IMG/VR virus record: IMGVR_UViG_3300037466_003757
Location: 118,680 to 172,958 of that record
Length of the DNA stretch: 54,279 nucleotides
Direction: 5' to 3' (one strand)
Source: a virus
Taxonomy: Duplodnaviria; Heunggongvirae; Uroviricota; Caudoviricetes
In this document: positions 1 through 54,279 of the stretch, piece after piece
Layout of the letters: each line of letters opens with the position of its first letter
Position numbering within the stretch: the stretch's first letter is position 1
Made by a program: the position numbers and the translations under genes
The notes under the pieces: generated by a model
Seen by the model: the letters and a program-made list of their open reading frames with translations, nothing else
Told to the model about the DNA's origin: nothing
Databases searched by the model: none

Positions 1-243
1 CAGCATATCGCCGCCCATCCACGCGTCGACCACAGACTTGATGAACCAGACTTCGCGTAGTTCGTCTATAGCCGTTTCCAACTCGAATTCGTTCAGTTCG
101 GGCGCGTTCGCCTTCAACTCGTGCTCGAACACTTGCTTGATGAATGGGGTGAGATTGATCACGTCGTCGAGAACGGCGTCACCGTGCTTGGTCCGTAATT
201 CGGCCATGATCTCACGCATACGTTCGCCGATGTGTTTCGTCAT
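1..243 (-). CDS. Hypothetical protein, 3' end runs off the window
   Basis: ATG at 243 opens a stop-free frame to position 1 (MTKHIGERMREIMAELRTKHG...). An extended -10 promoter lies upstream at 370-379. Confidence 0.6.
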   Translation of the reverse strand, partial: MTKHIGERMREIMAELRTKHGDAVLDDVINLTPFIKQVFEHELKANAPELNEFELETAIDELREVWFIKSVVDAWMGGDML

Positions 244-296
244 GTTGATCGTCGTCTTTCTGCTCGATGTCTGCTGTTAACTGAGTGTTCGCTATC

Positions 297-604
297 GAGT
301 CATTTGTTCAATCTGAGTCATTTGTTCAATTTCAACTCGTACGGATCGAGATTTCGATAACAGAACGGTAACGTATCACGATTCCCTCAAAATTATAAAA
401 ACTCGAAATTTGGGCAGATTGGGATGGAAATATATTGATATTAATCTAGAATAATCATTAACTTAACTCGTATTCTTTAACGGTCTCAGACAGGGTCGTT
501 CGTACGTAGACTTGGAAATGAACAAATGAACAAATGAACAAATGACTTCTACGTCGTCTTTTAACGAAATCGTACCGCTCGGTCTGCAGTCATTTGTTCA
601 ATTT
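297..604. repeat. Iteron-like repeats around an AT-rich core; candidate replication origin
   Basis: GAGTCATTTGTTCAAT at 297-312 and 315-330; AGTCATTTGTTCAATTT at 588-604; inverted tandem (AAATGAAC)x3+AAATGAC at 516-546; AT-rich tract ~421-480; non-coding and next to the helicase/primase pair. Confidence 0.6.
370..379 (-). promoter_or_regulatory. Extended -10 promoter (GTGATACGTT)
   Basis: Matches the TG-N-TANNNT motif repeated in intergenic regions of this window; points toward the CDS starting at 243. Confidence 0.55.
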
Positions 605-610
605 CTCGCG

Positions 611-2101
611 TTAACTGGAGCCGAGCATAAACGTTCTGGATCGCTTGGACGAGTCGTTCGCGACTTCGATGACGAGACCTGTTTGCAGTGCGTAGTTCAA
701 CGCTTTGTCACGATACGGTCGAAGCGCTACAGTGCCCGGTGTCAGATCACTCAGAGACAACTTCGCATCGGGAGTCTGGAAACGTCCGATGATGAAATCG
801 AGAGTCTTCTTCATCTTGATGTCAACGATCGCGACGGTTTCCGCTTTCTCCGCCTCCTTTCGATGAGCAAGTCTGCGACCGGTCCGATTTTCTTCTTTCG
901 CTTCCTCGAATGCGATGTCCTTTTCCATCGCTTCGATGGTCTCTGCCGAGAATTTGTAGATACGGAGAGCCGTGTTCAAGTCGTCAACAGTCGGATCGAG
1001 TCTGTTATCGAGAAAAATTGCGACGAGATGCGCCAACTTCATGACCATAGTGGCTTTGTGCGCGTCTTTGTCAGGAATTTTGCCTTGCCGTCGTGAACGA
1101 CTGTGATTCGCCATGAAATCGAGATACTCTTGCGGTACTGCCGCACGTCGCGGTTTCACCGGTCGAGCACCGTTAGCTGCAGCCGCGACGGCATAATTCG
1201 GCTGATTGACCGGTTGATATACTCCGGCGCTGTCCATTCCTGGTGGAACGAGATTGCCGTGTACGACATCGATTGCCTCGGGACATTCGGCTCGTTTTTT
1301 ACCGCCGAGATTGTACGTTTTACGCATGTCAGCGAACAGAAATCGTTGAACGGTACCGTCGTTGACGTTTTTGCTGTTGAAGATCTGATGTGCGTGCACA
1401 GGCTGCAGATTGATGAGCGCGACGAATCGAAGCGAATAATTCTCGATCTCGATGAATCCCGCGCCACTCTTGGCGTTTACTGTGCCCAGTTCGGACGACT
1501 TGCCGTGAGCCAGCGAACGTAGAATCGACAGATGTCGACTGTCGCTTCGATTACTCAGCTTGCCGAGCGCTTCGCCCTCATCCATGTGAACGATCACGTT
1601 GTAAGCGGTTCGTACCGTGGATTGCGTTTTCTCGTCGTAGAACGCGCACATATCGCGAAGACCGGCAGGTTCGAACGTAGCCGTTTTTCGTATCTTGGTG
1701 GGAACACGAAGAACTTCCCAGACGATATCCCATAACGATGACTTGTCCAGACCGGTTTTTCCGTACAGCACGATGAGAATATCGAGCGACATCACGCCTT
1801 TACCGAGATCACCCGTCGTATACTCCGGTGGAATCGCACTCGACGTAATTGCGAGGCATACGCACAAAAGACCGAACGGAGGAACTTCTTTCGCAAGCGC
1901 GACGCGATACACCCACCACAGTCGCTCGTGGGATCGCCAGAAAGCGAGTTCATTTGGATCGGGAAGTATTTCGACGTCATCGACTACCGGGTAATATGCT
2001 GCGATCTCGGCGTCGAGCTTGTTTCGCTCATCGGCGGACAGCGGCTTCCAGTCGAGATCATCAGAAGCTGAGTTTACGGCATCGTCGGCCATGCGATACA
2101 A
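611..2101 (-). CDS. DUF3987-like P-loop protein, probable replicative helicase partner of the primase
   Basis: Walker A-like LYGKTGLDKS, Walker B-like IVHMDEGE, GTVQRFLF motif; directly downstream of the prim-pol gene. Confidence 0.7.
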   Translation of the reverse strand: MYRMADDAVNSASDDLDWKPLSADERNKLDAEIAAYYPVVDDVEILPDPNELAFWRSHERLWWVYRVALAKEVPPFGLLCVCLAITSSAIPPEYTTGDLGKGVMSLDILIVLYGKTGLDKSSLWDIVWEVLRVPTKIRKTATFEPAGLRDMCAFYDEKTQSTVRTAYNVIVHMDEGEALGKLSNRSDSRHLSILRSLAHGKSSELGTVNAKSGAGFIEIENYSLRFVALINLQPVHAHQIFNSKNVNDGTVQRFLFADMRKTYNLGGKKRAECPEAIDVVHGNLVPPGMDSAGVYQPVNQPNYAVAAAANGARPVKPRRAAVPQEYLDFMANHSRSRRQGKIPDKDAHKATMVMKLAHLVAIFLDNRLDPTVDDLNTALRIYKFSAETIEAMEKDIAFEEAKEENRTGRRLAHRKEAEKAETVAIVDIKMKKTLDFIIGRFQTPDAKLSLSDLTPGTVALRPYRDKALNYALQTGLVIEVANDSSKRSRTFMLGSS

Positions 2102-2237
2102 TTCTCCCGTCGAATGAGACTTGCGAGGACACCTTAGTTTTGCGGACCGGGGTGTCCTCGCTTTATTTATGTCGGTTGATCTTATATCATACGAAGATCA
2201 ACAACGAACGTCGATATACGAATTGACGTCGCCGTTT

Positions 2238-3725
2238 TTACGGCCAATCCGAATCCCACTGACTGCCGCTGGACGCCCAGTTGTCGCCCCAGATATCGTC
2301 CATCGGAATATCAGGAATGTCTTCGGTCGTAAAGCTGTCATCGATGCCGGTATTCCAATCGACATCGTTCCAAGCTTCACCGATATCGACCGTATTTGTA
2401 TCGGTCTCGACTTCGATTCCACCCGTCCATTCCGGAATATCGTCCCATTCGCCGGACGGAGTTCCGTACACATCCCCGGCGATCGTGATTCGTCCGGACT
2501 CGACATCGCCGCGAAGTTTCGCAATCGCATGTACGAGCATGCGTGAGATTTCGTCACGAGCTGCCATATCGACGGTCGTCGCACCGCCGCTCGATGTTCT
2601 CGCGTCCGCGTCGCGTTCGTCTAAAAGACGTTCACAGACACGTTGTGACGCCCAGTTGCCTCCGGGATTCGCCGGTTTGTTAGCGGCTGCGTCACCGGCG
2701 CATAGCCACAGAACATGCCATAACGCGTCACGCGTCGTGTCGTGACGAGAACCACGACGTCCAAATTCCGTGATGAATGTCTCGACCTTGCCTCGAATGA
2801 AGTCGTTCGGTTCGTCGTCCCATCCCGGTACGGTCGCCGACGCCCACATCATCGCTTCATCCAGATCCAACGCTCGATACGAGATTGTCCGAGGTATCGA
2901 ACCGCGAATCGTTGCGCCACCGCTGTCAGACGAACCCACGACTCGCGCACGCATTTTCTTATCGTGAACTGCCCATGTCTCCGGAGACGTCGACCACTCT
3001 TCGAACAACTTCTCTACGGATTCCATGCCCTTCGGAACCGGTGTGCCGTTCCATCGTGACAGACCGCTTCGGTACAGGTATTGCGTCCATTCGATCGGCA
3101 GAACCGGTAGTTCGTTCGGAGACACTGGCATTTCGTGCCATGGAACCACGTTCGGATCGTTTTCGTACATATCCAGGCGATCGGTCGGTCCGTACCAACG
3201 ATACGGCATGTCGTCGAGAACGGTCGGATAGCAGACTGCGATTCGTTCATGATATTGAATCGTTTCGATACCCGGAGCTGGCGCACTCAAAAACTTGACG
3301 AGTTCTTCGCCATCGGCTTGTACCGCCCATGCGGGAAGCTGGAAGAGATAGATACCGGTACGTGTCTCACCGAACGACATCTGCGGTCCGCGACGCGTCG
3401 ACATCCACGTCGGTGGGAGAATGCCGAGTTCGTTTTCCAGACGAGTGAGTTCGGTACCGCCGCGTTTATCGGTATCGTCGTCACTTTCGCCCGTTATATA
3501 CGTATCGATATCAAGTCCGATAACGCCGAGTGGAACCGATAATGCGATCGGATCATTTTCACGAACCGTTGTCAGCCATTGTTCCATCTGTTCGTTTGTC
3601 GGACGTGAATGTCCCGAATGTCCGCGAACGGCTGGCGCTTTAGTTTCTCGCTTTACAGTGAGCGGAAACCAGCCTCTACGCCATAATTCTCGTGTCGCAT
3701 CTATTGACGAACCGAACGATGTCAT
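2238..3725 (-). CDS. Bifunctional DNA primase/polymerase (prim-pol)
   Basis: N-terminal RGWFPL...KAPAVRG...WL...VIGLDID and STRRG...GIYLF, typical of bifunctional prim-pol domains; acidic Trp-rich C-tail. Confidence 0.8.
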   Translation of the reverse strand: MTSFGSSIDATRELWRRGWFPLTVKRETKAPAVRGHSGHSRPTNEQMEQWLTTVRENDPIALSVPLGVIGLDIDTYITGESDDDTDKRGGTELTRLENELGILPPTWMSTRRGPQMSFGETRTGIYLFQLPAWAVQADGEELVKFLSAPAPGIETIQYHERIAVCYPTVLDDMPYRWYGPTDRLDMYENDPNVVPWHEMPVSPNELPVLPIEWTQYLYRSGLSRWNGTPVPKGMESVEKLFEEWSTSPETWAVHDKKMRARVVGSSDSGGATIRGSIPRTISYRALDLDEAMMWASATVPGWDDEPNDFIRGKVETFITEFGRRGSRHDTTRDALWHVLWLCAGDAAANKPANPGGNWASQRVCERLLDERDADARTSSGGATTVDMAARDEISRMLVHAIAKLRGDVESGRITIAGDVYGTPSGEWDDIPEWTGGIEVETDTNTVDIGEAWNDVDWNTGIDDSFTTEDIPDIPMDDIWGDNWASSGSQWDSDWP

Positions 3726-3932
3726 GTAAATCTCCCGTCATCGGGTCTGTGTCGGTGTCGTGTCGCATTTCGCAAAAACGTAACTCAATGAATCAGAGAT
3801 TTACGTTTTTTCACGAACGCGATACGATTGTAACGCCTTCCGAACGTCCCAGCGAACGTTTAGCGTTCGAGATTTCGATCGCTAGATTCGATAGCTGGAT
3901 CCGTGCTGGAGGCGCCCTAGAAGCATGCTTCG

Positions 3933-3942
3933 GTGATACTGT
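3933..3942 (+). promoter_or_regulatory. Extended -10 promoter (GTGATACTGT)
   Basis: TG-A-TACTGT in the divergent intergenic region upstream of 4025. Confidence 0.5.
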
Positions 3943-4024
3943 AATCGCGAAGTGACTACTAGACCTGCAGGTCCGTGTACGTGTGCGAGACGAGCAGCGA
4001 CGATGACGATGACGATGGAGCGAG

Positions 4025-4729
4025 GTGCAACACGTGCGTGACGATGAAAGGAAACCCTTTCCGGAGATCAAGCCGGCGCGGGGGTATTTCCCAGGCGATA
4101 CCAGAAATTCTTCGAATAACGCGAATTCTGTCACTGCGCACGTGACAGTTTATGGCAACAATACGTCCCCTGTGCCGGGTGGACCCGATGTCCGAGAAAT
4201 CGATGATCCGCGTGAACCACGTCGGTATCAACTTCGAGATGATCGTAAGAAAGTTGCGTTCACGGGTATTTGTCTCGCAAGTATTTCGAGTAAAAGGACC
4301 GGTGTTCAGCGATGGACTCAGGTCAGTATTTTTCGAACCGAAGCGGGACGCTATATCGTCGAGCGTATCGGTGTCAGTGTCGTCGCGCATCGTATTGATT
4401 GCGACAATGTAGCGAACAAAAAACCGTACGGTATCGATGCGCTCATGCCAGACGAAGCGCCCGTATCTGAACGACAGCCGTGCAATATCTGTAAACCAGA
4501 TATAAAGGAGCTTCTGCGTACGGATCCAGCATCGTTGACGTTCGAACAAGACAAGCATCGAACTCAGATCTGGGAACGCGCGGACGACATGGTGGGTTCA
4601 CTGTATACCCAGCGAACGTCGCCCGGACAACGTGCGCTCAGCGGTCTCATGTTGTGGGTGCTGGACGAAGCGTCCAAGGTGGACCCGATCATCTCCGAAG
4701 TCTACAATCGGGTGGAAGAGATCGGTTGA
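4025..4729 (+). CDS. Hypothetical protein
   Basis: 234-aa ORF, first gene of the rightward block; contains C...CxxC. Confidence 0.7.
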   Translation: MQHVRDDERKPFPEIKPARGYFPGDTRNSSNNANSVTAHVTVYGNNTSPVPGGPDVREIDDPREPRRYQLRDDRKKVAFTGICLASISSKRTGVQRWTQVSIFRTEAGRYIVERIGVSVVAHRIDCDNVANKKPYGIDALMPDEAPVSERQPCNICKPDIKELLRTDPASLTFEQDKHRTQIWERADDMVGSLYTQRTSPGQRALSGLMLWVLDEASKVDPIISEVYNRVEEIG

Positions 4730-5403
4730 CGGTGGATCACATCGATATCGAAGCCATATTCGGATTGAAACCGGCTTCAGAAGCTAGTGACAACTTAGTC
4801 TCCCAGATTTCGTTGATCACCGGTCGTAGCTTTAGTACAGTTCACAAGAGTGTTGATCTGTACGGTACAGTTCATTACGAGTTCGATCGTTCTGCGACAT
4901 CCTTCACGTTCGAAGAACTGTACAGTCAGTGCAAACACAGCGGTATCGTTATTCATACACATCCATCGATCGCGTGTACGCCTCCGTGCGCCGTCCATCA
5001 ACCAACCGATCACAACATGCGCGATTGGGAATTGGCGATGGGCGAGAACATGGCACTGTATCGGATCTGTCCGGAACATGATATCCCGCATCCGGATCCC
5101 GATCAGTTCGCGCATTGGACACGAACCGGTGAAATGCATCTGAAGGAACATGACTGCTGTGGTTGCTGTCACAAACGGGCAGTGATCTTCGCCGACACCA
5201 ACATAGAAGGCCAGGAATTCCGTCATCGAATCGGTCTGCCACGCGCACGAATCTATACGCATGCGGAGAGCATCCGCGGACTTGCTGCGAGAAGCATTAT
5301 TCCGCGCGTAGCGTTTCCGTATCCTTTGACACCGATGTCGACACCTACGAATCTCAGCGGTCTTCTGGAGATGTGGGCGTACGTTCGGATGATGACACCG
5401 TAG
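4726..5403 (+). CDS. Hypothetical His/Cys-rich protein
   Basis: TTG start overlaps the upstream TGA (TTGA); IHTHPS, CAVH and CCGCC motifs. Confidence 0.65.
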   Translation: MTVDHIDIEAIFGLKPASEASDNLVSQISLITGRSFSTVHKSVDLYGTVHYEFDRSATSFTFEELYSQCKHSGIVIHTHPSIACTPPCAVHQPTDHNMRDWELAMGENMALYRICPEHDIPHPDPDQFAHWTRTGEMHLKEHDCCGCCHKRAVIFADTNIEGQEFRHRIGLPRARIYTHAESIRGLAARSIIPRVAFPYPLTPMSTPTNLSGLLEMWAYVRMMTP

Positions 5404-5413
5404 GTCCAAAGGG

Positions 5414-5442
5414 TTTACAGAGTCGTTCCGATGTGATACATT
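5414..5442 (+). promoter_or_regulatory. SigA-type promoter TTTACA-17-TACATT with TG extension
   Basis: -35 at 5414-5419, -10 at 5437-5442, 17-nt spacer. Confidence 0.7.
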
Positions 5443-5519
5443 AGTTTCAACGGGTTAACGAGGACACGGAGTCCCAGCCCCCACGGGGAGTACAGTCGCC
5501 CGTTACGAAAGGAACGATC

Positions 5520-5882
5520 ATGGAGTACACCAAGGTTCTCGATTTCCAGCGCGCTCTGAACGCCGTTCACCAGCGTGACAAGCGGAACGCTCTGCATGTC
5601 TCCTACGCCGAGATCAAGACGCTCGTCGAGCGCGGTCAGGAGATGCTCGAGGAGATCGAGTCCGACGGCAACGAGGACATTACGTCGGCTGCCACCGCGT
5701 CGCAGAAGAAGCGCGGTATCGACGTCTCCGAGCAGGACGGAGTGGACGCGTACTCGTCCCGTTACTCCGGCACCTACGCGGATCGTTCGGTCACCGTTCC
5801 GGACTCGCCCGCCGAACTGGACGACTCCGACGCGGACGACGGTTTGAGCGACGACGAGAACACCGCTTTCCCGCGGTACTGA
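5520..5882 (+). CDS. Small acidic early protein
   Basis: AAAGGAA RBS, high-GC3 codons, own promoter and downstream hairpin; acidic C-terminus. Confidence 0.75.
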   Translation: MEYTKVLDFQRALNAVHQRDKRNALHVSYAEIKTLVERGQEMLEEIESDGNEDITSAATASQKKRGIDVSEQDGVDAYSSRYSGTYADRSVTVPDSPAELDDSDADDGLSDDENTAFPRY

Positions 5883-5891
5883 CTCCGTCAC

Positions 5892-5924
5892 GAACGCCCT
5901 CGCACACCACGTGCGGGGGCATTC
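5892..5924 (+). terminator. Hairpin, probable intrinsic terminator
   Basis: GAACGCCCTCGCAC-ACCAC-GTGCGGGGGCATTC immediately after the stop at 5882. Confidence 0.55.
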
Positions 5925-5929
5925 GCCTA

Positions 5930-5958
5930 TTTACACACTCGTACTAGTGTGATACGAT
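5930..5958 (+). promoter_or_regulatory. SigA-type promoter TTTACA-17-TACGAT with TG extension
   Basis: -35 at 5930-5935, -10 at 5953-5958. Confidence 0.7.
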
Positions 5959-6003
5959 ACGTTTAAGGAAACGAACGCTGCTTTCCACGACAGGACAGGA
6001 CAA

Positions 6004-6747
6004 ATGACGAAACGACGAATCAACAAAAATATGGCGAGCATCGCCTATCGGGATCACCGGGACGCTCAGAAGGCACTCAACCGTAAGGTCGCCATGGGCG
6101 AGATCGAGGATACCATCGACGAGATTTCGATGATCCAGGCGACCTCGACCGGTCTGAGTCTCGCACTCGCGATCACACCGGAGCACCCGTACTGGGAGCA
6201 CGGACCCATCCATATCTTTCAGGGCGATATCACCGATCTGCCGATCAAGTTCGACGCGATCGTGAACGCCGCCCGTCCCTCACTCCTCGGTGGAGGCGGA
6301 GTCGACGGAGCCATTCACAAGGCGGGCGGACACGCCATCGTGAACGAGATCCACGATCTTATCGACAGCGGCGAGATCGAGACTCCGTTCCGTTCGGGCG
6401 AAGCGGTCATCACGAACGCCGGGCGGATGCGTACCGACTACGTCATCCACGTCGTCGGTCCGGTCTACGACAATCGGGACGATTCCGAACAGTTGGTCCG
6501 GAAGCAGACCGATCTGTACAACTCGTATCTCGCCGCGATCGAACTCGCCGAGAACTGGAATCTGAAGCGTATCGCATTTCCGCTCATTTCGTCCGGCTCG
6601 TACAGCTGGCCTCTCGACGACGCGGCGAATCTCGCGGTTCGTGCCGTTCTCGACTCGGAGACCATGATTTCGGTGACGTTCGTCGCGCGTACCAACGAGA
6701 CGTTGATGGCGATCGAAGACGCGGTTACGCAAGTACTGCAGTTCTGA
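6004..6747 (+). CDS. Macro domain (ADP-ribose binding/hydrolase) protein with N-terminal extension
   Basis: IFQGDIT...DAIVNAA..SLLGGGGVDGAIHKAGG, GEAVITNAGRM...VIHVVGP, IAFPLISSG. Confidence 0.9.
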   Translation: MTKRRINKNMASIAYRDHRDAQKALNRKVAMGEIEDTIDEISMIQATSTGLSLALAITPEHPYWEHGPIHIFQGDITDLPIKFDAIVNAARPSLLGGGGVDGAIHKAGGHAIVNEIHDLIDSGEIETPFRSGEAVITNAGRMRTDYVIHVVGPVYDNRDDSEQLVRKQTDLYNSYLAAIELAENWNLKRIAFPLISSGSYSWPLDDAANLAVRAVLDSETMISVTFVARTNETLMAIEDAVTQVLQF

Positions 6748-6797
6748 TCAACCGAACACTTCGATTCTCGTCGTACGTATAACGTACGGCGAGTTTC

Positions 6798-6807
6798 GTG
6801 ATACTAT
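6798..6807 (+). promoter_or_regulatory. Extended -10 promoter (GTGATACTAT)
   Basis: Motif match upstream of the kinase-TS operon. Confidence 0.6.
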
Positions 6808-6858
6808 TACCTGTGCGGGACGCGCACAACTCATCACGAAGAATAGGGGAGTGAGTAC

Positions 6859-7659
6859 GTGCCGATCGTAATTCTCGAGGGTTGTGACGGGGCCGGCAAA
6901 ACAACTCTTGCCGAAGAGATTCAAGATGTCTGGTTTCGGATCAAGCAACCGGAAGACAATCGAATCCCGCAAGTGACGACAATTCATTTCGGACCGCCCG
7001 ATCCGATAACGTCCGACGAAACTCTCGAAATGTACGGAGCACGACTTCGAAAACGACTTCTTCGTGATATCGAGGCATTCGATCACACCGATTCGACCAA
7101 ATTACTTATTGTCGATCGGCTTCACATCGGATCGTACGTGTACGGTAATCTGTTCCGACCCGAGACATCGGTCGGCGGATGGGGCGAACTCGGACGTGAC
7201 GGTCTGTCGTACGTTGACGACGCATACGCTGCCAAAGGCGCTGTCATGGCAATTCTTCTTCCCGACGCCGGTACACTCGTTCGTCGCTCAGCATCGCGTG
7301 TGGACGAGTTCCTCGATTCCGTTTCTTTGTCCGTCCCCGGCGACAGTAACGCTGCATCGGAACGTGCACGGCAATTGGTCGAGATTGCGACTGCATACGA
7401 GGTGTTCGTTCGGATGTACGGCAGCGATTACGCCACGTACCGTCGAATCGGACATCCGTATTACACGGATCCGGAACGTAATCCCGGATATCCCGACATC
7501 GCTTACGAAACGGACGTCAAACTGGTCGCTGCTGACATTGTTGGACGTGCAATCGATGCAAGTCTCGATGTCGCGCGAAACGAGGCAGACATTCTGGATC
7601 CCGACGGATCGATCAGACGAGCAATCGCCGAAGACCGATTGAAGATGGAGAAGGAATGA
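6859..7659 (+). CDS. Thymidylate-kinase-like dNMP kinase
   Basis: IVILEGCDGAGKTT Walker A; IVDRLHIGSYVYG (DR motif); overlaps the TS-like gene. Confidence 0.8.
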   Translation: MPIVILEGCDGAGKTTLAEEIQDVWFRIKQPEDNRIPQVTTIHFGPPDPITSDETLEMYGARLRKRLLRDIEAFDHTDSTKLLIVDRLHIGSYVYGNLFRPETSVGGWGELGRDGLSYVDDAYAAKGAVMAILLPDAGTLVRRSASRVDEFLDSVSLSVPGDSNAASERARQLVEIATAYEVFVRMYGSDYATYRRIGHPYYTDPERNPGYPDIAYETDVKLVAADIVGRAIDASLDVARNEADILDPDGSIRRAIAEDRLKMEKE

Positions 7660-8546
7660 AGGCTTTCGAATTCGACAACGCCCACCAGGGATTTCCGAAG
7701 CTTCTCGATTATGTCCGTCTGAACGGCGTCGAGCGTCCGAGTCGTGGTGGATCCATGTACGAAGTCGAGGACGTCACCGTTTCGTTTCCTGCGGGACCGC
7801 GGTACGAAGTACCGGTACGTAAGGGCAGCGCACCGTTGATCGGATATATGGAGGGCGCACAACTCGTCGGAGCATTCGAAGCGAACGACGTCATGAAAAA
7901 GTTGTGGCCGAAATACTTCGATTTCTCCGACGGATACGGAAACTACGGCGCCCGTATGTCGAATTCGGATCAGCTTGCATGGGTTTTCTCGGAACTCAAG
8001 GACAATCCGGACACTCGTCGCGCTGTTGTCACGATGTGGGATCCGTCGATGGACGTTCCGCCGTCGCACATGGATCACCCATGCACGATCGGCATCATTT
8101 TTCGCGTTCGTGACGGATATTTGAACATGACGGTCACGATGCGTTCGCAGGATCTGATTCTCGGTCACGGACCAGATATCATTCAGTTCGGAATGCTGCA
8201 GCAGACATTCGCGACGGCGTTGGAACTCGAATGCGGTACGTATACGCATCACATGATCTCGTGTCATATCTATGAACGTGATATTCCGCAAGCGTGTCGA
8301 TTCCTGAACGAGTTGGATGTTACGCAAATTCGGGCGAAATACCACGACGAACCACAGACCATCGCACCGTTGAGTTGTCCCGGATGGACATTCGAGCAAA
8401 TTCAAAACGAAGCGAAGAAGTCGCTGACACTAAGCGAGAACGGCGACAAACTCGATCTCGAGTTCGGGACTCCGCTCGGTTTCTCGATTCATTCGAAAGC
8501 GCATCTGCGTCTGCTCAATATCGCGTTGAAGGACATTCGGAAATGA
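7656..8546 (+). CDS. Thymidylate synthase homologue, dCMP-modifying type (probable dCMP hydroxymethylase-like)
   Basis: DTRRAV, catalytic HPC, MRSQD...G...D and HIYE motifs; Asp (codon 8175-8177) at the position of E. coli TS Asn177. Confidence 0.8.
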   Translation: MKAFEFDNAHQGFPKLLDYVRLNGVERPSRGGSMYEVEDVTVSFPAGPRYEVPVRKGSAPLIGYMEGAQLVGAFEANDVMKKLWPKYFDFSDGYGNYGARMSNSDQLAWVFSELKDNPDTRRAVVTMWDPSMDVPPSHMDHPCTIGIIFRVRDGYLNMTVTMRSQDLILGHGPDIIQFGMLQQTFATALELECGTYTHHMISCHIYERDIPQACRFLNELDVTQIRAKYHDEPQTIAPLSCPGWTFEQIQNEAKKSLTLSENGDKLDLEFGTPLGFSIHSKAHLRLLNIALKDIRK

Positions 8547-9322
8547 CTCGATTGATCAACGTCATCTGCGTACCTGGTACGTTCGAGCGTACCGGTGGAT
8601 CCGTTGTCACGGGAATGCTCGCAAACGTCGTACCGCATCTCGACGAGCGATTTCTTCCGATGCAGGCCGATTATCCGGCAGCGTACGGAATTCCGATGGG
8701 CGAAGCAGCGAGTATTCAGACCGGCGTGACGAACGTGCTTACCATGATCAGAAATGCACCGAATCCAGTCGTTCTCATCGGATACTCACAAGGCGCGCAA
8801 GTCGTTCGTATGATTCTCTCCGAACTGGCAGCCGGACTGCATCCCGACCTCCAAGTCATCGGCGCCGCATTGATAGCAGATCCATGGCGAGAACCCGGAG
8901 TTGCGAACGGAACACCAGATTTACGGACCAGATTGAACGGTTGGGGAATTGCTGGATCGGGTGGTGACGTTCCAGAAAATATCTGGTTCTGCGAGATTGC
9001 GTATCCGGGAGATATGATTCCGAACGCGGACGGCGATAATCTCGTCCGTATTTTCGCAGACTGGACCGCGTGGATGTCAGTCAGTGACATGATCGGATGG
9101 GGCAACGACATCCTGAACAAGATCCGTTCGAATCGGTTCCAACGGGTAGTAGTCAACTGGCGGAATCCGTTCTCCGCGATTCAGCAAATTCGTCGCTCCG
9201 AGGAAACCGTCAGAGGATACCTGACCGGTACGCACACATGTTACGGTGTGGCACTCGTACCGGGTACGAACATCACATACTGCCAGTATCTGGCCGAACA
9301 AATGAACGCAAACGTGTTCTAA
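8543..9322 (+). CDS. lysB: Lysin B-like cutinase-family serine esterase
   Basis: VICVPGT, YPA, VVLIGYSQGA nucleophile elbow, ALIADPWR, GWGIAG, PGDMI. Confidence 0.8.
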   Translation: MTRLINVICVPGTFERTGGSVVTGMLANVVPHLDERFLPMQADYPAAYGIPMGEAASIQTGVTNVLTMIRNAPNPVVLIGYSQGAQVVRMILSELAAGLHPDLQVIGAALIADPWREPGVANGTPDLRTRLNGWGIAGSGGDVPENIWFCEIAYPGDMIPNADGDNLVRIFADWTAWMSVSDMIGWGNDILNKIRSNRFQRVVVNWRNPFSAIQQIRRSEETVRGYLTGTHTCYGVALVPGTNITYCQYLAEQMNANVF

Positions 9323-9351
9323 CTATCTCTCCCAGCGAGAGTGAGAAAAGA

Positions 9352-9960
9352 ATGACAGAGACAAAGACAAAGACAACCGTACACGTGACAAACAAACGCC
9401 GCGATCGCAAAAAGGTCGAACGCTGCAGTTGGACGAAGACCAGCGTGCTGGCAGAATACACGGCAAATCCGACATCGGTCTATGCTGCACGATTCAACGG
9501 AACCGACGAACAGCTCAACGCACTCGACAAGGTTGGCGTCCCGTTCGATGCCAGATGGTTCGTCTGGTGCGCCGTATTGAACCGTCACGTTCCTCTTCGT
9601 AAAGGCGCGTGGGTCGTCAAGGACGTCGAAGGATGGCAGGTGATGAGCGATGCGAAGTTCACCACACTGTACTCTAGAACCGTTGTCGACGGACCGCAGA
9701 CCGATATCGCGGTCAAGCTTCCGCGGCCCAATACGAACGCCGGTGCGGTGCCGAACGAAGTTCGATTCACGAGCAACGACTTCGAGATCGCCGTTGTAAA
9801 CGGTCGTGTCTATGCCGGATCACTCGATTCGAAAGACTGGGAAACGCAATTCGACGGCAAGACGATGGAAGACTACGCGCTCGCATTGCTTGCCGCGAGT
9901 CACTACGCCCAGGGCAAACTCGCGTACAAGGCTGACATGACGGACGGGAGCAATAAGTGA
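9352..9960 (+). CDS. Hypothetical protein
   Basis: ATG at 9352 after GTGAGAAAAG; coupled to the next gene by overlap. Confidence 0.65.
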   Translation: MTETKTKTTVHVTNKRRDRKKVERCSWTKTSVLAEYTANPTSVYAARFNGTDEQLNALDKVGVPFDARWFVWCAVLNRHVPLRKGAWVVKDVEGWQVMSDAKFTTLYSRTVVDGPQTDIAVKLPRPNTNAGAVPNEVRFTSNDFEIAVVNGRVYAGSLDSKDWETQFDGKTMEDYALALLAASHYAQGKLAYKADMTDGSNK

Positions 9961-10547
9961 CGGACGATCGCCCATCATGGGACGAAGTCTGGTTGACAAC
10001 TGCATCGACGGTCGGTCGTCGGTCACGTTGTGTGCGCGGTAACGTCGGATGCGTTCTCGTATCACCCGACAATCGCGCACTCAGCGTTACGTACGTCGGT
10101 CCTCCAAAAAATTACGAGCCGTCAGACAACGACAACGCGTGCGACAAATGGTGTCCACGTGGAGCTGGTAAGAGCGCTCCCGGCGCTGCTTACGACGAAT
10201 GCAATAGCATTCACGCCGAGGCTAACGGAATTGCGCGAGTCAACAGTAGCGAACTCATCGGTGGAACGGCGTATGTGAGCAGTGTCTGTTGTTTCAATTG
10301 CGCCAAACTTCTCGCAGCGGGTCAAGTGAAACGTGTTGTGACATTTTTACGTGAAAATGAAATACACCGTAAGCCGTCGAACGCAGTTGCGTATTTACTC
10401 GACTCGGGAATTGAAGTCGAATTATGGTTCGATGACGGAATAAATCAGTCTTCATACGATATCTATCGCAACGAAGATGCGCTTCACGCGTGCGTTGATC
10501 TCGAACATTACGCAAAATACGGAGCTGGAGTTACACGTCGTCCCTAG
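9957..10547 (+). CDS. dCMP deaminase family protein
   Basis: RPSWDE, SRCVRGNVGCVLV, HAEAN and CCFNCAK zinc ligands. Confidence 0.85.
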   Translation: MTDDRPSWDEVWLTTASTVGRRSRCVRGNVGCVLVSPDNRALSVTYVGPPKNYEPSDNDNACDKWCPRGAGKSAPGAAYDECNSIHAEANGIARVNSSELIGGTAYVSSVCCFNCAKLLAAGQVKRVVTFLRENEIHRKPSNAVAYLLDSGIEVELWFDDGINQSSYDIYRNEDALHACVDLEHYAKYGAGVTRRP

Positions 10548-10576
10548 TTTATTCAGTTGCCAACTCGTGGTAAAAT
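10548..10576 (+). promoter_or_regulatory. Promoter TTTATT-17-TAAAAT with TG extension
   Basis: -35 at 10548-10553, TG-G-TAAAAT ending at 10576. Confidence 0.5.
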
Positions 10577-10611
10577 AGGTTTTAGCAAGCACCACGTCCG
10601 GGGAGAAGCAG

Positions 10612-11244
10612 ATGATCTGCGCAGATACCGTCGGACAAATTGTAGGGGCGGTGAACGTTATTCTTTTTGCACTTTCGCTTGGTTTTGGACGCTTTCGACT
10701 GGCCGTGGACGCACGCACGACGCCGGAAACAGAATATGTCGAAGAATCAAACGAAGACGATGAGCTCATTGTCGAAGAAGACGATGTCGAAGAAAATGAT
10801 GAATCCGCCCCTTCAATTCGACGTCATGATGTTGTCGAATTCGAAGGCGAACAACTCGATATTGTCGTCGCACCGTTGATCGCTGATATTGTTCGAGCAA
10901 CGAGTTTCGAAATATCGGATATTTTTACGAAAATTCCCGAAGATGACCCGAACTCGATCTTATTTCATGTTCCAGACTCGTCTTCTGGCAGTTCTTTACT
11001 TGAGCTCTTTACACGTGCCATGCCGTATGTCGGCGAATGTCTGATCGACGGTGAAGTTGAATGTCCATCTGAGAACTGGAATATTGAAACGTACACGATT
11101 CAAGAACCGTGCGATACATGTAGCGAAAATCACGTTATGATCACGATCGCGCTTCGCGTTCCGTTGAAAGTTCTTCCAGAACTGACGAGACGTGTACACA
11201 CGTTCCTGTATCCGCACGGACGAAGCGATGTTGTAGACGTATAA
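10612..11244 (+). CDS. Hypothetical acidic protein with hydrophobic N-terminus
   Basis: 210-aa ORF with an E/D-rich segment and a CxxC. Confidence 0.6.
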   Translation: MICADTVGQIVGAVNVILFALSLGFGRFRLAVDARTTPETEYVEESNEDDELIVEEDDVEENDESAPSIRRHDVVEFEGEQLDIVVAPLIADIVRATSFEISDIFTKIPEDDPNSILFHVPDSSSGSSLLELFTRAMPYVGECLIDGEVECPSENWNIETYTIQEPCDTCSENHVMITIALRVPLKVLPELTRRVHTFLYPHGRSDVVDV

Positions 11245-11303
11245 AGCTCGCGAAAGCTTTAATTTCGCACGACGACTTGACGAGATACCGAAAGTGAGCT
11301 CAC

Positions 11304-12000
11304 GTGGTCGACCGCTTCGATGATGAAGTTCCGCTTCAAAGAACTTTGAGCATATACGCTTTACATATCGGAGATTATCGATATCGCTACGTGGGCTTAA
11401 CGAGTATAGACGTTCAAGTTCGGCTAAGACAACACGTCCGTAACGCAGACGTCGGAGTTCGGACGCCAATTTATGACTGGATGCGTCATCATGGTGCGTG
11501 GAAAGTACGTGTTGAAACGCTTGAAGTTTGCGATTCGCTTGATGATCTCGATTTGGCAGAGAAAAAGTGGATTGCGATTATCAGAAACCGTGATAATAGT
11601 CTGCTAAACGTTCTTGATGGTGGATATGGCAATTTCGGCTATCGATTCACTCAAGAGCAACGTATGGCGTTGAGCGTAACGATGAAAACGGTCAATGAGA
11701 CGTTGATCAGAAAGCCGTTATCAACGGAATCACGTCGTAAAATGAGCGAATCTGCCAAAAATCGCGAACAAAACGCGTATAGCTCTGAAGCCAAGCAGAA
11801 CATGGCGATTGCGCAACGTAAGCGGTATCAATCAAAACCGATGTCTGACGAGACCAAAGAAAAAATTCGTCAAGCCAATCTCGGTAAGAAAATGGACGAA
11901 GCGACGAAAAATAAAATTCGGATCGCGAATAAGGGGCAGAAGCGAACTGAAGCGCAACGTGAAACTATGAAACGTGCGCAAGCGGCGCGAAAGGCCGTCA

Positions 12001-12008
<8 letters not shown>
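11304..12008 (+). CDS. GIY-YIG homing endonuclease with NUMOD3-like repeats
   Basis: IYAL...YVGLT, RLRQH, AEKKWI, LLNV..GG; C-terminal S.ETK.KI repeats; AT-rich; overlaps the DNA polymerase start. Confidence 0.85.
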
Positions 12009-14806
<2,798 letters not shown>

Positions 14807-14807
14807 A

Positions 14808-15443
14808 ATGAAAACTTATGCTAATGCCGCCACTGTGTATGGATTGTATAGTCACGATGAACTTCGATACGTCGGTGCGACAACGATGTCGTTAAATCAA
14901 CGATTACGTCATCATTGGAATCGTTCAAAACTTAAAAACACGCCACTATATACGTGGTTGAAAACAGAAAAACGTAACGATATTGAAATTCGACCATTGG
15001 TCATTGTCGAATATTCGCAACGTTACGAATACGAACGAAACGTCATATCTGCGATGTTTGCTGCGGGTCATCCACTCGTTAATATATGGCATACACCACG
15101 CGATGCCGACATTCGCGAACGACTTGGTGGAGTAATGCGCGGAAAAAAAATGCCTGAACAAACGCGTCAAGCGATTATTAAGCATAATAGAGGACGTCAG
15201 AAGTCCCCAGAACATGCAGCAAAAATATCAGCAGCTCGACGAACTCCGAAATTACGAGCATTATCATCGTCACAAGCACGACGAATGAGTCACACTAGAT
15301 ATCATTCTGATCGATTCGTAAATCACGCATGTGAATGGTGCGCGTACGAACGCACGACTCTTGAGATGAGTTATGCATTATGGAATCGTGTATGGCTCGA
15401 TGCTGAAAAGCTTTGGAAGACAGCAAATCGAAAGTGTAAATAA
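14808..15443 (+). CDS. GIY-YIG homing endonuclease
   Basis: VYGLY...YVGAT, RLRHH, YERNVI, LVN; NUMOD3-like KSPEHAAKIS; AT-rich. Confidence 0.85.
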   Translation: MKTYANAATVYGLYSHDELRYVGATTMSLNQRLRHHWNRSKLKNTPLYTWLKTEKRNDIEIRPLVIVEYSQRYEYERNVISAMFAAGHPLVNIWHTPRDADIRERLGGVMRGKKMPEQTRQAIIKHNRGRQKSPEHAAKISAARRTPKLRALSSSQARRMSHTRYHSDRFVNHACEWCAYERTTLEMSYALWNRVWLDAEKLWKTANRKCK

Positions 15444-15874
15444 TGCAAGACGAGTGCTTTTGCGGCGAATGTGGACCGTGCCGTCGAGCATTGAGAGCTA
15501 TCGATCGTGAATTGATCGGCTGGAAACCGATCCTCGAGTTGCCCGTCGAGAAACGAAAAGTAGCGCAGAAACAAACGACTGAACGCAATACGAAGCGTGA
15601 CGCGAAAGCTACTGCGCCGGTTACGCCGAAGAAAGAATCACGTCCGAAACTGACGCCAGTCGAATCGAATCGTCAACGACGGCAGATTCTTCGCGAACAA
15701 CGCATTATGATCGACGGTTATTGGTTCCATCCGAAACCAGATCTCATTCACGGTACGAGTAATGCACGAAAAAGATACGGTTGCGCGTGTCCTGAGTGCC
15801 GTGCTTTCGGTCGAGAGAATTACCATAAATATGGACCGAAGTCACGAAAGCAGAATGCAGTGGCTGATCAGTAG
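15443..15874 (+). CDS. Hypothetical zinc-binding protein
   Basis: CFCGECGPC and HGT...YGCACPEC motifs. Confidence 0.65.
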   Translation: MQDECFCGECGPCRRALRAIDRELIGWKPILELPVEKRKVAQKQTTERNTKRDAKATAPVTPKKESRPKLTPVESNRQRRQILREQRIMIDGYWFHPKPDLIHGTSNARKRYGCACPECRAFGRENYHKYGPKSRKQNAVADQ

Positions 15875-15881
15875 GAGTTAA

Positions 15882-16484
15882 ATGAGTACGGAAGCGAAAC
15901 CGGTCGCCACGATTCTTGCGATCGATCCGGGGGAGCATATCGGATGGAGTCTTGCTTCCGTATTCAGAGTTCCGAAAGACTACGAGTCCGGTTCGGAGAC
16001 CGGTATCTTCACGGAAGCTGGAATCAAGGGCTGGGCAATCGCTCCCAGAGGTATCGGAACTCACACCGTTTATCTCCGCGACGCCATCGAATGGCTGAAC
16101 GGGATCCTAGGCGCAGCTGAAGATCTTCACAGAAGCAGTGGACTTGTCGACGGCAGTCCGCTTTTCTGCATGGTCGAACACTTTACGTTCACGCAGAAGA
16201 GTACGCTCGGTGGAAGTCGCGCCGCGGTCGAAATCACCGGCGCCATCAAGGCGCTGATCGGGATGAATCATCGTCTCGTACAAATCGATACCCGGCAAAC
16301 ACCGAGCGAAGCGAAGACAGTCTCACTCGATACTCTTCGCAATCTCCAGTTTTACTCGCGCGGAGACAAACAAGCCGACCACGCATTGATGGCCGCACGA
16401 CACACGGTACTCGCCGTTCGTCGTCTGCGTCTCGGCACGCTCTCACCCAACTACAGCGAAATGCGATTCGAATCGGTCGCGTAG
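15882..16484 (+). CDS. RuvC-like Holliday junction resolvase
   Basis: ILAIDPGEHIGWS, MVEHF, DHALMAARH; AGGAG RBS. Confidence 0.75.
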   Translation: MSTEAKPVATILAIDPGEHIGWSLASVFRVPKDYESGSETGIFTEAGIKGWAIAPRGIGTHTVYLRDAIEWLNGILGAAEDLHRSSGLVDGSPLFCMVEHFTFTQKSTLGGSRAAVEITGAIKALIGMNHRLVQIDTRQTPSEAKTVSLDTLRNLQFYSRGDKQADHALMAARHTVLAVRRLRLGTLSPNYSEMRFESVA

Positions 16485-16519
16485 CCAATAGGGCTTGCGA
16501 ATGACAAAGGAGTTCACGG

Positions 16520-16852
16520 GTGACCCACCATCGCCATGCTCAAGCATCAGACGCCGTTATTCGACGAATCGACAACGAGATCAAAAATGAGCAACGTCGG
16601 ACGACTCGTAGTCAACGTCGTAAACGAGCACGTGAACAGGCTGTCGTACAGAAATCTCAGAGTCGCGATCCGATGTACTGGGCGTGTCGTGCAGAAGCAC
16701 GCGTCAACGGACTTTTACAACAAGTCGTTCAAAATTTGGACGAATCGCATCCGTTGTCCCAAATTTTGCAAAAAGCATCAGACGAACTCAGTGATTTCGT
16801 GTACTATTCGGGTTCTGTACCCGAGTCTCCAGTCGAAGAAGTCGTTTCATAA
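16520..16852 (+). CDS. Hypothetical protein
   Basis: AAAGGAG RBS, 110 aa. Confidence 0.65.
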   Translation: MTHHRHAQASDAVIRRIDNEIKNEQRRTTRSQRRKRAREQAVVQKSQSRDPMYWACRAEARVNGLLQQVVQNLDESHPLSQILQKASDELSDFVYYSGSVPESPVEEVVS

Positions 16853-16954
16853 AATGCATTTACGATATTACGAAATGCAATAACGACTTAATTAAAGACG
16901 ATATTGGAAGCGTTTTCGATGCGCGAGTTTCCGTGTTTTCAAACGTATTATTGC

Positions 16955-16986
16955 GTATACGCGGGAAGTCATGATCGTGATAATAT
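16955..16986 (+). promoter_or_regulatory. GTATACGC box plus extended -10 (GTGATAATAT)
   Basis: Same box and spacing as at 20691-20722. Confidence 0.55.
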
Positions 16987-17016
16987 AGCTTCTAACGCCG
17001 TCGCATTCTGTCACGA

Positions 17017-19062
17017 GTGGACGTCGCCAATTCATATCGAATTCAACGCGTATCTAGCGGGGACGTAACATTTCGCGGCGTCTCCGTTTATGAACGACGG
17101 ACGGAGACGAAGACTTTGACAGTCGTAGCGCGAATTGATCCGGTAGATCCAGATCGTATTACGCTCGAATCTGAGTATCAAGACAACGATTTGATCAAAT
17201 CGTTGCTTTCGGTCAAATGGGTACCGGCTCGTCGAGTTTGGGTTACTCCGTTGACGTGGACAGCGTGTCTGAATCTCCGAGCTACATTCGGTGAAAATTT
17301 GGTGCTCGATCAAACAGTTCGTGATTGGGCTTCCCAACGTCGCACAATGTTTATCGATCCCGCAATGTCGTTGCGTGAAGCATTGACTGTGAACGATGAC
17401 GGAGTCGCTAGTACGTCTGCAATTACGACGGCAGCTGAAGTGGGAAAGGATATCGGTCTCTTCCCGCATCAGGTTGCTGGAGCAGCATTCATGGCAACAA
17501 CCGAATCGTGCGGTATCTTCGACGAGACCGGTACCGGTAAGAGTGCCCAGACAATCGCTGCACTTCGAACGATGCATCGTCTCGGTAAAGACGTGTTTCC
17601 GGTTCTCGTCGTCGCACCGGCAACAGTCAAGACATCATGGGAACGCGAGTTTAATCACTGGTGGCCGGGACTCACGGTTATCAAACTCGAAGGTGGCGTA
17701 GCGCAACGACGGAAACTGCTGCAATCGCCCGCACACGTAGTGATCGTGAACTGGGAACAACTTCATCGTCACTCTCGTCTCGCATCGTACGGAAATATGG
17801 CGCTTCGCCGGTGTATCGAATGTGGTGGTGAAGACGAGTCGATCACTCCGGCGAAATGCGATGTGCACGAGCGTGAACTCAATCAGATCACATTCCAGAC
17901 ACTCGTAGCCGACGAAGCTCAGCGTATTTGTGCGCCGAGAAATCAGCAGACTCGAGCGTTGTGGTGGATCGGCGACAGTACGAAATACCGATTCGCACTC
18001 TCCGGTACACCGGTTCAGGACAACGTGGACGATATATGGTCGATTCTTCGCTTCATCGATCCGAAAAGCTTTCCGGCAAAGGGCAAGTTCACGGATCGAT
18101 ACGCGGAATGGGGCTACAACAACTGGGGCATCCGCGTTTTGTTCGGACTGTCGCAGGGTAACGCCGAAGAATTCCACAAGATCATGGCGCCGCTTCATCG
18201 ACGGATGTTGAAGGACGTCGTACTGCCATTTCTTCCTCCGGTCGTTCACGAAACGCGAACGGTTCACATGACCGGAGCTCAGGCGAAAGCCTACAAGGAA
18301 ATGCTCAAGAATTCCGTCACAGAACTCGGCGACGAGTCTGTCACGATCACGTCTCCGCTCGTTCGGGCGACACGACTGCTCCAGTTCGCATCTTCGTATG
18401 CTGAAGTCGTAAAAGACGCTGAGCGCGATTCTGAGACGTCAAGCGATCCGTCCATATTTTCCCATTACACCGGCTATGAAAGTGTCTCTGGTGACGACTC
18501 AGACGTCGCAATTTCGGACACAGACGACGACTTCTCCGGATCGTATCACATTCGCCTCGCAATGCCATCGAACAAGATCAGTGCATTCATGGACGATTTG
18601 GCGGGCGGAGATTTCGGCGATTCGAGCATTGTCGTCGCGGCTCAGTCGCGTCAGCTGATCGAGTTGCTTGCGAACGAGTTGACGAAGAAGGATTACAAGT
18701 TCGGTATGATCACCGGCGGTCAATCCGTCGAGGAACGTCAGCAGTCCATCGATGACTTCCAGTCCGGCAAGACGAAACTGGTGCTACTGACGATCGCCGC
18801 CGGCGGTGTCGGTTTGACATTGACTGCAGCCGATACGCTCGTCGTTCTTCAGTCGTCGTGGTCGAGTACGCAGATGAAGCAGCTTTACGCTCGTGTGCAC
18901 CGAATCGGTTCGGAAAAGCACGAATCCGTCACCGTGATCACGTATCGTACCGAGAATACGATCGAAGACAAACAAGCGCAAGCGCTCGAAGGTAAGTACG
19001 AGCGAATCGAGGACATCTTGCGTGACCGCGAACTTTTGCGAAAATTCTTGACCGAAGACTGA
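17017..19062 (+). CDS. SNF2-family (SF2) helicase
   Basis: LFPHQ, DETGTGKS, LVADEAQ, ALSGTP, GGVGLTLTAAD, QLYARVHRIG. The true start may be the TTG near 17116. Confidence 0.9.
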   Translation: MDVANSYRIQRVSSGDVTFRGVSVYERRTETKTLTVVARIDPVDPDRITLESEYQDNDLIKSLLSVKWVPARRVWVTPLTWTACLNLRATFGENLVLDQTVRDWASQRRTMFIDPAMSLREALTVNDDGVASTSAITTAAEVGKDIGLFPHQVAGAAFMATTESCGIFDETGTGKSAQTIAALRTMHRLGKDVFPVLVVAPATVKTSWEREFNHWWPGLTVIKLEGGVAQRRKLLQSPAHVVIVNWEQLHRHSRLASYGNMALRRCIECGGEDESITPAKCDVHERELNQITFQTLVADEAQRICAPRNQQTRALWWIGDSTKYRFALSGTPVQDNVDDIWSILRFIDPKSFPAKGKFTDRYAEWGYNNWGIRVLFGLSQGNAEEFHKIMAPLHRRMLKDVVLPFLPPVVHETRTVHMTGAQAKAYKEMLKNSVTELGDESVTITSPLVRATRLLQFASSYAEVVKDAERDSETSSDPSIFSHYTGYESVSGDDSDVAISDTDDDFSGSYHIRLAMPSNKISAFMDDLAGGDFGDSSIVVAAQSRQLIELLANELTKKDYKFGMITGGQSVEERQQSIDDFQSGKTKLVLLTIAAGGVGLTLTAADTLVVLQSSWSSTQMKQLYARVHRIGSEKHESVTVITYRTENTIEDKQAQALEGKYERIEDILRDRELLRKFLTED

Positions 19063-19117
19063 CATCGACACGATATCCGTTCATATTCCCGCGTCGCTGG
19101 GACGCTGACATCGAGAG

Positions 19118-19597
19118 ATGCAAATGACATCGGAAAAGAAACGCACACCGCAGCGAGGCGAGTCGGTTGCAATCGGTTTTCGCGACGGTCCGATTCTGAA
19201 ACAAACAGAGGTCGACTTCGAAGAGATGTTCTGCAGGGACGACGGTGAACCGACCGCAGTTCTTGTCAGTTACGTCACGACGGACGAAAAACTTCACGAT
19301 AAACGAGTCAACGTTTTGTTCAACTGGAGAGATATCGTCTCGATCACGTGGGACGCTGAGTCGAATAAATCGGCGGATTCCAAATCCCATCGTGTTGGTA
19401 TGGCCAGCGAAAGTGATGCCGCGACGGGTACAGTGAAAGACGAGGACAAAGCTTCGACTATCGCGCGTCGTTTCATGGATGGCTTCATGACAGGCGTCGC
19501 GAAAGAATTATCGACTGAGGAGGGCGCTGAAGCTCTCAACAAACTTCGTGAATACGCTAAGCGTGTTGGTCAAGTCGGAAAAGGTGACGGCGAGTGA
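19118..19597 (+). CDS. Hypothetical protein
   Basis: 159-aa ORF coupled to the next gene by GTGA overlap. Confidence 0.65.
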   Translation: MQMTSEKKRTPQRGESVAIGFRDGPILKQTEVDFEEMFCRDDGEPTAVLVSYVTTDEKLHDKRVNVLFNWRDIVSITWDAESNKSADSKSHRVGMASESDAATGTVKDEDKASTIARRFMDGFMTGVAKELSTEEGAEALNKLREYAKRVGQVGKGDGE

Positions 19598-20589
19598 CTA
19601 TTCTCGGACTCGAGTCCATGCATCCGCGGACCGAAGACGGTGCGATCATTGTGTCGCAGAGCGATCTCGGTGCCTTCAAGACTGATCGGCGAACGTGGTT
19701 ACTCGGTACGTATCTCGGTCTCAAGTCACGCGAACCGCTGATTCTTGGACCTTTGCGTCTCGGAACACGCGTACATCACGCTCTCGAATATTACTACGGT
19801 TACAGTGAAGATCTTCTCGAAGCCTACAAAAAATTGGTAGACAGCGAGTATCAGGATCTGATCGAGTCACGTGTCGTGTTCGATGAACGCGCGTGGCAGA
19901 AAGAAATCGAACTCGGTCGTGTCATGCTCGAGGGATACAGCGAATATCTCGAAGAAACCGGCGCGGACGAGTATCTCGAGATTCTCGGCGCTGAGAAGGT
20001 ACTGTCTCACACGTTCGATATCGAGGGAACACCAGTCGTTCTGCGCGGTAAGGTCGACTGTCGAGCTCGCAACACGTTCACGAACATGAACTTGGTGATC
20101 GACTTCAAGACCACCGCATCGTTCGAACGTCTGATTCCGCTGGCGCCGCACAGCGAGCAGCTGTTGACGTACTGCGTACTCGAAAAGCTTCACGCCAAAG
20201 AGACCGGCGACACCGAGCACATGCTGCAAGGTGCGATGTTCATCATGTTGCGAAAGGTCTTGCGCGGCACGAACTCTCGCCCACCGTACTATCAGCGGAT
20301 CGAAGTTCATCATTCGGAGAAACGGCTGCGATCGTTCTATACGCAGCTGTACGGAACGCTTCGTGATTATCTCGCTGTCGTGAAAGCGCTGGATGCGGGA
20401 GTCGATCACCGAATCGTCGCGTATCCGAATCCAGGATGGCATACCAGATGGTCGCCGTTCAAGCACGTCATGGAAATGATGGATGATGGTTCGCGTGTCG
20501 AAGACATGATCGCCGATTTGTATGTGCAATCGGATCCTCACGAACGATACCGGCAAGAAAAAACGGATCTTCTGTCGCAGTTCGAGTAA
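19594..20589 (+). CDS. Cas4/RecB-like PD-(D/E)XK exonuclease
   Basis: SQSDLGAFK, GTRVHHALE, GAEK, LRGKVD, VIDFKT, QLLTY. Confidence 0.8.
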   Translation: MTILGLESMHPRTEDGAIIVSQSDLGAFKTDRRTWLLGTYLGLKSREPLILGPLRLGTRVHHALEYYYGYSEDLLEAYKKLVDSEYQDLIESRVVFDERAWQKEIELGRVMLEGYSEYLEETGADEYLEILGAEKVLSHTFDIEGTPVVLRGKVDCRARNTFTNMNLVIDFKTTASFERLIPLAPHSEQLLTYCVLEKLHAKETGDTEHMLQGAMFIMLRKVLRGTNSRPPYYQRIEVHHSEKRLRSFYTQLYGTLRDYLAVVKALDAGVDHRIVAYPNPGWHTRWSPFKHVMEMMDDGSRVEDMIADLYVQSDPHERYRQEKTDLLSQFE

Positions 20590-20690
20590 TTAAAAAATGA
20601 CATTCGAATATTACGTAAGCCATTCTTGACTTTCGTATGTCGCGTTTAAAGAATGCGAACTACAAAACGTTGAAAAACATCATGCATTCG

Positions 20691-20722
20691 GTATACGCTT
20701 AACGAAAGAAACGTGATACGAT
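20691..20722 (+). promoter_or_regulatory. GTATACGC box plus extended -10 (GTGATACGAT)
   Basis: Upstream of the Sak4-like/SSB genes. Confidence 0.6.
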
Positions 20723-20805
20723 AAATCTCGCCGCGGAATTATGGTGGCGAATTCCCGAATTGTTGCTGCGGCAACACGATGAGTAAAGTGGGGTGATGCC
20801 AAATC

Positions 20806-21546
20806 ATGAACCGTGCAATTTCTATCCTCGTCCACGGTCATGCTTGAACGGCTAAAACCGGGAAAAGCACATTCGCTGCAACGTCACCAGGACCTCGACT
20901 TCTTCTCGACGTAGAAGCAGGTTCGCGATTCTTGAACGTCACTTCGACACCTTGGGATCCGAATACTCAAGCGCCACCGGCAGACGACGGTTCATGGGAC
21001 ACATGTATTGTTACGGTACGTCATTACGATGACGTTATTCGCGCTTATGAATGGCTGCGTTCGGGTAAGCATCCGTTCAATAGCGTAATTGTCGACTCCG
21101 TCTCGGAATTGCAGCAACGACTCGTCGAAAAAGTCACGAATCGTATGGCTGCACAACAGCAGGACTGGGGTGAAATTCTCCGGCAGTTCATGGGAATTAT
21201 GCGCGATTTTCGTGACCTGACAGAGAATCCGGTCAAACCGCTCACCGCAGTCGTTCTCGTTGCGATGTCGGTACCGGGACAGGACGGAAAATATCGTCCG
21301 TTCGCGCAGGGACAGTCGCGGATCATGCTTCCGTATCTGTTCGATATTCTCGCCGCGTCGAATGTATTGACGTGGGTGGACGACGCGGGAAATCAGCAGA
21401 CGCTGTATCGTTTGCTGTTCCAGAGTCCCCAGTATGAAACCGGCGAACGTGTTGGTGGACGTGTAGGTCAATTCATGGACAACGCCACCGTTCCAATGAT
21501 TCTGGATGCTGTATTCGGACCGCTTCCAGACGAAGTTACCGCGTAA
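20806..21546 (+). CDS. Sak4/AAA_24-like recombination ATPase with an in-frame TGA and 9-nt insert in Walker A (recoded gene or pseudogene)
   Basis: SD GGGGTGAT; ATG 20806 gives MNRAISILVHGHA*TAKTGKSTFAATSPGPRLLLDVEAG, in frame with ORF 20932-21546 (VIVDSVSELQ, MLPYLFDI). Confidence 0.8.
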
Positions 21547-21574
21547 CTGTTCAACAAGAAAGAGGATGTGACTA

Positions 21575-22261
21575 ATGCCACTGCAGAGTTGGAATCAGCT
21601 GGTTCAAGAAGCTGGCGATATCAGCGGTGATTTCGAGGTTCTGCCTGCGGCAGATTACGATCTCGAAGTCGTCAAGGCCGAGCCAAAGCAAGCCCGTTCC
21701 GGCAAGCTGATGTACTCGTGCATGTACAAGGTCATCTCGGGTCCGTCCAAGGGACGGACGTTGTTCGATCAGCTTGTTCTGACGACTGACAACCCGAACG
21801 CGTTGCGTATGTTCTTCGTCAAGATGGCGGCAATCGGTATCGACAAAGGTTTCTTCGCTCAGAATCCGAGCGATCAGCAGGTCGCCGAGCAGCTCGTCGG
21901 CAAGCAGTTCCGCGCACAGGTCGGTATTCGTAAGTACAACGGCGAGGACAAGAACGAGGTCAAATCCTACTCTCGTCTGAACCGGACGCCCACAAGCGGA
22001 CCGCAGGGCATGCCCGCGCCGATCGTTGCGTCACCGTCGCCGCTGTCTTCGCCGCCCGTCAAGTCGTCGCCGGCTCCGTCGCCCGCTCCGGTGAGCGCAC
22101 CTCCCGCCGCTGCTGCGACTCCGGCACAGACTGCAGCTCCCGCTGCGCCCGCTGCAGAGCCGATCAAACAGGCGGACGTTCCGCCGATCAACGAGCCGGT
22201 CAAGACGCCCGACGCCCAGCCGGTATCTGTCGCTCCGGCTGCTCCGGACGATCCGTTCTGA
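21575..22261 (+). CDS. DUF669-like ssDNA-binding protein
   Basis: FEVLPAADY, KAEPK..SGK.M, GRTLFDQL, QLVGK, NEVK; Pro/Ala-rich tail ending DDPF. Confidence 0.75.
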   Translation: MPLQSWNQLVQEAGDISGDFEVLPAADYDLEVVKAEPKQARSGKLMYSCMYKVISGPSKGRTLFDQLVLTTDNPNALRMFFVKMAAIGIDKGFFAQNPSDQQVAEQLVGKQFRAQVGIRKYNGEDKNEVKSYSRLNRTPTSGPQGMPAPIVASPSPLSSPPVKSSPAPSPAPVSAPPAAAATPAQTAAPAAPAAEPIKQADVPPINEPVKTPDAQPVSVAPAAPDDPF

Positions 22262-22284
22262 TTTAGCGACTGGGAGCGAAGTTC

Positions 22285-22294
22285 CTGATATGAT
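22285..22294 (+). promoter_or_regulatory. Extended -10 promoter (CTGATATGAT)
   Basis: TG-A-TATGAT; predicted start near 22301, the first base of the tRNA-like stem. Confidence 0.55.
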
Positions 22295-22300
22295 CTTGGT

Positions 22301-22354
22301 GGCCTCCGCAGAACACGGGGACTCAGCCCGTTCGAGCCGGGCCGGAGGCCACCT
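22301..22354 (+). ncRNA. tRNA-like RNA (acceptor stem plus T-arm, no anticodon arm), candidate sRNA or leader
   Basis: GGCCTCCG/CGGAGGCC stem, T-arm GCCCG-TTCGAGC-CGGGC, 3' ACC. Confidence 0.45.
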
Positions 22355-22413
22355 TTCGCTGGGACTTCTATCGTTATTGGCGTGCACGCGCTATTCGACT
22401 GAGATACGACAGG

Positions 22414-23493
22414 ATGAATCACACAGTGGCCCCACGAGCGATCGTGTCCGGATTCACTGCCGAACAGACAAACGGCAGTCCTAGAACCGGATATCCCGCA
22501 TTGTCGCCAGGTATCAAACTGGCGTTGGAAACAATGGGATACGAAACACGAATGGCACCGATGCGCGTCGATACGGTAGACGAATGGCTATCGGAATCAG
22601 ACGTTCTCGTCATGGGAATTTCTCCGATTATCGCCGTCGGGTCACGATATTTATATGGAGCCCTCGAAGCTATCCGGAAAGCGCGCCGTCACAACTGCGC
22701 GCTTGTGTTTTATATTTCGGATTGGCAGGTACCGCTTCTCACGTCGTCTGTCACGACAATTCTCAATGGACCGCACCGTCTGACTAAATATTTCATGCGT
22801 CATCGGACAGACTTCTTCTGGGCGAATCATCACGTTGATGAACTTCTCACCGTCGTACAGGCGTTGAAGGATCGTCCGTGGCCCGGTACGCTCATTCCGT
22901 CGCATCCGTGGCGTAACGATATGCCGAAAATCAGCAGATACGTTCCGGCGCGGCGACTGTATTTCTTCGATCCGACAATCGTAACGTCCGGTCAATGGGC
23001 GCCGCATTCTGTGCAGGCGACTCCGGACGAACGCAAGCGTGAATGGGTCATGGCAGCTCTCGGCGACTACGACGCATGGTTGCAGCAACAATGCGTGACA
23101 TGGCCTGTTCGGTCGTTCGGCGGTAAAACGAACTTGATCGATGAGAACGGCAACAAAATCGTCAATCCACGCGTTCAAGAACCTGTCATTCACGAGAACT
23201 ACGCGCAAGTGTGGGGTGGTCTCGGTCCGAAACACGGCGCGGACGGTATGGGATGGTGGCGCAGTCGCTGGGACTTCATCCTGAAGAACGGCGGAATTAT
23301 CTTCGGCAGCAACGAAGAGATGTCGCTGATGGGTGGTCCGTTCGTCAATCGGTTATCCGATATCGAATCGATGACGACACCGCAATTGGTCGAACTGCAG
23401 AACGCTCAGCGTGCGGCCCATCGCGTCGAAACGATGGAACAAGTCACCGAAACGTTCCGGCAAGCCATCGCGGACGCGAGGGCAGAACTGTGA
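22414..23493 (+). CDS. DNA beta-glucosyltransferase-like (GT-B) glycosyltransferase 1
   Basis: N-terminal strand-helix (AIVSG...LALETMGYE), DVLVMG, LVFYISD resembling the T4 BGT YLFTD strand; paralogous to 23684. Confidence 0.6.
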   Translation: MNHTVAPRAIVSGFTAEQTNGSPRTGYPALSPGIKLALETMGYETRMAPMRVDTVDEWLSESDVLVMGISPIIAVGSRYLYGALEAIRKARRHNCALVFYISDWQVPLLTSSVTTILNGPHRLTKYFMRHRTDFFWANHHVDELLTVVQALKDRPWPGTLIPSHPWRNDMPKISRYVPARRLYFFDPTIVTSGQWAPHSVQATPDERKREWVMAALGDYDAWLQQQCVTWPVRSFGGKTNLIDENGNKIVNPRVQEPVIHENYAQVWGGLGPKHGADGMGWWRSRWDFILKNGGIIFGSNEEMSLMGGPFVNRLSDIESMTTPQLVELQNAQRAAHRVETMEQVTETFRQAIADARAEL

Positions 23494-23687
23494 AGAACGC
23501 TATCGGGTTATGGATTTGTGCGCTTGGATTTCACAAAAAGTCTGAATGGTCCGACTTCGGAGAATTGACGACGACAAAATCAGAAGACTGCGATGACGAT
23601 ATCTTTCACGAATTCTCCGTAATACAGAAACAATGCCCGCGCTGCGGAATGGAGAAGACTCGTTTGGAATGGAGGCGAGTATATTGA
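23490..23687 (+). CDS. Small Cys/His protein (DUF1660-like)
   Basis: LWICALGFHK...CPRCG; 4-bp overlaps at both ends. Confidence 0.6.
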   Translation: MKNAIGLWICALGFHKKSEWSDFGELTTTKSEDCDDDIFHEFSVIQKQCPRCGMEKTRLEWRRVY

Positions 23688-24688
23688 AAATATTGCTCAC
23701 CGGTGGCACATCGTCGCAGACTCACGAAACGACCAAACGTCAACCAGAGACGCTGGTTGGTCTCATGGCACGCGCACTACGCGATCGTGGACACGAGGTT
23801 TACACTCGTGCATTCTCAGTTCGTGATATCGAAACTGACGACACGGGATGGGATAACGCATTCGATTTCGCGTTCGTCGGACAATCGCCATTACGAGGAC
23901 TCGGATCATCGTACTGCTACGGCGCTCTCGCCGCGCAGCATCGTTTCCGCGGTAAATGTGCGATTTTCACAGACGACACGGACACGAAGAAAATGCGCGC
24001 CGAATGGTTGATGGCGCTCAAGAAACCCGCTGATTTCGTCAAACCGTTCTGGCATTACAAGCGTGACTGGGAAACTGCACGATCGCGCGCCGTGCTTCCG
24101 CGACTTCTCGAGCAGATCGAGTGGTTGATCGGCGACGATGCATCCACATACCCGCAGACATTCGTACCGGGTTGGACGTATAACTTGGCGTTTCGTTCGG
24201 GCGTCCAGTTATCGCCACACGCGCGTTTGAGCGTTCGCGCGGCCGATCCATCGAAATGGACGCAGGCGACCGTGACACGTACAATCCCAGACGAGAACGA
24301 ACGTTATTGGGCGTCGTGTTGGCGCGCGAACGCGCGTGAAGTACAAAAAATGGGAATGCAAAGCTGGGCGTTCCAGGAGATCAATCGTCTCACCTGGAAA
24401 GAACTGGGATCCGCTTCCGGACTTCTCGCTCCGTCTGCTGCATGGTCACCAGAAGTTCGTCTCGCCGTCGAATCAGGAGTTCCCGTCGCGACCGAATGGC
24501 GCGTGATGGGCCCTCAATTCGGTGAGCCGTTCGAGTCACTGGCCGCCAATATGGAAGAAATGAAACAGAATGAGCTTGACGATCTCGCCGCGCAACAAAA
24601 AGCGGCGTTGACCGATAAGGGATTCGAGAAAGACGAATTCCCGAACGTACTCGAAGACATGATCAACAAGACTCTGGAGGCGCAGTGA
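23684..24688 (+). CDS. DNA beta-glucosyltransferase-like glycosyltransferase 2
   Basis: TTG start after GGAGG; KILLTG...ALRDRGHEV, FDFAFVG, CAIFTDD; shares SxYxYGAL with 22414. Confidence 0.6.
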   Translation: MKILLTGGTSSQTHETTKRQPETLVGLMARALRDRGHEVYTRAFSVRDIETDDTGWDNAFDFAFVGQSPLRGLGSSYCYGALAAQHRFRGKCAIFTDDTDTKKMRAEWLMALKKPADFVKPFWHYKRDWETARSRAVLPRLLEQIEWLIGDDASTYPQTFVPGWTYNLAFRSGVQLSPHARLSVRAADPSKWTQATVTRTIPDENERYWASCWRANAREVQKMGMQSWAFQEINRLTWKELGSASGLLAPSAAWSPEVRLAVESGVPVATEWRVMGPQFGEPFESLAANMEEMKQNELDDLAAQQKAALTDKGFEKDEFPNVLEDMINKTLEAQ

Positions 24689-25236
24689 CCGACGATTGGA
24701 AGTGGCTGGAATCCACCCGTCAGCTTCAGATCGAAGCTTACGGTAAGGATCCAGGCGAACTTGTCGGGGACGAGCGCGGTAATTACTGGACAACCATGAT
24801 GTTCGCGGCTAGTGATGAGATCTCCGAATTCGGTAATGAGATCCACTGGAAGCCGTGGGGGAAAAACCGCGGAGAAATTATCAATAAATCTGCGGCACTT
24901 GGTGAACTTGTCGATGTCCAACATTTTGTTGCAAATTTACTGCTCTCGATTGGCGTCACCGAAGACGAATTCTGGGCTGCGTATCGTGAAAAGCAAGAAC
25001 GTAACAAAGCTCGTCAACAAACCGGCGGTGGCTACGACAGCAAGAAAACGAAATGTCCGAATTGTAAGCGTGAACTCGACAAGCCCGGTTCGTACCGTTC
25101 GCTCAGGGTGAGAGTCGGTACCGGTGCGGGTACTCAGGAAGACGTGGAAAGCGGTATTCTGACGCATTCGTTACAGTGCGTCTCATGTTTCCATCAGTTC
25201 GATTACGAGCTCAAGACGGGAGAAAAACTTCCATGA
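24685..25236 (+). CDS. All-alpha dimeric dCTPase/dUTPase (T4 gp56-like) with C-terminal Zn ribbon
   Basis: DEISEF...WKPW...GELVDVQHF...N.ARQ...GY; CPNC...CVSC. Confidence 0.8.
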   Translation: MTDDWKWLESTRQLQIEAYGKDPGELVGDERGNYWTTMMFAASDEISEFGNEIHWKPWGKNRGEIINKSAALGELVDVQHFVANLLLSIGVTEDEFWAAYREKQERNKARQQTGGGYDSKKTKCPNCKRELDKPGSYRSLRVRVGTGAGTQEDVESGILTHSLQCVSCFHQFDYELKTGEKLP

Positions 25237-26483
25237 GCCCCAAGATCGCGTGTCTTTTGACGTCGCCCAAGTATTTCGGTGGTGCTGAGACAGCACTCAT
25301 GTTTACTGTCGACGGTCTTCGCGAAATCGGATGCGACGTCACGGTTATCGCGTCGTCGGCGACCAATGGTAAGGGCTGGACGCAACAGTCGCTCGACGTC
25401 GTAGATCGGATCACCAGTCCACGGAAAGAATCGCTGGAAGACGTTCTGTCCGCAGAAAACTTTGACGGAATCGTTCTCAGCAACGTATTTTTTCCGGACG
25501 AGTCGATGGCACAAGTCTTCTACGAATCCGACACGATCGCCCCGTGGACGTCGGGATGGCACAACAACATCGTTCTGAACAACATCTCAGTCGACAAGAT
25601 CAAATCGGCGCCGAAGTGGTGCGGTTCGTTCCTGGCGTTCTGGCCGACCGTCAAGGACGCCATCGATATCGATTCGTGGGTCGAGTCCATCTTGCCGTAC
25701 CGGTCAAATCCGGCGTTGACATCGATCAATCGTGACAAACTGTCGCCCGAATACGACTTCGGATTTATCGGGCGCGCCGACCCGAAGAAGGGTGTACTGA
25801 CGTTCGTCGCCGCGATGGAATGGGCATCACGTCATGCGGATGATCAATCGTTCACAGCGTTGATCGCCGGTGCGCCGAGCGACGTTGCGGGTGGTCCTCA
25901 CATTTGGCACATCTCGCGCTTTATGGAGAATCTCGATTGGGAGATCACGCGTCACGGTCCGAAAATGAAAAGCAACTGGACGGCCGTACATCCGAAGACC
26001 GGAAGTCGCGTCGACTACACCGGACCGTACAACTACAGTGACCTTCCGCGACTGTTCTCGAATATCAAATGCGTCGTCAACTTCACGTCCGATCGTTGCG
26101 CGAACTCACATCTCGAATACTCCGCGCTCGAGGCATTGGAAGCCGGATGCGTTTTGTCCGCGCGAGCTGACTGGCCCGATTATCATTATCCGACTGCTCC
26201 CGCTATTTTTGGTACGCCTATAGCCGCGCATCGCGTCATGAGCAAAAATCGAATCATTTACAATTCGTTCAAGCCGGAAAATATCGATACCGTTTACGCA
26301 GAGGCGGGCGCGCATTTTGCCGGACTGGTTCCGAAGATTCGCGCAATTGACGTTCAGGGTTCGTCACGGGACAAGTATCTGCTAAGCGTTGCAAGAAATC
26401 GTCAGGTCGTCGCCGACGCGCACGATCCGAAAATCGCGGCGAAAGCATATTTGACATCGCTCGGTCTTGAATTGAATCAGTAA
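25233..26483 (+). CDS. GT-B glycosyltransferase, T4 alpha-glucosyltransferase-like
   Basis: FGGAET...GLREIGCDV, FGFIGRADPKKG, HLEYSALEALEAGC (EX7E-type). Confidence 0.75.
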   Translation: MSPKIACLLTSPKYFGGAETALMFTVDGLREIGCDVTVIASSATNGKGWTQQSLDVVDRITSPRKESLEDVLSAENFDGIVLSNVFFPDESMAQVFYESDTIAPWTSGWHNNIVLNNISVDKIKSAPKWCGSFLAFWPTVKDAIDIDSWVESILPYRSNPALTSINRDKLSPEYDFGFIGRADPKKGVLTFVAAMEWASRHADDQSFTALIAGAPSDVAGGPHIWHISRFMENLDWEITRHGPKMKSNWTAVHPKTGSRVDYTGPYNYSDLPRLFSNIKCVVNFTSDRCANSHLEYSALEALEAGCVLSARADWPDYHYPTAPAIFGTPIAAHRVMSKNRIIYNSFKPENIDTVYAEAGAHFAGLVPKIRAIDVQGSSRDKYLLSVARNRQVVADAHDPKIAAKAYLTSLGLELNQ

Positions 26484-26484
26484 G

Positions 26485-27051
26485 ATGACCGGATACTGGA
26501 TTTGGGATGAGTCTAAAGAGATTACCGCATACGCTCGTATGAGATTGAATATTGCGTATATCGGTGTCACTTCTAATCCGAATAAACGTTTCCGCGATCA
26601 TCTACGAGATTTTCCGGATAGCGTCATTATTGTTCTCGAAACCGGTATTAAACCAATCAATGCGTGGGATAAAGAACGATATTGGCATACTTTTTTCGAA
26701 GATCTTGATATGATTATTGAGTCACATACTCAATACGATGTATCAGATATAGGCCATAAAGCTCGAAATTACGGTCCGCTTTCTGATGAACAGAAACAGC
26801 AAATTTCTTTGACTCTTAAAGGACGTTCATCGATTTTTAAGGACGTTCCAAAAACCGAAGAGCACAAGAAAAAGCTTTCTGACACCAGTAAACGAAACGA
26901 TTCGGGCAAACGATTTGGCGAGCATAGCAAACGATCGCGGGCTATGTGCATCGAATGCAACTTTGAATCCAATCCAGCAGGAATCGTCAAGCACCAGAAG
27001 AACTCTGGACATAGCGGAATTAGGAAGTGGTTAAATGATCCCGTTTGCTAG
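26485..27051 (+). CDS. GIY-YIG-like homing endonuclease
   Basis: AYIGVTSNPNKRFRDH, KERYW, NUMOD3-like KTEEHKKKLS, C-terminal CxxC...H...H; AT-rich. Confidence 0.75.
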   Translation: MTGYWIWDESKEITAYARMRLNIAYIGVTSNPNKRFRDHLRDFPDSVIIVLETGIKPINAWDKERYWHTFFEDLDMIIESHTQYDVSDIGHKARNYGPLSDEQKQQISLTLKGRSSIFKDVPKTEEHKKKLSDTSKRNDSGKRFGEHSKRSRAMCIECNFESNPAGIVKHQKNSGHSGIRKWLNDPVC

Positions 27052-28333
27052 CGTTCAGGGTTTGGGGGGCGGGATGGAGCTTGGAATCATCCAATCGGGT
27101 AGTTTTGAGCTTGTACATCGTACTGGTGGATTGGATCTCGGCGCGCCACTCGTAGAGCAAAATCGTAAATTATACGGTTGGAATTGGACGTCCAATTTTA
27201 CGAGTAATCAACGAAAATGGCAACAAGTAGACGTTGCGTTTGTATCTAGTAACGCTCCTTGTTCAGCTTTTTCTACATTGACGTCGAAAACTCTTCGCGG
27301 AACATCGGCGAAAGTGTTGCAGTATACAGACGAGGTATTCGACTTCGTCGCGATGCAGAAGAAAACACCGCTGCTCGTCTCGATCGAGTCCGTTCAGCAG
27401 GCGTTCTCGCTCGGTCGTCCATATTTCCAGCAGAAACGTCTCGAGCTCGAAGAGAAGACCGGCAAACAGTGGGATCTCATTTGGGTATTCCAGTCGAATC
27501 AGTCGCTCGGTGGCGCGTCCGTTCGTCGTCGCGTATTCATCACGCTCTCACAGATTCCATTCGGTGTCGAGTACGCGCAGCCCGCTCGTATCGCACGATT
27601 CGGTGACGCGGTTCGCGATCTGCAAGGTCTCGAATTAACCACAACGTTGCAGCCGTACCGTCGCCCGTCAACGTGGTGGTCGACATCTAGACGCGCTGCT
27701 GACGGCGTGGACGGTCATTTCAACGATCCGCGATGGAATAACGAGTTCGCCGAATTAATCGCCATGTCGGACGCTATGGGGCAACGATGGGCCGCTGGGG
27801 AGTCGTTAGAAACAGTGCTTCGGCGAGTGTGGGCGCACTATCAGCGTTTACCGCACGAATGGCAGCGAAACGTTCACAAGCACGAACCGCGCAATTTCGG
27901 TATGGGAATCAATCAGACGTCGTGCTGGGATCCGGACGCTCTTGGACGTGTCGTTACGGGCGCGGGTCCTATGATGTCCGTGCATTGGGCCGAACCACGA
28001 TTGCTGACATATCGTGAAGTCTTTCGTTTGCAGGGATTCCCGGACACGTATCGGCTTTACGGTTCACGTGACTATAAAAAAGCATCAACAGTGGCTGGAA
28101 AGGGAGTTCCAGTCGATGCGGGACGCTGGCTCGGCGAATGGGTGGGCAAAGCGTTCAACGGTGAGCCGGGTACGATTCTCGGTGAGAAAATCGGCGATCG
28201 TGAACGCAAGATCGATCTTACGCACGCGTGGAAGAACACGTACGAGTTCGAAGCACCATGGCGGTACGCGAAACACAGTCTGCACGAACAAATCGGTAAT
28301 CCGGATTGGGATCACATGCAGCATACGGCATAG
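27035..28333 (+). CDS. Divergent C5-cytosine DNA methyltransferase-fold enzyme
   Basis: Motif I QGLGGG, IV NAPC, VI IESV, VIII RRRVFI, IX LTYREVFRLQGFPD, X AGKGVPV. Confidence 0.85.
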   Translation: MIPFASVQGLGGGMELGIIQSGSFELVHRTGGLDLGAPLVEQNRKLYGWNWTSNFTSNQRKWQQVDVAFVSSNAPCSAFSTLTSKTLRGTSAKVLQYTDEVFDFVAMQKKTPLLVSIESVQQAFSLGRPYFQQKRLELEEKTGKQWDLIWVFQSNQSLGGASVRRRVFITLSQIPFGVEYAQPARIARFGDAVRDLQGLELTTTLQPYRRPSTWWSTSRRAADGVDGHFNDPRWNNEFAELIAMSDAMGQRWAAGESLETVLRRVWAHYQRLPHEWQRNVHKHEPRNFGMGINQTSCWDPDALGRVVTGAGPMMSVHWAEPRLLTYREVFRLQGFPDTYRLYGSRDYKKASTVAGKGVPVDAGRWLGEWVGKAFNGEPGTILGEKIGDRERKIDLTHAWKNTYEFEAPWRYAKHSLHEQIGNPDWDHMQHTA

Positions 28334-28360
28334 CATCGCTCAACAAAAGGAAGTGACAAT

Positions 28361-28693
28361 ATGACAACGATTGAGACGATCCAGAATTCCGAACTTGCTC
28401 GTGCGTTCGCTGACACGTTTGGCAATGCCGAGTTGACCGCGCTGTACAAGTGTGGAGAACATCGTGTCGACAAGACCGAGACCGACGATGCGTTTCTCGA
28501 CGCGTTATATGTCGCAATCGCATACCAGTGCTTGACGACGTTTCACGATTCTCACGGATTTGTGGCGACGTCGAGCGACATCACCTCGTGGATACGAAAC
28601 AACGTCGATATCGCGTTATTCGATCGCTATAGAGACAAAGACGATATGCGGAAAGTCTTTTCGAAGTTGTTCGACGCGCTGTATGCAAGCTGA
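28361..28693 (+). CDS. Hypothetical protein
   Basis: AAAGGAAG RBS, 110 aa. Confidence 0.65.
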   Translation: MTTIETIQNSELARAFADTFGNAELTALYKCGEHRVDKTETDDAFLDALYVAIAYQCLTTFHDSHGFVATSSDITSWIRNNVDIALFDRYRDKDDMRKVFSKLFDALYAS

Positions 28694-28705
28694 CTGGAGC
28701 GATAG

Positions 28706-29269
28706 TTGTCAACGGGATCGAAAGACCCCGACTTCACGAGAGCTGTATGCAGGACGTCTTCTAAGCCGTACTGGGATCTAGAAGTCGAGGGCGAAAAAAA
28801 GCACCAACGAGTTCATCGTCATCTTCGAGCTAAAATGTTGTGCGAGACGTGTCCTATTCTCGTAGAATGTAGAATATGGGCGGACGAAAACTCGTCGGAA
28901 GCGGAACGTCTCGACGGTATCTGGGGCGCCAAGGTCCGCGCGCCCGACGATTTCAAATATCCTCGTTGCAAACGATGCGATCGGCCGTTGGCCGTAACGA
29001 TGACGGCCGTCGCACATCTTTTGTTCGGATACGCATTACCGCATCCGTACGATCTGACGGTCTGCGTCGAATGCGGAGAATTTCTCGGATATGGCACGAT
29101 CGCTGACGAGCAAAGGATCGACGGCGTCAAGCAAATCGTCGCCGATCCCGGTCGATACGTACTTACCAGCACCATCGTTGTGCTCGAAGAACCGCGATTT
29201 CCGAAACGTCGGCACCCGCAACAGGGTCGTTACACGCATCTAGAGACGAACGAAGACGACGTTTACTGA
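28706..29269 (+). CDS. whiB: WhiB-family transcription factor with C-terminal Cys extension
   Basis: AVC...AKMLCETCPILVEC...GIWGA; additional CKRC and CVEC. Confidence 0.75.
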   Translation: MSTGSKDPDFTRAVCRTSSKPYWDLEVEGEKKHQRVHRHLRAKMLCETCPILVECRIWADENSSEAERLDGIWGAKVRAPDDFKYPRCKRCDRPLAVTMTAVAHLLFGYALPHPYDLTVCVECGEFLGYGTIADEQRIDGVKQIVADPGRYVLTSTIVVLEEPRFPKRRHPQQGRYTHLETNEDDVY

Positions 29270-29298
29270 TTTACTAACTCCGTAGTATGTGATATAGT
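29270..29298 (+). promoter_or_regulatory. SigA-type promoter TTTACT-17-TATAGT with TG extension
   Basis: -35 at 29270-29275, -10 at 29293-29298; drives the MoxR-VWA operon. Confidence 0.7.
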
Positions 29299-29343
29299 TG
29301 TTCTTGAAGACAGCGAAATCGAGACCGACGGAGACACGTACGA

Positions 29344-30933
29344 ATGACAGCTCCCGATCCCGAAGTGGTGGGCGAAGAGCGAGTACCATCGCTCGACGAG
29401 CTCAGCACCAAGATCAAACCGATCGCCTTCGAACCCGAACCGGACCCGCCGACAGCGGAACCGATATCCGACTTCGAACGAGCGCGACTCGATCCCTTAC
29501 GTCGCCGTCGCCATCGTAGTGTGGCGGACGCGTCGACCACGCTTCCACCGGTACCACCGACCTCTTCTGCGGCGTCTGCTTCGACTAGTATCGTGATACC
29601 GATACCGGAGTCCGTCGCTAGTCACATAAATCGTGATTGGTACACGCCTTTATCGAAAACGGAACGTGAAAACGTTCTCGGTACCGAACTGATAGACGAT
29701 ACAATGGTCTCCGGTTCTCCTACGGTCACGTTTACGGCTGATTCGGTGTCCATCAACATGACGGAACCGAATCGCGGTGATATCGTCGTAATGAACGACG
29801 GAACTTCGATCACCAAGATGACCACCGTATATGCCACGATTGCGCACAATTTGCAGATGGTGCGTGCACGTGATCCGAAGAAAGAATTTCTTGCCGGCAC
29901 GCCTGTCGATGCGATTTTAGGTTGCGTCACCGACAGTTGCAAATACGATTCCAATCTCGACTACGCACGCTATCTGTTCGCTGCGTACACCGGTTCGATC
30001 TTTGCCGAGAACGAGCACAAACCGCAGTTCGTACCGGAATCTCCGGAGAAATACACCGCCGTCAAAATCCAGAAGAAGACAAACGGAGATTCAGTGTCGA
30101 CCACGTCCGAAAACTCAGGTGCGCCGATCACTCGTCCGAACGGTGAAATCTATCATCCACGACGGATTCCGGTGACATCTTCGGACGTCGACAAACGCGG
30201 TATGTACGATGTTCATTTCGTCCGACTGGCGCGTGAGAACGGAATGAGCGTTCTTGCGTTCGGCGATCCCGGTACCGGTAAGACAGCGTTGTTCGAAGCT
30301 GCGTTCTCCGATATCATTACGTTGAGCGGTAACAGTGACATCGAAGCGTCCGATTTTTTTGGATCCTACGTACCGGACGGAGACAATGGATTCGTTTGGC
30401 GTGACGGACCGCTTCTCACCGCGGCGAAGGAGGGACGACCGTTTGTTATCGAAGAGATCAATCTGATCGATTCGCGTGTTCTCGCACTTGTCTATCCAGC
30501 GATGGACGGTCGTGGTGAGGTCGAAGTCACGATCAATCCGACGATCGGAACCGTGAAGGTCGCGGACGGATTCTACGTCGTCGCAACCTGCAATCCGGAT
30601 GCGCCCGGTTCGATCATGTCTGACGCGATGATGTCGCGTTTCGCGATTCATCTCGAAGTCACCACCGATTACGAACTGATGCGTATTCTCGGCGTACCGA
30701 ACAGTATCGTCACCGCGGCGCAGAATCTCGATACAAAGCGTCAAAACGGTGAAGTCATGCGGTCGCCTCAAGCTCGTGAGCTTATCGCATATCGCAATAT
30801 CAATAGCGTATTCGGTCAACGTGCTGCGTTGGCCAATCTGATCTCGCAGGCTCATCCCGGCGATCGTGACGAATATTCTCGAGTTCTCAAGACCACGTTC
30901 GGTCAACAGAGCGTCACTTCGCTTCGAGTCTGA
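29344..30933 (+). CDS. MoxR/CbbQ-type AAA+ ATPase with long N-terminal extension
   Basis: FGDPGTGKT, FVWRDGPL, IEEIN, VVATCNP, MSRF. Confidence 0.85.
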   Translation: MTAPDPEVVGEERVPSLDELSTKIKPIAFEPEPDPPTAEPISDFERARLDPLRRRRHRSVADASTTLPPVPPTSSAASASTSIVIPIPESVASHINRDWYTPLSKTERENVLGTELIDDTMVSGSPTVTFTADSVSINMTEPNRGDIVVMNDGTSITKMTTVYATIAHNLQMVRARDPKKEFLAGTPVDAILGCVTDSCKYDSNLDYARYLFAAYTGSIFAENEHKPQFVPESPEKYTAVKIQKKTNGDSVSTTSENSGAPITRPNGEIYHPRRIPVTSSDVDKRGMYDVHFVRLARENGMSVLAFGDPGTGKTALFEAAFSDIITLSGNSDIEASDFFGSYVPDGDNGFVWRDGPLLTAAKEGRPFVIEEINLIDSRVLALVYPAMDGRGEVEVTINPTIGTVKVADGFYVVATCNPDAPGSIMSDAMMSRFAIHLEVTTDYELMRILGVPNSIVTAAQNLDTKRQNGEVMRSPQARELIAYRNINSVFGQRAALANLISQAHPGDRDEYSRVLKTTFGQQSVTSLRV

Positions 30934-30941
30934 ACGGAAAG

Positions 30942-31886
30942 TTGGACAACATGACATCGACATCTTATGACGATCTGACATTCTGGTATCCGCGCGAAAT
31001 GCTGACATCCGGACTGGATGCGGCTACACCGTTCGCGTTTCAGCGTCCTCCACAACTGAATCCCAAGAAAATTTTGCATCAGCGCGCGAGTGGACTGTAC
31101 TTCGAAGAATTCACGTGCATCGCACCGTGGAACGTGACTACGAATCCGCAGCAGGTCAATCTGGTTGACGGTATCATCAACGTCAATCGCTATATGGCGG
31201 TGGGTCCGTACGTTTTGCAGTGCGTCGATCAATTCAAGTTGGAATGGAATCTGCTGACATCCGATAAACCGATCGTCCAGAAGTATAAAGAACGTGTCGC
31301 TGAAACCTGCGAGAACATCGTCGAATATGCCACGATGCATATCACGTCGAATATCTACGACGAATGGAAAAAGTACGAAGAATACGACGGAAACAGCGTA
31401 GAAGACGCGTTCGTTTTCTTTTTCACGCAATGGGAGCAGTTCACGAAACGCAAACCGATCGAGCGTGTTATCAACGCGGATGATGGTGACTCGTCGTATA
31501 TTCGTGTCAATGCGTGCGTATCGTCGGATCCCGTTCTCGTCCCACTGACGGATAGTGACATTCAATCTGCCAAAAATGGTTCAGACTTTATCACCGCGAA
31601 TCTCGTCAGTATCGGCGTCGAAATGTGGAACGGTATCGCGGAAATGTGCGAACCACTGTCGCCGATACCCGGCAAATACCGGATACCGAATCTCGCGATG
31701 CACAATACGTCCGAGGTCGTCTCACGTGACGGCGCGATCTGGCACGTTCTGAAGTCGCTCTCTTTTGTCAAGGAGAGCAGTCAATTCAGCGAAGACACTG
31801 ACGACGGTCTCACTTATACGGAGATTCTACCGACCGATATGGACGTCGAAGTCACGATCAAACGAGCGCTCATACAAGCGAGTTAG
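30942..31886 (+). CDS. Hypothetical protein within the MoxR-VWA operon
   Basis: 314-aa ORF tightly spaced between the AAA and VWA genes. Confidence 0.7.
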   Translation: MDNMTSTSYDDLTFWYPREMLTSGLDAATPFAFQRPPQLNPKKILHQRASGLYFEEFTCIAPWNVTTNPQQVNLVDGIINVNRYMAVGPYVLQCVDQFKLEWNLLTSDKPIVQKYKERVAETCENIVEYATMHITSNIYDEWKKYEEYDGNSVEDAFVFFFTQWEQFTKRKPIERVINADDGDSSYIRVNACVSSDPVLVPLTDSDIQSAKNGSDFITANLVSIGVEMWNGIAEMCEPLSPIPGKYRIPNLAMHNTSEVVSRDGAIWHVLKSLSFVKESSQFSEDTDDGLTYTEILPTDMDVEVTIKRALIQAS

Positions 31887-31896
31887 GTGACACCGC

Positions 31897-33963
31897 ATGT
31901 CGATTATGGAGTCCAAACCGGACACACCAGACTCACTGCTCAATCTGTCGAGCGTTCTTACTCGATTCGTATCGACGTACGATTTAACGCCAACGCGTGA
32001 CTCGGTCGTATTCTGCGCGGGATCGGAAACACCGGAATGGGAATCGGATCCCGCCGCGTGGTACAACTTGCATACACACGACATCGTATTGAATATTGGT
32101 AAAGCGTGTCAATCGATCGGAAAACGAAAGATTCTCACGTCGTCCGGTATGATCGCGGACGCTGAATTCGGTTCCAGTATCCCTGACGACGGTAGTATTT
32201 CGGAATCGATTGTCGCGGAGATGTCGCGTCTGATCGAACGACGTAGTCAAGCCAATAGTCGTGATAAGTACCATACGTTTGTTCCGGACGAGTTTTCGAT
32301 CAATACGATACCCGTCATCGACATTCATCATTCGTTGAAAACTGCACTCAACGCGCCAGCACGACGTACGTCAGCAGCAGACGTGATAGCTTGTACTGCA
32401 CTGGCTATGGCGATTCACGAAACCGGTCACGCGGTATTCTCGCGATTCATGGGCGAAACCGACGGCTGGATCAGCGAACTGTCCTGGTACGAACGTCGAA
32501 TTTTGACCGTTTTCGAAGAACTACGGTCCGAACGGCAGCAGTTGAAACGACTCGGATTCGGCGCATCGCTTCTGCGATTCGCTGCGGACGTGATTGTATC
32601 ACCGAAAGAGATCGAAGAAAGTATCAGCAAGTCGCGTGAAGATGGCGAAATCAGTATTCCCAGTTACGCGCTGAACGTCACGCTGTGTCTCGGTCGTATT
32701 CATTACGACGTTTTCCGTGAGGACGAGACACGATCTGTTCGAAATCTCACTAAGCATCTGCTCGGTGAGAATCGACTCAATGAGATGTTCGATATTTACA
32801 AGTCGTATAGTTCGATCCGACTTGCCGATGAAAAATCGATGACCGAATGTGTCAAACGATGGGTGGAACTGTTTCCGGAACCCGAAAATCCGCATAAAAG
32901 TATCGTCATTCTTTCGGTTCCTCCAATTCCAGGTGACAGTTCTGAGAGTTCAGGCGACGGCGAACCATCGGATAGTTCGTCTACTCCATCGCCGGGTGGT
33001 AAGTCGGAAACGATCGATCTTCCCGGTCTTCCGACCGAAATCGGAGAAGCGCTCGATAAAGCCGTCACAGAAGCCGAAGTTGCTCCAGATGCTATAGGTG
33101 GCAGTACTACGCCTGCGCACAAACCGACGCCATCGGATGCGGCGTATAAAAAGGCAGTTCATGCTGATCAACGCAACTCGCTGACGTCGAAACCGACCGC
33201 GGAGGATCGAGTACTCGCACGACGTCTCGGTCACGAACTGCAGAATATCGATTTATCGGATCGTGTCAAGGAACTTCGCCCCAGCGATATGCCTCCGGGA
33301 CGTCTGGACAGTCGCGCCGCAGTACAGCGTCAAGCCGAACTTGCGGAACGACGGATTCCGCAATCACAACCGTTCAAGCGTGTGATACATTCCGCGTCGA
33401 ATCACAGTCGCCTCGTCGTCGGCGTTCTCACCGATACGTCGGGATCTCACGGTTGGGCGGAGACGTTCAACGCACGTATGACGTACATTATCGGAAACGC
33501 GGTACACCAGATCAACGGTCGCTTCGCTGGCGTGACGTACGGTGACCAGGCGATTATCACCGTCGGTCCGACCGAACGTCCGAACGCCATCACGACGATT
33601 CGGGCGAACGGAAGTCAAGAAGAATTCGATCTTGCATGTGGTGCACTCGATCACATGTTGAAACTCACCGTGCCGATGCGGGGAGAGACGCGCATTCTGT
33701 TCGTCATCGGTGATGGACAGATGGTCAAGCAATACGAGATGAAGAAAACAGCGGATTGGGTACAGCGAATGCGAGTATCCGGTTGCGCGATCGTGTGGAT
33801 CACCACGTATACGCCGGACCATTACTATGACGGTATGCCGATGACTCCGAAGGGAGCAACGTCAATGATCATCAATCAGCAAGCCGTCAAACAAAATCCG
33901 ACGTCCGCCATCGCTGAAGTAGCGAATCATGTAAAGAAGGCGATTCGTCACAAGACTCGGTAG
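31897..33963 (+). CDS. CobT-like VWA-domain protein with HExxH motif
   Basis: IHETGH, FEELRSE, GRLDSRAAV, MIDAS DTSGS, LFVIGDG. Confidence 0.85.
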   Translation: MSIMESKPDTPDSLLNLSSVLTRFVSTYDLTPTRDSVVFCAGSETPEWESDPAAWYNLHTHDIVLNIGKACQSIGKRKILTSSGMIADAEFGSSIPDDGSISESIVAEMSRLIERRSQANSRDKYHTFVPDEFSINTIPVIDIHHSLKTALNAPARRTSAADVIACTALAMAIHETGHAVFSRFMGETDGWISELSWYERRILTVFEELRSERQQLKRLGFGASLLRFAADVIVSPKEIEESISKSREDGEISIPSYALNVTLCLGRIHYDVFREDETRSVRNLTKHLLGENRLNEMFDIYKSYSSIRLADEKSMTECVKRWVELFPEPENPHKSIVILSVPPIPGDSSESSGDGEPSDSSSTPSPGGKSETIDLPGLPTEIGEALDKAVTEAEVAPDAIGGSTTPAHKPTPSDAAYKKAVHADQRNSLTSKPTAEDRVLARRLGHELQNIDLSDRVKELRPSDMPPGRLDSRAAVQRQAELAERRIPQSQPFKRVIHSASNHSRLVVGVLTDTSGSHGWAETFNARMTYIIGNAVHQINGRFAGVTYGDQAIITVGPTERPNAITTIRANGSQEEFDLACGALDHMLKLTVPMRGETRILFVIGDGQMVKQYEMKKTADWVQRMRVSGCAIVWITTYTPDHYYDGMPMTPKGATSMIINQQAVKQNPTSAIAEVANHVKKAIRHKTR

Positions 33964-33989
33964 TCGTCCGAGATGGATAAGGAGAGATC

Positions 33990-34421
33990 ATGGCACGTAC
34001 CAAGAAGCAGGAAAATCAGCAGAAGAAAGCTGATCTGGGACTGCGACAGATGTTTTCGCGTCTCACCACCGCGCGTCAGCATGCGGGCGAGTGGAAGGCT
34101 ATCGCTGATGCGACTCGCGACGCTATTGTCGAAGCCGCAGGTGACGTGAAAGACGTGACGTTCATCGCACCGGACGGATCCGAAGTCGGTTCGATCGGCG
34201 AGAGTGAGCCGAGACAGCGTATCGACTACAAGAGCATCTTCGAGGACGCGTACTTTCAGCAGTTGATCTCCGAAGATCCGAAACTCGCTGCGATTGTCGA
34301 ATCGGCTAAGGGAGAGTTTACTACCACTGTCACAGTGCGCTCGAAATGGATCGAACCAGACCCGCAAACGCGTAGCGGTATCCAGGTGATCGACTCGTCG
34401 CCGAAGAAGCTCGGACGATAG
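33990..34421 (+). CDS. Hypothetical protein
   Basis: AAGGAGAG RBS, high-GC3 codons, 143 aa. Confidence 0.7.
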   Translation: MARTKKQENQQKKADLGLRQMFSRLTTARQHAGEWKAIADATRDAIVEAAGDVKDVTFIAPDGSEVGSIGESEPRQRIDYKSIFEDAYFQQLISEDPKLAAIVESAKGEFTTTVTVRSKWIEPDPQTRSGIQVIDSSPKKLGR

Positions 34422-34459
34422 ATTCTATCGACTCCGTCTCATTCGGACGTCTACGCGCG

Positions 34460-34496
34460 ACTCGGCGCCCCAATTTTTCTGGGGCGCCGAGTTTTT
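34460..34496 (+). terminator. Intrinsic terminator at the convergence of the early and structural blocks
   Basis: Perfect 13-bp stem ACTCGGCGCCCCA/TGGGGCGCCGAGT followed by a T-run. Confidence 0.85.
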
Positions 34497-34499
34497 GCG

Positions 34500-35600
34500 T
34501 CAGTTACCGTTGGGCTGACTGAGAACGAACGTGACTTCGCTATAGTTCGAGTTCGGACCTGAGATCAACGTACCTGATCCGCGACGAAGTGTCATATCGA
34601 AGAAGTCGAGTACGTAAGCGTTCGTCACAGCGACTGCACGAGCCGGAGCGATCGTTCCGACAAACGTCGCCGTGTTCGGTTCGACTACAGCGAGATCAGT
34701 GAGCGCGGTGTGCAACGTTCCGGCGATTTCCGCGATCCAGAACGGTCCGTGAGGTTGCGCTTCGAAACCCTGCCATGATGCGTGACCGTCGCCATTGACA
34801 CCGTTCGGGGTCGACAACAGGAATACCGGTTGTTTGTTCGGCAATCCGCCGTTCTGTGCGCTGCTGGTTGTATTCGGCCAGCCGCATGGTGCGTCGAGAC
34901 ACAGTACCGAAGTCGCTCTAGTATCGCTGTACGCAATCTGCATAGCGGTGTAGCCGCCGTACGAGTGACCAGCGAGACCGACGCGTGACGTATCGATGAT
35001 CGCTCCGATATTACCGTTAGCTCCCAGCGATGACAGCTGATTGAGCACGAACGTCATGTCCTGTACTCGAGCGTCCAGACATTTCTGCCATTGATTGTTC
35101 ACCGCGTTGACGTTCTGCGCAGCCACGCCGGACGATGTCTCAGTGGCGATAGACTCCCACGTAACAGACAAGATCAGAGCGACGAATCCCTGCGACGCCA
35201 GCTCCTGCGCAACAGCGGTGTGAAATGAACCACCGACACCGAATCCGGGTGAAAGAATAACGACTGGAAGCTTACCGAGATCGGTACGGGGAGCAGCATT
35301 CGTGATCGCTTGAATCGGAATCGCGTGAATACGTGGATACATCGTGCTACTCTGGCTGAAGTAGTAGTTGAACGTACCGTCGAAACCTTGCGCATTATCC
35401 GCGGCCATTGTTGTATCTTTGCTCGTATTATCCGAGAGATACTTTGCCGACGTGCCGGTAGTCGATGTTGGATAGAACGCATTGACTGTAACGGCGCGTG
35501 TCGCGGATCCCGTCAACGGATCTTTAGCTTGATTGGTGAGAAAGAGATGTTGGACACCAACCGCGTAGGAACCAGTTGGATTGGGAATGTAGTTGGTCAC
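34500..35600 (-). CDS. Alpha/beta-hydrolase (PAF-acetylhydrolase/lipase-like)
   Basis: PTGSYAVG, FYP, LPVVILSPGFG, LASQGFV, GLAGHSYGG, LCLD, GTLHTALTD. Confidence 0.85.
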   Translation of the reverse strand: MTNYIPNPTGSYAVGVQHLFLTNQAKDPLTGSATRAVTVNAFYPTSTTGTSAKYLSDNTSKDTTMAADNAQGFDGTFNYYFSQSSTMYPRIHAIPIQAITNAAPRTDLGKLPVVILSPGFGVGGSFHTAVAQELASQGFVALILSVTWESIATETSSGVAAQNVNAVNNQWQKCLDARVQDMTFVLNQLSSLGANGNIGAIIDTSRVGLAGHSYGGYTAMQIAYSDTRATSVLCLDAPCGWPNTTSSAQNGGLPNKQPVFLLSTPNGVNGDGHASWQGFEAQPHGPFWIAEIAGTLHTALTDLAVVEPNTATFVGTIAPARAVAVTNAYVLDFFDMTLRRGSGTLISGPNSNYSEVTFVLSQPNGN

Positions 35601-35686
35601 AACGGACCTTTCTGAGTTTCTGTGTACGTGGAGTGTCCCGTCTTATCGTATCGTTTCTTGTCAGTTTATTGATACAGTAGCAAGTT

Positions 35687-36385
35687 TTACGGATCGTACA
35701 TCGTGAACGAATCAAGGTTTTTCGAATACACCTGTGCGCCAGCTGGTTTGTTACCTTGTAAAATGAATCCGCCGTACAAATGACTTGAGTCGCGTGGCAC
35801 GATGTTCGTTGAATCTGTCCACGATCCGAGAAGCGATCCGTTGTAGTAGCCGGAATAGACGCCGCTGATTTGTTCGAACGTGACGATGCCACCAGCGTTG
35901 AATGTGGGACTGTTCCACAACGCTCGCTGTGTGAATGTACTACCACTCACGGTATACATGGCCATGCCTTGTGTAGCGTTATAGAACAATAAAGCGGCAC
36001 AAACGCCGCTAGCTGGTGTACCTGTGTTATTGAGAATCAGAATAGATCCATAAGTAGTGGAACCGTCAGATGCCGGATTAGCGACAACGATTTCTACGTG
36101 TTGACGTGTTGGACTCGCGAATGTAAAGGCGTTACAAATGCCCCAACTAACTGGTGAACCGCTCGCTGCAGCGGCACATTGAGCCGCGTTGCTTGCGATA
36201 ACTGGCGGTGTCGCATTGACTGTCCAATTCGAACCGATCGAACCGTTCGCTCTATTGAAATCGTCGGTAAAACCGTATTGATAGAGCAAACCGAGACCAA
36301 GTCCCGATACCTTTTTGATTTGGCCGAGACTCATGCCACTGATCTTCTGGATTTGTCCAAGACTGAGTCCACTGATCTTGGGCAT
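35687..36385 (-). CDS. Minor tail / lectin-like protein
   Basis: FTDDFNRANGSIGSNW beta-rich domain; N-terminal triple K(I/V)SG repeat. Confidence 0.7.
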   Translation of the reverse strand: MPKISGLSLGQIQKISGMSLGQIKKVSGLGLGLLYQYGFTDDFNRANGSIGSNWTVNATPPVIASNAAQCAAAASGSPVSWGICNAFTFASPTRQHVEIVVANPASDGSTTYGSILILNNTGTPASGVCAALLFYNATQGMAMYTVSGSTFTQRALWNSPTFNAGGIVTFEQISGVYSGYYNGSLLGSWTDSTNIVPRDSSHLYGGFILQGNKPAGAQVYSKNLDSFTMYDP

Positions 36386-38346
36386 TATGCACTCCTGAAG
36401 TAAATCGTATTCGGGTCCTCAGAGGCGCCGCTAGACGTCGCCGTATTGTATTGCGCTTCAGTTCCGACCCATAATGTAATGGTAGTGGCTGTTCCGTTCT
36501 TGGAACCCTTGACCGTACCTGTAGCTAATTTCGTAAGAGCGATTGCAGCGGAACCATTGATGTCCGCATCCACGATCGAGCCATCGACAATTTTCGCAGA
36601 TGTGACCGTATTATCTGTCGGTGTTCGGGTATCAGAAAGACGTGAATCGTTTCCCTGGCACGCAGTACCAGCTGTTGTTCCGAAACTAACAGCCAGCGTT
36701 CGATCGCTACTGAGATCGCCACCACCGGTGAGTCCAGTGCCGGACGAAATCAATCGAGATGTTTGTACAGCTCCAGTGATTCGGGAGTCGTTTCCCTGTG
36801 CTGCAGTTCCCGCCGTAGTACCGTACGAAACAGCTAACGAGACGTTGGATGATAACGCGCCGCCGCCTGTCAAACCTGTTCCAGCTGAAACAGTGCGCGT
36901 ATTCGGTACAGCAGACGTAATACGAGAATCGTTGCCTTGTGCTGCGGTTCCCGCCGTGGTGCCGTAAGCTACCGATAACGTTTGATTACTCGATAATGGA
37001 CCACCGCCGGAAAGACCGGTACCGGCGATTACCTGCGTGGTTTGCGCTACATATCGTGCATCGAGTCCAGATAACGGTACGTCAGTAGATTGAACGTACC
37101 AGATCGCCGCTGATGCATTGTATTGAGCAATCAACGCTTGATTTTGTAACGTCAGCGTACCAGTCGTAGAACCACCGGCCACATTGAATACGTCGGAGCC
37201 TCCGAGTGCGAGACTTATCGTATTAGTGGAAGAATCAACTTTCTTGACCGCGACTCGTGTCTTGTCTGCAGGTGCGGTGGGAAACGTGACAGTAAACGTA
37301 CCGCCAGAAGCATTGGCGGCGACGAAGTCGTTAACCGCCATCGTATAGTTAGCCGTTTTAGTCACTACAGTGAATTTATCGGCTTTGTTCGTGAGACCAG
37401 GGACGGTCACCGCGGTCGCGGAACCACCGAGATCTCCGCCGCCGAGTTGAATCGTACCTTGTGTGGATGATGTGGCTTGTGGTGCTGGTGGTCCGACGAT
37501 ATTCTCAGCGATCGAACCCCAGGCACCGGACGTTTTCGGACCGTAGATATCGCCGGTAGCGACGTTCAAATACATGTCGCCGTTGTTGCCAAGTCCTGCA
37601 GCCGGAGCCGTCGTTCCCGTCCGCCATACGGACGATGCTCCGGTCGCTCCTGTCGGACCGATGATCGAGTTATTCAGCGACCACGTCGTACCGTTATATG
37701 TGTAGACATTTCCGTTACCCGATGTGTCGAGATAGAAATCGCCAGACAAAGCACCCGCGACTGTTCCAGGCGCACCAGAACCAGTGAACCATTTACTTCC
37801 ACGTTGGCCGGTATTGCCTTGAACGCCTTGAATACCTTGATCACCTTGATCGCCTTTATCGCCCTTGGGAAGGACAAAACTCAGCGATTGATTCGGGGCA
37901 GTACCACCAACCGTCACAGATGCCGTTGTACCGGATGTTACTGTTCCGATAGACAATGTATTGGCGGGACCGATATCACCGGTGTCGCCTTTGGCACCGG
38001 GTGCGCCAGGTGGACCTGGATCGCCTTTCGGTCCCTGCACTGTCGGTTTTTGCGTCAATGGATCCGCCACAATTTCCGGCAGCGTGAAAAGTTCGTATGT
38101 ACCGGATGGAGGAACGACGAAATCATACGTTCGCCGCCAATTTCCGATACAAATTTGAGCGCGTGCAGGTCCAGGATCGAGCGATGGTGATGTCATTACT
38201 CCGCCGACGAGAACAGCGGTCACCGGTGTCTGTGTAATGACCGCAGTGCCTGTGCTGTTTCGTCGCGGATTGAAGCAGAAAAACTCGACATAACCGGAGT
38301 CTTGGTCACCGGAGATGTCCTGGAAATTCTCTGTGATGACCGTCAT
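36385..38346 (-). CDS. Tail fibre with collagen-like and 47-aa repeats
   Basis: GPKGDPGPPG, GDKGDQG; three GTGL.GGG.LSS...GTTAGTA.QGNDSR repeats. Confidence 0.85.
   Translation of the reverse strand: MTVITENFQDISGDQDSGYVEFFCFNPRRNSTGTAVITQTPVTAVLVGGVMTSPSLDPGPARAQICIGNWRRTYDFVVPPSGTYELFTLPEIVADPLTQKPTVQGPKGDPGPPGAPGAKGDTGDIGPANTLSIGTVTSGTTASVTVGGTAPNQSLSFVLPKGDKGDQGDQGIQGVQGNTGQRGSKWFTGSGAPGTVAGALSGDFYLDTSGNGNVYTYNGTTWSLNNSIIGPTGATGASSVWRTGTTAPAAGLGNNGDMYLNVATGDIYGPKTSGAWGSIAENIVGPPAPQATSSTQGTIQLGGGDLGGSATAVTVPGLTNKADKFTVVTKTANYTMAVNDFVAANASGGTFTVTFPTAPADKTRVAVKKVDSSTNTISLALGGSDVFNVAGGSTTGTLTLQNQALIAQYNASAAIWYVQSTDVPLSGLDARYVAQTTQVIAGTGLSGGGPLSSNQTLSVAYGTTAGTAAQGNDSRITSAVPNTRTVSAGTGLTGGGALSSNVSLAVSYGTTAGTAAQGNDSRITGAVQTSRLISSGTGLTGGGDLSSDRTLAVSFGTTAGTACQGNDSRLSDTRTPTDNTVTSAKIVDGSIVDADINGSAAIALTKLATGTVKGSKNGTATTITLWVGTEAQYNTATSSGASEDPNTIYFRSA
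36622..37044 (-). repeat. Three degenerate 141-nt tandem repeats in the tail fibre
   Basis: GA(A/G)TCGTT(T/G)CC recurs at ~36644, ~36785 and ~36926; boundaries approximate. Confidence 0.75.
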
Positions 38347-38594
38347 GTGCTACTCCAAGGATCGTCGTCATCGTCGCGTTCGCGGATCTCATCGTTCAAC
38401 GCGTCCAATTTCGCCCGAGATCGAGAAACTTGCTCATCGAATTCAGACCGACGAATTGCGACTTCTTGTTCGGCAATTTGTAACATGTGATGGGAAACCA
38501 TGAGCCGTTGAGTGGCCTCAGCGAGCCGCAGCCGCGCCATTTCGGCTGCGGCTTGCGGATCCATGCTGTTATAGTCAATCGGTTTCGACGGCAT
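38343..38594 (-). CDS. Small coiled-coil protein (possible fibre chaperone)
   Basis: 83 aa, overlaps the fibre start. Confidence 0.65.
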   Translation of the reverse strand: MPSKPIDYNSMDPQAAAEMARLRLAEATQRLMVSHHMLQIAEQEVAIRRSEFDEQVSRSRAKLDALNDEIRERDDDDDPWSST

Positions 38595-38606
38595 TCAGAG
38601 CTCCTG

Positions 38607-39632
38607 TCACGTATGTACGGTCCCTGATAACACGAATGCGAGCGTTCCAGCTACACTCGCTCTTCCAGCGATAAAATCACCGGGACCAAGCATGTGACCG
38701 CCGATATAGTCACCGAGACGAACGGTGGTATCGGCTGCGACCGTCATATTGTTGATCACACGGTGCGTCGAATCTAATGCGCCACCAGATTTTGTGATCG
38801 ACAACGAAAATGTCGCGGATACTGCGAATGACGATGTCGTGGGCGGAGAAACGGTCGTTCCCGCTGCTCCAGTGTCTGTGACAGTCGTCGTAGGCGCGGA
38901 TACGGTCGCGATGAGTTTATTCTCACCGCCCGTGGTCGTGCCACGATAGAGTCTATACGAGACAGCTGCGGTGATCGAATTCCACGTGAATACGACCGAA
39001 CCGTTCGCAGTTACTGTCCCAGTGACTTCGTTAGATGCCAGTGTCTCACCGGCGGACGATACCGCGGTGAGAACCCAGTAATACGTACCAGCAGTGAACG
39101 TACCGCCACCCGACGTATTGGTTCCCGGCGGCGTAGCGGATCCACTTGATGTACCGGTATCCAGATACGAGACCGTACTTCCGGACGAAATTGTTGTAAC
39201 GAGTACGTTTTCACCGCTCGCCGACGTACCGCGATAGACTTTGTAGCCAGACGCACCGCCGACGATTCCCCAGTTAAGCTGCTGCGTTCCGTTCGCAACG
39301 ATCGCATGTGTGACTTCGTTCGATACAGTCGTCTCACCGACTGATGTGGTCGCTGTCACGACCCAGTAATACGTTCCCGCGGAAAACGTACCGCCGGACG
39401 ATCCTGTCGTTCCTAGCGTCACTGCGGGCGCAGTGGATTGCGCATTCGTCTGACTCAAAGCCAGTGTCGGCGCTCCTTGCGCGGATGACGAATTGCATAC
39501 GCTCGCTTGAAACAATCGTGCTGACTGGTTTGTCGGTACTGTGTACAAAACGGTATCCGCGAGCGGAAGCTGTTGCGAATACAGAACCTGAGGTGAAACT
39601 GTACTCGCGTGAAGAATATCGTTTCCGGTCAC
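38607..39632 (-). CDS. Minor tail protein with two FN3-like repeats
   Basis: GGTF.AGTYYWV.TA....GET..SNEVT...Y..YRGT..GEN repeated twice. Confidence 0.75.
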   Translation of the reverse strand: MTGNDILHASTVSPQVLYSQQLPLADTVLYTVPTNQSARLFQASVCNSSSAQGAPTLALSQTNAQSTAPAVTLGTTGSSGGTFSAGTYYWVVTATTSVGETTVSNEVTHAIVANGTQQLNWGIVGGASGYKVYRGTSASGENVLVTTISSGSTVSYLDTGTSSGSATPPGTNTSGGGTFTAGTYYWVLTAVSSAGETLASNEVTGTVTANGSVVFTWNSITAAVSYRLYRGTTTGGENKLIATVSAPTTTVTDTGAAGTTVSPPTTSSFAVSATFSLSITKSGGALDSTHRVINNMTVAADTTVRLGDYIGGHMLGPGDFIAGRASVAGTLAFVLSGTVHT

Positions 39633-39635
39633 GTG

Positions 39636-40577
39636 TCATCCTCCCAGAATGAATGCGAGTGCCGCGCCCACAGTCGGTGTCGGAAGCGGCTGCCACGAAC
39701 CGTAACCAGCACTGTCACTTGTCAAAACGTTTCCTGCCGCAATAGTACCGGCCTGGATAAGCACCGATGGAAGCGTTGTAGTTCCCACAAACGTCGGCGA
39801 ATTGATCGGCGCTTTGCCGGCAAGCGCGGGAACCGTAGGAGTCGTAGCGGTTCCACCGAGATCGCCGGTGAGTTGCACTAGACCGGGCACAGAAGACGTC
39901 GCGTTCGGAACGGTCGTTCCAGCTTGCCATGTCGCATTGCCGCTCGAGTCGCTTGTCAGAACGTTGCCCGCAGCTGGCGTACCGCCGGTGACCTTCAACG
40001 CCGGAGTAGTCACGGTTCCAGTAAACGTTGGATTCGCGACTGGCGCTTTAGAAGATAATGCGGGAACAGTCGGATTAGTGGCAGTTCCGCCGAGATCACC
40101 GCTCAACTGTACGAGACCGGGTGCGCTCGTCGTTGCAGGACCAACGCCGGCGACGCCTTCCGCAACGGCTGCGCTTTGCGCTGCTGCGGTCGCTGCAGAT
40201 GCAGCAGCTGTCGCACTGTATTGTGCGACGTCACGCGCGGCTTCAGCTGCTCGTTCTGCTGTCCACGCGGACGATACGACACTTGCCGGATATTGCTTGT
40301 ATTGCTCAAGCAATTGCATTAAATCGATGGGACCGCTGTTCGGTACCATGATGTCGTATGTATCGCGCCAGTTGCCGATCTGCATACGAACACGTGCCGG
40401 TCCGGGATCGAGCGATGGCGTAGTCATACTGCCGTTCACAATCGAGACGGTGACCACCGTTGGAGTGATCACGCTCGCACCGGACGAGCTAATACGAACG
40501 GGATCGGACCAGAATTCGACGGAACCGCTATCTGCGCCGCTTGCGATAGTATCAAAGTTTGCGGTGATAATCGTCAT
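39636..40577 (-). CDS. Minor tail/fibre protein, paralogue of the 38346 fibre N-terminus
   Basis: MTIITANF...PSLDPGPAR...IGNWR.TYD; two PGLVQL.GDLGGTAT.PTVPAL repeats; ATGA overlap at 40574-40577. Confidence 0.8.
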   Translation of the reverse strand: MTIITANFDTIASGADSGSVEFWSDPVRISSSGASVITPTVVTVSIVNGSMTTPSLDPGPARVRMQIGNWRDTYDIMVPNSGPIDLMQLLEQYKQYPASVVSSAWTAERAAEAARDVAQYSATAAASAATAAAQSAAVAEGVAGVGPATTSAPGLVQLSGDLGGTATNPTVPALSSKAPVANPTFTGTVTTPALKVTGGTPAAGNVLTSDSSGNATWQAGTTVPNATSSVPGLVQLTGDLGGTATTPTVPALAGKAPINSPTFVGTTTLPSVLIQAGTIAAGNVLTSDSAGYGSWQPLPTPTVGAALAFILGG

Positions 40578-41173
40578 CTCGGCGACTCCTTTCCGTCCGT
40601 TTCCCATGTCTTATTATCGTCGGGCATTTGTTTCATTGCGTTCTCCCGTGCCATCGCTTCAGCGAGCTTTCTTTCGAGGTCACGGATTTGTCTACGTTGA
40701 TCTTCTTGTCCACGATAAAGAACGTAAGTAATATGAACTTCGGTGAGAATAAATACCGCATAAACGACAAATTTAATAATGAATTCGCCAGGAACCGGTG
40801 AGATCATATGAATGATCGATAACGAAGCTGACACTAGTATAACGCCAGTGAACGCGACCGTCAGATACATCAACGCGCGACCTTGCGGTGTCGCTTTCCA
40901 ATTCGAGCGTGTACCGTAGAGCGTTACGAAAATCGCCGATAATATCGACATCGTCAATACGAGAAGCGTATCGCCGCTTTTGATATCATCCCAGAAAAGT
41001 CCGAGCACTGCACCGAGATAGCACATCGTAAAGACATATGCAGTTGGAAGGGCATGCTTTTCTCTGCATCGAAAAATACGCCTTTTTCGTGACTTAGCAG
41101 CCATCTCACATCCGAGATGGCGTCGATCGCCCTTCTCGCGATTGTGCTTGTCTCTTGCTTCTGTGCCCCTCAC
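40574..41173 (-). CDS. Multi-pass membrane protein (lysis-cassette associated)
   Basis: About four hydrophobic segments and a C-terminal coiled coil; start GTG 41173 or ATG 41104. Confidence 0.65.
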   Translation of the reverse strand: MRGTEARDKHNREKGDRRHLGCEMAAKSRKRRIFRCREKHALPTAYVFTMCYLGAVLGLFWDDIKSGDTLLVLTMSILSAIFVTLYGTRSNWKATPQGRALMYLTVAFTGVILVSASLSIIHMISPVPGEFIIKFVVYAVFILTEVHITYVLYRGQEDQRRQIRDLERKLAEAMARENAMKQMPDDNKTWETDGKESPR

Positions 41174-41391
41174 TCCTGCTCCCTCAACCTCGCACGACGA
41201 GCCCAACTGACCGCTAGAGCTTCGGCGAAATGATTGGCGACACGTTCCTCTTCGAGCGCATTAGCAATCGCTTCCACTTCGTTTGTTCTTTCGCGCGTTA
41301 TCTCGAGCATTTCTTGAGCACGTTCACGTTCTTCACGTGCTCGCTCGAGAGCTTTCGATGGCTCTCGTGTGTTTGTCTTACCCCATCTCAT
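41170..41391 (-). CDS. Small coiled-coil protein
   Basis: ALERAREERERAQEML...NHFAEAL, typical of actinophage lysis-region genes. Confidence 0.65.
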   Translation of the reverse strand: MRWGKTNTREPSKALERAREERERAQEMLEITRERTNEVEAIANALEEERVANHFAEALAVSWARRARLREQE

Positions 41392-41968
41392 CAATTTCAC
41401 CGTCGCCGTCGCTGTCATCGTCGTTGTCAGGGAAGGGATCGTCGAGACCGAAATCGAACTCAGCTGATCTCGTCCGTTTTCGAGGCTGTTTTACGGGTTG
41501 CGATTTTGAAGCAGCTTTTTTCGCAGATCGTCGCGGTTTTTCGGCTGCTGTCCGTGAAATTGCGCGTTGTTCCGGTGCCGCTGGTTGAAGTGCAGCGTGA
41601 CGATCGTAAAGTTGCGATTCCACGTTCGCTCGTGTATCGGCTGCTATATCTCTAGCCCAAGTTTCTTCCACGCTGGATCGATGTTCGATTTCTCGAGCCA
41701 CTTCTTGCTGCATGGAATGAATTAAGTGCGTTGTCGTACGTGAGGCGTCCAGCAGACGTGTAATCTGGATGGCTTGTTCTCGGTTACGTTCGAGATCTGC
41801 TACGTGCGTCTTTCGCCATTCTTCGATTTGATCGTCTTTGTCCTTCAGCATTCGCTTGTGCAACGCTCCAGGCACCAGACCGCCGGTCACGACAAGGATG
41901 ACAAGCACGACGGCTAGACCGCCGAAGCCCAGGTTTCCAGTCCCGAGCATTTTGAATAGCTCTGTCAT
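41378..41968 (-). CDS. Membrane protein with one TM segment and coiled coil (holin-associated)
   Basis: GFGGLAVVLVILVVTGGLVP...KDDQIEEWRK. Confidence 0.7.
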   Translation of the reverse strand: MTELFKMLGTGNLGFGGLAVVLVILVVTGGLVPGALHKRMLKDKDDQIEEWRKTHVADLERNREQAIQITRLLDASRTTTHLIHSMQQEVAREIEHRSSVEETWARDIAADTRANVESQLYDRHAALQPAAPEQRAISRTAAEKPRRSAKKAASKSQPVKQPRKRTRSAEFDFGLDDPFPDNDDDSDGDGEIDEMG

Positions 41969-42033
41969 TTTTCTCTCGCCGTAGTCGGTATTGCTGTTGT
42001 CGATATCGTGGCGTGTCGGCGAGTGTCGTAATG

Positions 42034-42537
42034 TCAAGAAAGAGCGCTGTGTCGTCCGGCTGATTCGGACGGCGCGACAGGCGAGCCAGGCGCAGTTAAT
42101 ACAGATGTCAATACAGAATCAGTCAAACCGTTTTTGGTCGACTTGATACCGAGAACACTACCGATGAACATAACGACACCGGCTGCGATTTGAAACCAGT
42201 GTGGAAGACCGATATCCGTTGTCACGATCCATCCGGCGAGTACGACGAGTCCGGAGATAATGGCTGTAATCGTATTGGAGTATTTCTTCCACAATGGCTG
42301 ATTTTGAAGCTCACTCAGCAGATTGCTCACAACGGCATGAAACGCGTCGATTTCCATCTGTCTGACGCTGGGCGTATGCGCGATACTTGCGACCGCGTCA
42401 GCCGTCGCTTTCACGATGATAGGTTTGGTCGTTTCCACGGTCGCCGCAAGTTGTGTCGCGGCGTCGGCAGCCCATTGCGCTGCTTCTTCAGCGAAGTCGT
42501 ATGGGACGATACCTCCGGCTGACGGTGGTGTAGTCAT
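42034..42537 (-). CDS. Putative holin
   Basis: Two TM segments after QPLWKKYSNT; downstream of lysin A. Confidence 0.6.
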   Translation of the reverse strand: MTTPPSAGGIVPYDFAEEAAQWAADAATQLAATVETTKPIIVKATADAVASIAHTPSVRQMEIDAFHAVVSNLLSELQNQPLWKKYSNTITAIISGLVVLAGWIVTTDIGLPHWFQIAAGVVMFIGSVLGIKSTKNGLTDSVLTSVLTAPGSPVAPSESAGRHSALS

Positions 42538-42540
42538 CGA

Positions 42541-42876
42541 TCAACTTCCGTTCTTTTTCGTCAACGCATCGATTTTAGCTTCGATTCGCTGAAGTGTTTG
42601 CGCATTCGATTGCACCTGTACAAGAATCGCACGACCGAATCCTGCTGCGCGTGCTGCATGACCAAGAACCGTATCGACGGCGTCTGCGGTCTTCGCAGTC
42701 GGCGGATATTCTTTGATCCAGAACGTAGCTTCGAACAGAATTCGTTGAATCGCCTGTCGCATCGACAACGGCTGAGATTGCTTGTTCGAACTATTTGGAT
42801 CGCCACCGGCGTCCGCAATAAGCTGAACGTCACCAGCCGGAGCCATTTGCGCTGCTACATCATCTGCTGCACCCAT
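42541..42876 (-). CDS. Hypothetical lysis-cassette protein
   Basis: AAGGAAAGG RBS, 111 aa, ends in a coiled coil. Confidence 0.65.
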   Translation of the reverse strand: MGAADDVAAQMAPAGDVQLIADAGGDPNSSNKQSQPLSMRQAIQRILFEATFWIKEYPPTAKTADAVDTVLGHAARAAGFGRAILVQVQSNAQTLQRIEAKIDALTKKNGS

Positions 42877-42968
42877 TATATTGCCTTTCCTTATCGGTTG
42901 ATTATAGCCGCTATATCGTTTTCCGAAGAAACGATGATAGACACTGATATAAACGCGTCACAGTCGTA

Positions 42969-44093
42969 TCATGCGGAGAATTGCGATCGAATCGCCGTCC
43001 ACGCGGATTCGCTATTGTCGAGCGAAATACCCAATGCTTCAGCGAATTCTTCGGCGCTGAGTCCGTCTGCAGAATTCATGTCACAGTTACCGAACGGCGG
43101 GCATCCTTCGGGAAGACCGCCACCGTATCCTTGCCCATCGGTGTATTGATGCGCGATTTGACCGGAAATATTCGGATTAGTGCCATATCCCGCTGCTATG
43201 ATACGTATTCCATCAGGACGTGACGGCCACATGTTTTTCGCGTCGGGTTGATTGACATAGCCACAAATACGCCGACGATCGCCGATCCAATCGGCAAGTT
43301 TCCAATACGAGCGATTGATTCCGTCACTCTGATCGCCACCTGGATTACCGCCGGATTCAACATCGATCATGACGGCCATTCGCGGATGCGGCCCACCAGC
43401 CTGTGTGACCATATCGATTAGCGTATTGACAGATTCTTCCCAGTTCGGACGCCAATAGAAGTAGACGATAAAAAACGCCAAACGTCCGGAATTGATCGCA
43501 TCGTTCGCCCACCGATAGTTCTGCCAAAAATTGGAATCCCGATAGGTGCCGTCGTTCGAACGGAACGACAGAACCGGATATGGATAGAGATCGTTGACCG
43601 GACTCTGAAATTCTGATACGTCGGCGAATAGTGTATCCACGACTGTCTCCTTATCGTTCGTCACCAAAGCGTCTTCAGGCCATTCGGCGTCAGCCAGCCA
43701 CGGTAACGGATTAATCTTCTTTCTTTCGTCGTAGCCGTACGGCATTACAGTGAGATGCAGATGTGGACCACTCGATTCGCCGTTGGATCCGACGTAACCG
43801 AGAAGTTGTCCCCGAGCGACCGTATCGTTCTGTTTCAGACCGGTTGCGAAAGCGTTCCACATATGACCGTACGTTGTGACACCACCGCCTTCCTCATCGG
43901 GATGATCGATGACGATCCATTGACCGTAGCCTTGTGCCGGACCGATGTATTTGACCGTTCCGCCAGCACATGCATAGAACGGCGTACCGTCGTCAGCTTC
44001 GAAATCTTGTCCGTAATGAAATCCGCCGTCACGCATACCGTACGGTGATCCGAGACGGTATGATTCCTTTTTCATCGGCCACTGTCTGGTCAC
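42969..44093 (-). CDS. lysA: Endolysin (lysin A): M23 peptidase plus GH25-like muramidase
   Basis: SPYGMR...HYGQDF, YGH, GPHLH; DVSEFQ, MIDVESGG, HQYTDG; GTG start after AGGAG. Confidence 0.9.
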   Translation of the reverse strand: MTRQWPMKKESYRLGSPYGMRDGGFHYGQDFEADDGTPFYACAGGTVKYIGPAQGYGQWIVIDHPDEEGGGVTTYGHMWNAFATGLKQNDTVARGQLLGYVGSNGESSGPHLHLTVMPYGYDERKKINPLPWLADAEWPEDALVTNDKETVVDTLFADVSEFQSPVNDLYPYPVLSFRSNDGTYRDSNFWQNYRWANDAINSGRLAFFIVYFYWRPNWEESVNTLIDMVTQAGGPHPRMAVMIDVESGGNPGGDQSDGINRSYWKLADWIGDRRRICGYVNQPDAKNMWPSRPDGIRIIAAGYGTNPNISGQIAHQYTDGQGYGGGLPEGCPPFGNCDMNSADGLSAEEFAEALGISLDNSESAWTAIRSQFSA

Positions 44094-44101
44094 GATCACT
44101 C

Positions 44102-45349
44102 CTAAGCGGAATAGATGGTCACGTCGTTCCATGAGTTCGAGTCATTGAAGCTGGCACGTTCGACGCGAAGTCCGGCATACGAGTTGGACGCTGGAGTTGT
44201 CGCGTTAGCCGCACCCGAGTAAAGCGTACGTGATCCGTTGATATCGATATAGCAAAGTCCGTCATAGACAGTAAATCCAACTACGTCACCGGTATTGACC
44301 GTAACACCGGACGTCTTCGACGTTTGATCGGTGAACGTCGGACTGGATCCGCCGATCGAACTCGACAAATCGGAGATATAGATCTTGCTGTTGAAGATGT
44401 TAGCGCACAATGCTTGGGTTCCAGCCGAATTACTGCACAGCACCAAACTGGAATCAGCAGTACCGTTGATACCCGCAGCTCCACCGACGGTCGCCGTGAT
44501 CCGCATTCGACCGTTTGTGATACCGGTATTACGAATAAGACCGCGGGATCCGTCGGTTGTTCCGTTCGTAGCCCACGAATCACTGGCTACACCGGCATTA
44601 GTACCGATCTGCGTCCATCCATTGACGCCGTTCTGATTGCCAGATCGTCCGTTGAAGTTGTCATAAAAAATTTGCGTCCATGCAGTATCCGCCGGAAAGC
44701 TACCGATTCGATCGTAGTGATAGATCCAACGAATGTACGCATCCGACAAAGAGTTATTGAAAATTCGCAGACATCGTCGTCCTGGACCGAATTTAAATCC
44801 CGATTCGATCGTTGCAGACCCCATATATGTGCCGTTGAACCACAATCGACACCATTGATCGTCATCGATCCACATGCGGAATGTAACTGTTGTATTGTTG
44901 ACTGGCGAAGGAGGCACAAACGTAGAAAGAAGTGTACCGATGCCCATGATTGACGGATACTCGGCGATATAGATATTCTGTGAAAGTGGAGAAGTTCGGT
45001 AGTAGAATCGAATACCAGCACAGTTGACGAATGCCGCACCGATATCAGCCCATGTGTTCGTGAACAAGAAATCGAACGCTTGAGCGCTTGCGCCGCCAGC
45101 GGGCCAAAAGAATTCAGCCTCGAAACCCCAATTTGGCGTAAACGGCATAAATTCGTAACTTTCACCACCACCGTTTGTGGTGGTGGGATTTTGTCGTATA
45201 TGCAATTCACCGAGATTATTGAAATCGGCCGGTGTACCGTCACCGAGATGAACCCACGGCCATTGAAGCGGAGAAACGCCGTACTCTTCGAAAGAGTCGT
45301 ACCAGCCGCCCCACGCCCACGGCAGATTACGTCGTAATAGAAAACTCAT
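44102..45349 (-). CDS. Minor tail protein
   Basis: Beta-rich, YDNFNG; position in the tail module. Confidence 0.75.
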   Translation of the reverse strand: MSFLLRRNLPWAWGGWYDSFEEYGVSPLQWPWVHLGDGTPADFNNLGELHIRQNPTTTNGGGESYEFMPFTPNWGFEAEFFWPAGGASAQAFDFLFTNTWADIGAAFVNCAGIRFYYRTSPLSQNIYIAEYPSIMGIGTLLSTFVPPSPVNNTTVTFRMWIDDDQWCRLWFNGTYMGSATIESGFKFGPGRRCLRIFNNSLSDAYIRWIYHYDRIGSFPADTAWTQIFYDNFNGRSGNQNGVNGWTQIGTNAGVASDSWATNGTTDGSRGLIRNTGITNGRMRITATVGGAAGINGTADSSLVLCSNSAGTQALCANIFNSKIYISDLSSSIGGSSPTFTDQTSKTSGVTVNTGDVVGFTVYDGLCYIDINGSRTLYSGAANATTPASNSYAGLRVERASFNDSNSWNDVTIYSA

Positions 45350-45780
45350 GACGTTATCGGATCTCCCGTATTAGCGGCAGTTCCCGGATCGCCAGTCGTT
45401 GAAGAATCTGGAGTCGTCGTGGTATCAGTGACTTGTTCAGCGACGGCAGCCTGTGTTGCAGCGTCATCGACAACACCACTGATCGATGCGTCCGAGTGTT
45501 CTGCGAGAGTCCGACGCATTTGTTCGAAAACCATTCGATTTCCACGAAGACCGATCGGATCGTTCGCATCGAGTAACGGACGTAGATTATCCGGTTCGTG
45601 ATTGAACATATTGATCGCTTGATCGAGTACTTTGATCGCGTTCGCAGATGTTTCCAAGTCGAAAAGATTGTCCAACGTGTCGACGCCAAGTGCTTTCGCC
45701 CAGAGCGCTTCTTGATACGGATGCACCTGTACGGTTTCTTGACCGACACCGCCACCGTACCGAGTTTCGAAGAATCTCAT
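45346..45780 (-). CDS. Hypothetical tail-module protein
   Basis: Coupled ORF, 144 aa. Confidence 0.7.
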   Translation of the reverse strand: MRFFETRYGGGVGQETVQVHPYQEALWAKALGVDTLDNLFDLETSANAIKVLDQAINMFNHEPDNLRPLLDANDPIGLRGNRMVFEQMRRTLAEHSDASISGVVDDAATQAAVAEQVTDTTTTPDSSTTGDPGTAANTGDPITS

Positions 45781-46124
45781 GCCGCGACTCCTTTACCCCG
45801 AACCGTTAAGTGTTTAGCATTACCGATTGCGATAACATTCCAAGTAATGCGGTCATTTTCGTCGATCTTAAGATCAAGACCTTCGATTTTATGACGTGTG
45901 ACGTTCGAATCAATCGTAGTTGTGTGTAATGTCGATACTCGATCATCCGAATTGAGAGACATTTTTTGTGTCTCGATAAGCGCTCCGCCAATTTGCGTGT
46001 CAAATTCGAAAACGAGTTCGTTGATGATACACGGGTTTTTTGGCTTGATACCGATCAGCAGTTCGTTCGTGCCCAAATAAACGTCGTCCGAACTGATAGT
46101 TACTGCAAAATCAAGTATTCTCAT
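45777..46124 (-). CDS. Hypothetical tail-module protein
   Basis: Coupled ORF, 115 aa. Confidence 0.65.
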   Translation of the reverse strand: MRILDFAVTISSDDVYLGTNELLIGIKPKNPCIINELVFEFDTQIGGALIETQKMSLNSDDRVSTLHTTTIDSNVTRHKIEGLDLKIDENDRITWNVIAIGNAKHLTVRGKGVAA

Positions 46125-46960
46125 TGCATTACTCCGAAGAAAAGAATTTGAAGATCGACAGGAGGCGTCGAACCGATAATGGACGTGACGTTGATGAACA
46201 CTCGCTCGCGGGACGACATGGAAAAGCCGAGATTAGCCCAGTTCGCACGAGTCACATTCGCTGCGAGTGTGTAAGTACCGAGTAATGTATTAGTGACACC
46301 GGTTGAGTCCCATTTGTGAAGTTCGAACGTCATGCCAGCCGGTTGGGACTCGAGTGCGACGTGCATATCGGTAAGCGTTCGTGCAAGACCAACGGGTACG
46401 TTCTGACACAGACCGATACGGACTTCGTTGATACCAAGAACGACGGCAGCGCTGGCCGCGACGAATTCTGTTTCCCAGTACGATGCGCGACTTGACGCGC
46501 TAGCAGCAGTCGACTGTGCAGTTGCCGCCTGATTCGCTGCTGCAGACGCTTGGGTTACAGCGGCACTTGCTGCGGTATTCGCTGTACCCGCAAGCGTGTA
46601 CGCGCTGTTTGCAGTGGTATTTGCAGAGTTTGCGACGGATGATGCCGTTGTCGCGGTCGCGCTCGTCTCGTGCAAGAAACCGGTCAAGTCGATAAATCCA
46701 CCGGTGACGTTTTTGAGCGCATAGACCAGATCACTGATGAACTGATTGATGGCGTTCGCGATCATCGCCGGGATACTCGCGAAACCACCGAGCAATCCGT
46801 TGAAGAACGATGCTTCTAACTCGTTCAGATTTGCGATGAGATCGGATACTGCCGCTTGAGCGATAGATTCTTTCGTGACGCTCTGAAGTTTGTTCACCGT
46901 ATTCGTGGTGACTGCTCCGTCCGGCATCTGGCTGACGCCGAACATATCGGGAGAGGTCAT
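46121..46960 (-). CDS. Minor tail protein
   Basis: MTSPD start, Ala-rich coiled segment, beta-rich C-domain. Confidence 0.7.
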   Translation of the reverse strand: MTSPDMFGVSQMPDGAVTTNTVNKLQSVTKESIAQAAVSDLIANLNELEASFFNGLLGGFASIPAMIANAINQFISDLVYALKNVTGGFIDLTGFLHETSATATTASSVANSANTTANSAYTLAGTANTAASAAVTQASAAANQAATAQSTAASASSRASYWETEFVAASAAVVLGINEVRIGLCQNVPVGLARTLTDMHVALESQPAGMTFELHKWDSTGVTNTLLGTYTLAANVTRANWANLGFSMSSRERVFINVTSIIGSTPPVDLQILFFGVMQ

Positions 46961-48018
46961 TGCTCACCGTCGCTCTCGTCGGTCTGCGTTGCATTTTGTG
47001 CTTCTGCAGCGCGTTTGAGATCTTCCATTCGTCGCTTCGCTTCGTTTGTCAGACCGCTTGTCGAGGGCGCGGATGCGGGATCCGGTTCGGTGAACAATTT
47101 GGCGAGACGTTCACGGACGACCGTTTGTTCATCGGGTTTCACGTTTTTGGCGTCTTCAGCGACGACCGGTGTCCGCGACGGTGGCGGAGTCGATAAAACC
47201 GGACGTGTACTGATCATTCGAGCTTCGTTCTTGATCGTCCACGGATCACGATCATCGTCAGATTGAATTCTGACGTTTTGACTCTTCTCGATCGCCGCCA
47301 CACGTTCGATCGTTGCGTCTGCCGCACGATCGTCTGTGATTCGCATTTCTGATTGTTCGACCATCTTTGCGCGTGCTTCAGCGCGCCGCAGACCTTCGCG
47401 CATCGCGGCGAGTTGAGCTGGCGTTAGACCTGAGAAGTCGGGAATTTCCGGAGGTGCTTCGTAATGTTGTGGTTCTGGCTCGCTTACTGGATGCCAAGTA
47501 CCGGGATTGATTGGAATATCGGGGCCTTCGGCGGGCGCACGATGTCGAATCAATTGCTGCGGTAATTGATTGACATGAATCCAACCATGCTCGTTCGCCA
47601 TAGCTCGAACGTCACTGACATGAATCAGACCGACACGTTCCGCATGAATCGCGACGAGTTGTTGAGCGTCAGTCGGCAGATTCATCGACGGTTTATCGGT
47701 CTCGTGCAGTTCGTTCATCGGTACGCCGCGGAAATATCGCATATACGGATGAGGAATCGGGTACTTCTTGATACTTTTCAACGCCGACTTCGTCACTGAC
47801 GGCTTAGGAATGTCCGCGAACAATGCGGGATCCGGTGGATCGCCATTTCCGGATCCGCCAGAAGAACCGTCTTCGTCAGTTTCTTCTTTTTCGGCTTTTT
47901 TCTGCGTAGGAGTAACGAACTCCCACGTTTGTGATTGCTGTTGCCGAGCGTTATCGGCTTCTTCTTTGATTGACTCGGGGGATGAATGACCCCGATTATA
48001 GTCAGGAGATACCGTCAT
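46957..48018 (-). CDS. DUF2744-like tail protein with long extensions
   Basis: HAERVGLIH, LPQQLIRH..P.EGP...NPGTW, PDFSGLT. Confidence 0.65.
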   Translation of the reverse strand: MTVSPDYNRGHSSPESIKEEADNARQQQSQTWEFVTPTQKKAEKEETDEDGSSGGSGNGDPPDPALFADIPKPSVTKSALKSIKKYPIPHPYMRYFRGVPMNELHETDKPSMNLPTDAQQLVAIHAERVGLIHVSDVRAMANEHGWIHVNQLPQQLIRHRAPAEGPDIPINPGTWHPVSEPEPQHYEAPPEIPDFSGLTPAQLAAMREGLRRAEARAKMVEQSEMRITDDRAADATIERVAAIEKSQNVRIQSDDDRDPWTIKNEARMISTRPVLSTPPPSRTPVVAEDAKNVKPDEQTVVRERLAKLFTEPDPASAPSTSGLTNEAKRRMEDLKRAAEAQNATQTDESDGEQ

Positions 48019-48110
48019 GACGCCTCCATGTCTTGTCGTATCACGTTGCTGAATGAGCGACGGATTAATCGTGTCGATGTCGGCGTCAAATCGTCTAACT
48101 TAATTGGCAT
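48015..48110 (-). CDS. 31-aa linker ORF
   Basis: ATG 48110, 6 nt after the upstream stop; its TGA overlaps the next ATG. Confidence 0.3.
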   Translation of the reverse strand: MPIKLDDLTPTSTRLIRRSFSNVIRQDMEAS

Positions 48111-48116
48111 CTTACG

Positions 48117-49724
48117 TCACGAATCTACTCCCAAGCCTTGCACGATCGCTCGTACTTGCGCGAGCTGTCGCGACAAAATAGAACCCGGTGGTTCTTCGGC
48201 TTGACCGCTTCCGATCGTAATTTCCCATTGCGGATCTTGTGTTCGCGACCACGTCAATTTCAACACATAGACTTGGTCGACGTACAAAATGCCTGTGTCG
48301 CCAATTTCCGCACTGACACGGTCGCCGAGATCGAAATGTCTTCCGACCCAATACGGCGCGCCATTGATGACACTGACCTTGAATGATGTATAGGCACGTG
48401 TATCCCAGAATCCGTTTCTGATCGCTTGCAGCGCGGATAACGAGAAGCCGGTATTAGCGCCTTCGGCCCAGTGTTCACCGTACCGATTCGAACCCATGAG
48501 ATCGGCGCGAATCGGATTTGTGACCTTGTGGAACGCCAGAACGACGTCTTCGACTTGATCATCGAAGATACCGAGCGCGAGACCCGGATTACCGATCAAC
48601 GCGCCAATATAGCCGAGTACACCGTTGAGCAGCAGTTTGATACCGTTGTTGACCCAACCCGGTGATTTACCGCCGGTGACGACCGAACAGGCGAGCGCCT
48701 TGTGGATCGTCATCTCCCATGTCTGAATGCCACTCAGACCGGTTCGCATGCCGTTTCGCCACGATACCCACGGCGAATCCTGTACGGTTCCGAAGAACGT
48801 CGGATTTTGGTAGTTCGGCGACGGTGTTTGACCGTAGACCTGTTGTATTTCCGATACACCGTCGCTCAAAATGGTGGATACGGTTTTGAGTAAGCCGTCG
48901 ACAACCGTTCCGGTCGGACCACGGAATCCGGATTTGTCGACAACGTCAATGACCAGTGTCGGTTGCGTCAGATTGAAGTGCGTGGATGCCGGCTGCGGAT
49001 CGCCAGGAAGCCACCGTTGCGCGATGACCTGAAGTCCTGCGTCCTTCAAGACCGGAGTAATGACGTCATGCAGATTACCGAAACGCGTGGTCATAACGGT
49101 CCACGCCGACGTATCTCCGAAGAAGTCTCCGGGTATGCAGATGATCGGCCAATTTGCCGGATTCAGATTTGCGAGCCACGATGCCGGATCGAAAATATCT
49201 TCGGGAAGCGCCCATAGCGGTAGGAATCGCCGCATGAGATTCAGGAAGATCATCGTTTTGATGCCGAATATGGACGGCCCAGCCCACATATAGATCTTCG
49301 GATACTGGAATTCCGGCGGAAGCAACGGATTCGAGTAACAGACGACCTTCTTCATGTGCTCGTATTCGTGCAGGAATTCGAGTACGATGAACGTGAAGCC
49401 CTTGTCATCGCCCTTGTAGGTGATCGTCTGTGCTTTGCCGGACCATCGCTTGTAGCCCGTGTCCACAGTGATATGGACGTCTTCTTCTTGCTTCAGTTCG
49501 GAAATAAGCCAGTTCTGGAGCTTGTGTTTGCCGAACAGCGTTAGTGTTCCCGTACCGGTTTCGTTCAGCTTCTCCTCGAAGCTGGCATCGATTTCACCGA
49601 ACAGAACCGATTTGAGTTCCCAATTTTTGTTCCAGATACGAATAAACGGGCGCTGACGTGACTGTTTTACGAAGTTGTATTGTTCGCGCAGGAGCTCGTT
49701 GCGCACGTCGTCGCATGTCAGCAT
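48117..49724 (-). CDS. Minor tail protein (ReqiPepy6 Gp37-like baseplate hub)
   Basis: PFIRIWNKN, EEKLNETG, CYSNPLLPPEFQ.PK, FDLGDRV...G, W.ITIG. Confidence 0.85.
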   Translation of the reverse strand: MLTCDDVRNELLREQYNFVKQSRQRPFIRIWNKNWELKSVLFGEIDASFEEKLNETGTGTLTLFGKHKLQNWLISELKQEEDVHITVDTGYKRWSGKAQTITYKGDDKGFTFIVLEFLHEYEHMKKVVCYSNPLLPPEFQYPKIYMWAGPSIFGIKTMIFLNLMRRFLPLWALPEDIFDPASWLANLNPANWPIICIPGDFFGDTSAWTVMTTRFGNLHDVITPVLKDAGLQVIAQRWLPGDPQPASTHFNLTQPTLVIDVVDKSGFRGPTGTVVDGLLKTVSTILSDGVSEIQQVYGQTPSPNYQNPTFFGTVQDSPWVSWRNGMRTGLSGIQTWEMTIHKALACSVVTGGKSPGWVNNGIKLLLNGVLGYIGALIGNPGLALGIFDDQVEDVVLAFHKVTNPIRADLMGSNRYGEHWAEGANTGFSLSALQAIRNGFWDTRAYTSFKVSVINGAPYWVGRHFDLGDRVSAEIGDTGILYVDQVYVLKLTWSRTQDPQWEITIGSGQAEEPPGSILSRQLAQVRAIVQGLGVDS

Positions 49725-49813
49725 AGCGTACGTCCTCCCACTTGCGTATCGTTTCTATCGTCATCGACGAGAAAGTCGCTCAGCGTTCGACTCAGCGCGT
49801 AGTTTTTCGTCAT
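49718..49813 (-). CDS. 31-aa linker ORF
   Basis: ATG overlaps the upstream stop (ATGA); its stop overlaps the next gene's start region. Confidence 0.3.
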   Translation of the reverse strand: MTKNYALSRTLSDFLVDDDRNDTQVGGRTLC

Positions 49814-50796
49814 ACCGACCACGGCCTGTCCCAACGTTGCGTCATATAGGCTGTGAGCGTTGTACTCGTCGTTCCGCCGGTGACCTTGACGGGAACCTGT
49901 GTCGGAGGCGTTCGTGGCGGAAGCGAGTACAGAAATGCTTCGGCGTTCATACGCGCCCATGCCTGTGAACCGTCGCGGACCATCAGCGTCGGATTCAGCG
50001 GGTACGTATCGACTAAGAATTCCTGACCAACGCCGAGACTCGGCAGCGTATGTGTGACATTCGTACCGGAAATGTCGTGACCGTTCGCATCGGTAGATCC
50101 CGCCGGCCAAAGCGCGACGCCATCGGGAAGCGTCCACACCTGCGTTCCGCTGACGATTTGATTGCAGGAATATTGAACCCAGCATTCGACGTCAGCGGGA
50201 TTCTGCAGAGTGATGTATCCAGTTCCACTGCCGCTCGTATTCGTCCAAGACGACGTCAGTGTGGCTGAGTAATACCACGGGTCACTGGCGACAAGCGTCA
50301 TTTCCCAGATCATGAGATTCTGGGACGCCGTATCGAATGTCATGCTGTCTTTGGGTTTGCGATCGAGTCGCACCTTCAGTTCGCGCGGTGGCGAAAGCAT
50401 GGATTCGATCCGTAGAATACAATCGCGGTCGAATCGCAGAACTTCCCATAATTGGGAATCAACGCGCTCCCAGTCGAGTTGCGTAACACCCTGTGTACTC
50501 AAACGGATATCGATCGTTCGTTCTTCGACACGCGGAAAATCGGACGGCGTCGAGCCTTCCTGATAGGCCCAGGATTGACGAACCGGCGTACGAGGCGCGT
50601 GATAAATACCAGCGAACGTTTGCAACATACAAACGCCTTGTGCGCCCTTATTCGGACCGAGAATATCCAGTACGATTTGATCGTTACCGTATGTTGGACT
50701 GTTCGGGTCGAGATCGCGTTTGATCAGCTGATAGACCCGACCATCCGGATTGATGTCCGGCGAACGTCCGCGCATTGTCTGGAACGGCACTGTCAC
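49810..50796 (-). CDS. Distal tail (Dit-like) minor tail protein
   Basis: Directly after the tape measure; W..S...EGST, R.L.VRL, VASDPWY, NPADVECW. Confidence 0.8.
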   Translation of the reverse strand: MTVPFQTMRGRSPDINPDGRVYQLIKRDLDPNSPTYGNDQIVLDILGPNKGAQGVCMLQTFAGIYHAPRTPVRQSWAYQEGSTPSDFPRVEERTIDIRLSTQGVTQLDWERVDSQLWEVLRFDRDCILRIESMLSPPRELKVRLDRKPKDSMTFDTASQNLMIWEMTLVASDPWYYSATLTSSWTNTSGSGTGYITLQNPADVECWVQYSCNQIVSGTQVWTLPDGVALWPAGSTDANGHDISGTNVTHTLPSLGVGQEFLVDTYPLNPTLMVRDGSQAWARMNAEAFLYSLPPRTPPTQVPVKVTGGTTSTTLTAYMTQRWDRPWSV

Positions 50797-50833
50797 GGTC
50801 GCTCATTCCCTTCGATTACGTCTGTTTCGTGTC

Positions 50834-53800
50834 TCATCCGCGGAACCTGCTCGTGTATTGACCACTCGACAGTTCGCGACGCAATTCCTCCATCGCTTTC
50901 TGCGGATCCATTCCGTTGAAGATGATCGTGTCCGCGATTTTGTACGGATCGACGCCCATTTGCGTGGCTTGATTCGCGTAATCCACGACCTTGCCACCCT
51001 GCTGAATGCCCTGGTACGCGGAATCCACAATCTTGTCGGACCACTTTTCGAGTCCGATCGGCTGCAGGAATTCGCCGAGAATCTCGGATCCCGCGCTCTT
51101 CGCCCATCCGGTGAACTGATCTGATACGGTCGTTCCCGCATTGATTCCAGTGTTCTGTTCGGCTTCACCGAGCGACGAATGCGGAATTTCGACTGGCGCG
51201 TTGTTGATCGTGTTCTGATCTTGCGGATTGAGCGAATTGTCATCTTGCGGACCACCGGACGGTTTACCGATCGGCGGAGCAGGCGTGTTCAAAATGCCCT
51301 GCGGCGAATTAACGGTCGGAATCTTTGCAATGCCGACAGCCAACGCGATTGCCTGCATGACTGATTGCCATTGCTGCGGATTGAGCAGCGCTTCCGGCTT
51401 GTTGAGACCGTTGAAGACCTGCGTCATACCTGGCTTGATAACTCCGCCGGTGTCGTACCAGTGCGGATCGTTACTTTGCCAGAAATTCCACGCTTTGATC
51501 GGATCGCCGTAACGATCGCGGATATAGCGTGCACCGGCGTCGGCTTGAACCGTGGGATTCGCGTTCTCGTCGGGAAGATACGCGTCTTTAGTCGAACCAA
51601 GGAATTGGAACAGACCGAATGCACCGGACGATGGGTTACGTGCAGTCGGATTCCACGAGGATTCGCCGTTGATCAGATTGACAGCGGCGTCCCATTCGGC
51701 GCCCTTGTCCCAACCGTAGTTCGCGAAAATAGTACGGACTTGATCCTGTACGGGTCCGGTACCAGGTGCGATCGAGCCAGGACGATAACTGCTTCCCGAT
51801 GCTTTGTCTTTTTCGTCGGCCTTACCGCGGACGAAATCGATGGTCTTCTGCGAGACGAGATCGTACCATTTACGCGGCGTTTGACCGAGCGCGGACGGAC
51901 CGAAATCGGGAATTGAATTTCCGATCGCCCGTATCGGCTTTTCGAACAGATCAGCGACTTTATCGCGTACCCAGTGCGTCGCGCCGCCGATCGCGTTTCC
52001 AATCGCACTGCCGATTTTGCCGAGTAGACTTTGGTCACGTTGACCTGGTTTGAACGAACCTCCGAAATCGGGAAGCGTGTAGTTGATTCCGAACAGCGGA
52101 TCGTTCGAACCACGTGCGACTCCACCGAACTGAACGCCGTAATCACCGGACGATTCCGCGTTGACGCCATCGATGGTACCGGCCATGTGCGAGTTTTCGC
52201 CACCACCGCCGCGCATGATACCGACTGTGATGGCGCCGGACAGACCCGGTTTCCATCCCATGTCATCGAAGTCGGATTCGGTATTGAACAATCGGGGACC
52301 GTTGGCGGCTTCGCCACGGAGTACGTGAACGATACCGGACCACAGACCCGAGCAGTCCCAGCTGGGATCGCCGACGCCACCGTATTGATACGGCTTACCA
52401 GATTCGCCCTGCATGAACGATTTGGCGCGATTGATCGCATCTTCGACAGAACCACCAGCAGCGAACGCCGGAATGAACATTCCCTCGGCTGGTGTCGCTC
52501 CCGATTTCGTTTTCGGTAAACTTGCCAGACCGGGATCGCCTTTGACGAAACGATCCAGATTCTCCTTACCGACGCGCGAAACTGCCTCGGCGGGAAGAAC
52601 GTACTCGCCGTTGGACAAACGAGCGAGAATCCTGTCGTCTTTTGGTCCGCCAGGTCCCGTGACGAAACCACCAGTAGCGAAACCGTCGATATGCGGCAGT
52701 TTCAGATTATCAAGTCCGATAAAGCCGGCAATCGCGTTCCACGCCTTGGCGATACCGTCGTTGTAAATCGTATTGACGACGAACGATACTGGTTTGCGGG
52801 TAATATCGATGATCTTGTTCCAGATCGTCTCGATACCTTTGACCATATTGTCGAAGAAGTCGTGCAATCCTTGCAACGCGGACTTGAATCCGTCGAGTGC
52901 TGGTTTGACGACATTGTCGACCACCCAGCTGATCGCTTTACCGAGCGCGTCCCAGATCGGCTTGACGATATTGACATACAACCAGTTGATCGTATCGGCA
53001 ATAAAGTGAATAGCATCCACCATCGCGTCCCATGCGGGCTTGATGATGTTGTCCCATTCCCAAGAAATAACCTTGCCGATACCATCGAAGACTGGTTCGA
53101 TGACTTCGTGCCACCACCACATGAAGATGCTGGCGACAAATTTGATTATGTCGACCACGAATCCGAAGACCGGTTTCGCGATGTTGTCCCACCACCACTG
53201 AATTACAGCGCCGATGACTTGGAACGCCGGTTCGATGACGTTGTGCCACCACCACAGAATGACCGGAACCAACGTGTCTTGAATAAAATGCCACAGCCAT
53301 TCGAGGGCTGGTTTCAGTACATTGTTCCAGGCGAATTCGACCGCGGTCTGAATGCCCTTCCACGCGGCCTGTACGATCGCGCGGAATCGATCGCTGTGCT
53401 GATACGCCAAAACGACGGCTGCGATCAACGCGCCGATCGCCAATACGATAAGCGCAATCGGGTTGGCGTCCATGACAATATTGAAGGCAGCTTGTACAGC
53501 AGCCCACGCCTTGGTCGCAGCCGAAGCGATCGTTTGCGTAATCGTCCAGGTACGAATGGTCCCGATCAGACCGAGTACGGCGCTCTTCGCACCGTTGATG
53601 GTGCTCGCCATTTGCGCACGACCGAACGCAATCGCTTCGACGGTGGCAGTCTTGATACTGCTGCCGAGCGACGAGAACATTCCACCGAGACCGGTGAGCG
53701 CACTCTTGGCGCCGTCGAGTGCCGCGCTGCCAAGTTTCGTTGCGAAATCACCGGCCGCGCGTCCTGCGTCGGCGATTGCGCCACCGGCAGTTTTCGCGGC

Positions 53801-54279
53801 TCCAGCTGTCTTGTCGATGAACGCGGATCCGGCTTTTTGTCCGAGATCCACGATCGAACCGGCGGCATCCTTGATCGCTTCGCCGAGATCGACCATTCCC
53901 TTTTTGGCAGGCGCGATCCAGCCCGAGAATTTCTCGGCCATACTTGGTCCAGTGCCGATACCCTGTACGGCCGCAGCAAATCCACGCGCGCTGTCCGCCG
54001 CTCCGCCGAGCGCACTACCGATTTGACCGGGCAGCGCGACGAGAGTACTCAATCCGGACGTCGCCAGTTTCCAACCGACGAACGCCGCGCCGAGAGCGAC
54101 GATTTCCGGCGCCAGCGGTTTGGCGATACCGAGCAGATCCTTGAGAACCGAAACGACCGGTGGAAGCACTTCGGCACCCAAGTGAATGAGTGCTTGTACG
54201 TACGGTTTGATGGCGTCCAGGAACGCTTTGATCGTGTCGACCAGCGGCGGAATGATTCCGCCGAGATCGGTGAAGATTT
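50834..54279 (-). CDS. Tape measure protein (5' end outside the window) with peptidoglycan-hydrolase domains
   Basis: Frame open to the window edge; Trp/Phe-periodic helical repeats; FATGG..GPG; YQYGG...DCSG...HMAG; GESSWNPTARN.SSGAFGLFQF. Confidence 0.95.
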   Translation of the reverse strand, partial: IFTDLGGIIPPLVDTIKAFLDAIKPYVQALIHLGAEVLPPVVSVLKDLLGIAKPLAPEIVALGAAFVGWKLATSGLSTLVALPGQIGSALGGAADSARGFAAAVQGIGTGPSMAEKFSGWIAPAKKGMVDLGEAIKDAAGSIVDLGQKAGSAFIDKTAGAAKTAGGAIADAGRAAGDFATKLGSAALDGAKSALTGLGGMFSSLGSSIKTATVEAIAFGRAQMASTINGAKSAVLGLIGTIRTWTITQTIASAATKAWAAVQAAFNIVMDANPIALIVLAIGALIAAVVLAYQHSDRFRAIVQAAWKGIQTAVEFAWNNVLKPALEWLWHFIQDTLVPVILWWWHNVIEPAFQVIGAVIQWWWDNIAKPVFGFVVDIIKFVASIFMWWWHEVIEPVFDGIGKVISWEWDNIIKPAWDAMVDAIHFIADTINWLYVNIVKPIWDALGKAISWVVDNVVKPALDGFKSALQGLHDFFDNMVKGIETIWNKIIDITRKPVSFVVNTIYNDGIAKAWNAIAGFIGLDNLKLPHIDGFATGGFVTGPGGPKDDRILARLSNGEYVLPAEAVSRVGKENLDRFVKGDPGLASLPKTKSGATPAEGMFIPAFAAGGSVEDAINRAKSFMQGESGKPYQYGGVGDPSWDCSGLWSGIVHVLRGEAANGPRLFNTESDFDDMGWKPGLSGAITVGIMRGGGGENSHMAGTIDGVNAESSGDYGVQFGGVARGSNDPLFGINYTLPDFGGSFKPGQRDQSLLGKIGSAIGNAIGGATHWVRDKVADLFEKPIRAIGNSIPDFGPSALGQTPRKWYDLVSQKTIDFVRGKADEKDKASGSSYRPGSIAPGTGPVQDQVRTIFANYGWDKGAEWDAAVNLINGESSWNPTARNPSSGAFGLFQFLGSTKDAYLPDENANPTVQADAGARYIRDRYGDPIKAWNFWQSNDPHWYDTGGVIKPGMTQVFNGLNKPEALLNPQQWQSVMQAIALAVGIAKIPTVNSPQGILNTPAPPIGKPSGGPQDDNSLNPQDQNTINNAPVEIPHSSLGEAEQNTGINAGTTVSDQFTGWAKSAGSEILGEFLQPIGLEKWSDKIVDSAYQGIQQGGKVVDYANQATQMGVDPYKIADTIIFNGMDPQKAMEELRRELSSGQYTSRFRG

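Follow-up and report, generated by a model that had tools for sequence, protein, structure and literature searches.

We conclude that a region of a complete actinophage genome probably encodes a T4-type pathway for sugar-decorated 5-hydroxymethylcytosine (hmC) DNA, in a broad actinophage form. The window, a 54,279-nucleotide stretch of this 172,958-bp (~173 kb) genome from a phage of an actinobacterial host group, contains all eight genes of the original prediction (6859-28333), each of which is a real open frame on the + strand at the position given there. A modified dC carrying one or more sugars, as had been predicted, is the best reading because the thymidylate-synthase (TS) homologue has a dCMP hydroxymethylase signature, a neighbouring protein is homologous to T4 gp56 (hhalign probability 98.4%), one glycosyltransferase (GT) has an AGT-like modelled fold and the module is conserved with sugar genes in one slot. 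We infer the substrates, products and order of steps of the pathway from gene identities, diagnostic residues, homologies, this one GT fold, synteny and co-occurrence. The genes considered here are the following, together with one intervening open reading frame (ORF).

6859..7659, + strand: thymidylate-kinase-like P-loop dNMP kinase, 266 aa (Pfam and PHROG matches)
7656..8546, + strand: TS homologue with a dCMP hydroxymethylase signature (Thymidylat_synt, 1.8e-23)
9957..10547, + strand: dCMP deaminase, 196 aa (dCMP_cyt_deam_1, 7.2e-13)
22414..23493, + strand: probable GT-B glycosyltransferase, paralogue 1, 359 aa (Atlas neighbours and structure matches)
23669..24688, + strand: probable GT-B glycosyltransferase, paralogue 2, 339 aa (23669 is the probable start; a longer ORF runs from 23633)
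24685..25236, + strand: gp56-like all-alpha NTP pyrophosphatase of the dUTPase_2/MazG type (dUTPase_2, 5.1e-8)
25233..26483, + strand: GT-B, GT4-like (retaining-type) glycosyltransferase with a predicted AGT-like fold, 416 aa (AlphaFold, Foldseek)
26485..27051, + strand: GIY-YIG homing-endonuclease-like ORF (weak Pfam GIY-YIG match)
27035..28333, + strand: C5-cytosine DNA methyltransferase (MTase)-like enzyme, 432 aa (DNA_methylase, 5e-11)

The assignment to an actinophage siphovirus fits the finding of a WhiB gene, a LysB-like cutinase and Sipho_Gp37 in a genome that has no sheath gene, and the replication genes include a family A polymerase. The earlier statement that the window has no TET or sugar-nucleotide gene extends to the complete genome, in which we found no TET (Tet_JBP), ThyX, CmoA or sugar-nucleotide genes. 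Among 21 related records, no TET/JBP dioxygenase exceeded the Pfam threshold, and CmoA (TIGR00740) was likewise absent. The literature searched contained no chemical data on this phage or any relative.

Genes with a predicted role at the cytosine-nucleotide level

The TS homologue is the sole TS of the complete genome. Alignment with E. coli ThyA, T4 gp42 and RB69 gp48 placed L143D, C146, D169 and N177D (ThyA numbering) at the four diagnostic positions, a signature identical to that of T4 gp42, whereas RB69 gp48 carries D169N and ThyA retains L143 and N177. Based on the interpretation of these positions in PMC13326640, we rejected both a true thymidylate synthase, given L143D and N177D, and a 5-hydroxy-dCMP synthase, given that D169 is kept and the diagnostic D169N is absent. 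By analogy, the residue signature thus predicts a putative dCMP hydroxymethylase, in line with the modified dC first proposed. Among PDB sequences, the CMP hydroxymethylase MilA matches it best, and the signature recurs in 17/17 TS homologues from contigs bearing the MTase-like gene as well as in those of Forza, DSL-LC01 and Kurnik.

The order kinase, TS homologue, deaminase is conserved among relatives: a kinase homologue adjoins the TS homologue in the Gordonia phage Forza, DSL-LC01 and 13 of the 18 related TS loci, and the deaminase lies downstream of it in 16 of 18. The kinase resembles thymidylate kinases, not T4 gp1 (PHROG 'thymidylate kinase', 6.8e-10; the Pfam thymidylate-kinase match, E 0.0014, is limited to the P-loop), and we propose hm-dCMP, converted to hm-dCDP, as its substrate. 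The gp56-like call was upheld, as the family profile matches T4 gp56 with an E-value of 6.9e-15; the protein ends in a C-terminal Cys4 zinc-ribbon tail. Homologues of gp56 are dCTPase/dUTPase enzymes, and we propose the phage protein as a candidate dCTPase.

Before replication, the gp56-like pyrophosphatase would remove dCTP to yield dCMP, which the TS homologue would hydroxymethylate; the Tmk-like kinase would then form the diphosphate and a host kinase the triphosphate, and the phage family A polymerase would incorporate hm-dC. The deaminase may turn part of the dCMP into dUMP, feeding the host thymidylate synthase.

Predicted glycosyltransferases and the sugar slot

The two proteins originally called BGT-like are paralogues of each other (BLASTP 2e-9) that have no Pfam match, including PF09198, and no PDB sequence match. 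All named ESM Atlas neighbours of paralogue 1 are glycosyltransferases, including PF09198 and PF13524 proteins, and those of the two paralogues include the T4 BGT family. Atlas structure matches of paralogue 1 are GT4/GT1 enzymes (TM 0.57-0.66); its own fold model is poor, with structural matches restricted to flavodoxin-like domains. Compared with T4 BGT, the paralogue family gave an hhalign E-value of 0.0014 at 17% probability, with the N-domain alone in register. Both paralogues are probably GT-B enzymes.

For the third transferase, the Foldseek comparison suggested at the outset points to a GT-B fold and places T4 AGT in the top group of matches (E 4e-9, TM 0.54). The AlphaFold model (pLDDT 74) also matches HepE, GlgM and BshA; enzymes of polysaccharide, glycolipid and thiol biosynthesis are among the best hits. 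An E-x7-E-like motif occurs in the protein as HLEYSALEALE, and the Forza homologue is annotated 'glycosyltransferase'.

We regard the interval from DUF669 to the MTase-like gene as a sugar slot because relatives carry sugar genes there: the paralogue family (P0004/P0005) in 46/60 loci, or else a Glyco_trans_1_2 GT with an NTP_transferase, a GT with an RGP-type mutase, a GT with a UDP-galactopyranose mutase, or an NTP_transferase with SIS. In some relatives, L054 and P0044 among them, the gp56-like and MTase-like genes occur together but no GT accompanies them, and glycosylation is therefore not obligatory for the module. In the window, the GIY-YIG ORF is inserted between the third GT and the MTase-like gene; it is missing at that position in relatives and is probably a mobile passenger outside the pathway. 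After replication, up to three GT-B glycosyltransferases would attach sugars, drawn from host NDP-sugars, to the hydroxymethyl groups. Three GTs may, as first suggested, build a di- or trisaccharide; T4 has two GTs, each attaching a single glucose.

A conserved C5-methylase-like gene and alternative readings

If all C is already C5-substituted, a C5-acting DNA enzyme is left without an obvious substrate, and a plain T4 scheme therefore does not cover this phage fully; the role of the MTase-like enzyme is unexplained by the T4 model. The gene is nevertheless a conserved core component of the module and not a passenger. Its family comprises 205 clusters and adjoins the gp56-like gene across actinophages, the latter lying at most ~1.5 kb upstream in 53/60 loci. 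Among IMG/VR contigs with the MTase-like gene that reach 35 kb or more, 14/15 have an hmC-type TS homologue, as do 2/2 complete ones, and all 15 phage-database records with the gene (15/15) are actinophages with a TS homologue. The two genes co-occur while the sugar genes lying between vary, and the MTase-like gene is absent from two controls, LuckyBarnes, an actinophage with a uracil-type hydroxymethylase (N177 kept) and GTs, and KeaneyLin, which has a plain ThyA. The gene-neighbourhood search across actinophages thus found the whole module kept in many of them, with recognisable sugar genes in the slot.

Catalytic motifs IV (PC), VI (E) and VIII (RxR) of the enzyme are intact. At motif X, Lys replaces Asn in 56/56 members of the window's clade and in 141/147 of the wider family, and the enzyme has other residues in place of the SAM contacts of motifs I-III; its clade lacks the Phe, Glu and Asp by which CmoX and M.HaeIII bind the adenosine of SAM/Cx-SAM. 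As judged from these residues, the cofactor pocket appears remodelled. The enzyme would most likely flip DNA cytosines, with the conserved Cys attacking C6 and a cofactor other than plain SAM, and may either cap cytosines missed by replacement or act on hmC itself.

It is possible, though we would not favour it, that cytosine receives two C5 modifications: hmC replacement would be incomplete or context-dependent, and the MTase-like enzyme would add a non-methyl group, e.g. carboxymethyl from a carboxy-SAM-like donor, to leftover C. The gp56-like enzyme before replication and the MTase-like enzyme after it would then leave no bare C. The invariant Lys falls at the position of Arg350 in the carboxymethyltransferase CmoX, which binds the Cx-SAM carboxylate (PMC12783734), and engineered M.MpeI N374K accepts Cx-SAM according to the passage of PMC12783734 that cites it. 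The retained catalytic Cys, Glu and RxR and the position of the gene after the adjoining gp56-like gene also agree with this reading, and the fusion of some wider-family members to class I methyltransferase-fold domains, together with a gene of this fold directly upstream in DSL-LC01, recalls the CmoA-CmoX pairing. Against it, CmoA itself is absent from the genome and the 21 related records, the adenosine-holding residues are missing in the window's clade, and the residue is Lys, whereas the authors who described CmoX define that family by Arg.

Less likely still, the enzyme might work on 5hmC or activated 5hmC in DNA, where Cys attack at C6 would lead to exchange or removal of 5-CH2-OR, an undescribed cytosine hypermodification comparable to kinase-activated 5hmU substitution. 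Its strict co-occurrence with a TS of the dCMP hydroxymethylase type and the loss of canonical SAM contacts in the window's clade would suit such a reaction, and in vitro C5-methyltransferases are able to work on 5hmC when SAM is absent. A fusion to the 5-hmdU DNA kinase helical domain (PF18723, 5e-40) occurs in one wider-family member, but this single instance lies on a 5.6-kb contig, no 5-hmdU DNA kinase-type kinase was seen in the window, and no natural example of such a reaction on cytosine is known to us.

We consider it improbable that thymine is replaced instead, with the deaminase converting hm-dCMP to hm-dUMP, which would be phosphorylated by the Tmk-like kinase, incorporated as 5hmU and glycosylated, leaving C free for the C5 enzyme. 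Although the deaminase directly behind the TS homologue and the Tmk-like kinase suit this reading, which would also account for a C5-cytosine DNA enzyme always accompanying the pathway, the route is roundabout: known 5hmU-making phages hydroxymethylate dUMP directly, and LuckyBarnes combines a uracil-type enzyme with GTs. In addition, dCMP deaminase coexists with hmC in T4, and the dCTPase/dUTPase nature of gp56 homologues speaks against it. Least probable of all is that the GTs act on proteins of the host envelope or the virion, with bare hmC and at most ordinary site-specific 5mC in the DNA. A GT-B fold does not by itself reveal the acceptor, the Foldseek matches are diverse and some relatives have no GTs in the slot, but the sugar genes always lie within the replication/nucleotide module, on the same strand beside the gp56-like gene; T4 AGT is among the best structural matches and the T4 BGT family among the named Atlas neighbours.

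Comparison with known systems

The T-even set for glucosyl-hmC consists of the gp56 dCTPase/dUTPase, the gp42 dCMP hydroxymethylase, the gp1 dNMP kinase, the Cd dCMP deaminase and alpha- and beta-glucosyltransferases. The phage shares with it the gp42-type active-site signature, a gp56 homologue, a dCMP deaminase, a dNMP kinase and GT-B transferases, including one with an AGT-like modelled fold, and sugar-nucleotide genes are phage-encoded in neither. Unlike T4, it is an actinobacterial siphovirus with family A polymerase replication genes, its kinase is thymidylate-kinase-like, not gp1-like, its GTs are not AGT or BGT family members by sequence, and a conserved C5-methylase-like gene stands beside the gp56 homologue; in T4, the adenine methylase Dam adjoins gene 56.

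As in the 5-hydroxycytosine arabinosylation of RB69 and DLP3, a dCMP-acting TS homologue (N177D, L143D/E) would work ahead of a kinase and of glycosyltransferases that act on DNA, whereas D169 is kept here in place of the D169N of the 5hodCMP synthase and arabinose-nucleotide genes are absent (PMC13326640). Phage MT/5mYOX (TET)/GT clusters (PMC8256090; bioRxiv 10.1101/2023.12.21.572611) likewise bring GTs together with an enzyme of the C5-methylase family in a single cluster targeting cytosine C5. In contrast to them, the phage genome has no TET/JBP dioxygenase, hmC is predicted to come from the nucleotide-level TS homologue, and the methylase-like enzyme has non-canonical cofactor motifs. The CmoA/CmoX/CmoY system for 5-carboxymethylcytosine shares the C5-MTase fold, a basic residue in place of the motif X Asn and the PPC catalytic motif, although the phage enzyme has Lys rather than Arg and is accompanied by neither CmoA nor an amide ligase (PMC12783734). 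It also differs from CmoX in that the adenosine-binding residues are not conserved in the window's clade, and its gene occurs alongside those for a predicted dCMP hydroxymethylase and a gp56-like enzyme.

In the 5-hmdU DNA kinase-based thymidine hypermodification of Lee et al., a hydroxymethyl handle is reportedly installed at the nucleotide level and then processed on DNA. The base here would be cytosine and not uracil, and 5-HMUDK, aGPT-Pplase and PLP enzymes were not seen in the window; yet the proposed pathway has the same succession of a nucleotide-level handle and a DNA-level step, and the HMUDK helical domain recurs in the one fused member of the wider MTase-like family.

Genome setting and the modification genes within the replication block

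The window represents the final 54 kb of a 172,958-bp IMG/VR record whose first and last 127 bases are identical. The record is classed as carrying direct terminal repeats by IMG/VR and as complete by CheckV, and the identical ends fit a complete genome that is terminally redundant or was assembled as a circle. With 173 kb and a GC content of 54%, the genome is much larger than those of its relatives (103-131 kb). The closest cultured phages, all of them distant, belong to the Forza, Phendrix and GMA2 groups of Gordonia phages, joined by Kurnik, which infects Micrococcus; DSL-LC01, a phage from a lake metagenome, is also listed among the nearest, likewise distant, relatives. When the region was compared with phage records using megablast, the sole match was a ribonucleotide-reductase segment with 74% identity to Gordonia phages.

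The original prediction described the virus as an actinophage siphovirus, and the gene content fits this. A WhiB gene, a LysB-like cutinase, a Sipho_Gp37 tail protein, a tape-measure-like gene bearing an SLT domain and the lack of any tail sheath match in the whole genome together speak for a siphovirus whose actinobacterial host contains mycolic acids. The cutinase in particular suggests a mycolic-acid host; two further hydrolases encoded among the tail genes are possibly virion or lysis enzymes that degrade the cell envelope.

Host-related features of the window
28706, WhiB gene
8543-9322, + strand, LysB-like cutinase / PE-PPE-type alpha/beta hydrolase (mycolylarabinogalactan esterase)
34500-35600, - strand, PAF-acetylhydrolase-like / PETase-like alpha/beta hydrolase, among tail genes
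42969-44132, - strand, M23 peptidase, among tail genes

The cutinase gene lies between the genes for the thymidylate synthase (TS) homologue and the dCMP deaminase, distant from the lysis and tail genes, and in Forza lysin B is similarly found near the kinase-TS pair.

All eight genes assigned to the modification pathway proved to be open frames on the + strand at the coordinates originally predicted. They form part of a single long run of replication genes in the same orientation, which also encodes DNA polymerase I, the small subunit of ribonucleotide reductase (RNR), an SNF2 helicase, a PD-(D/E)XK nuclease, an AAA_24 recombinase-like protein and DUF669.

Modification genes and neighbouring open reading frames
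6004-6747, + strand, Macro-domain protein (Pfam 2.4e-30), just upstream of the kinase-TS pair
6859-7659, + strand, thymidylate-kinase-like protein
7656-8546, + strand, TS homologue
9957-10547, + strand, dCMP deaminase
22414 (start), + strand, BGT-like protein P0004
23669 (start; longer frame from 23633), + strand, BGT-like protein P0005
24685-25236, + strand, gp56-like protein
25233-26483, + strand, AGT-like glycosyltransferase (GT)
27035-28333, + strand, C5-cytosine methyltransferase (MTase)-like protein
11304-12008, 14763-15443 and 26485-27051, + strand, GIY-YIG homing-endonuclease-like frames, one with NUMOD3
9352-9960, 28361-28693 and 31897-33963, + strand, frames with no family match, within or beside the modification genes

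The three GIY-YIG frames lie dispersed between genes for the polymerase, RNR and modification enzymes; the one at 26485-27051, which comes between the GT and MTase-like genes, is missing from that position in relatives. For the family-less frames that encode 110 and 688 amino acids, Gordonia phage Forza carries corresponding frames in the same places. A 158-aa frame at 23211-23687, which overlaps both BGT-like genes and has no family match, was discarded as spurious.

A predicted dCMP hydroxymethylase and a gp56-like pyrophosphatase

The TS homologue belongs to the Thymidylat_synt family (Pfam 1.8e-23), and alignment with E. coli ThyA, T4 gp42 and RB69 gp48 places Asp143, Cys146, Asp169 and Asp177 (ThyA numbering) at the diagnostic positions. 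In enzymes of this family, N177D accounts for dCMP specificity, an acidic residue at 143 (for Leu, with consequences for water access) accompanies a non-methyl product, and D169N is the mark of flavin-dependent 5-hydroxy-dCMP synthases (PMC13326640). The Asp at position 177 is likewise present in T4 gp42 and in the CMP hydroxymethylase MilA, which is also the closest PDB sequence match. Because the residues at 143, 146, 169 and 177 fit these published assignments, the protein matches the T4 dCMP hydroxymethylase type, with 5hm-dCMP as its predicted product from dCMP and methylene-tetrahydrofolate. The Asp at both 143 and 177 sets it apart from a true thymidylate synthase, and the retention of Asp169, which is Asn in RB69 gp48, from a 5-hydroxy-dCMP synthase.

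Neither a second ThyA-family gene nor ThyX was matched in the complete genome, and therefore dTMP must come from a host enzyme, which the phage dCMP deaminase (9957) would feed. The kinase encoded at 6859 is thymidylate-kinase-like by its P-loop and a PHROG match only. The order kinase, TS homologue, deaminase recurs in Forza, DSL-LC01 and most related metagenomic contigs.

For the gp56-like protein, a dUTPase_2 match in Pfam (5.1e-8) was extended by comparing the profile of its family (26 sequences) with T4 gp56, which gave an hhalign probability of 98.4% (E 6.9e-15) over gp56 residues 36-170. The protein is thus a homologue of T4 gp56, an all-alpha NTP pyrophosphatase, and from its context it would hydrolyse dCTP and dCDP. 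The window's protein differs from T4 gp56 in its C-terminal Cys4 zinc-ribbon-like tail (residues about 120-170), which is absent from the T4 enzyme and in which Cys124, Cys127 and Cys168 are invariant among the 26 family members.

Predicted glycosyltransferases and a variable sugar slot

The original prediction of an AGT-like GT at 25233 agrees with the fold of the modelled protein. Its AlphaFold model (pLDDT 74) is a GT-B structure, and Foldseek matched it to T4 AGT chains (E 4e-9 to 2e-7, TM about 0.53). T4 AGT and GT4 enzymes, HepE and GlgM among them, rank together at E 1e-9 to 1e-8. In Pfam the protein gave weak Glyco_trans_1_2 and Glycos_transf_1 matches only, and hhalign of its GT4-like family against T4 AGT (E 0.089) aligned a 19-residue LEY..LE motif only. 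The model places the protein in a GT-B fold near AGT.

The proteins encoded at 22414 and 23669, P0004 and P0005, are paralogues of each other and have no Pfam match at E up to 10; nor did either protein, or the profile of their 60-sequence family, match any PDB chain. Against T4 BGT the family profile gave a weak but in-register hhalign alignment confined to the N-domain (E 0.0014, probability 17%). The ESM Atlas places PF09198 (T4 BGT family) clusters among their feature neighbours at 0.93-0.94, all named neighbours are glycosyltransferases, and the Atlas's own model matches GT-B proteins with TM 0.57-0.66. The AlphaFold model (pLDDT 59.5) is confident in the N-terminal flavodoxin-like/Rossmann-like half alone; Foldseek and VIA-align of the P0004 model returned flavodoxin-like, TIR and CheY-type matches to the N-domain only (Z about 7-8.5, to many unrelated folds), which is uninformative in view of the poorly modelled C-domain. 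Given the Atlas neighbours and model, the weak BGT alignment and the genomic context, and mainly because their genes occupy a sugar-decoration slot in a DNA-metabolism operon, we accept P0004 and P0005 as probable DNA glycosyltransferases despite their lack of a family name.

This slot emerged when the MTase-like family was used as a query against IMG/VR, which identified 61 loci, of which 56 encode a full-length homologue (29-37% identity). Open reading frames within 10 kb of the MTase-like gene were clustered and counted over 60 loci. The conserved order begins with polymerase I, RuvC, helicase, PD-(D/E)XK, RecA-like and DUF669 genes and, after a variable slot, continues with the gp56-like gene (53/60 loci), small frames including DUF6378, the MTase-like gene, often a DenV-like glycosylase, and WhiB. 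The gene-neighbourhood comparison that the original prediction had proposed thus revealed a module conserved across actinophages, with the sugar genes placed between DUF669 and the gp56-like gene.

Content of the variable slot
Usual content (46/60 loci): two paralogues of the 22414/23669 family
DSL-LC01: GT and UDP-galactopyranose mutase
Kurnik: two small GTs
Other phages: Glyco_trans_1_2 GT and sugar nucleotidyltransferase
Other phages: GT and RGP-type mutase
Other phages: NTP_transferase and SIS

The pattern is that of a sugar-decoration slot within a DNA-metabolism operon. Most lake-type relatives have DUF6378 immediately before the MTase-like gene (9612-9914 in the related locus L057) and, immediately after it, a DenV-like pyrimidine-dimer glycosylase, Pyr_excise (L057, 11534-12061); neither occupies that position in the window.

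Profile searches for NTP_transferase, NAD-epimerase and Tet_JBP were negative over the whole genome, which extends to the complete phage the earlier observation that the window has neither sugar-nucleotide genes nor a TET enzyme. As NTP_transferase and epimerase genes are lacking, host NDP-sugars would be the donors for the GTs. The three GTs may extend one sugar chain, or each may attach a single sugar with its own linkage or context.

The C5-methylase-like enzyme and its place in the pathway

The protein encoded at 27035-28333 matches the C5-methyltransferase family in Pfam (PF00145, 5e-11), and Atlas structure matches with TM 0.60-0.76 over residues 1-410 indicate a full-length C5-MTase fold. 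Pro-Cys of motif IV, Glu of motif VI, Arg-x-Arg of motif VIII and motif IX are invariant among the 56 members of its clade; the motif IV context is NAPC in the window's protein and CPPC in the clade. The canonical S-adenosylmethionine (SAM) contacts are absent: an HMM alignment to M.HaeIII together with the clade logo revealed Cys/Val for Phe in motif I, Gly for Glu in motif II, Trp for Asp in motif III and Lys for Asn in motif X. With E. coli Dcm, hhalign aligned motifs IV-VI of the family only.

A profile search of 1.84 billion representatives (E <=1e-30, clustered at 50% identity) yielded a wider family of 205 clusters, in which the motif X Lys is present in 141/147. The idea that the entire family had lost its SAM contacts was rejected on this alignment, since the motif II Glu and a motif I Phe, both lost in the window's clade, are retained by the majority of the wider family. 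Some metagenomic relatives (P0162, P0078, P0095, P0111, P0155, P0058 and P0067) are joined to extra domains. Fusion partners in the wider family are class I methyltransferase-fold domains (Methyltransf_23, Methyltransf_21, FtsJ) and, in one case, a 5-hmdU DNA kinase helical domain (PF18723, 5e-40). In the neighbourhoods of this wider family WhiB again lies downstream, the gene immediately upstream is gp56-like or PRA-PH, and sugar genes may be present or absent.

The MTase-like gene is closely associated with the predicted hydroxymethylase. All 15 phage-database records that carry it are actinophages, and all 15 carry the TS homologue. Among the IMG/VR contigs tested, the TS homologue was found in 17/35, including both complete genomes (2/2) and 14 of the 15 that are 35 kb or longer; in the single long exception the contig breaks off about 11 kb beyond the MTase-like gene, in the direction in which the TS gene is expected, which may account for its absence. 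Every TS homologue of these records and contigs has the gp42-type signature. Of two control actinophages that lack the MTase-like gene, LuckyBarnes encodes a uracil-type hydroxymethylase and GTs, and KeaneyLin a plain ThyA. Owing to this co-occurrence and the absence from the controls, the MTase-like enzyme and the gp56 homologue belong to the conserved core of the cytosine pathway, and the sugar genes are its variable part.

Collectively, the core of the original prediction, a T4-type modified dC carrying one or more sugars, is supported by the gp42-type signature, the gp56 homology, the AGT-like fold and the sugar slot, whereas its details are more tentative. The best-supported model from these sequence comparisons is a T4 scheme, in which hmC would be made before replication and glycosylated after it, with an added DNA-level enzyme that would combine C5-methylase catalysis with a different cofactor pocket. 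Three roles can be envisaged for this enzyme. It may cap cytosines that escaped replacement, possibly with a non-methyl group; it may work on hmC itself; or it may be an ordinary methylase with unusual motifs. In a rival scheme, which we consider less likely than the T4-type model, hm-dCMP would be deaminated and the pathway would yield glycosyl-5hmU, so that cytosine stays available to the C5 enzyme.

Whether a phage evades a given restriction, CRISPR or type IV defence is determined by its modified bases, and the pathways that make these bases yield enzymes for DNA labelling and epigenome sequencing. To our knowledge, what is known of hmC pathways was learned almost entirely from T4-like phages that infect Gram-negative bacteria, and the literature searched contained no chemical data on actinophage hmC, Gordonia phage DNA modification or DSL-LC01. 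The module would carry sugar-hmC DNA over to siphoviruses of actinobacteria, and cultured Gordonia and Micrococcus phages possess it. The part of the pathway that stands out, and is most worth an experiment, is the conserved Lys-type C5 enzyme. It represents a large uncharacterised family with C5-MTase catalytic residues and a motif X Lys, whose fixed partners are a putative gp56-like dCTPase and a predicted dCMP hydroxymethylase, and whose product could be a new DNA base or the enzyme itself a new tool. We tentatively raise the possibility, doubtful on balance, that it is a new enzyme which transfers or exchanges groups at cytosine C5 at the DNA level, beside pre-replicative hmC synthesis, so that the virion DNA of many actinophages contains an undescribed cytosine derivative. 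This derivative could be residual C bearing a non-methyl group, or hmC converted to a substituted 5-methylene.

With SAM-dependent C5 methyltransferases (PF00145) the window's enzyme shares the fold and the catalytic motifs IV, VI and VIII, but not the canonical SAM contacts. The motif X residue of CmoX, a natural carboxymethyltransferase, is Arg350, which binds the Cx-SAM carboxylate, and engineered M.MpeI N374K accepts Cx-SAM (PMC12783734). Unlike CmoX, the enzyme described here has Lys rather than Arg at motif X and NAPC rather than SPPC, and CmoA has no match in this genome or in 21 relatives. It also differs from the phage MT/5mYOX/GT clusters, in that no TET/JBP dioxygenase is encoded with the MTase-like gene, Tet_JBP having given nothing above threshold in this genome and the 21 relatives.

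Follow-up and report, generated by a model that had tools for sequence, protein, structure and literature searches.

A thymidylate synthase family gene with a dCMP hydroxymethylase-type active site in a conserved actinophage gene module

We report that an actinobacterial phage of 172,958 bp (~173 kb; IMG/VR record IMGVR_UViG_3300037466_003757) carries, within the 54,279-nucleotide window analysed here (positions 118,680 to 172,958 of that record), a gene of the thymidylate synthase (TS) family (7656..8546, + strand, 296 aa) which, from its PF00303 match and active-site signature, is predicted to encode a 5-hydroxymethyl-dCMP synthase (dCMP hydroxymethylase). The reading that we favour, with a probability of about 0.65, is that the product is a folate-dependent dCMP hydroxymethylase rather than a thymidylate synthase, and that it starts a T4-like pathway to glycosylated hydroxymethylcytosine (hmC), a known kind of system. 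Because the active site resembles that of enzymes making hydroxymethyl-cytosine nucleotides, the phage probably swaps the cytosine of its DNA for a sugar-decorated base, as T4 does. The gene belongs to a module that is kept across actinophages and begins with a dNMP kinase, the TS homologue, a dCMP deaminase and a family A DNA polymerase (PolA). After these come three genes resembling GT-B glycosyltransferases, a MazG NTPase similar to gp56, and a relative of the DNA cytosine-C5 methylases.

The product belongs to the TS fold family, matching PF00303 with an E-value of 1.8e-23 and 83.5 bits (cut-off 24.3) and the PHROG thymidylate synthase families with an E-value of 1.6e-40. Alignments made with MAFFT, which took in E. 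coli ThyA, T4 gp42, SPO1 gp29 and the phage M6 and XP12 enzymes, place its motif RSQDLILGHGPD (8142..8177, + strand, residues 163-174) so that R163 corresponds to E. coli R166, and D174 (codon GAT, 8175-8177) to E. coli N177 and T4 D179; R163, S164 and D166 are conserved. This bears out the first-pass annotation, which had noted an Asp twelfth from the conserved Arg at the place of ThyA Asn177. Upstream, the pentapeptide DHPCT (8073..8087, + strand) aligns gap-free with LAPCH in E. coli, DFMCT in T4, NVPCP in XP12 and DRPCN in SPO1, and puts D140 at the E. coli L143 position, the catalytic C143, and T144 at the H147 position. All of the TS-family residues that we checked are present, namely C143, R30, R121, R122, R163, S164, E66, Y97, D166, H204 and Y206 (E. 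coli Cys146; R21, R126, R127, R166, S167; E58, Y94, D169, H207, Y209). What sets the protein apart are the residues that have been linked to substrate and product. The N177 position holds Asp in T4 gp42, the XP12 TS and our protein, and Asn in E. coli ThyA, SPO1 gp29 and M6. Across positions 143, 147, 169 and 177, our protein, T4 gp42 and MilA all read D/T/D/D, the XP12 methylase N/P/D/D and ThyA L/H/D/N; the identity of this signature with those of gp42 and MilA supports the hydroxymethylase reading.

Published rules agree with this reading and thereby strengthen it. According to these, N177D denotes a dCMP substrate, L143D/E a hydroxymethyl rather than a methyl product, and D169N a 5-hydroxy-dCMP product (PMC13326640), although the L143 rule is based on few characterised enzymes and is called a correlation by its source (PMC13326640). 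Positions 177 and 147 were also the top discriminators of C-modified contigs (PMC8670742). Our protein departs from the canonical TS at three places (Asn177 to Asp174, the bulky hydrophobic residue 143 to Asp140, His147 to Thr144) and combines, as T4 gp42 does, Asp at the N177 position with an acidic residue in place of L143 and an unchanged Asp169. It has the Asp177 of an XP12-type dCMP methylase, but its position 143 is acidic (Asp), and it keeps Asp166 where a 5-hydroxy-dCMP synthase of the RB69 gp48 type has D169N. The earlier proposal that Asp selects dCMP and Asn dUMP thus holds, as far as can be judged from residues, against both the characterised enzymes and the published rules. The product, which had been left as 5-hydroxymethyl-, 5-methyl- or 5-hydroxy-dCMP instead of dTMP, can be narrowed to a predicted 5-hydroxymethyl-dCMP, because Asp stands at the L143 position and Asp169 is retained; the 5-methyl and 5-hydroxy options are disfavoured. 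D174 is no chance substitution, since it is invariant in the alignment of its clade (17 members) and Asp is found there in 153 of the 167 aligned homologues; every one of these 153 also has Thr for H147 and Asp for L143. Recognising cytosine-modifying phages by an Asp in place of N177 is already established practice, the NEB preprint having filtered IMG/VR by this residue, so that this core finding is in itself ordinary.

The gene neighbourhood is consistent with such a pathway. The start of the TS gene, preceded by the ribosome-binding site GGAGAAGG, overlaps the stop of the upstream gene (ATGA) and is translationally coupled to it; this gene (6859..7659, + strand) encodes a P-loop dNMP (thymidylate) kinase-like protein (PHROG 761 thymidylate kinase, E 2.2e-10; a weak match to Pfam PF02223, E 0.0014), a candidate 5hm-dCMP kinase. 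Among 80 related IMG/VR loci, 52 have a homologue of it no more than 10 kb from the TS gene. Downstream lies a dCMP deaminase family gene (9957..10547, + strand; PF00383, E 7.2e-13; PHROG 174, E 8.8e-33), which adjoins the TS gene in 76/80 loci. The TS-deaminase pair has a conserved neighbour, present in 77/80, in a family A DNA polymerase with 3'-5' exonuclease (11974..13824, + strand; PF00476, E 3.9e-50). Further along is a MazG or dimeric-dUTPase-type NTP pyrophosphohydrolase (24685..25236, + strand; PF08761, E 5.1e-08) related to the T4 dCTPase/dUTPase gp56 (BLASTP E 3e-08, over 41 residues); T4 gp56 as a query matches homologous genes in 17 related loci, and this gp56-like character again favours a hydroxymethylase. 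So does Micrococcus phage Kurnik, where the same module (deaminase, PolA, glycosyltransferases, MazG and methylase relative) holds a T4 gp42 orthologue, 51% identical, in the TS slot. A megablast search with 6 kb around the TS gene against 50,697 phage records gave no match, and there is accordingly no close sequenced relative in that set. GenBank records of homologues in related Gordonia phages label the gene 'thymidylate synthase', a label that is probably wrong.

Three genes resemble glycosyltransferases of the GT-B fold. The first (22414..23493, + strand), a phage-specific protein and candidate DNA glycosyltransferase, matches no Pfam family but has GT4-type glycosyltransferase clusters as the nearest neighbours of its ESM Atlas model (TM 0.63-0.66); 51/80 loci have a member of its family no farther than 10 kb from the TS gene. 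Its paralogue (23633..24688, + strand, likely start 23669) has a family member near the TS gene in 34/80 loci and shows weak similarity to T4 beta-glucosyltransferase (BGT): the family profile matched BGT weakly, with 14% probability and an E-value of 0.0019, and a family Asp aligned on BGT Asp100. ESM Atlas features of the second protein matched PF09198 clusters (0.94), which is a lead only, and the AF2 model built for it from five aligned sequences could not be used (pLDDT 39). Comparisons by hhalign with T4 BGT and alpha-glucosyltransferase (AGT) gave probabilities below 3%, and Pfam scans of both products and of 32 family members singly found no glycosyltransferase family, so the BGT-like assignment of these two genes is weak. 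The third gene, P0166 (25176..26483, + strand, likely start 25233), encodes a GT4-like GT-B glycosyltransferase homologous to Forza gp127, which is annotated 'glycosyltransferase'. Its AF2 model (pLDDT 80.6, pTM 0.83) had T4 AGT as its best structural match, with 1Y8Z at the top in Foldseek (E 1.4e-10) and T4 AGT in all five top places in VIA (Z 23.5-23.9, 337-347 residues aligned), where other GT4 enzymes were nonetheless tied with it within 1 Z. The linkage of these genes to the TS gene, together with the match of P0166 to AGT, supports the hydroxymethylase reading, although their acceptor could be something other than DNA.

If the favoured reading is correct, Cys143 would attack C6 of dCMP while Asp174 reads its N3/N4 face, methylene-tetrahydrofolate would donate the one-carbon unit to C5, and 5hm-dCMP would arise by hydration of the exocyclic methylene instead of its reduction; hydration is expected from Asp140, which takes the place of the hydrophobic Leu143 of true synthases. 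The adjacent kinase and a host NDP kinase could then carry 5hm-dCMP on to its triphosphate; dCTP and dUTP would be removed by the gp56-like MazG enzyme, the phage PolA would put 5hmC into DNA, possibly in full place of cytosine, and up to three GT-B enzymes may glycosylate it there. The dCMP deaminase may provide the host thymidylate synthase with dUMP, the role that Cd plays in T4. What the sequences themselves show is the family membership, the active-site signature and the conserved gene neighbourhood, while the product, complete replacement of cytosine, the target of glycosylation and the part played by the deaminase are inferred.

Complete substitution would leave the C5-methylase relative (27035..28333, + strand) without an obvious substrate, which counts against the favoured reading. 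This protein matches PF00145 with an E-value of 5e-11 over profile positions 57-319 only, and judging by its motifs it is a non-canonical member: it has PCS, ESV, RxR and GKGV in place of the canonical PCQ (IV), ENV (VI), QxRxR (VIII) and GN (X), with only PC, E and RxR kept, and the 15 homologues checked all show PCS, E[S/C]V, [S/A]xRxR and GK[G/A]V. The first-pass annotation had seen a conflict between the TS homologue and this enzyme. Taken as a peculiarity of this one genome, the conflict finds no support, for the pairing recurs: the methylase relative accompanies this type of TS in 23 out of 29 long IMG/VR records, every one of the 10 isolates with the methylase relative shows the same combination, and the reverse co-occurrence test also supports the association. 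The two genes are co-inherited systematically, as a conserved design.

One possible solution, which we consider appreciably less probable than the favoured reading itself, is that substitution by 5hmC is incomplete or depends on sequence or time, as the first-pass annotation had suggested, and that the leftover cytosines are methylated, or alkylated in some other way, by the 27035 enzyme at a specific motif. Its conserved PC Cys, ENV Glu, RxR and motif IX would make cytosine flipping and attack at C6 plausible, and the dCTP specificity of the MazG enzyme is putative. Yet all 15 homologues deviate at PCQ, ENV and motif X, and in the isolate collection the methylase relative is found only in phages with an Asp-type TS, an odd restriction for an ordinary anti-restriction methylase. 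Two further routes were considered and set aside: a carboxy-SAM route, as the phage has no CmoA, and formation of 5hmC by a methylase together with a TET enzyme, as it has no Tet_JBP gene; these absences also speak against leftover-cytosine modification. More speculatively, the methylase relative may target not free cytosine but the 5hmC or glycosyl-5hmC DNA made possible by the TS homologue, its covalent attack at C6 activating the 5-CH2-O group so that this could be replaced or removed. In a widespread actinophage lineage, the TS homologue, the glycosyltransferases and the methylase relative would then jointly produce a hypermodified cytosine not yet described. We regard this as rather doubtful.

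Somewhat less likely again is that the TS homologue is a dCMP methylase of the XP12 type, making 5-methyl-dCMP so that 5mC replaces cytosine while the deaminase turns part of the 5m-dCTP/5m-dCMP pool into thymidine nucleotides. Such deamination would explain how the phage manages without a TS of its own; indeed, the gene is the sole PF00303 member in the 172,958-bp phage, and no ThyX is present anywhere in that genome. Asp177 is common to the XP12 enzyme, and the TS-deaminase-PolA neighbourhood is that described for C-modified contigs (NEB preprint). In the same preprint five of seven deaminase-linked Asp177 TS homologues tested made 5m-dCMP, a result that weakens the hydroxymethylase reading, and the deaminase mSCD-B5 made dTTP from 5m-dCTP. 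Phylogeny offers no decision: the free tree split ThyA and XP12 from the rest (SH-aLRT 96), but a tree with the XP12 methylase as sister to our clade was not rejected by the AU test (p-AU 0.49), and we therefore dropped the tree as evidence. Against a methylase stand Asp140, at a position held by Leu (ThyA) or Asn (XP12) in methylases, Thr144 in place of the XP12 Pro, the three module-linked GT-B-like genes, which require a hydroxyl acceptor, and the gp42 orthologue in the same slot in Kurnik. In addition, no dihydrofolate-recycling DHFR was found in the phage genome or in any of the 80 related loci, while XP12 has one beside its methylase, and this difference further supports a hydroxymethylase.

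Another C5 product, whether made by a flavin-dependent 5-hydroxy-dCMP synthase of the RB69 gp48 / DLP3 gp80 type or of an undescribed nature, is very improbable. Pathways to 5hoC do have glycosyltransferase-rich neighbourhoods, and in the relative DSL-LC01 a UDP-galactopyranose mutase adjoins the glycosyltransferase, as described for RL38JI (the Dishui Lake paper makes no mention of the TS gene; PMC10611076). However, the D169N found in all tested 5hoC synthases (PMC13326640) is missing, and Asp169 is kept by our protein and 166 of the 167 aligned homologues. A genuine thymidylate synthase converting dUMP to dTMP is scarcely credible, in spite of the GenBank annotation of homologues and an adjacent deaminase that could provide dUMP, as Asn177, His147 and Leu143 are all replaced and N177D shifts preference to dCMP according to the literature.

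A dCMP hydroxymethylase in this module would predict hydroxymethyl-cytosine, probably glycosylated, for a whole lineage of actinobacterial phages, including the cultured Gordonia phages Forza, GodonK, Phendrix and GMA2 and Micrococcus phage Kurnik; our literature search found no report of hydroxymethyl-cytosine modification for actinophages. Since isolates exist, the question of new cytosine chemistry that is raised by the conserved association with an atypical relative of the C5 methylases is directly testable.

Phage T4 is among the closest known systems. Our protein shares with gp42 the TS fold, the catalytic Cys, the Asp at the N177 position (D179 in T4) and at the L143 position, the Thr after Cys and the retained D169, R166, S167, H207 and Y209, and the predicted pathway has analogous partners in a kinase-like gene, a gp56-like NTPase, a deaminase and candidate GT-B glycosyltransferases. 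Identity to gp42 is nevertheless only 29% over 126 residues, which tempers the hydroxymethylase reading; our clade is separate and large, the protein is some 50 residues longer with another C-terminal region, and T4 lacks the C5-methylase relative found among the partners here. The best PDB match by sequence (E 7.8e-15) is MilA, the CMP 5-hydroxymethylase of mildiomycin biosynthesis (PDB 5B6D, 5JNH), whose Asp, Cys-Thr, Asp signature matches residue for residue, although MilA is bacterial and acts on a ribonucleotide, CMP, in an antibiotic pathway. The XP12 dCMP methylase resembles our protein in having Asp at the N177 position and in lying next to a deaminase, but carries Asn 143, Pro 147, Trp 80 and a DHFR alongside, where we find Asp, Thr, Tyr and no DHFR; Trp80, a candidate marker to tell methylases from hydroxymethylases, was set aside as a main argument, the surrounding alignment being gapped and unreliable. 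The dUMP hydroxymethylases SPO1 gp29 and M6 also have Asp in place of L143, and their C-terminal part likewise extends far past the TS core, but they have Asn at 177 and at 147 and hence dUMP as substrate. RB69 gp48 and DLP3 gp80 share N177D, an acidic residue 143 and glycosyltransferase-rich clusters (PMC13326640), and differ in their diagnostic D169N. With E. coli ThyA, finally, the protein shares the fold, the phosphate-binding arginines and Cys146, Glu58, Tyr94, Asp169, His207 and Tyr209, whereas Leu143, His147, Asn177, Trp80 and the C-terminal tail of that enzyme are replaced or absent.

The window covers the final 54 kb of a phage genome that is complete at 172,958 bp and bears direct terminal repeats, and its gene at 7656-8546 (+ strand, 296 residues) belongs to the thymidylate synthase (TS) family (PF00303, E 1.8e-23; PHROG thymidylate synthase families, E 1.6e-40). 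The protein was aligned with references from annotated records, namely E. coli ThyA, T4 gp42, SPO1 gp29 and the M6 and XP12 homologues. The catalytic cysteine is C143, R163, S164 and D166 correspond to E. coli R166, S167 and D169, and the phosphate-binding arginines are retained together with the equivalents of E58, Y94, H207 and Y209. Residues 163-174 (RSQDLILGHGPD, nt 8142-8177) end on D174, which aligns with E. coli N177 and T4 D179, confirming the Asp that the first-pass annotation had placed at this position. DHPCT of the TS homologue aligns with LAPCH of ThyA with zero gaps, so that positions 143, 146 and 147 (E. coli numbering, used hereafter) are mapped independently of alignment choices. 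Asp174 is not a chance substitution, since all 17 members of an alignment of the closest relatives have it, and Asp occupies position 177 in 153 of the 167 proteins aligned when the references were combined with the 150 top representatives of a library of 1.8 billion proteins.

The residue at 177 sorts the characterised enzymes cleanly, with Asp in the dCMP enzymes (T4 gp42, XP12) and Asn in the dUMP enzymes (E. coli ThyA, SPO1 gp29, M6). In MetaGPA, the two positions that discriminated best between modified and unmodified contigs were 177 and 147 (PMC8670742), and an NEB preprint selected from IMG/VR those TS homologues that have Asp at 177 and adjoin a deaminase (10.1101/2024.12.05.627091); this residue already serves to recognise cytosine-modifying phages (PMC8670742; 10.1101/2024.12.05.627091). 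The earlier rule that Asp selects dCMP and Asn dUMP agrees with these enzymes and both studies. That the TS homologue would act on dCMP is thus not a new proposal, but it is well supported by the residues and firmer than the assignment of the product. Methyl products have been associated with bulky hydrophobic residues at 143 and hydroxymethyl products with Asp or Glu there, T4 gp42 and MilA being examples of the latter, while D169N marks flavin-dependent 5-hydroxy-dCMP synthases (PMC13326640, 2026). The TS homologue reads D/T/D/D at 143/147/169/177 (D140, T144, D166, D174) and, by these rules, its product would be 5-hydroxymethyl-dCMP; the first-pass list of 5-hydroxymethyl-, 5-methyl- or 5-hydroxy-dCMP is narrowed to the first by the Asp at 143 and at 169. 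We put the probability that the gene encodes the predicted dCMP hydroxymethylase at roughly 0.65. A maximum-likelihood tree separated ThyA and XP12 from T4 gp42, the dUMP hydroxymethylases and the clade of the TS homologue (SH-aLRT 96). However, the AU test did not reject XP12 joined to that clade (log-likelihood difference 0.40, p-AU 0.49), and because this alternative survives the tree is not counted as evidence on the product.

The TS gene is the only one of its family in the phage. It begins on the overlapping stop codon of a P-loop kinase-like gene, and a dCMP deaminase gene and then a family A DNA polymerase (PolA) gene follow downstream. Directly upstream of the kinase-TS pair is a Macro domain gene (6004-6747; PF01661, E 2.4e-30), with a possible role in ADP-ribose binding or removal. 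The TS and deaminase genes flank a LysB-like esterase (8294-9322; PHROG 102 'endolysin', E 1e-43; weak cutinase and PE-PPE matches); this is an odd position for a lysis gene, and the esterase hints at a mycolic-acid actinobacterium as host. Two GIY-YIG homing-endonuclease-like genes interrupt the modules, one (11304-12008) separating the deaminase from PolA and the other (26485-27051) the glycosyltransferase from the methylase relative described below; the second is missing from Forza.

Five further linked genes lie about 14 kb on: two paralogous, phage-specific GT-B-like genes (22414-23493 and 23633-24688), a MazG/dimeric-dUTPase-type NTPase related to T4 gp56 (24685-25236), a GT-B glycosyltransferase (25176-26483) and a divergent relative of DNA cytosine-C5 methyltransferases (27035-28333). 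For an AF2 model of the 25176 product (pLDDT 80.6), T4 alpha-glucosyltransferase was the best match (Foldseek E 1.4e-10; VIA Z 23.9, 345 residues), with other GT4 enzymes tied within 1 Z unit (VIA).

Much of this arrangement recurs in a set of 80 IMG/VR loci for which resemblance of the TS gene was the sole selection criterion. Homologues lying no more than 10 kb from that gene were found for PolA in 77 loci, for the deaminase in 76, for the kinase in 52, for the 22414-type and 23633-type GT-B-like families in 51 and 34, and for the MazG NTPase in 26 (17 matched directly by T4 gp56); DHFR homologues were found in 0/80. Gordonia phages Phendrix, GodonK, Forza and GMA2 carry the same module, as do the lake phage DSL-LC01 and Micrococcus phage Kurnik. 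The TS slot of Kurnik (L009:4656-5405), in the same deaminase-PolA-GT-MazG-methylase module, holds a T4 gp42 orthologue (51% identical, annotated 'thymidylate synthase'), which argues that the two TS types are functionally equivalent within the module. The homologues of Phendrix, GodonK, Forza, Sixama and GMA2 are also labelled 'thymidylate synthase' in GenBank, probably wrongly, given the D/T/D/D signature of the Phendrix protein (L003:7974-8858), the sole Gordonia homologue checked residue by residue. In the Actinomycetia phage DSL-LC01, a UDP-galactopyranose mutase gene (L010:11938-13035) adjoins the glycosyltransferase, MazG and methylase genes, recalling Rhizobium phage RL38JI, for whose glycosylated cytosine a phage-encoded sugar mutase has been described.

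The methylase relative retains the PC dipeptide, the Glu of ENV, RxR and motif IX, and departs family-wide by PCS for PCQ, E[S/C]V for ENV and GK[G/A]V for GN (15/15 homologues checked). One homologue, in a complete 131.5-kb phage record (L102, IMG/VR record G010, 36056-37303), carries an in-frame TGA. Only 15 of 50,697 phage records match the methylase relative, representing 10 distinct isolates, and 10/10 carry an Asp-type TS (Asp at 177). Conversely, when 29 long IMG/VR records were selected through the TS gene, 23 contained it (5/6 of those at least 90% complete). Retrieval through the methylase relative alone gave 8 new records of 40 kb or longer, and a TS gene was found in 6 of them; the D/C/T/D/D signature was seen in 8/8 TS genes so found, two from 19-kb fragments. 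As isolate, forward and reverse tests agree, the pairing is a conserved design, and the conflict between the two enzymes that had been proposed from this one genome is not supported as an anomaly of it. Partial, timed or context-split substitution, as first suggested, may leave free cytosines for the 27035 enzyme; alternatively, this enzyme may work on 5hmC-containing DNA. No TET/JBP gene, second PF00145 gene or CmoA was found in the phage.

We found no published report of hydroxymethyl-cytosine for actinophages in the literature searched; the predicted enzyme is of a type already known. Compared with known systems, the XP12 methylase (N/P/D/D) has Asp177 and Asp169 in common with the TS homologue but differs at 143 (N rather than D) and 147 (P rather than T). 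Its gene is adjoined by DHFR, whereas neither DHFR nor ThyX was found in the phage studied here; a methylase yields dihydrofolate, and DHFR would be needed for its recycling. SPO1 gp29 and M6 (D/N/D/N) share D143 and D169 but have Asn instead of Thr and Asp at 147 and 177, and E. coli ThyA reads L/H/D/N. The full D/T/D/D signature of the TS homologue is that of T4 gp42 and of MilA, its best sequence match in the PDB.

Follow-up and report, generated by a model that had tools for sequence, protein, structure and literature searches.

A candidate short programmed translational bypass in the Walker A motif of an actinophage Sak4-like gene and its probable relation to homing-endonuclease immunity

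The window, the whole stretch of 54,279 nt analyzed here, makes up the final 54 kb of an IMG/VR virus record, which is 172,958 bp long and has direct terminal repeats. The record is therefore considered to be a metagenome-assembled phage genome, and this 173-kb genome is that of an actinophage. The hosts of the phages carrying the interrupted Sak4-like gene described below are probably actinobacteria. In the window, the Sak4-like gene (20806..21546) lies between a Cas4-like PD-(D/E)XK exonuclease gene upstream (19594..20589; Pfam PF12705, PDDEXK_1, E 4e-13) and a DUF669/SSB-like gene downstream (21575..22261; Pfam PF05037; PHROG 378 and 6015, single-strand DNA binding protein), all on the plus strand. 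The Cas4-like exonuclease gene and the Sak4-like gene constitute a conserved module and appear in the same order in metagenomic relatives. The order of Cas4-like, Sak4-like and DUF669/SSB-like genes is common to the Gordonia phages Sixama, GMA2 and GodonK. The intergenic spacer between the first two genes (20590..20789, plus strand) is empty in the window, and its 3' end is occupied by an HNH_3 ORF in six relatives. The distance from the Cas4-like gene to the Sak4-like start codon is 216 nt in the window versus 167 nt (L006) and 183 nt (L007) in relatives without an HNH gene, so that the window spacer is about as long as theirs. The DUF669/SSB-like protein (21575-22261) has a C-terminal low-complexity tail of ~90 residues rich in Pro, Ala and Ser. 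Outside the window, the homologue of GMA2 Orf17 (G000:C1:8969-9991, minus strand), a gene of the structural region, is present as two same-frame pieces split by ~330 nt that are missing from GMA2; this extra stretch may be an inserted domain or element.

The Sak4-like gene is preceded by a Shine-Dalgarno (SD)-like element GGGGTGATGCC (20790..20800, plus strand), which is kept as GGTGATGCC in the alignment of relatives. The start codon ATG is at 20806-20808, six bases after this element. The DNA alignment showed that the SD and the start region are conserved between the window and the nearest metagenomic relatives. The first part of the ORF (20806..20844, plus strand) consists of 13 codons, MNRAISILVHGHA, the last of which is the take-off codon GCT (20842-20844). 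These 13 residues are identical to the first 13 residues of P0002, the closest intact relative. The next 9 nt (20845..20853, plus strand) are the coding gap, composed of TGA (20845-20847), ACG (20848-20850) and the landing codon GCT (20851-20853). The second part of the ORF (20854..21546, plus strand) starts from AAA (Lys of GKS) and contains 230 codons and TAA. It begins with AAA ACC GGG AAA AGC ACA (KTGKST) and stays open to the TAA at 21544-21546. This part is the AAA_24/Sak4-like core, and it includes the remaining Walker A (20854-20871) and a Walker B-like VIVDS (21085-21099).

No contiguous Walker A of the form GxxxxGK[ST] is present in a single frame. The TGA breaks the motif, and only the skipping of 20845-20853 restores it; the removal of these 9 nt gives ILVHGHAKTGKST, which has the Walker A GxxxxGKS. 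The gene matches Pfam AAA_24 (PF13479) with 51.2 bits against a cut-off of 27, and PHROG 124 (Sak4-like ssDNA annealing protein) with an E-value of 1.1e-26. The conventional ORF reported by gene callers (P0001; 20932..21546, plus strand) starts from TTG and encodes 204 aa. It begins past strand beta-1 and Walker A and is unlikely to be the functional product. The initial annotation had described a good SD and an ATG at 20806, a TGA after 13 codons and a GCT at 20842 repeated at 20851, and this layout was confirmed on the sequence. Its assignment of the gene to Sak4-like ATPases, the clean P-loop it obtained by deleting 20845-20853 and the loss of Walker A it noted for the TTG 20932 start all stand as well. 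As a separate observation, the 8-mer CTTGAACG at 20843-20850, a segment that includes most of the insert, is found again 88 nt further downstream at 20931-20938, where it overlaps the TTG used as the start by gene callers. A match as good as this repeat was seen in ~2% of shuffles. The window insert could have been copied from this nearby sequence, or the repeat could be due to chance.

Comparison with relatives indicated that the 9 nt at 20845-20853 are an insertion specific to the window. P0002, which is 79% identical and comes from a 74-kb Logan contig, has MNRAISILVHGHAKTGKT at this site, without precisely these 9 nt. Its sequence MNRAISILVHGHAKTGK corresponds to the predicted product of a hop over the insert, and this predicted product is thus the natural sequence of the sister gene. 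The first 17 residues of the predicted product are identical to those of the uninterrupted protein of this nearest relative. In every relative aligned at the protein and DNA levels, including cultured phages and the nearest metagenomic relatives, the gap is of exactly three codons. The exact insert TGA ACG GCT was not found in a second genome, and the copy in the window is a single assembly occurrence.

Homologues with short called products were considered as candidates for further interrupted genes. Three of them, P0054, P0140 and P0114, only had miscalled starts and were rejected as intact genes starting with GTG or TTG; the remaining homologues had genuine interruptions. Intact Sak4-like genes with GTG or TTG starts are found at L011:1386, L104:~2433 and L107:~2439, and they had been called automatically ~30-40 codons too short. 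Short products are therefore an unreliable sign of interruption in the Sak4-like family. Four further loci (L161/L162, L163, L164 and L165) were fetched via members of a linked HNH_3 family. In total, inserts of 5-8 nt break the P-loop at the position seen in the window in seven additional lineages, which come from other datasets: 5 nt in five lineages, 7 nt in one and 8 nt in one. The initial annotation had proposed to look for the insert in close relatives; the 9 nt are missing in all of them, and these analogous inserts are present in the seven other lineages. From the take-off codon onward, the sequences are GCT TAG GT GCC AAA in L013 (hop +8), TCC TAG CC AAG in L108/L109 (hop +5), GCT TAG CT AAG in L110 (hop +5), TCT TAG CT GCG AAG in L161/L162 (hop +5), GCT TAG CT AAG in L163 (hop +5), GCT TAG CT AAA in L164 (hop +5) and TCC TAG C TCC AAG in L165 (hop +7). 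In L013, L108/L109 and L110, the break is between the lysine codon of the P-loop and the codon preceding it. Since this codon boundary is broken in the seven other lineages as well, the feature in the window is more than chance.

The eight lineages, including the window, share the architecture of the insert. A stop codon directly follows the take-off codon in 8/8 lineages (GCT-TGA in the window). A skip to the triplet before the resume codon restores GxxxxGKS in all eight. The landing triplet is identical to the take-off triplet in five lineages (in the window, the GCT at 20851-53 just 5' of the resume codon), synonymous in one (GCT to GCC) and the same at 2/3 bases in two (TCY to GCY). For the seven relatives alone, the match is 3/3 bases in four, synonymous in one and 2/3 bases in two. 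The take-off and landing codons co-vary: GCT is paired with GCT, and TCC with TCC. The frameshifting inserts were ascertained without the requirement that a stop come first, and the chance of an immediate stop is ~3/64 per independent case by our own arithmetic. The hallmarks of bypassing named in the initial annotation, namely a stop right behind the take-off codon, a landing codon that matches it and a restart at the Lys codon, thus recur in 8/8 lineages and co-vary. Searches by DNA pattern for additional cases yielded 8 matches in IMG/VR, none of them Sak4-like by inspection, and 49 matches in JGI metagenomes, none of them Sak4-like by tblastn.

The interrupted genes are linked to one family of HNH_3 proteins. 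An HNH_3 gene is directly upstream of the interrupted gene in six of the eight lineages; it is missing from the window and from L108/L109. The family has six members in a database of 5.8 billion proteins, and 6/6 sit between a Cas4-like gene and a Sak4-like gene whose P-loop is interrupted. Such an arrangement is that of a free-standing homing endonuclease next to the gene it targets. The HNH_3 proteins from L013 and L110 are homologous, being 56% identical. Pairwise identities are 40-61% across the family and 47-82% among the linked Sak4-like proteins, for which reason the association is considered old, although individual arrivals of HNH_3 genes may be young. At 5/6 loci, the HNH gene ends with the TGA contained in the GGTGATGCC Shine-Dalgarno element of the Sak4-like gene; at L013, it ends with a TAG immediately before that element. 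Compared with L007, which has no HNH gene, L161 carries the HNH ORF as a clean insertion of 580 nt; its P-loop insert of 5 nt is a separate difference ~35 nt into the Sak4-like gene.

In the whole genome of the window, no HNH_3 gene was detected by profile search and no match to the linked HNH was detected by tblastn. No HNH remnant was found in the window, and the sole HNH gene of the genome (PF01844) is ~48 kb away. No relatives of the linked HNH_3 proteins were found in IMG/VR or JGI metagenomes, and cultured phages gave only distant HNH_3 domain matches; no cultured phage with the interrupted gene or the linked HNH_3 family, and thus no cultured, viable carrier, was found. In another relative, the intergenic position between the Cas4-like and Sak4-like genes is taken by a different HNH_3 gene (L107:1939-2445), which is unrelated to the linked family (17% identical). 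The P-loop of L107 is intact (HGPGKSGKST). This intergenic spot may be a general landing site for homing endonucleases.

The interrupted genes show no sign of further decay. All six complete interrupted genes have uninterrupted ORFs of 242-251 codons after the hop and no other lesion. Conserved columns were defined as alignment columns at least 95% conserved among 86 intact homologues. Each of the six keeps 45/45 of these columns, including the Walker B hhhhD and DSxSE in the window, while intact genes miss 0.5 of them on average and at most 6. The initial annotation had named further decay of the gene in relatives as evidence against its reading, and none was seen. In a quick maximum-likelihood tree of 90 sequences, which included four interrupted genes (the window, L013, L110 and L108), these four were placed at four separate, well-supported positions, each beside intact relatives. 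Their terminal branches are not visibly accelerated compared with those of intact sisters: 0.15 for the window versus 0.23 for P0002, 0.17 versus 0.13 for L013, and 0.30 versus 0.29 for L110. The branch of L108 (0.54) is longer than those of its neighbors (0.12-0.38) and is in an unresolved fork. The window gene itself thus has one lesion, 45/45 conserved residues and a branch of 0.15. L108 and L109 are strain variants from different sequencing runs with the same insert. They differ by 15 SNPs over 2,726 aligned nt, and 0/15 fall in the 743-nt interrupted gene.

The breaks at the same site in seven lineages, six of them beside an HNH gene, suggest that ribosomes most likely hop over the insert, as in T4 gene 60. 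A short programmed translational bypass of the Sak4-like gene, with an insert that probably provides immunity against a homing endonuclease, is the reading proposed here from sequence comparison, with a probability of roughly 0.6. The ribosome would decode 13 codons, and peptidyl-tRNA-Ala would be on GCU (20842-20844) in the P site when UGA arrives in the A site. The peptidyl-tRNA would then unpair, in competition with termination, the mRNA would slide by 9 nt, and the tRNA would re-pair with the identical GCU at 20851-20853. Decoding would then restart at AAA 20854, leading to a product of 243 aa with the intact Walker A GHAKTGKS. The most likely reason for the presence of the insert is that it destroys the target site of the HNH homing endonuclease that related phages encode directly upstream. 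It would then serve as an immunity mark, which the window would keep without the endonuclease gene. It is proposed that such an insert is tolerated only because ribosomes can hop over it. The stop-hop put forward in the initial annotation is the sole reading that restores the P-loop both here and in all seven interrupted relatives.

The efficiency of such a hop may be modest, and, as the initial annotation suggested, hopping may keep the recombinase at a low or regulated level. No stimulatory RNA structure was detected at 20790-20900 (MFE z-score 0.03), and no common hairpin was detected in the relatives. The ribosome would have made just 13 residues at take-off, and these are conserved in their role within strand beta-1 of the enzyme. 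With so short a nascent chain, the stimulators of the efficient bypass in T4 gene 60 are absent. Separately, expanded-anticodon tRNA-Val mutants enhance hopping in E. coli. In the genome of the window, ARAGORN reported a 76-nt tRNA with an 8-nt anticodon loop and the four-base anticodon 'gtac' (Tyr|Val) at G000:C1:105838-105913 (minus strand), ~12.8 kb before the window, in a 42-gene tRNA cluster, flanked by tRNA-Val(tac) and tRNA-Met. As GCU would not be read by it, no link to the stop-hop is claimed.

As the main rival reading, it is conceivable, though rather unlikely, that the alleles are inactive: the inserts would knock out the recombinase, either as scars of cleavage and imprecise repair or as mutations selected only for resistance to the HNH endonuclease, and the phage would do without Sak4 or use host recombination. 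In favor of this, the insert puts a stop codon in the P-loop, and the only conventional ORF, that of 204 aa from TTG 20932, has no Walker A. The insert may be recent, as the closest relative does not have it, and an endonuclease that recognizes a specific site can account for breaks that recur at one position. Sak4-like genes may also be dispensable, in which case a dead allele could persist. For resistance alone, however, neither a stop codon nor a matched landing triplet nor covariation is required, and all eight cases have these features, although the matched flanking triplets could come from a duplication-type mutation. The six complete genes with 45/45 conserved residues and no second lesion, the branches without visible acceleration (L108 being in the unresolved fork) and the 0/15 strain SNPs in the interrupted gene of L108/L109 are also against inactivation. 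Homing-endonuclease insertions are often young (bioRxiv 10.1101/2022.08.31.505936), and since homing elements can be recent arrivals, the intact flanks could reflect youth rather than selection. Against this, the HNH lineages are only 40-61% identical, yet none is beside a decayed gene.

Readthrough of UGA by a near-cognate or suppressor tRNA would lead to a protein of 246 aa with three extra residues (x-T-A) in the P-loop. The window insert, with its 9 nt, is in frame, and the phage encodes 42 tRNAs, including tRNA-Trp(CCA). None of the 42 has a UCA anticodon, however, and a UGA-suppressor tRNA was accordingly rejected. The resulting GHAxTAKTGKS does not fit GxxxxGKS, and no homologue has such an insertion. 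The seven related inserts, of 5, 7 and 8 nt, shift the frame, so that readthrough cannot rescue these genes and only a hop restores GxxxxGKS. Readthrough is thus very improbable here and cannot be the common mechanism. There is hardly any chance that the insert is an assembly or sequencing artefact, a doubt raised by the metagenomic assembly of the record with terminal repeats and by the single occurrence of the exact insert. A 9-nt insertion is atypical of short-read or homopolymer errors, the same position, leading stop and matched codons are found in seven lineages from independent datasets, and two of the related inserts are each present in two different sequencing runs. Several other explanations were rejected. 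An alternative genetic code with TGA as Trp or Gly is against the many long ORFs in the window that end with TGA, and recoding gave no coherent gain. Reinitiation after the stop has no in-frame start codon between the stop and the Lys codon in the inspected cases. A genome-wide phenomenon similar to 'byp' elements was not supported, as tblastn of the ORFs of relatives against the 173-kb genome revealed no other real gene with an internal stop among ~60 comparable genes. The excision footprint with a 3-bp duplication, offered as an alternative in the initial annotation, had no support: no transposon or other supporting feature was found, and the element linked in relatives is the HNH gene upstream of the start codon.

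T4 gene 60 is the best-known case of efficient translational bypassing. The T4 gene 60/MobA system was reportedly described by Huang et al. in 1988 and by Bonocora et al. in 2011. The Sak4-like genes resemble this system in the non-coding insert within a conserved enzyme gene, the stop right after the take-off codon, the matched landing codon just before the resume codon, the HNH-type homing endonuclease gene that adjoins the interrupted gene (in relatives here), and the presence of genomes that keep the insert without the endonuclease. The differences are also clear. The gap is 5-9 nt here instead of 50, there is no take-off stem-loop, and the 13-18 residues made before take-off provide no long nascent-peptide signal. 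The window gap has no internal SD. The target here is the P-loop of a Sak4-like recombinase instead of a topoisomerase, the hosts are probably actinobacteria, and the endonuclease gene is upstream of the start codon instead of splitting the gene. The Sak4-like stop-hop is likely, on balance, to be a short-range analogue of T4 gene 60/MobA, with both the bypass and the immunity putative here. In T4, the gene 60 bypass cassette blocks cleavage by MobA, and it persists in some phages after loss of the endonuclease (Manning & Atkins, bioRxiv 10.1101/2022.08.31.505936).

[quoted passage not shown] According to the same passages, no natural in-frame stop-hop was known in 2016. As described there, the synthetic hops are engineered +6 hops in which 9 nt encode one amino acid, and, as predicted here, the product lacks the residues that readthrough would add. 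The window differs from them with a putative +9 hop (12 nt for one amino acid) and the relatives with hops of +5 to +8, all in natural, apparently conserved genes. The passages also mention a candidate short bypass in a different actinophage gene, with a rare UUA codon and a KGWG nascent peptide (PMC5009743). It is short like the one here, and no endonuclease link is reported for it there. The mitochondrial 'byps' of Magnusiomyces capitatus are short mobile inserts in coding sequences, which ribosomes skip between matched codons (Lang et al. 2014; Nosek et al. 2015, cited in PMC5009743). In that account, they are 27-55 nt long, are present in 81 copies per genome and involve an unused A-site codon. 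The genome of the window has one interrupted gene among ~60 comparable genes.

The set comprises eight natural, diverged alleles of a single gene, in which the gaps measure 5-9 nt, a stop comes first and the take-off and landing codons co-vary; six of the alleles are linked to one family of homing endonucleases. If the bypass is confirmed, they would provide a small and easily mutated system for finding the minimal signals sufficient for hopping, and for studying the co-evolution of selfish nucleases and recoding. They would also reveal how frequently interrupted phage genes are truncated or discarded in error by gene callers, as in the case of the 204-aa ORF without Walker A. The odds are about even for the more specific proposal, drawn from the same comparisons, that the HNH family guards its own actinophage genome via a stop-first P-loop insert of 5-9 nt, which is hopped between matched codons. 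If this is true, the window would represent a 'hit-and-run' carrier and the first natural in-frame stop-hop. Natural stop-hopping over a short range would then be a solution that recurs and can be selected, and that probably applies in general to conserved ATPase motifs under attack by homing endonucleases.

Follow-up and report, generated by a model that had tools for sequence, protein, structure and literature searches.

A phage-only branch of the C5-cytosine methyltransferase fold with a rebuilt active-site pocket and a possible role in 5-hydroxymethylcytosine hypermodification

Introduction

The closest described relatives of the gene studied here are canonical C5-cytosine methyltransferases such as M.HaeIII, M.HhaI and DNMT1/ZMET2. 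In M.HhaI the transferable group sits between Gln82 and Asn304, and the Q82A substitution lowers methylation about 16-fold (PMC3526304). A basic residue where motif X normally has Asn lets M.MpeI N374K, M.MedI N377K and the natural phage enzyme CmoX (Arg350) use carboxy-SAM (PMC12015181, PMC12783734). The two engineered enzymes are single-site mutants that still methylate and need supplied carboxy-SAM (PMC12015181, PMC13288465). CmoX (Synechococcus phage S-B43, PDB 8YF3) lies within a hypermodification cluster with a pyrophosphatase gene nearby. It occurs together with CmoA and, in most cases, an amide ligase, and the contigs that carry 5615 Arg-type CmoX yielded 4257 CmoA genes (PMC12783734). 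C5-methyltransferases can also hydroxymethylate cytosine and couple thiols to 5-hydroxymethylcytosine (5hmC) without SAM (PMC7176277). Two phage pathways provide further comparison: the T4 5hmC pathway (gp42, gp1, gp56 and the alpha- and beta-glucosyltransferases), which operates without a C5-methyltransferase-fold enzyme, and thymidine hypermodification via a 5-hmdU DNA kinase, which acts on uracil-derived bases through other transferases.

We analysed a 54,279-nucleotide stretch (the window) of the 173-kb phage genome IMGVR_UViG_3300037466_003757. An earlier note, made from the letters alone, had proposed that one of its genes encodes a C5-methyltransferase homologue that uses carboxy-SAM or another SAM analogue. 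We refer to this gene and its relatives as K-type, after the lysine found at motif X (Table 1).

Table 1. Features of the K-type locus and of related genes in the window.
Feature	Position	Strand	Basis
P-loop dNMP/thymidylate-kinase-like gene, just upstream of the thymidylate-synthase homologue	6859..7659	+	phrog_761 thymidylate kinase at 2.2e-10
Thymidylate-synthase homologue with 5-hydroxymethyl-dCMP synthase signature	7656..8546	+	PF00303 at 1.8e-23; Asp at E. coli ThyA 143, 169, 177
GT-B-like protein, weak lead to T4 beta-glucosyltransferase; paralogue of 23633..24688	22414..23493	+	Homologues in Forza, DSL-LC01, L010
Second GT-B-like paralogue	23633..24688	+	BLASTP to Forza gp126 and paralogues
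MazG-like / dUTPase_2 NTP pyrophosphohydrolase with C-terminal CxxC...CxxC tail	24685..25236	+	PF08761 at 5e-8; phrog dUTPase at 5.6e-20
GT-B glycosyltransferase resembling T4 DNA alpha-glucosyltransferase	25233..26483	+	Atlas feature score 0.98 to PF11440 AGT clusters; structure TM 0.70
GIY-YIG homing-endonuclease-like gene between glycosyltransferase and K-type gene	26485..27051	+	Weak PF01541 match at 7e-4
K-type C5-cytosine methyltransferase-fold gene	27035..28333	+	432 aa; PF00145, AlphaFold2, VIA-align
Remodelled motif I, Q8-G-L-G-G-G13 (canonical F-x-G-x-G-G)	27056..27073	+	Profile alignment to M.HaeIII; family columns
Motif IV, P75-C76-S77	27257..27265	+	Catalytic Cys retained; Ser for canonical Gln
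Motif VI, E118-S119-V120 (canonical E-N-V)	27386..27394	+	Family E 89/89, S 88/89
Motif VIII, R164-R165-R166	27524..27532	+	R164, R166 invariant
Lys356 codon AAG, replacing the motif X Asn	28100..28102	+	Context S-T-V-A-G-K-G-V-P-V; 3 independent alignments; 90/90 in homologues

Results

The K-type gene encodes a C5-methyltransferase fold with an intact catalytic core

The open reading frame is preceded by a Shine-Dalgarno-like AGGAAG 8 nt upstream of its ATG, and no near-identical DNA was found in the phage collection searched. With 43.1 bits (E 5e-11) its product exceeds the Pfam cut-off of 22 bits for PF00145, and it scores 26.6 bits with the NCBIfam dcm model TIGR00675, far under the curated score of 100.65. 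The AlphaFold2 model (pLDDT 92.5) aligns by VIA-align with DNMT1 (Z 29.8, rmsd 3.3, 355 residues aligned), HaeIII (27.2), HhaI (24.6) and SpCmoX (8yf3; 22.9). Together, the Pfam match and the structural alignments identify a class I methyltransferase fold with a C5-methyltransferase target-recognition domain, which like the fold is shared with the canonical enzymes and includes a DNMT1-like region.

The product is thus a C5-cytosine methyltransferase-fold protein whose catalytic Cys, Glu and Arg-x-Arg are intact. As the earlier note had read from the letters, the catalytic machinery is kept: P75-C76, E118 and R164/R166 do not vary among family members, and motif IX is present. That the Cys matters is indicated by one K-type relative, in which an intein is inserted exactly before it.

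The pocket around the transferable group is rebuilt

The identity of Lys356 with the motif X Asn position, on which the earlier proposal turned, was borne out by three alignments that agree. A phmmer comparison with ZMET2 places AGKGVPV on VGNAVAV, while the family profile places wGKGvpv on IGNAVPV of M.HaeIII and wGKGvp on VGRMVP of SpCmoX, making K356 the counterpart of R350. The alteration claimed for motif I was likewise upheld, as the profile alignment to HaeIII sets Q-G-L-G-G-G on F-S-G-A-G-G, with Phe replaced by Gln and the first Gly by Leu. An alternative register for this motif, V-Q-G-L-G-G, was ruled out by the same HMM alignment.

The K-type protein differs from canonical C5-methyltransferases at four places in the pocket. 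It lacks the F-x-G-x-G-G of motif I, whereas 28/29 cellular homologues have its F-x-G; it reads G-K instead of Gly-Asn at motif X and P-C-S instead of Pro-Cys-Gln at motif IV; and Ser replaces Asn in motif VI. Since Gln82 and Asn304 of M.HhaI flank the transferable group, the K-type changes hit exactly the two positions that gate the C5 neighbour. M.MpeI N374K and M.MedI N377K carry the identical Asn-to-Lys change at motif X, to which the K-type enzymes add three more changes in the pocket.

The adenosine-binding side is altered as well. Phe25, Glu47 and Asp69, the adenosine contacts of CmoX, correspond to Gln8, Gly31 and Asn54 in the K-type protein, and the motif II Glu is Gly in the subclade to which this gene belongs. 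In the wider K-type family, however, the motif II Glu is kept in two thirds and an aromatic or hydrophobic residue occurs two positions along in motif I, so an adenosyl cofactor may still be bound. In the K-type clade, the residues needed to attack cytosine C6 covalently (Cys76, Glu118, Arg164/166) are retained, and the pocket around the transferable group and C5 is rebuilt.

K-type enzymes form a large clade found in phages

We defined the clade by G-K at motif X, P-C-S/A, E-S-V and the catalytic Cys, Glu and Arg, all of which occur in the gene studied here. Lysine is found at motif X in every one of 90 homologues (29-76% identity). Among representative clusters the Lys is present in 138/143, Ser after the Pro-Cys in 114/127 and E-S-V in 136/142, and the clade comprises 302 clusters at E <= 1e-30, counted at 50% identity. 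The residues leading into the catalytic Cys vary slightly, with N-A-P-C in this protein and N-P-P-C in most members of the family. The enzymes of the Gordonia phages Forza and GMA2 are about 60% identical to it.

Cellular homologues look different. All 51 have Asn at motif X, with PC-Q in 49/51 and E-N-V in 39/50, and the coordinated set of motif X Lys, motif IV Ser, motif VI Ser and remodelled motif I occurs in none of the 51. A search of 185,579 prokaryote species genomes returned no close K-type relative, and the distant matches with a readable motif X all have Asn. The K-type clade is a large branch of the C5-cytosine methyltransferase fold that is confined to phages and apparently undescribed.

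CmoX resembles the K-type enzymes: it has the same fold, its motif X Asn is likewise replaced by a basic residue, and its catalytic Cys is followed by Ser. The similarity is distant (hhalign E 5.8e-10, 21% identity), and the K-type family profile lies nearer to HaeIII (2.5e-22) than to CmoX (7e-10). Unlike the K-type enzymes, CmoX has Arg rather than Lys, SPPC rather than N(A/P)PC, and has kept E-N-V and its Phe/Glu/Asp adenosine contacts. Because K-type proteins fail a filter for SPPC and Arg350, they are absent from the 5615 candidates collected with it (PMC12783734).

The locus is tied to 5-hydroxymethylcytosine synthesis

A MazG-like homologue was found in 37/43 K-type loci, mostly directly upstream, and in 28 it lies on the same strand within ~150 nt upstream. 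It is a conserved operon partner of the K-type gene. Its acidic residues E45, E48, E74 and D77 are invariant. In the genome studied here the two genes share a strand but are 1.8 kb apart, the MazG-like gene lying upstream, because a glycosyltransferase gene and a homing-endonuclease gene have been inserted between them; the latter is missing from the corresponding place in Forza. Searches of the PDB and NCBIfam returned no sequence match for the MazG-like protein, which may be a dCTPase or a dUTPase.

The inserted glycosyltransferase is 34% identical to Forza gp127, annotated 'glycosyltransferase', and the same annotation is carried by the DSL-LC01 homologue of the first of the two GT-B-like paralogues further upstream. 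None of these neighbours matches PF11440 AGT or PF09198 BGT in Pfam, and the BGT lead is weaker than the AGT lead. Actinophage glycosyltransferases can also serve virion glycosylation, which counts against reading these neighbours as 5hmC-tailoring enzymes.

A further tie to modified cytosine lies elsewhere in the window. The thymidylate-synthase homologue has MilA CMP hydroxymethylase as its best PDB match, and Asp at all three ThyA positions 143/169/177 is the signature of 5-hydroxymethyl-dCMP synthases and MilA (PMC13326640). All 18 homologues examined carry the three Asp residues. The gene occurs in this genome, Forza, GMA2, Kurnik, DSL-LC01 and 12/14 IMG/VR records, including 9/9 of those at least 90% complete, so that in near-complete genomes the K-type gene, unlike those of canonical C5-methyltransferases, is always accompanied by a dCMP-hydroxymethylase homologue. 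ThyX was not found in this genome, and no Tet_JBP family member is listed in the six K-type neighbourhoods with precomputed Pfam annotation. The phage probably replaces cytosine by 5hmC. Each part of the T4 pathway has a putative counterpart in the window, and the new element relative to T4 is the constant presence of the K-type enzyme beside the NTPase.

Relatives of the K-type protein also carry fused domains. In 8 of 26 long forms a class I methyltransferase domain of FkbM type or UbiG-like (O-methyltransferase-like) is attached. We considered these domains as CmoA-like cofactor synthases and rejected them, as they match the FkbM and UbiG-like families and not CmoA. One further relative is fused to an HMUDK_hel (5-hydroxymethylpyrimidine DNA kinase) domain at 5e-40, a fusion seen in one cluster only, whose contig is 5.6 kb long, and another has an HMUDK kinase gene 8 kb away. 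This fusion and the nearby kinase suggest activation of a 5-hydroxymethyl group followed by its substitution. Neither an HMUDK kinase homologue nor homologues of the fused class I methyltransferase domains were found in the genome studied here.

Searches for carboxy-SAM synthesis

The earlier note had seen no CmoA-like synthase in the window and expected the cofactor to come from the host or from elsewhere in the genome. The first observation extends to the complete 173-kb genome. CmoA gave 0 matches there, in Forza, Kurnik and DSL-LC01, and in 14 IMG/VR records carrying the K-type enzyme, in a search that detected the verified phage SpCmoA at 2.5e-34. Homologues of SpCmoA and SpCmoY were absent from 43 K-type neighbourhoods and from this genome, and no amide ligase was found with K-type enzymes. 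The expected source did not materialise in the hosts either: among 401 sampled genomes of the class Actinomycetes, the one actinobacterial class presumed to contain the hosts, none passed the CmoA cut-off and 5 gave CmoA-like scores.

Discussion

We suggest that the K-type enzyme acts on DNA and performs a Cys-dependent, non-methyl chemistry at C5 within a T4-like 5hmC hypermodification pathway, with carboxy-SAM not the donor. Reasoning from sequence and predicted structure, we give this reading a probability of roughly 40%. As its mechanism we propose that Cys76 would add to C6 of a flipped-out 5-hydroxymethylcytosine or its activated ester, that Lys356 would hold or protonate the oxygen or anionic group carried by the 5-methylene, and that this group would then be exchanged in a sequence-specific manner. 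Such an exchange would correspond to the SAM-independent reaction of ordinary C5-methyltransferases in vitro. A bolder version, which we consider somewhat less probable, is that the K-type enzymes are natural 5hmC-derivatising enzymes that have given up methyl transfer and rely on covalent Cys-C6 catalysis, with Lys356 placed on a leaving oxygen or phosphate and the 5-methylene substituent of 5hmC exchanged in DNA. Variable hydroxyl-tailoring enzymes may act beside it or fused to it, namely the glycosyltransferases here and O-methyltransferase-like or kinase domains in relatives.

Further considerations weigh against placing the enzyme in the 5hmC pathway. If cytosine is fully replaced before replication, an enzyme acting on DNA seems redundant; no nucleophile or co-substrate can be named for the reaction; and synteny kept in related phages can give the appearance of a functional link.

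An ordinary SAM-dependent 5-methylcytosine methyltransferase whose motifs vary with lineage, and which modifies host DNA or the cytosines left unreplaced, would account for the full fold and catalytic residues and for the motif II Glu of the wider family. Enzymes with the same Asn-to-Lys change still methylate with SAM, M.MedI N377K to >99% and M.MpeI N374K to 28% (PMC12015181). We nevertheless regard it as unlikely, because the four coordinated changes are nearly invariant over more than 300 clusters and absent from the cellular homologues, methylation falls when the motif IV Gln is lost (PMC3526304), the dcm score is low, and a genuine SAM methyltransferase domain is additionally present in several relatives.

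Quite improbable, too, is a hydroxymethylase that acts at the DNA level, mopping up unreplaced cytosine to 5hmC for tailoring by glycosyltransferases, kinase or O-methyltransferases and forming with a dCTPase-like enzyme a module that excludes plain cytosine. The tight operon linkage to the MazG-like NTPase fits such a module, all the variable partners act on hydroxyl groups, and M.HhaI hydroxymethylates cytosine without SAM (PMC7176277). Against this, the universal dCMP-hydroxymethylase homologue would make the activity superfluous, and the lysine would be left without an obvious role. Moreover, the C5-methyltransferase fold is not known to have a physiological one-carbon donor; hydroxymethylation by these enzymes in vitro uses free formaldehyde.

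The retained catalytic core and remodelled cofactor pocket would also suit another reaction begun by attack on C6. This could be aminocarboxypropyl transfer or a transfer with some other anionic SAM analogue as donor, or else Lys-assisted protonation of C5 leading to C-to-U deamination of unmodified host DNA, with host shut-off as the outcome. C5-methyltransferases deaminate cytosine when SAM is lacking, and the best PHROG match of the adjacent MazG-like gene is a dUTPase family. No synthase for another cofactor is conserved beside the K-type gene, and we hold these reactions to be a little less probable again.

The reading from which the analysis started is now poorly supported, and we think it very improbable that the K-type enzyme is a natural carboxy-SAM-dependent cytosine C5-carboxymethyltransferase, in which a salt bridge between Lys356 and the carboxylate, as in M.MpeI N374K, would lead to 5-carboxymethylcytosine. 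In its favour, K356 aligns with Arg350 of CmoX and with the engineered Lys; the use of carboxy-SAM by M.MpeI N374K, to which the earlier note had pointed, is confirmed in the literature, with carboxymethyl transfer shown for both M.MpeI and M.MedI (PMC12015181); CmoX likewise has Ser after the catalytic Cys (SPPCSAFS); and the K-type pocket is widened and cationic, as would be required to take up an extended anionic group. What weighs against it is that no CmoA was found in this genome or in 17 other records with the enzyme and none passed the cut-off in the sampled genomes of the presumed host class, that the CmoX adenosine contacts are lost in this protein, that the family profile is nearer to HaeIII, and that the link of the family to 5-hydroxymethyl-dCMP synthesis would mean that few C5 positions stay free in the DNA of the phage itself. 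Of the earlier proposal that a SAM analogue replaces SAM, the basic residue at motif X and the unlikelihood of ordinary SAM methylation stand, and carboxy-SAM as the donor does not. That an Asn-to-Lys change means carboxy-SAM is thus a shortcut in need of correction, since the residue analogy to engineered enzymes fails without the cofactor's synthase.

A catalytically idle reader or base-flipping scaffold that recruits tailoring enzymes to modified cytosine, as the fusions to tailoring domains might suggest, is hardly credible given a Cys, Glu and two Arg invariant down to 29% identity and an intein placed at the catalytic Cys of one relative.

Whatever its reaction, the K-type enzyme appears to be an unrecognised component of the hydroxymethylcytosine pathway studied since T4. 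Should it derivatise 5hmC or install a new group, this would be a new DNA base chemistry and possibly a tool for sequence-specific 5hmC labelling. 5hmC derivatisation by this enzyme would also parallel, for cytosine, the hypermodification of thymidine, and would show that the 'atypical' reactions, until now observed only in vitro, occur in nature. The question is testable in cultivable relatives, as K-type phages include the Gordonia phages Forza, GMA2, Sixama and GodonK and the Micrococcus phage Kurnik.

A phage clade with lysine at motif X

The putative C5-methyltransferase gene of the window begins 8 nt downstream of an AGGAAG site. An AlphaFold2 model of its product (pLDDT 92.5; alignment of 55 homologues) superposes on DNMT1 (Z 29.8), ZMET2 (29.2), M.HaeIII (27.2), M.HhaI (24.6), M.MpeI (23.7) and SpCmoX, the natural DNA cytosine carboxymethyltransferase of Synechococcus phage S-B43 (PDB 8YF3; 22.9). 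The earlier note had proposed a natural Asn to Lys change at motif X, and the alignments agree: Lys356 aligns with the motif X Asn of ZMET2 (phmmer) and M.HaeIII (family profile), and on Arg350 of SpCmoX (profile alignment). Its reading of motif I as Q-G-L-G-G-G likewise holds, aligning with F-S-G-A-G-G of M.HaeIII in the family profile, as does its view that the catalytic machinery is retained, with Cys76, Glu118, Arg164 and Arg166 kept in 90/90 homologues.

All 90 of these K-type homologues (29-76% identity) carry Gly-Lys at motif X. With few exceptions, the catalytic Cys is followed by Ser or Ala, and E-S-V stands in place of E-N-V. An exhaustive profile search for the family returned 302 clusters (50% identity) at E ≤ 1e-30; among the best 146 of the 302, motif X holds Lys in 138, Arg in 2 and another residue in 3. 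No close K-type relative appeared in 185,579 prokaryote species scanned at one genome each, and the 51 cellular homologues from that scan have Asn (51/51), PC-Gln (49/51), E-N-V (39/50) and F-x-G (28/29). Named carriers are lytic actinophages: Gordonia phages Forza, Sixama, GodonK, Phendrix and GMA2 (enzymes ~60% identical to the window copy), Micrococcus phage Kurnik and Actinomycetia phage DSL-LC01 (~32%). At the level of sequence, the motif X lysine defines a phage-only clade of C5-methyltransferase-fold enzymes whose covalent-catalysis core is intact and whose C5 pocket appears rebuilt. We found no literature description of this clade; phage C5-methyltransferase clades whose motifs IX and X deviate, and in which methylase activity could not be detected, have been mentioned in TET contexts (Burke et al., 2021).

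The pocket beside C5

In M.HhaI, Gln82 (motif IV) and Asn304 (motif X) adjoin the transferable group, and their substitution opens the pocket for larger groups; Q82A by itself lowers methylation ~16-fold (PMC3526304). Changing the motif X Asn to Lys lets M.MpeI and M.MedI accept carboxy-SAM (PMC12015181), and natural CmoX places an Arg there, touching the carboxymethyl group (PMC12783734). Given these precedents, the K-type pocket would be widened and cationic beside C5. By analogy, an extended anionic transferable group fits such a pocket, and a base already bearing an oxygen-containing C5 substituent fits it equally well. The adenosine contacts are less well preserved than the catalytic core: motif I Phe is replaced by Gln, Asn or His, motif III Asp by a variable Gln, Glu or Asn, and motif II Glu by Gly in the window's subclade, where Asp34 may substitute for it. 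Because about two-thirds of the wider family keep the motif II Glu, an adenosyl ligand is possible.

Genes that accompany the K-type enzyme

A thymidylate-synthase homologue is encoded by every near-complete K-type genome; it occurs in the window's own genome, Forza, GMA2, Kurnik, DSL-LC01 and 12 of 14 IMG/VR records with a K-type enzyme, and 9/9 of the records that are ≥ 90% complete have it. The window copy, which scores far under every thymidylate-synthase equivalog cut-off, is preceded by a kinase-like gene and followed by a dCMP deaminase gene. Asp occupies the positions of E. coli ThyA Leu143, Asp169 and Asn177 in 18/18 homologues examined. In a published scheme (PMC13326640), ThyA N177D confers dCMP preference, L143D/E identifies enzymes that hydroxymethylate, T4 gp42 and MilA among them, and D169N identifies 5-hydroxy-dCMP synthases; D169N was not seen in the 18.

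Three GT-B-like genes separate the recombination genes from the K-type gene in the window. Other members have class I methyltransferase domains, FkbM or UbiG-like, as a C-terminal fusion (8/26 long forms) or an adjoining gene, and some have a nucleotidyltransferase. One, on a single small contig, is fused to a 5-hmdU-DNA-kinase helical domain (5e-40), and another lies 8 kb from a 5-hmdU DNA kinase gene. These accessory enzymes all act on hydroxyl groups, and none resembles CmoA, the carboxy-SAM synthase.

A MazG-like/dUTPase_2 homologue occurs in 37 of 43 K-type loci, and in 28 of the 43 it lies on the same strand ≤ ~150 nt upstream of the K-type gene, stop and start often overlapping. Its acidic metal-binding residues are invariant; the window's copy has no sequence match in PDB or NCBIfam. 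Gene order and content place the K-type gene in an operon with an NTP pyrophosphatase and restrict it to phages that have 5hm-dCMP-synthase-type and hydroxyl-tailoring enzymes. As the phages are related, conserved gene order can imitate functional linkage.

Features of the window around the K-type gene
Feature	Position	Strand	Remarks
Macro-domain protein	6004-6747	+	PF01661, 2.4e-30; directly upstream of kinase-like and hydroxymethylase-like genes
Thymidylate-synthase homologue	7656-8546		best PDB match MilA
GIY-YIG homing-endonuclease-like (two)	11304-12008, 14763-15443		flank DNA polymerase and ribonucleotide-reductase small-subunit genes
GT-B-like paralogues	22414-23493, 23633-24688	+	weaker lead to T4 beta-glucosyltransferase
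MazG-like NTP pyrophosphatase	24685-25236	+	glycosyltransferase and GIY-YIG-like genes between it and K-type gene; C-terminal CxxC...CxxC tail (zinc-ribbon-like), conserved in many relatives
GT-B-like	25233-26483	+	like T4 DNA alpha-glucosyltransferase (AGT) clusters; feature score 0.98, TM 0.70
GIY-YIG homing-endonuclease-like	26485-27051	+	between AGT-like and K-type genes; overlaps K-type start by 17 nt
K-type gene	27035-28333	+	432 aa; PF00145, 5e-11, above cut-off
Lys356 codon	28100-28102	+	AAG
AAA_5 (dynein-related/MoxR-like) ATPase	29344-30933	+	
Large proteins without family (two)	30942-31886, 31897-33963	+	

A proposed reaction on 5-hydroxymethylcytosine

Ordinary C5-methyltransferases can work without SAM, turning cytosine and formaldehyde into 5-hydroxymethylcytosine (5hmC) and coupling thiols to 5hmC (PMC7176277), so chemistry on the 5-methylene via a Cys-C6 adduct is within reach of the fold. 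We suggest, with a probability of about 0.4 for the statement as a whole, that the substrate of the K-type enzyme is 5hmC, or an activated ester derived from it, and that Lys356 sits on the leaving oxygen or phosphate; the reaction would proceed through the Cys-C6 adduct. The enzyme has a real chance of new chemistry. It might instead be a hydroxymethylase mopping up residual cytosine, or a plain 5mC methylase, the latter consistent with the motif X Asn to Lys mutants of M.MpeI and M.MedI, both of which still methylate with SAM (PMC12015181). Use of another SAM analogue, or deaminase-like action on host DNA, is a further alternative.

Carboxy-SAM, an improbable donor

The earlier note suggested that the enzyme, a candidate DNA carboxymethyltransferase, may use carboxy-SAM or another SAM analogue, supplied by the host or from elsewhere in the genome; the searches did not bear out carboxy-SAM as donor, and we consider it very improbable. 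The virus record that contains the window is complete: it spans 172,958 bp and has terminal repeats. The NCBIfam CmoA model, which detected the experimentally verified phage CmoA of S-B43 at 2.5e-34, found none in that genome, Forza, Kurnik, DSL-LC01 or the 14 IMG/VR records (9 of them ≥ 90% complete), and phmmer found no homologue of SpCmoA or its cluster partner SpCmoY in 43 K-type neighbourhoods (up to ±10 kb) or the own genome, extending to the complete genome the note's remark that no CmoA is visible in the window. Among 401 genomes sampled across one actinobacterial class, presumably that of the hosts, none passed the CmoA cut-off and 5 had CmoA-like scores. Carboxy-SAM is thus without a visible source. 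Mycobacterial tRNA has been reported to contain the modified nucleoside cmo5U, and some actinobacteria may therefore make carboxy-SAM by a non-homologous route.

A survey of CmoX counted 5615 of the Arg type, with 4257 CmoA genes on their contigs. Its filter, SPPC plus Arg350 (PMC12783734), would have left out the K-type family, and the window enzyme lacks the defining features of CmoX. Natural 5-carboxymethylcytosine has been known since CmoX in December 2025 (PMC12783734), so a natural carboxymethyltransferase is no longer a novel proposal.

Other observations

The experimentally studied CmoA-CmoY-CmoX cluster of S-B43 (locus L005, 3452-6705) has a small pyrophosphatase gene two genes upstream of cmoA, a loose positional parallel to the NTPase preceding the K-type gene. 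In two metagenomic loci of one subclade (L006 and L008, ~5868-9603), the glycosyltransferase slots hold a 505-aa NTP_transf_3 nucleotidyltransferase and a 490-505-aa protein without family; this subclade has a separate opposite-strand sugar-nucleotide cluster (UDP-glucose dehydrogenase, epimerase, GT2). The position of the GIY-YIG gene adjoining the K-type gene is unoccupied in Forza. The AAA_5 ATPase and the two large proteins, which follow the K-type gene and WhiB, occur in the same order in Forza (gp119-gp117) and GMA2. One metagenomic relative (P0145, 752 aa) carries an intein (Hint plus LAGLIDADG) directly before the catalytic Cys of its Pro-Cys motif, which would then act as the +1 splicing nucleophile; inteins tend toward such sites in proteins with important active sites.
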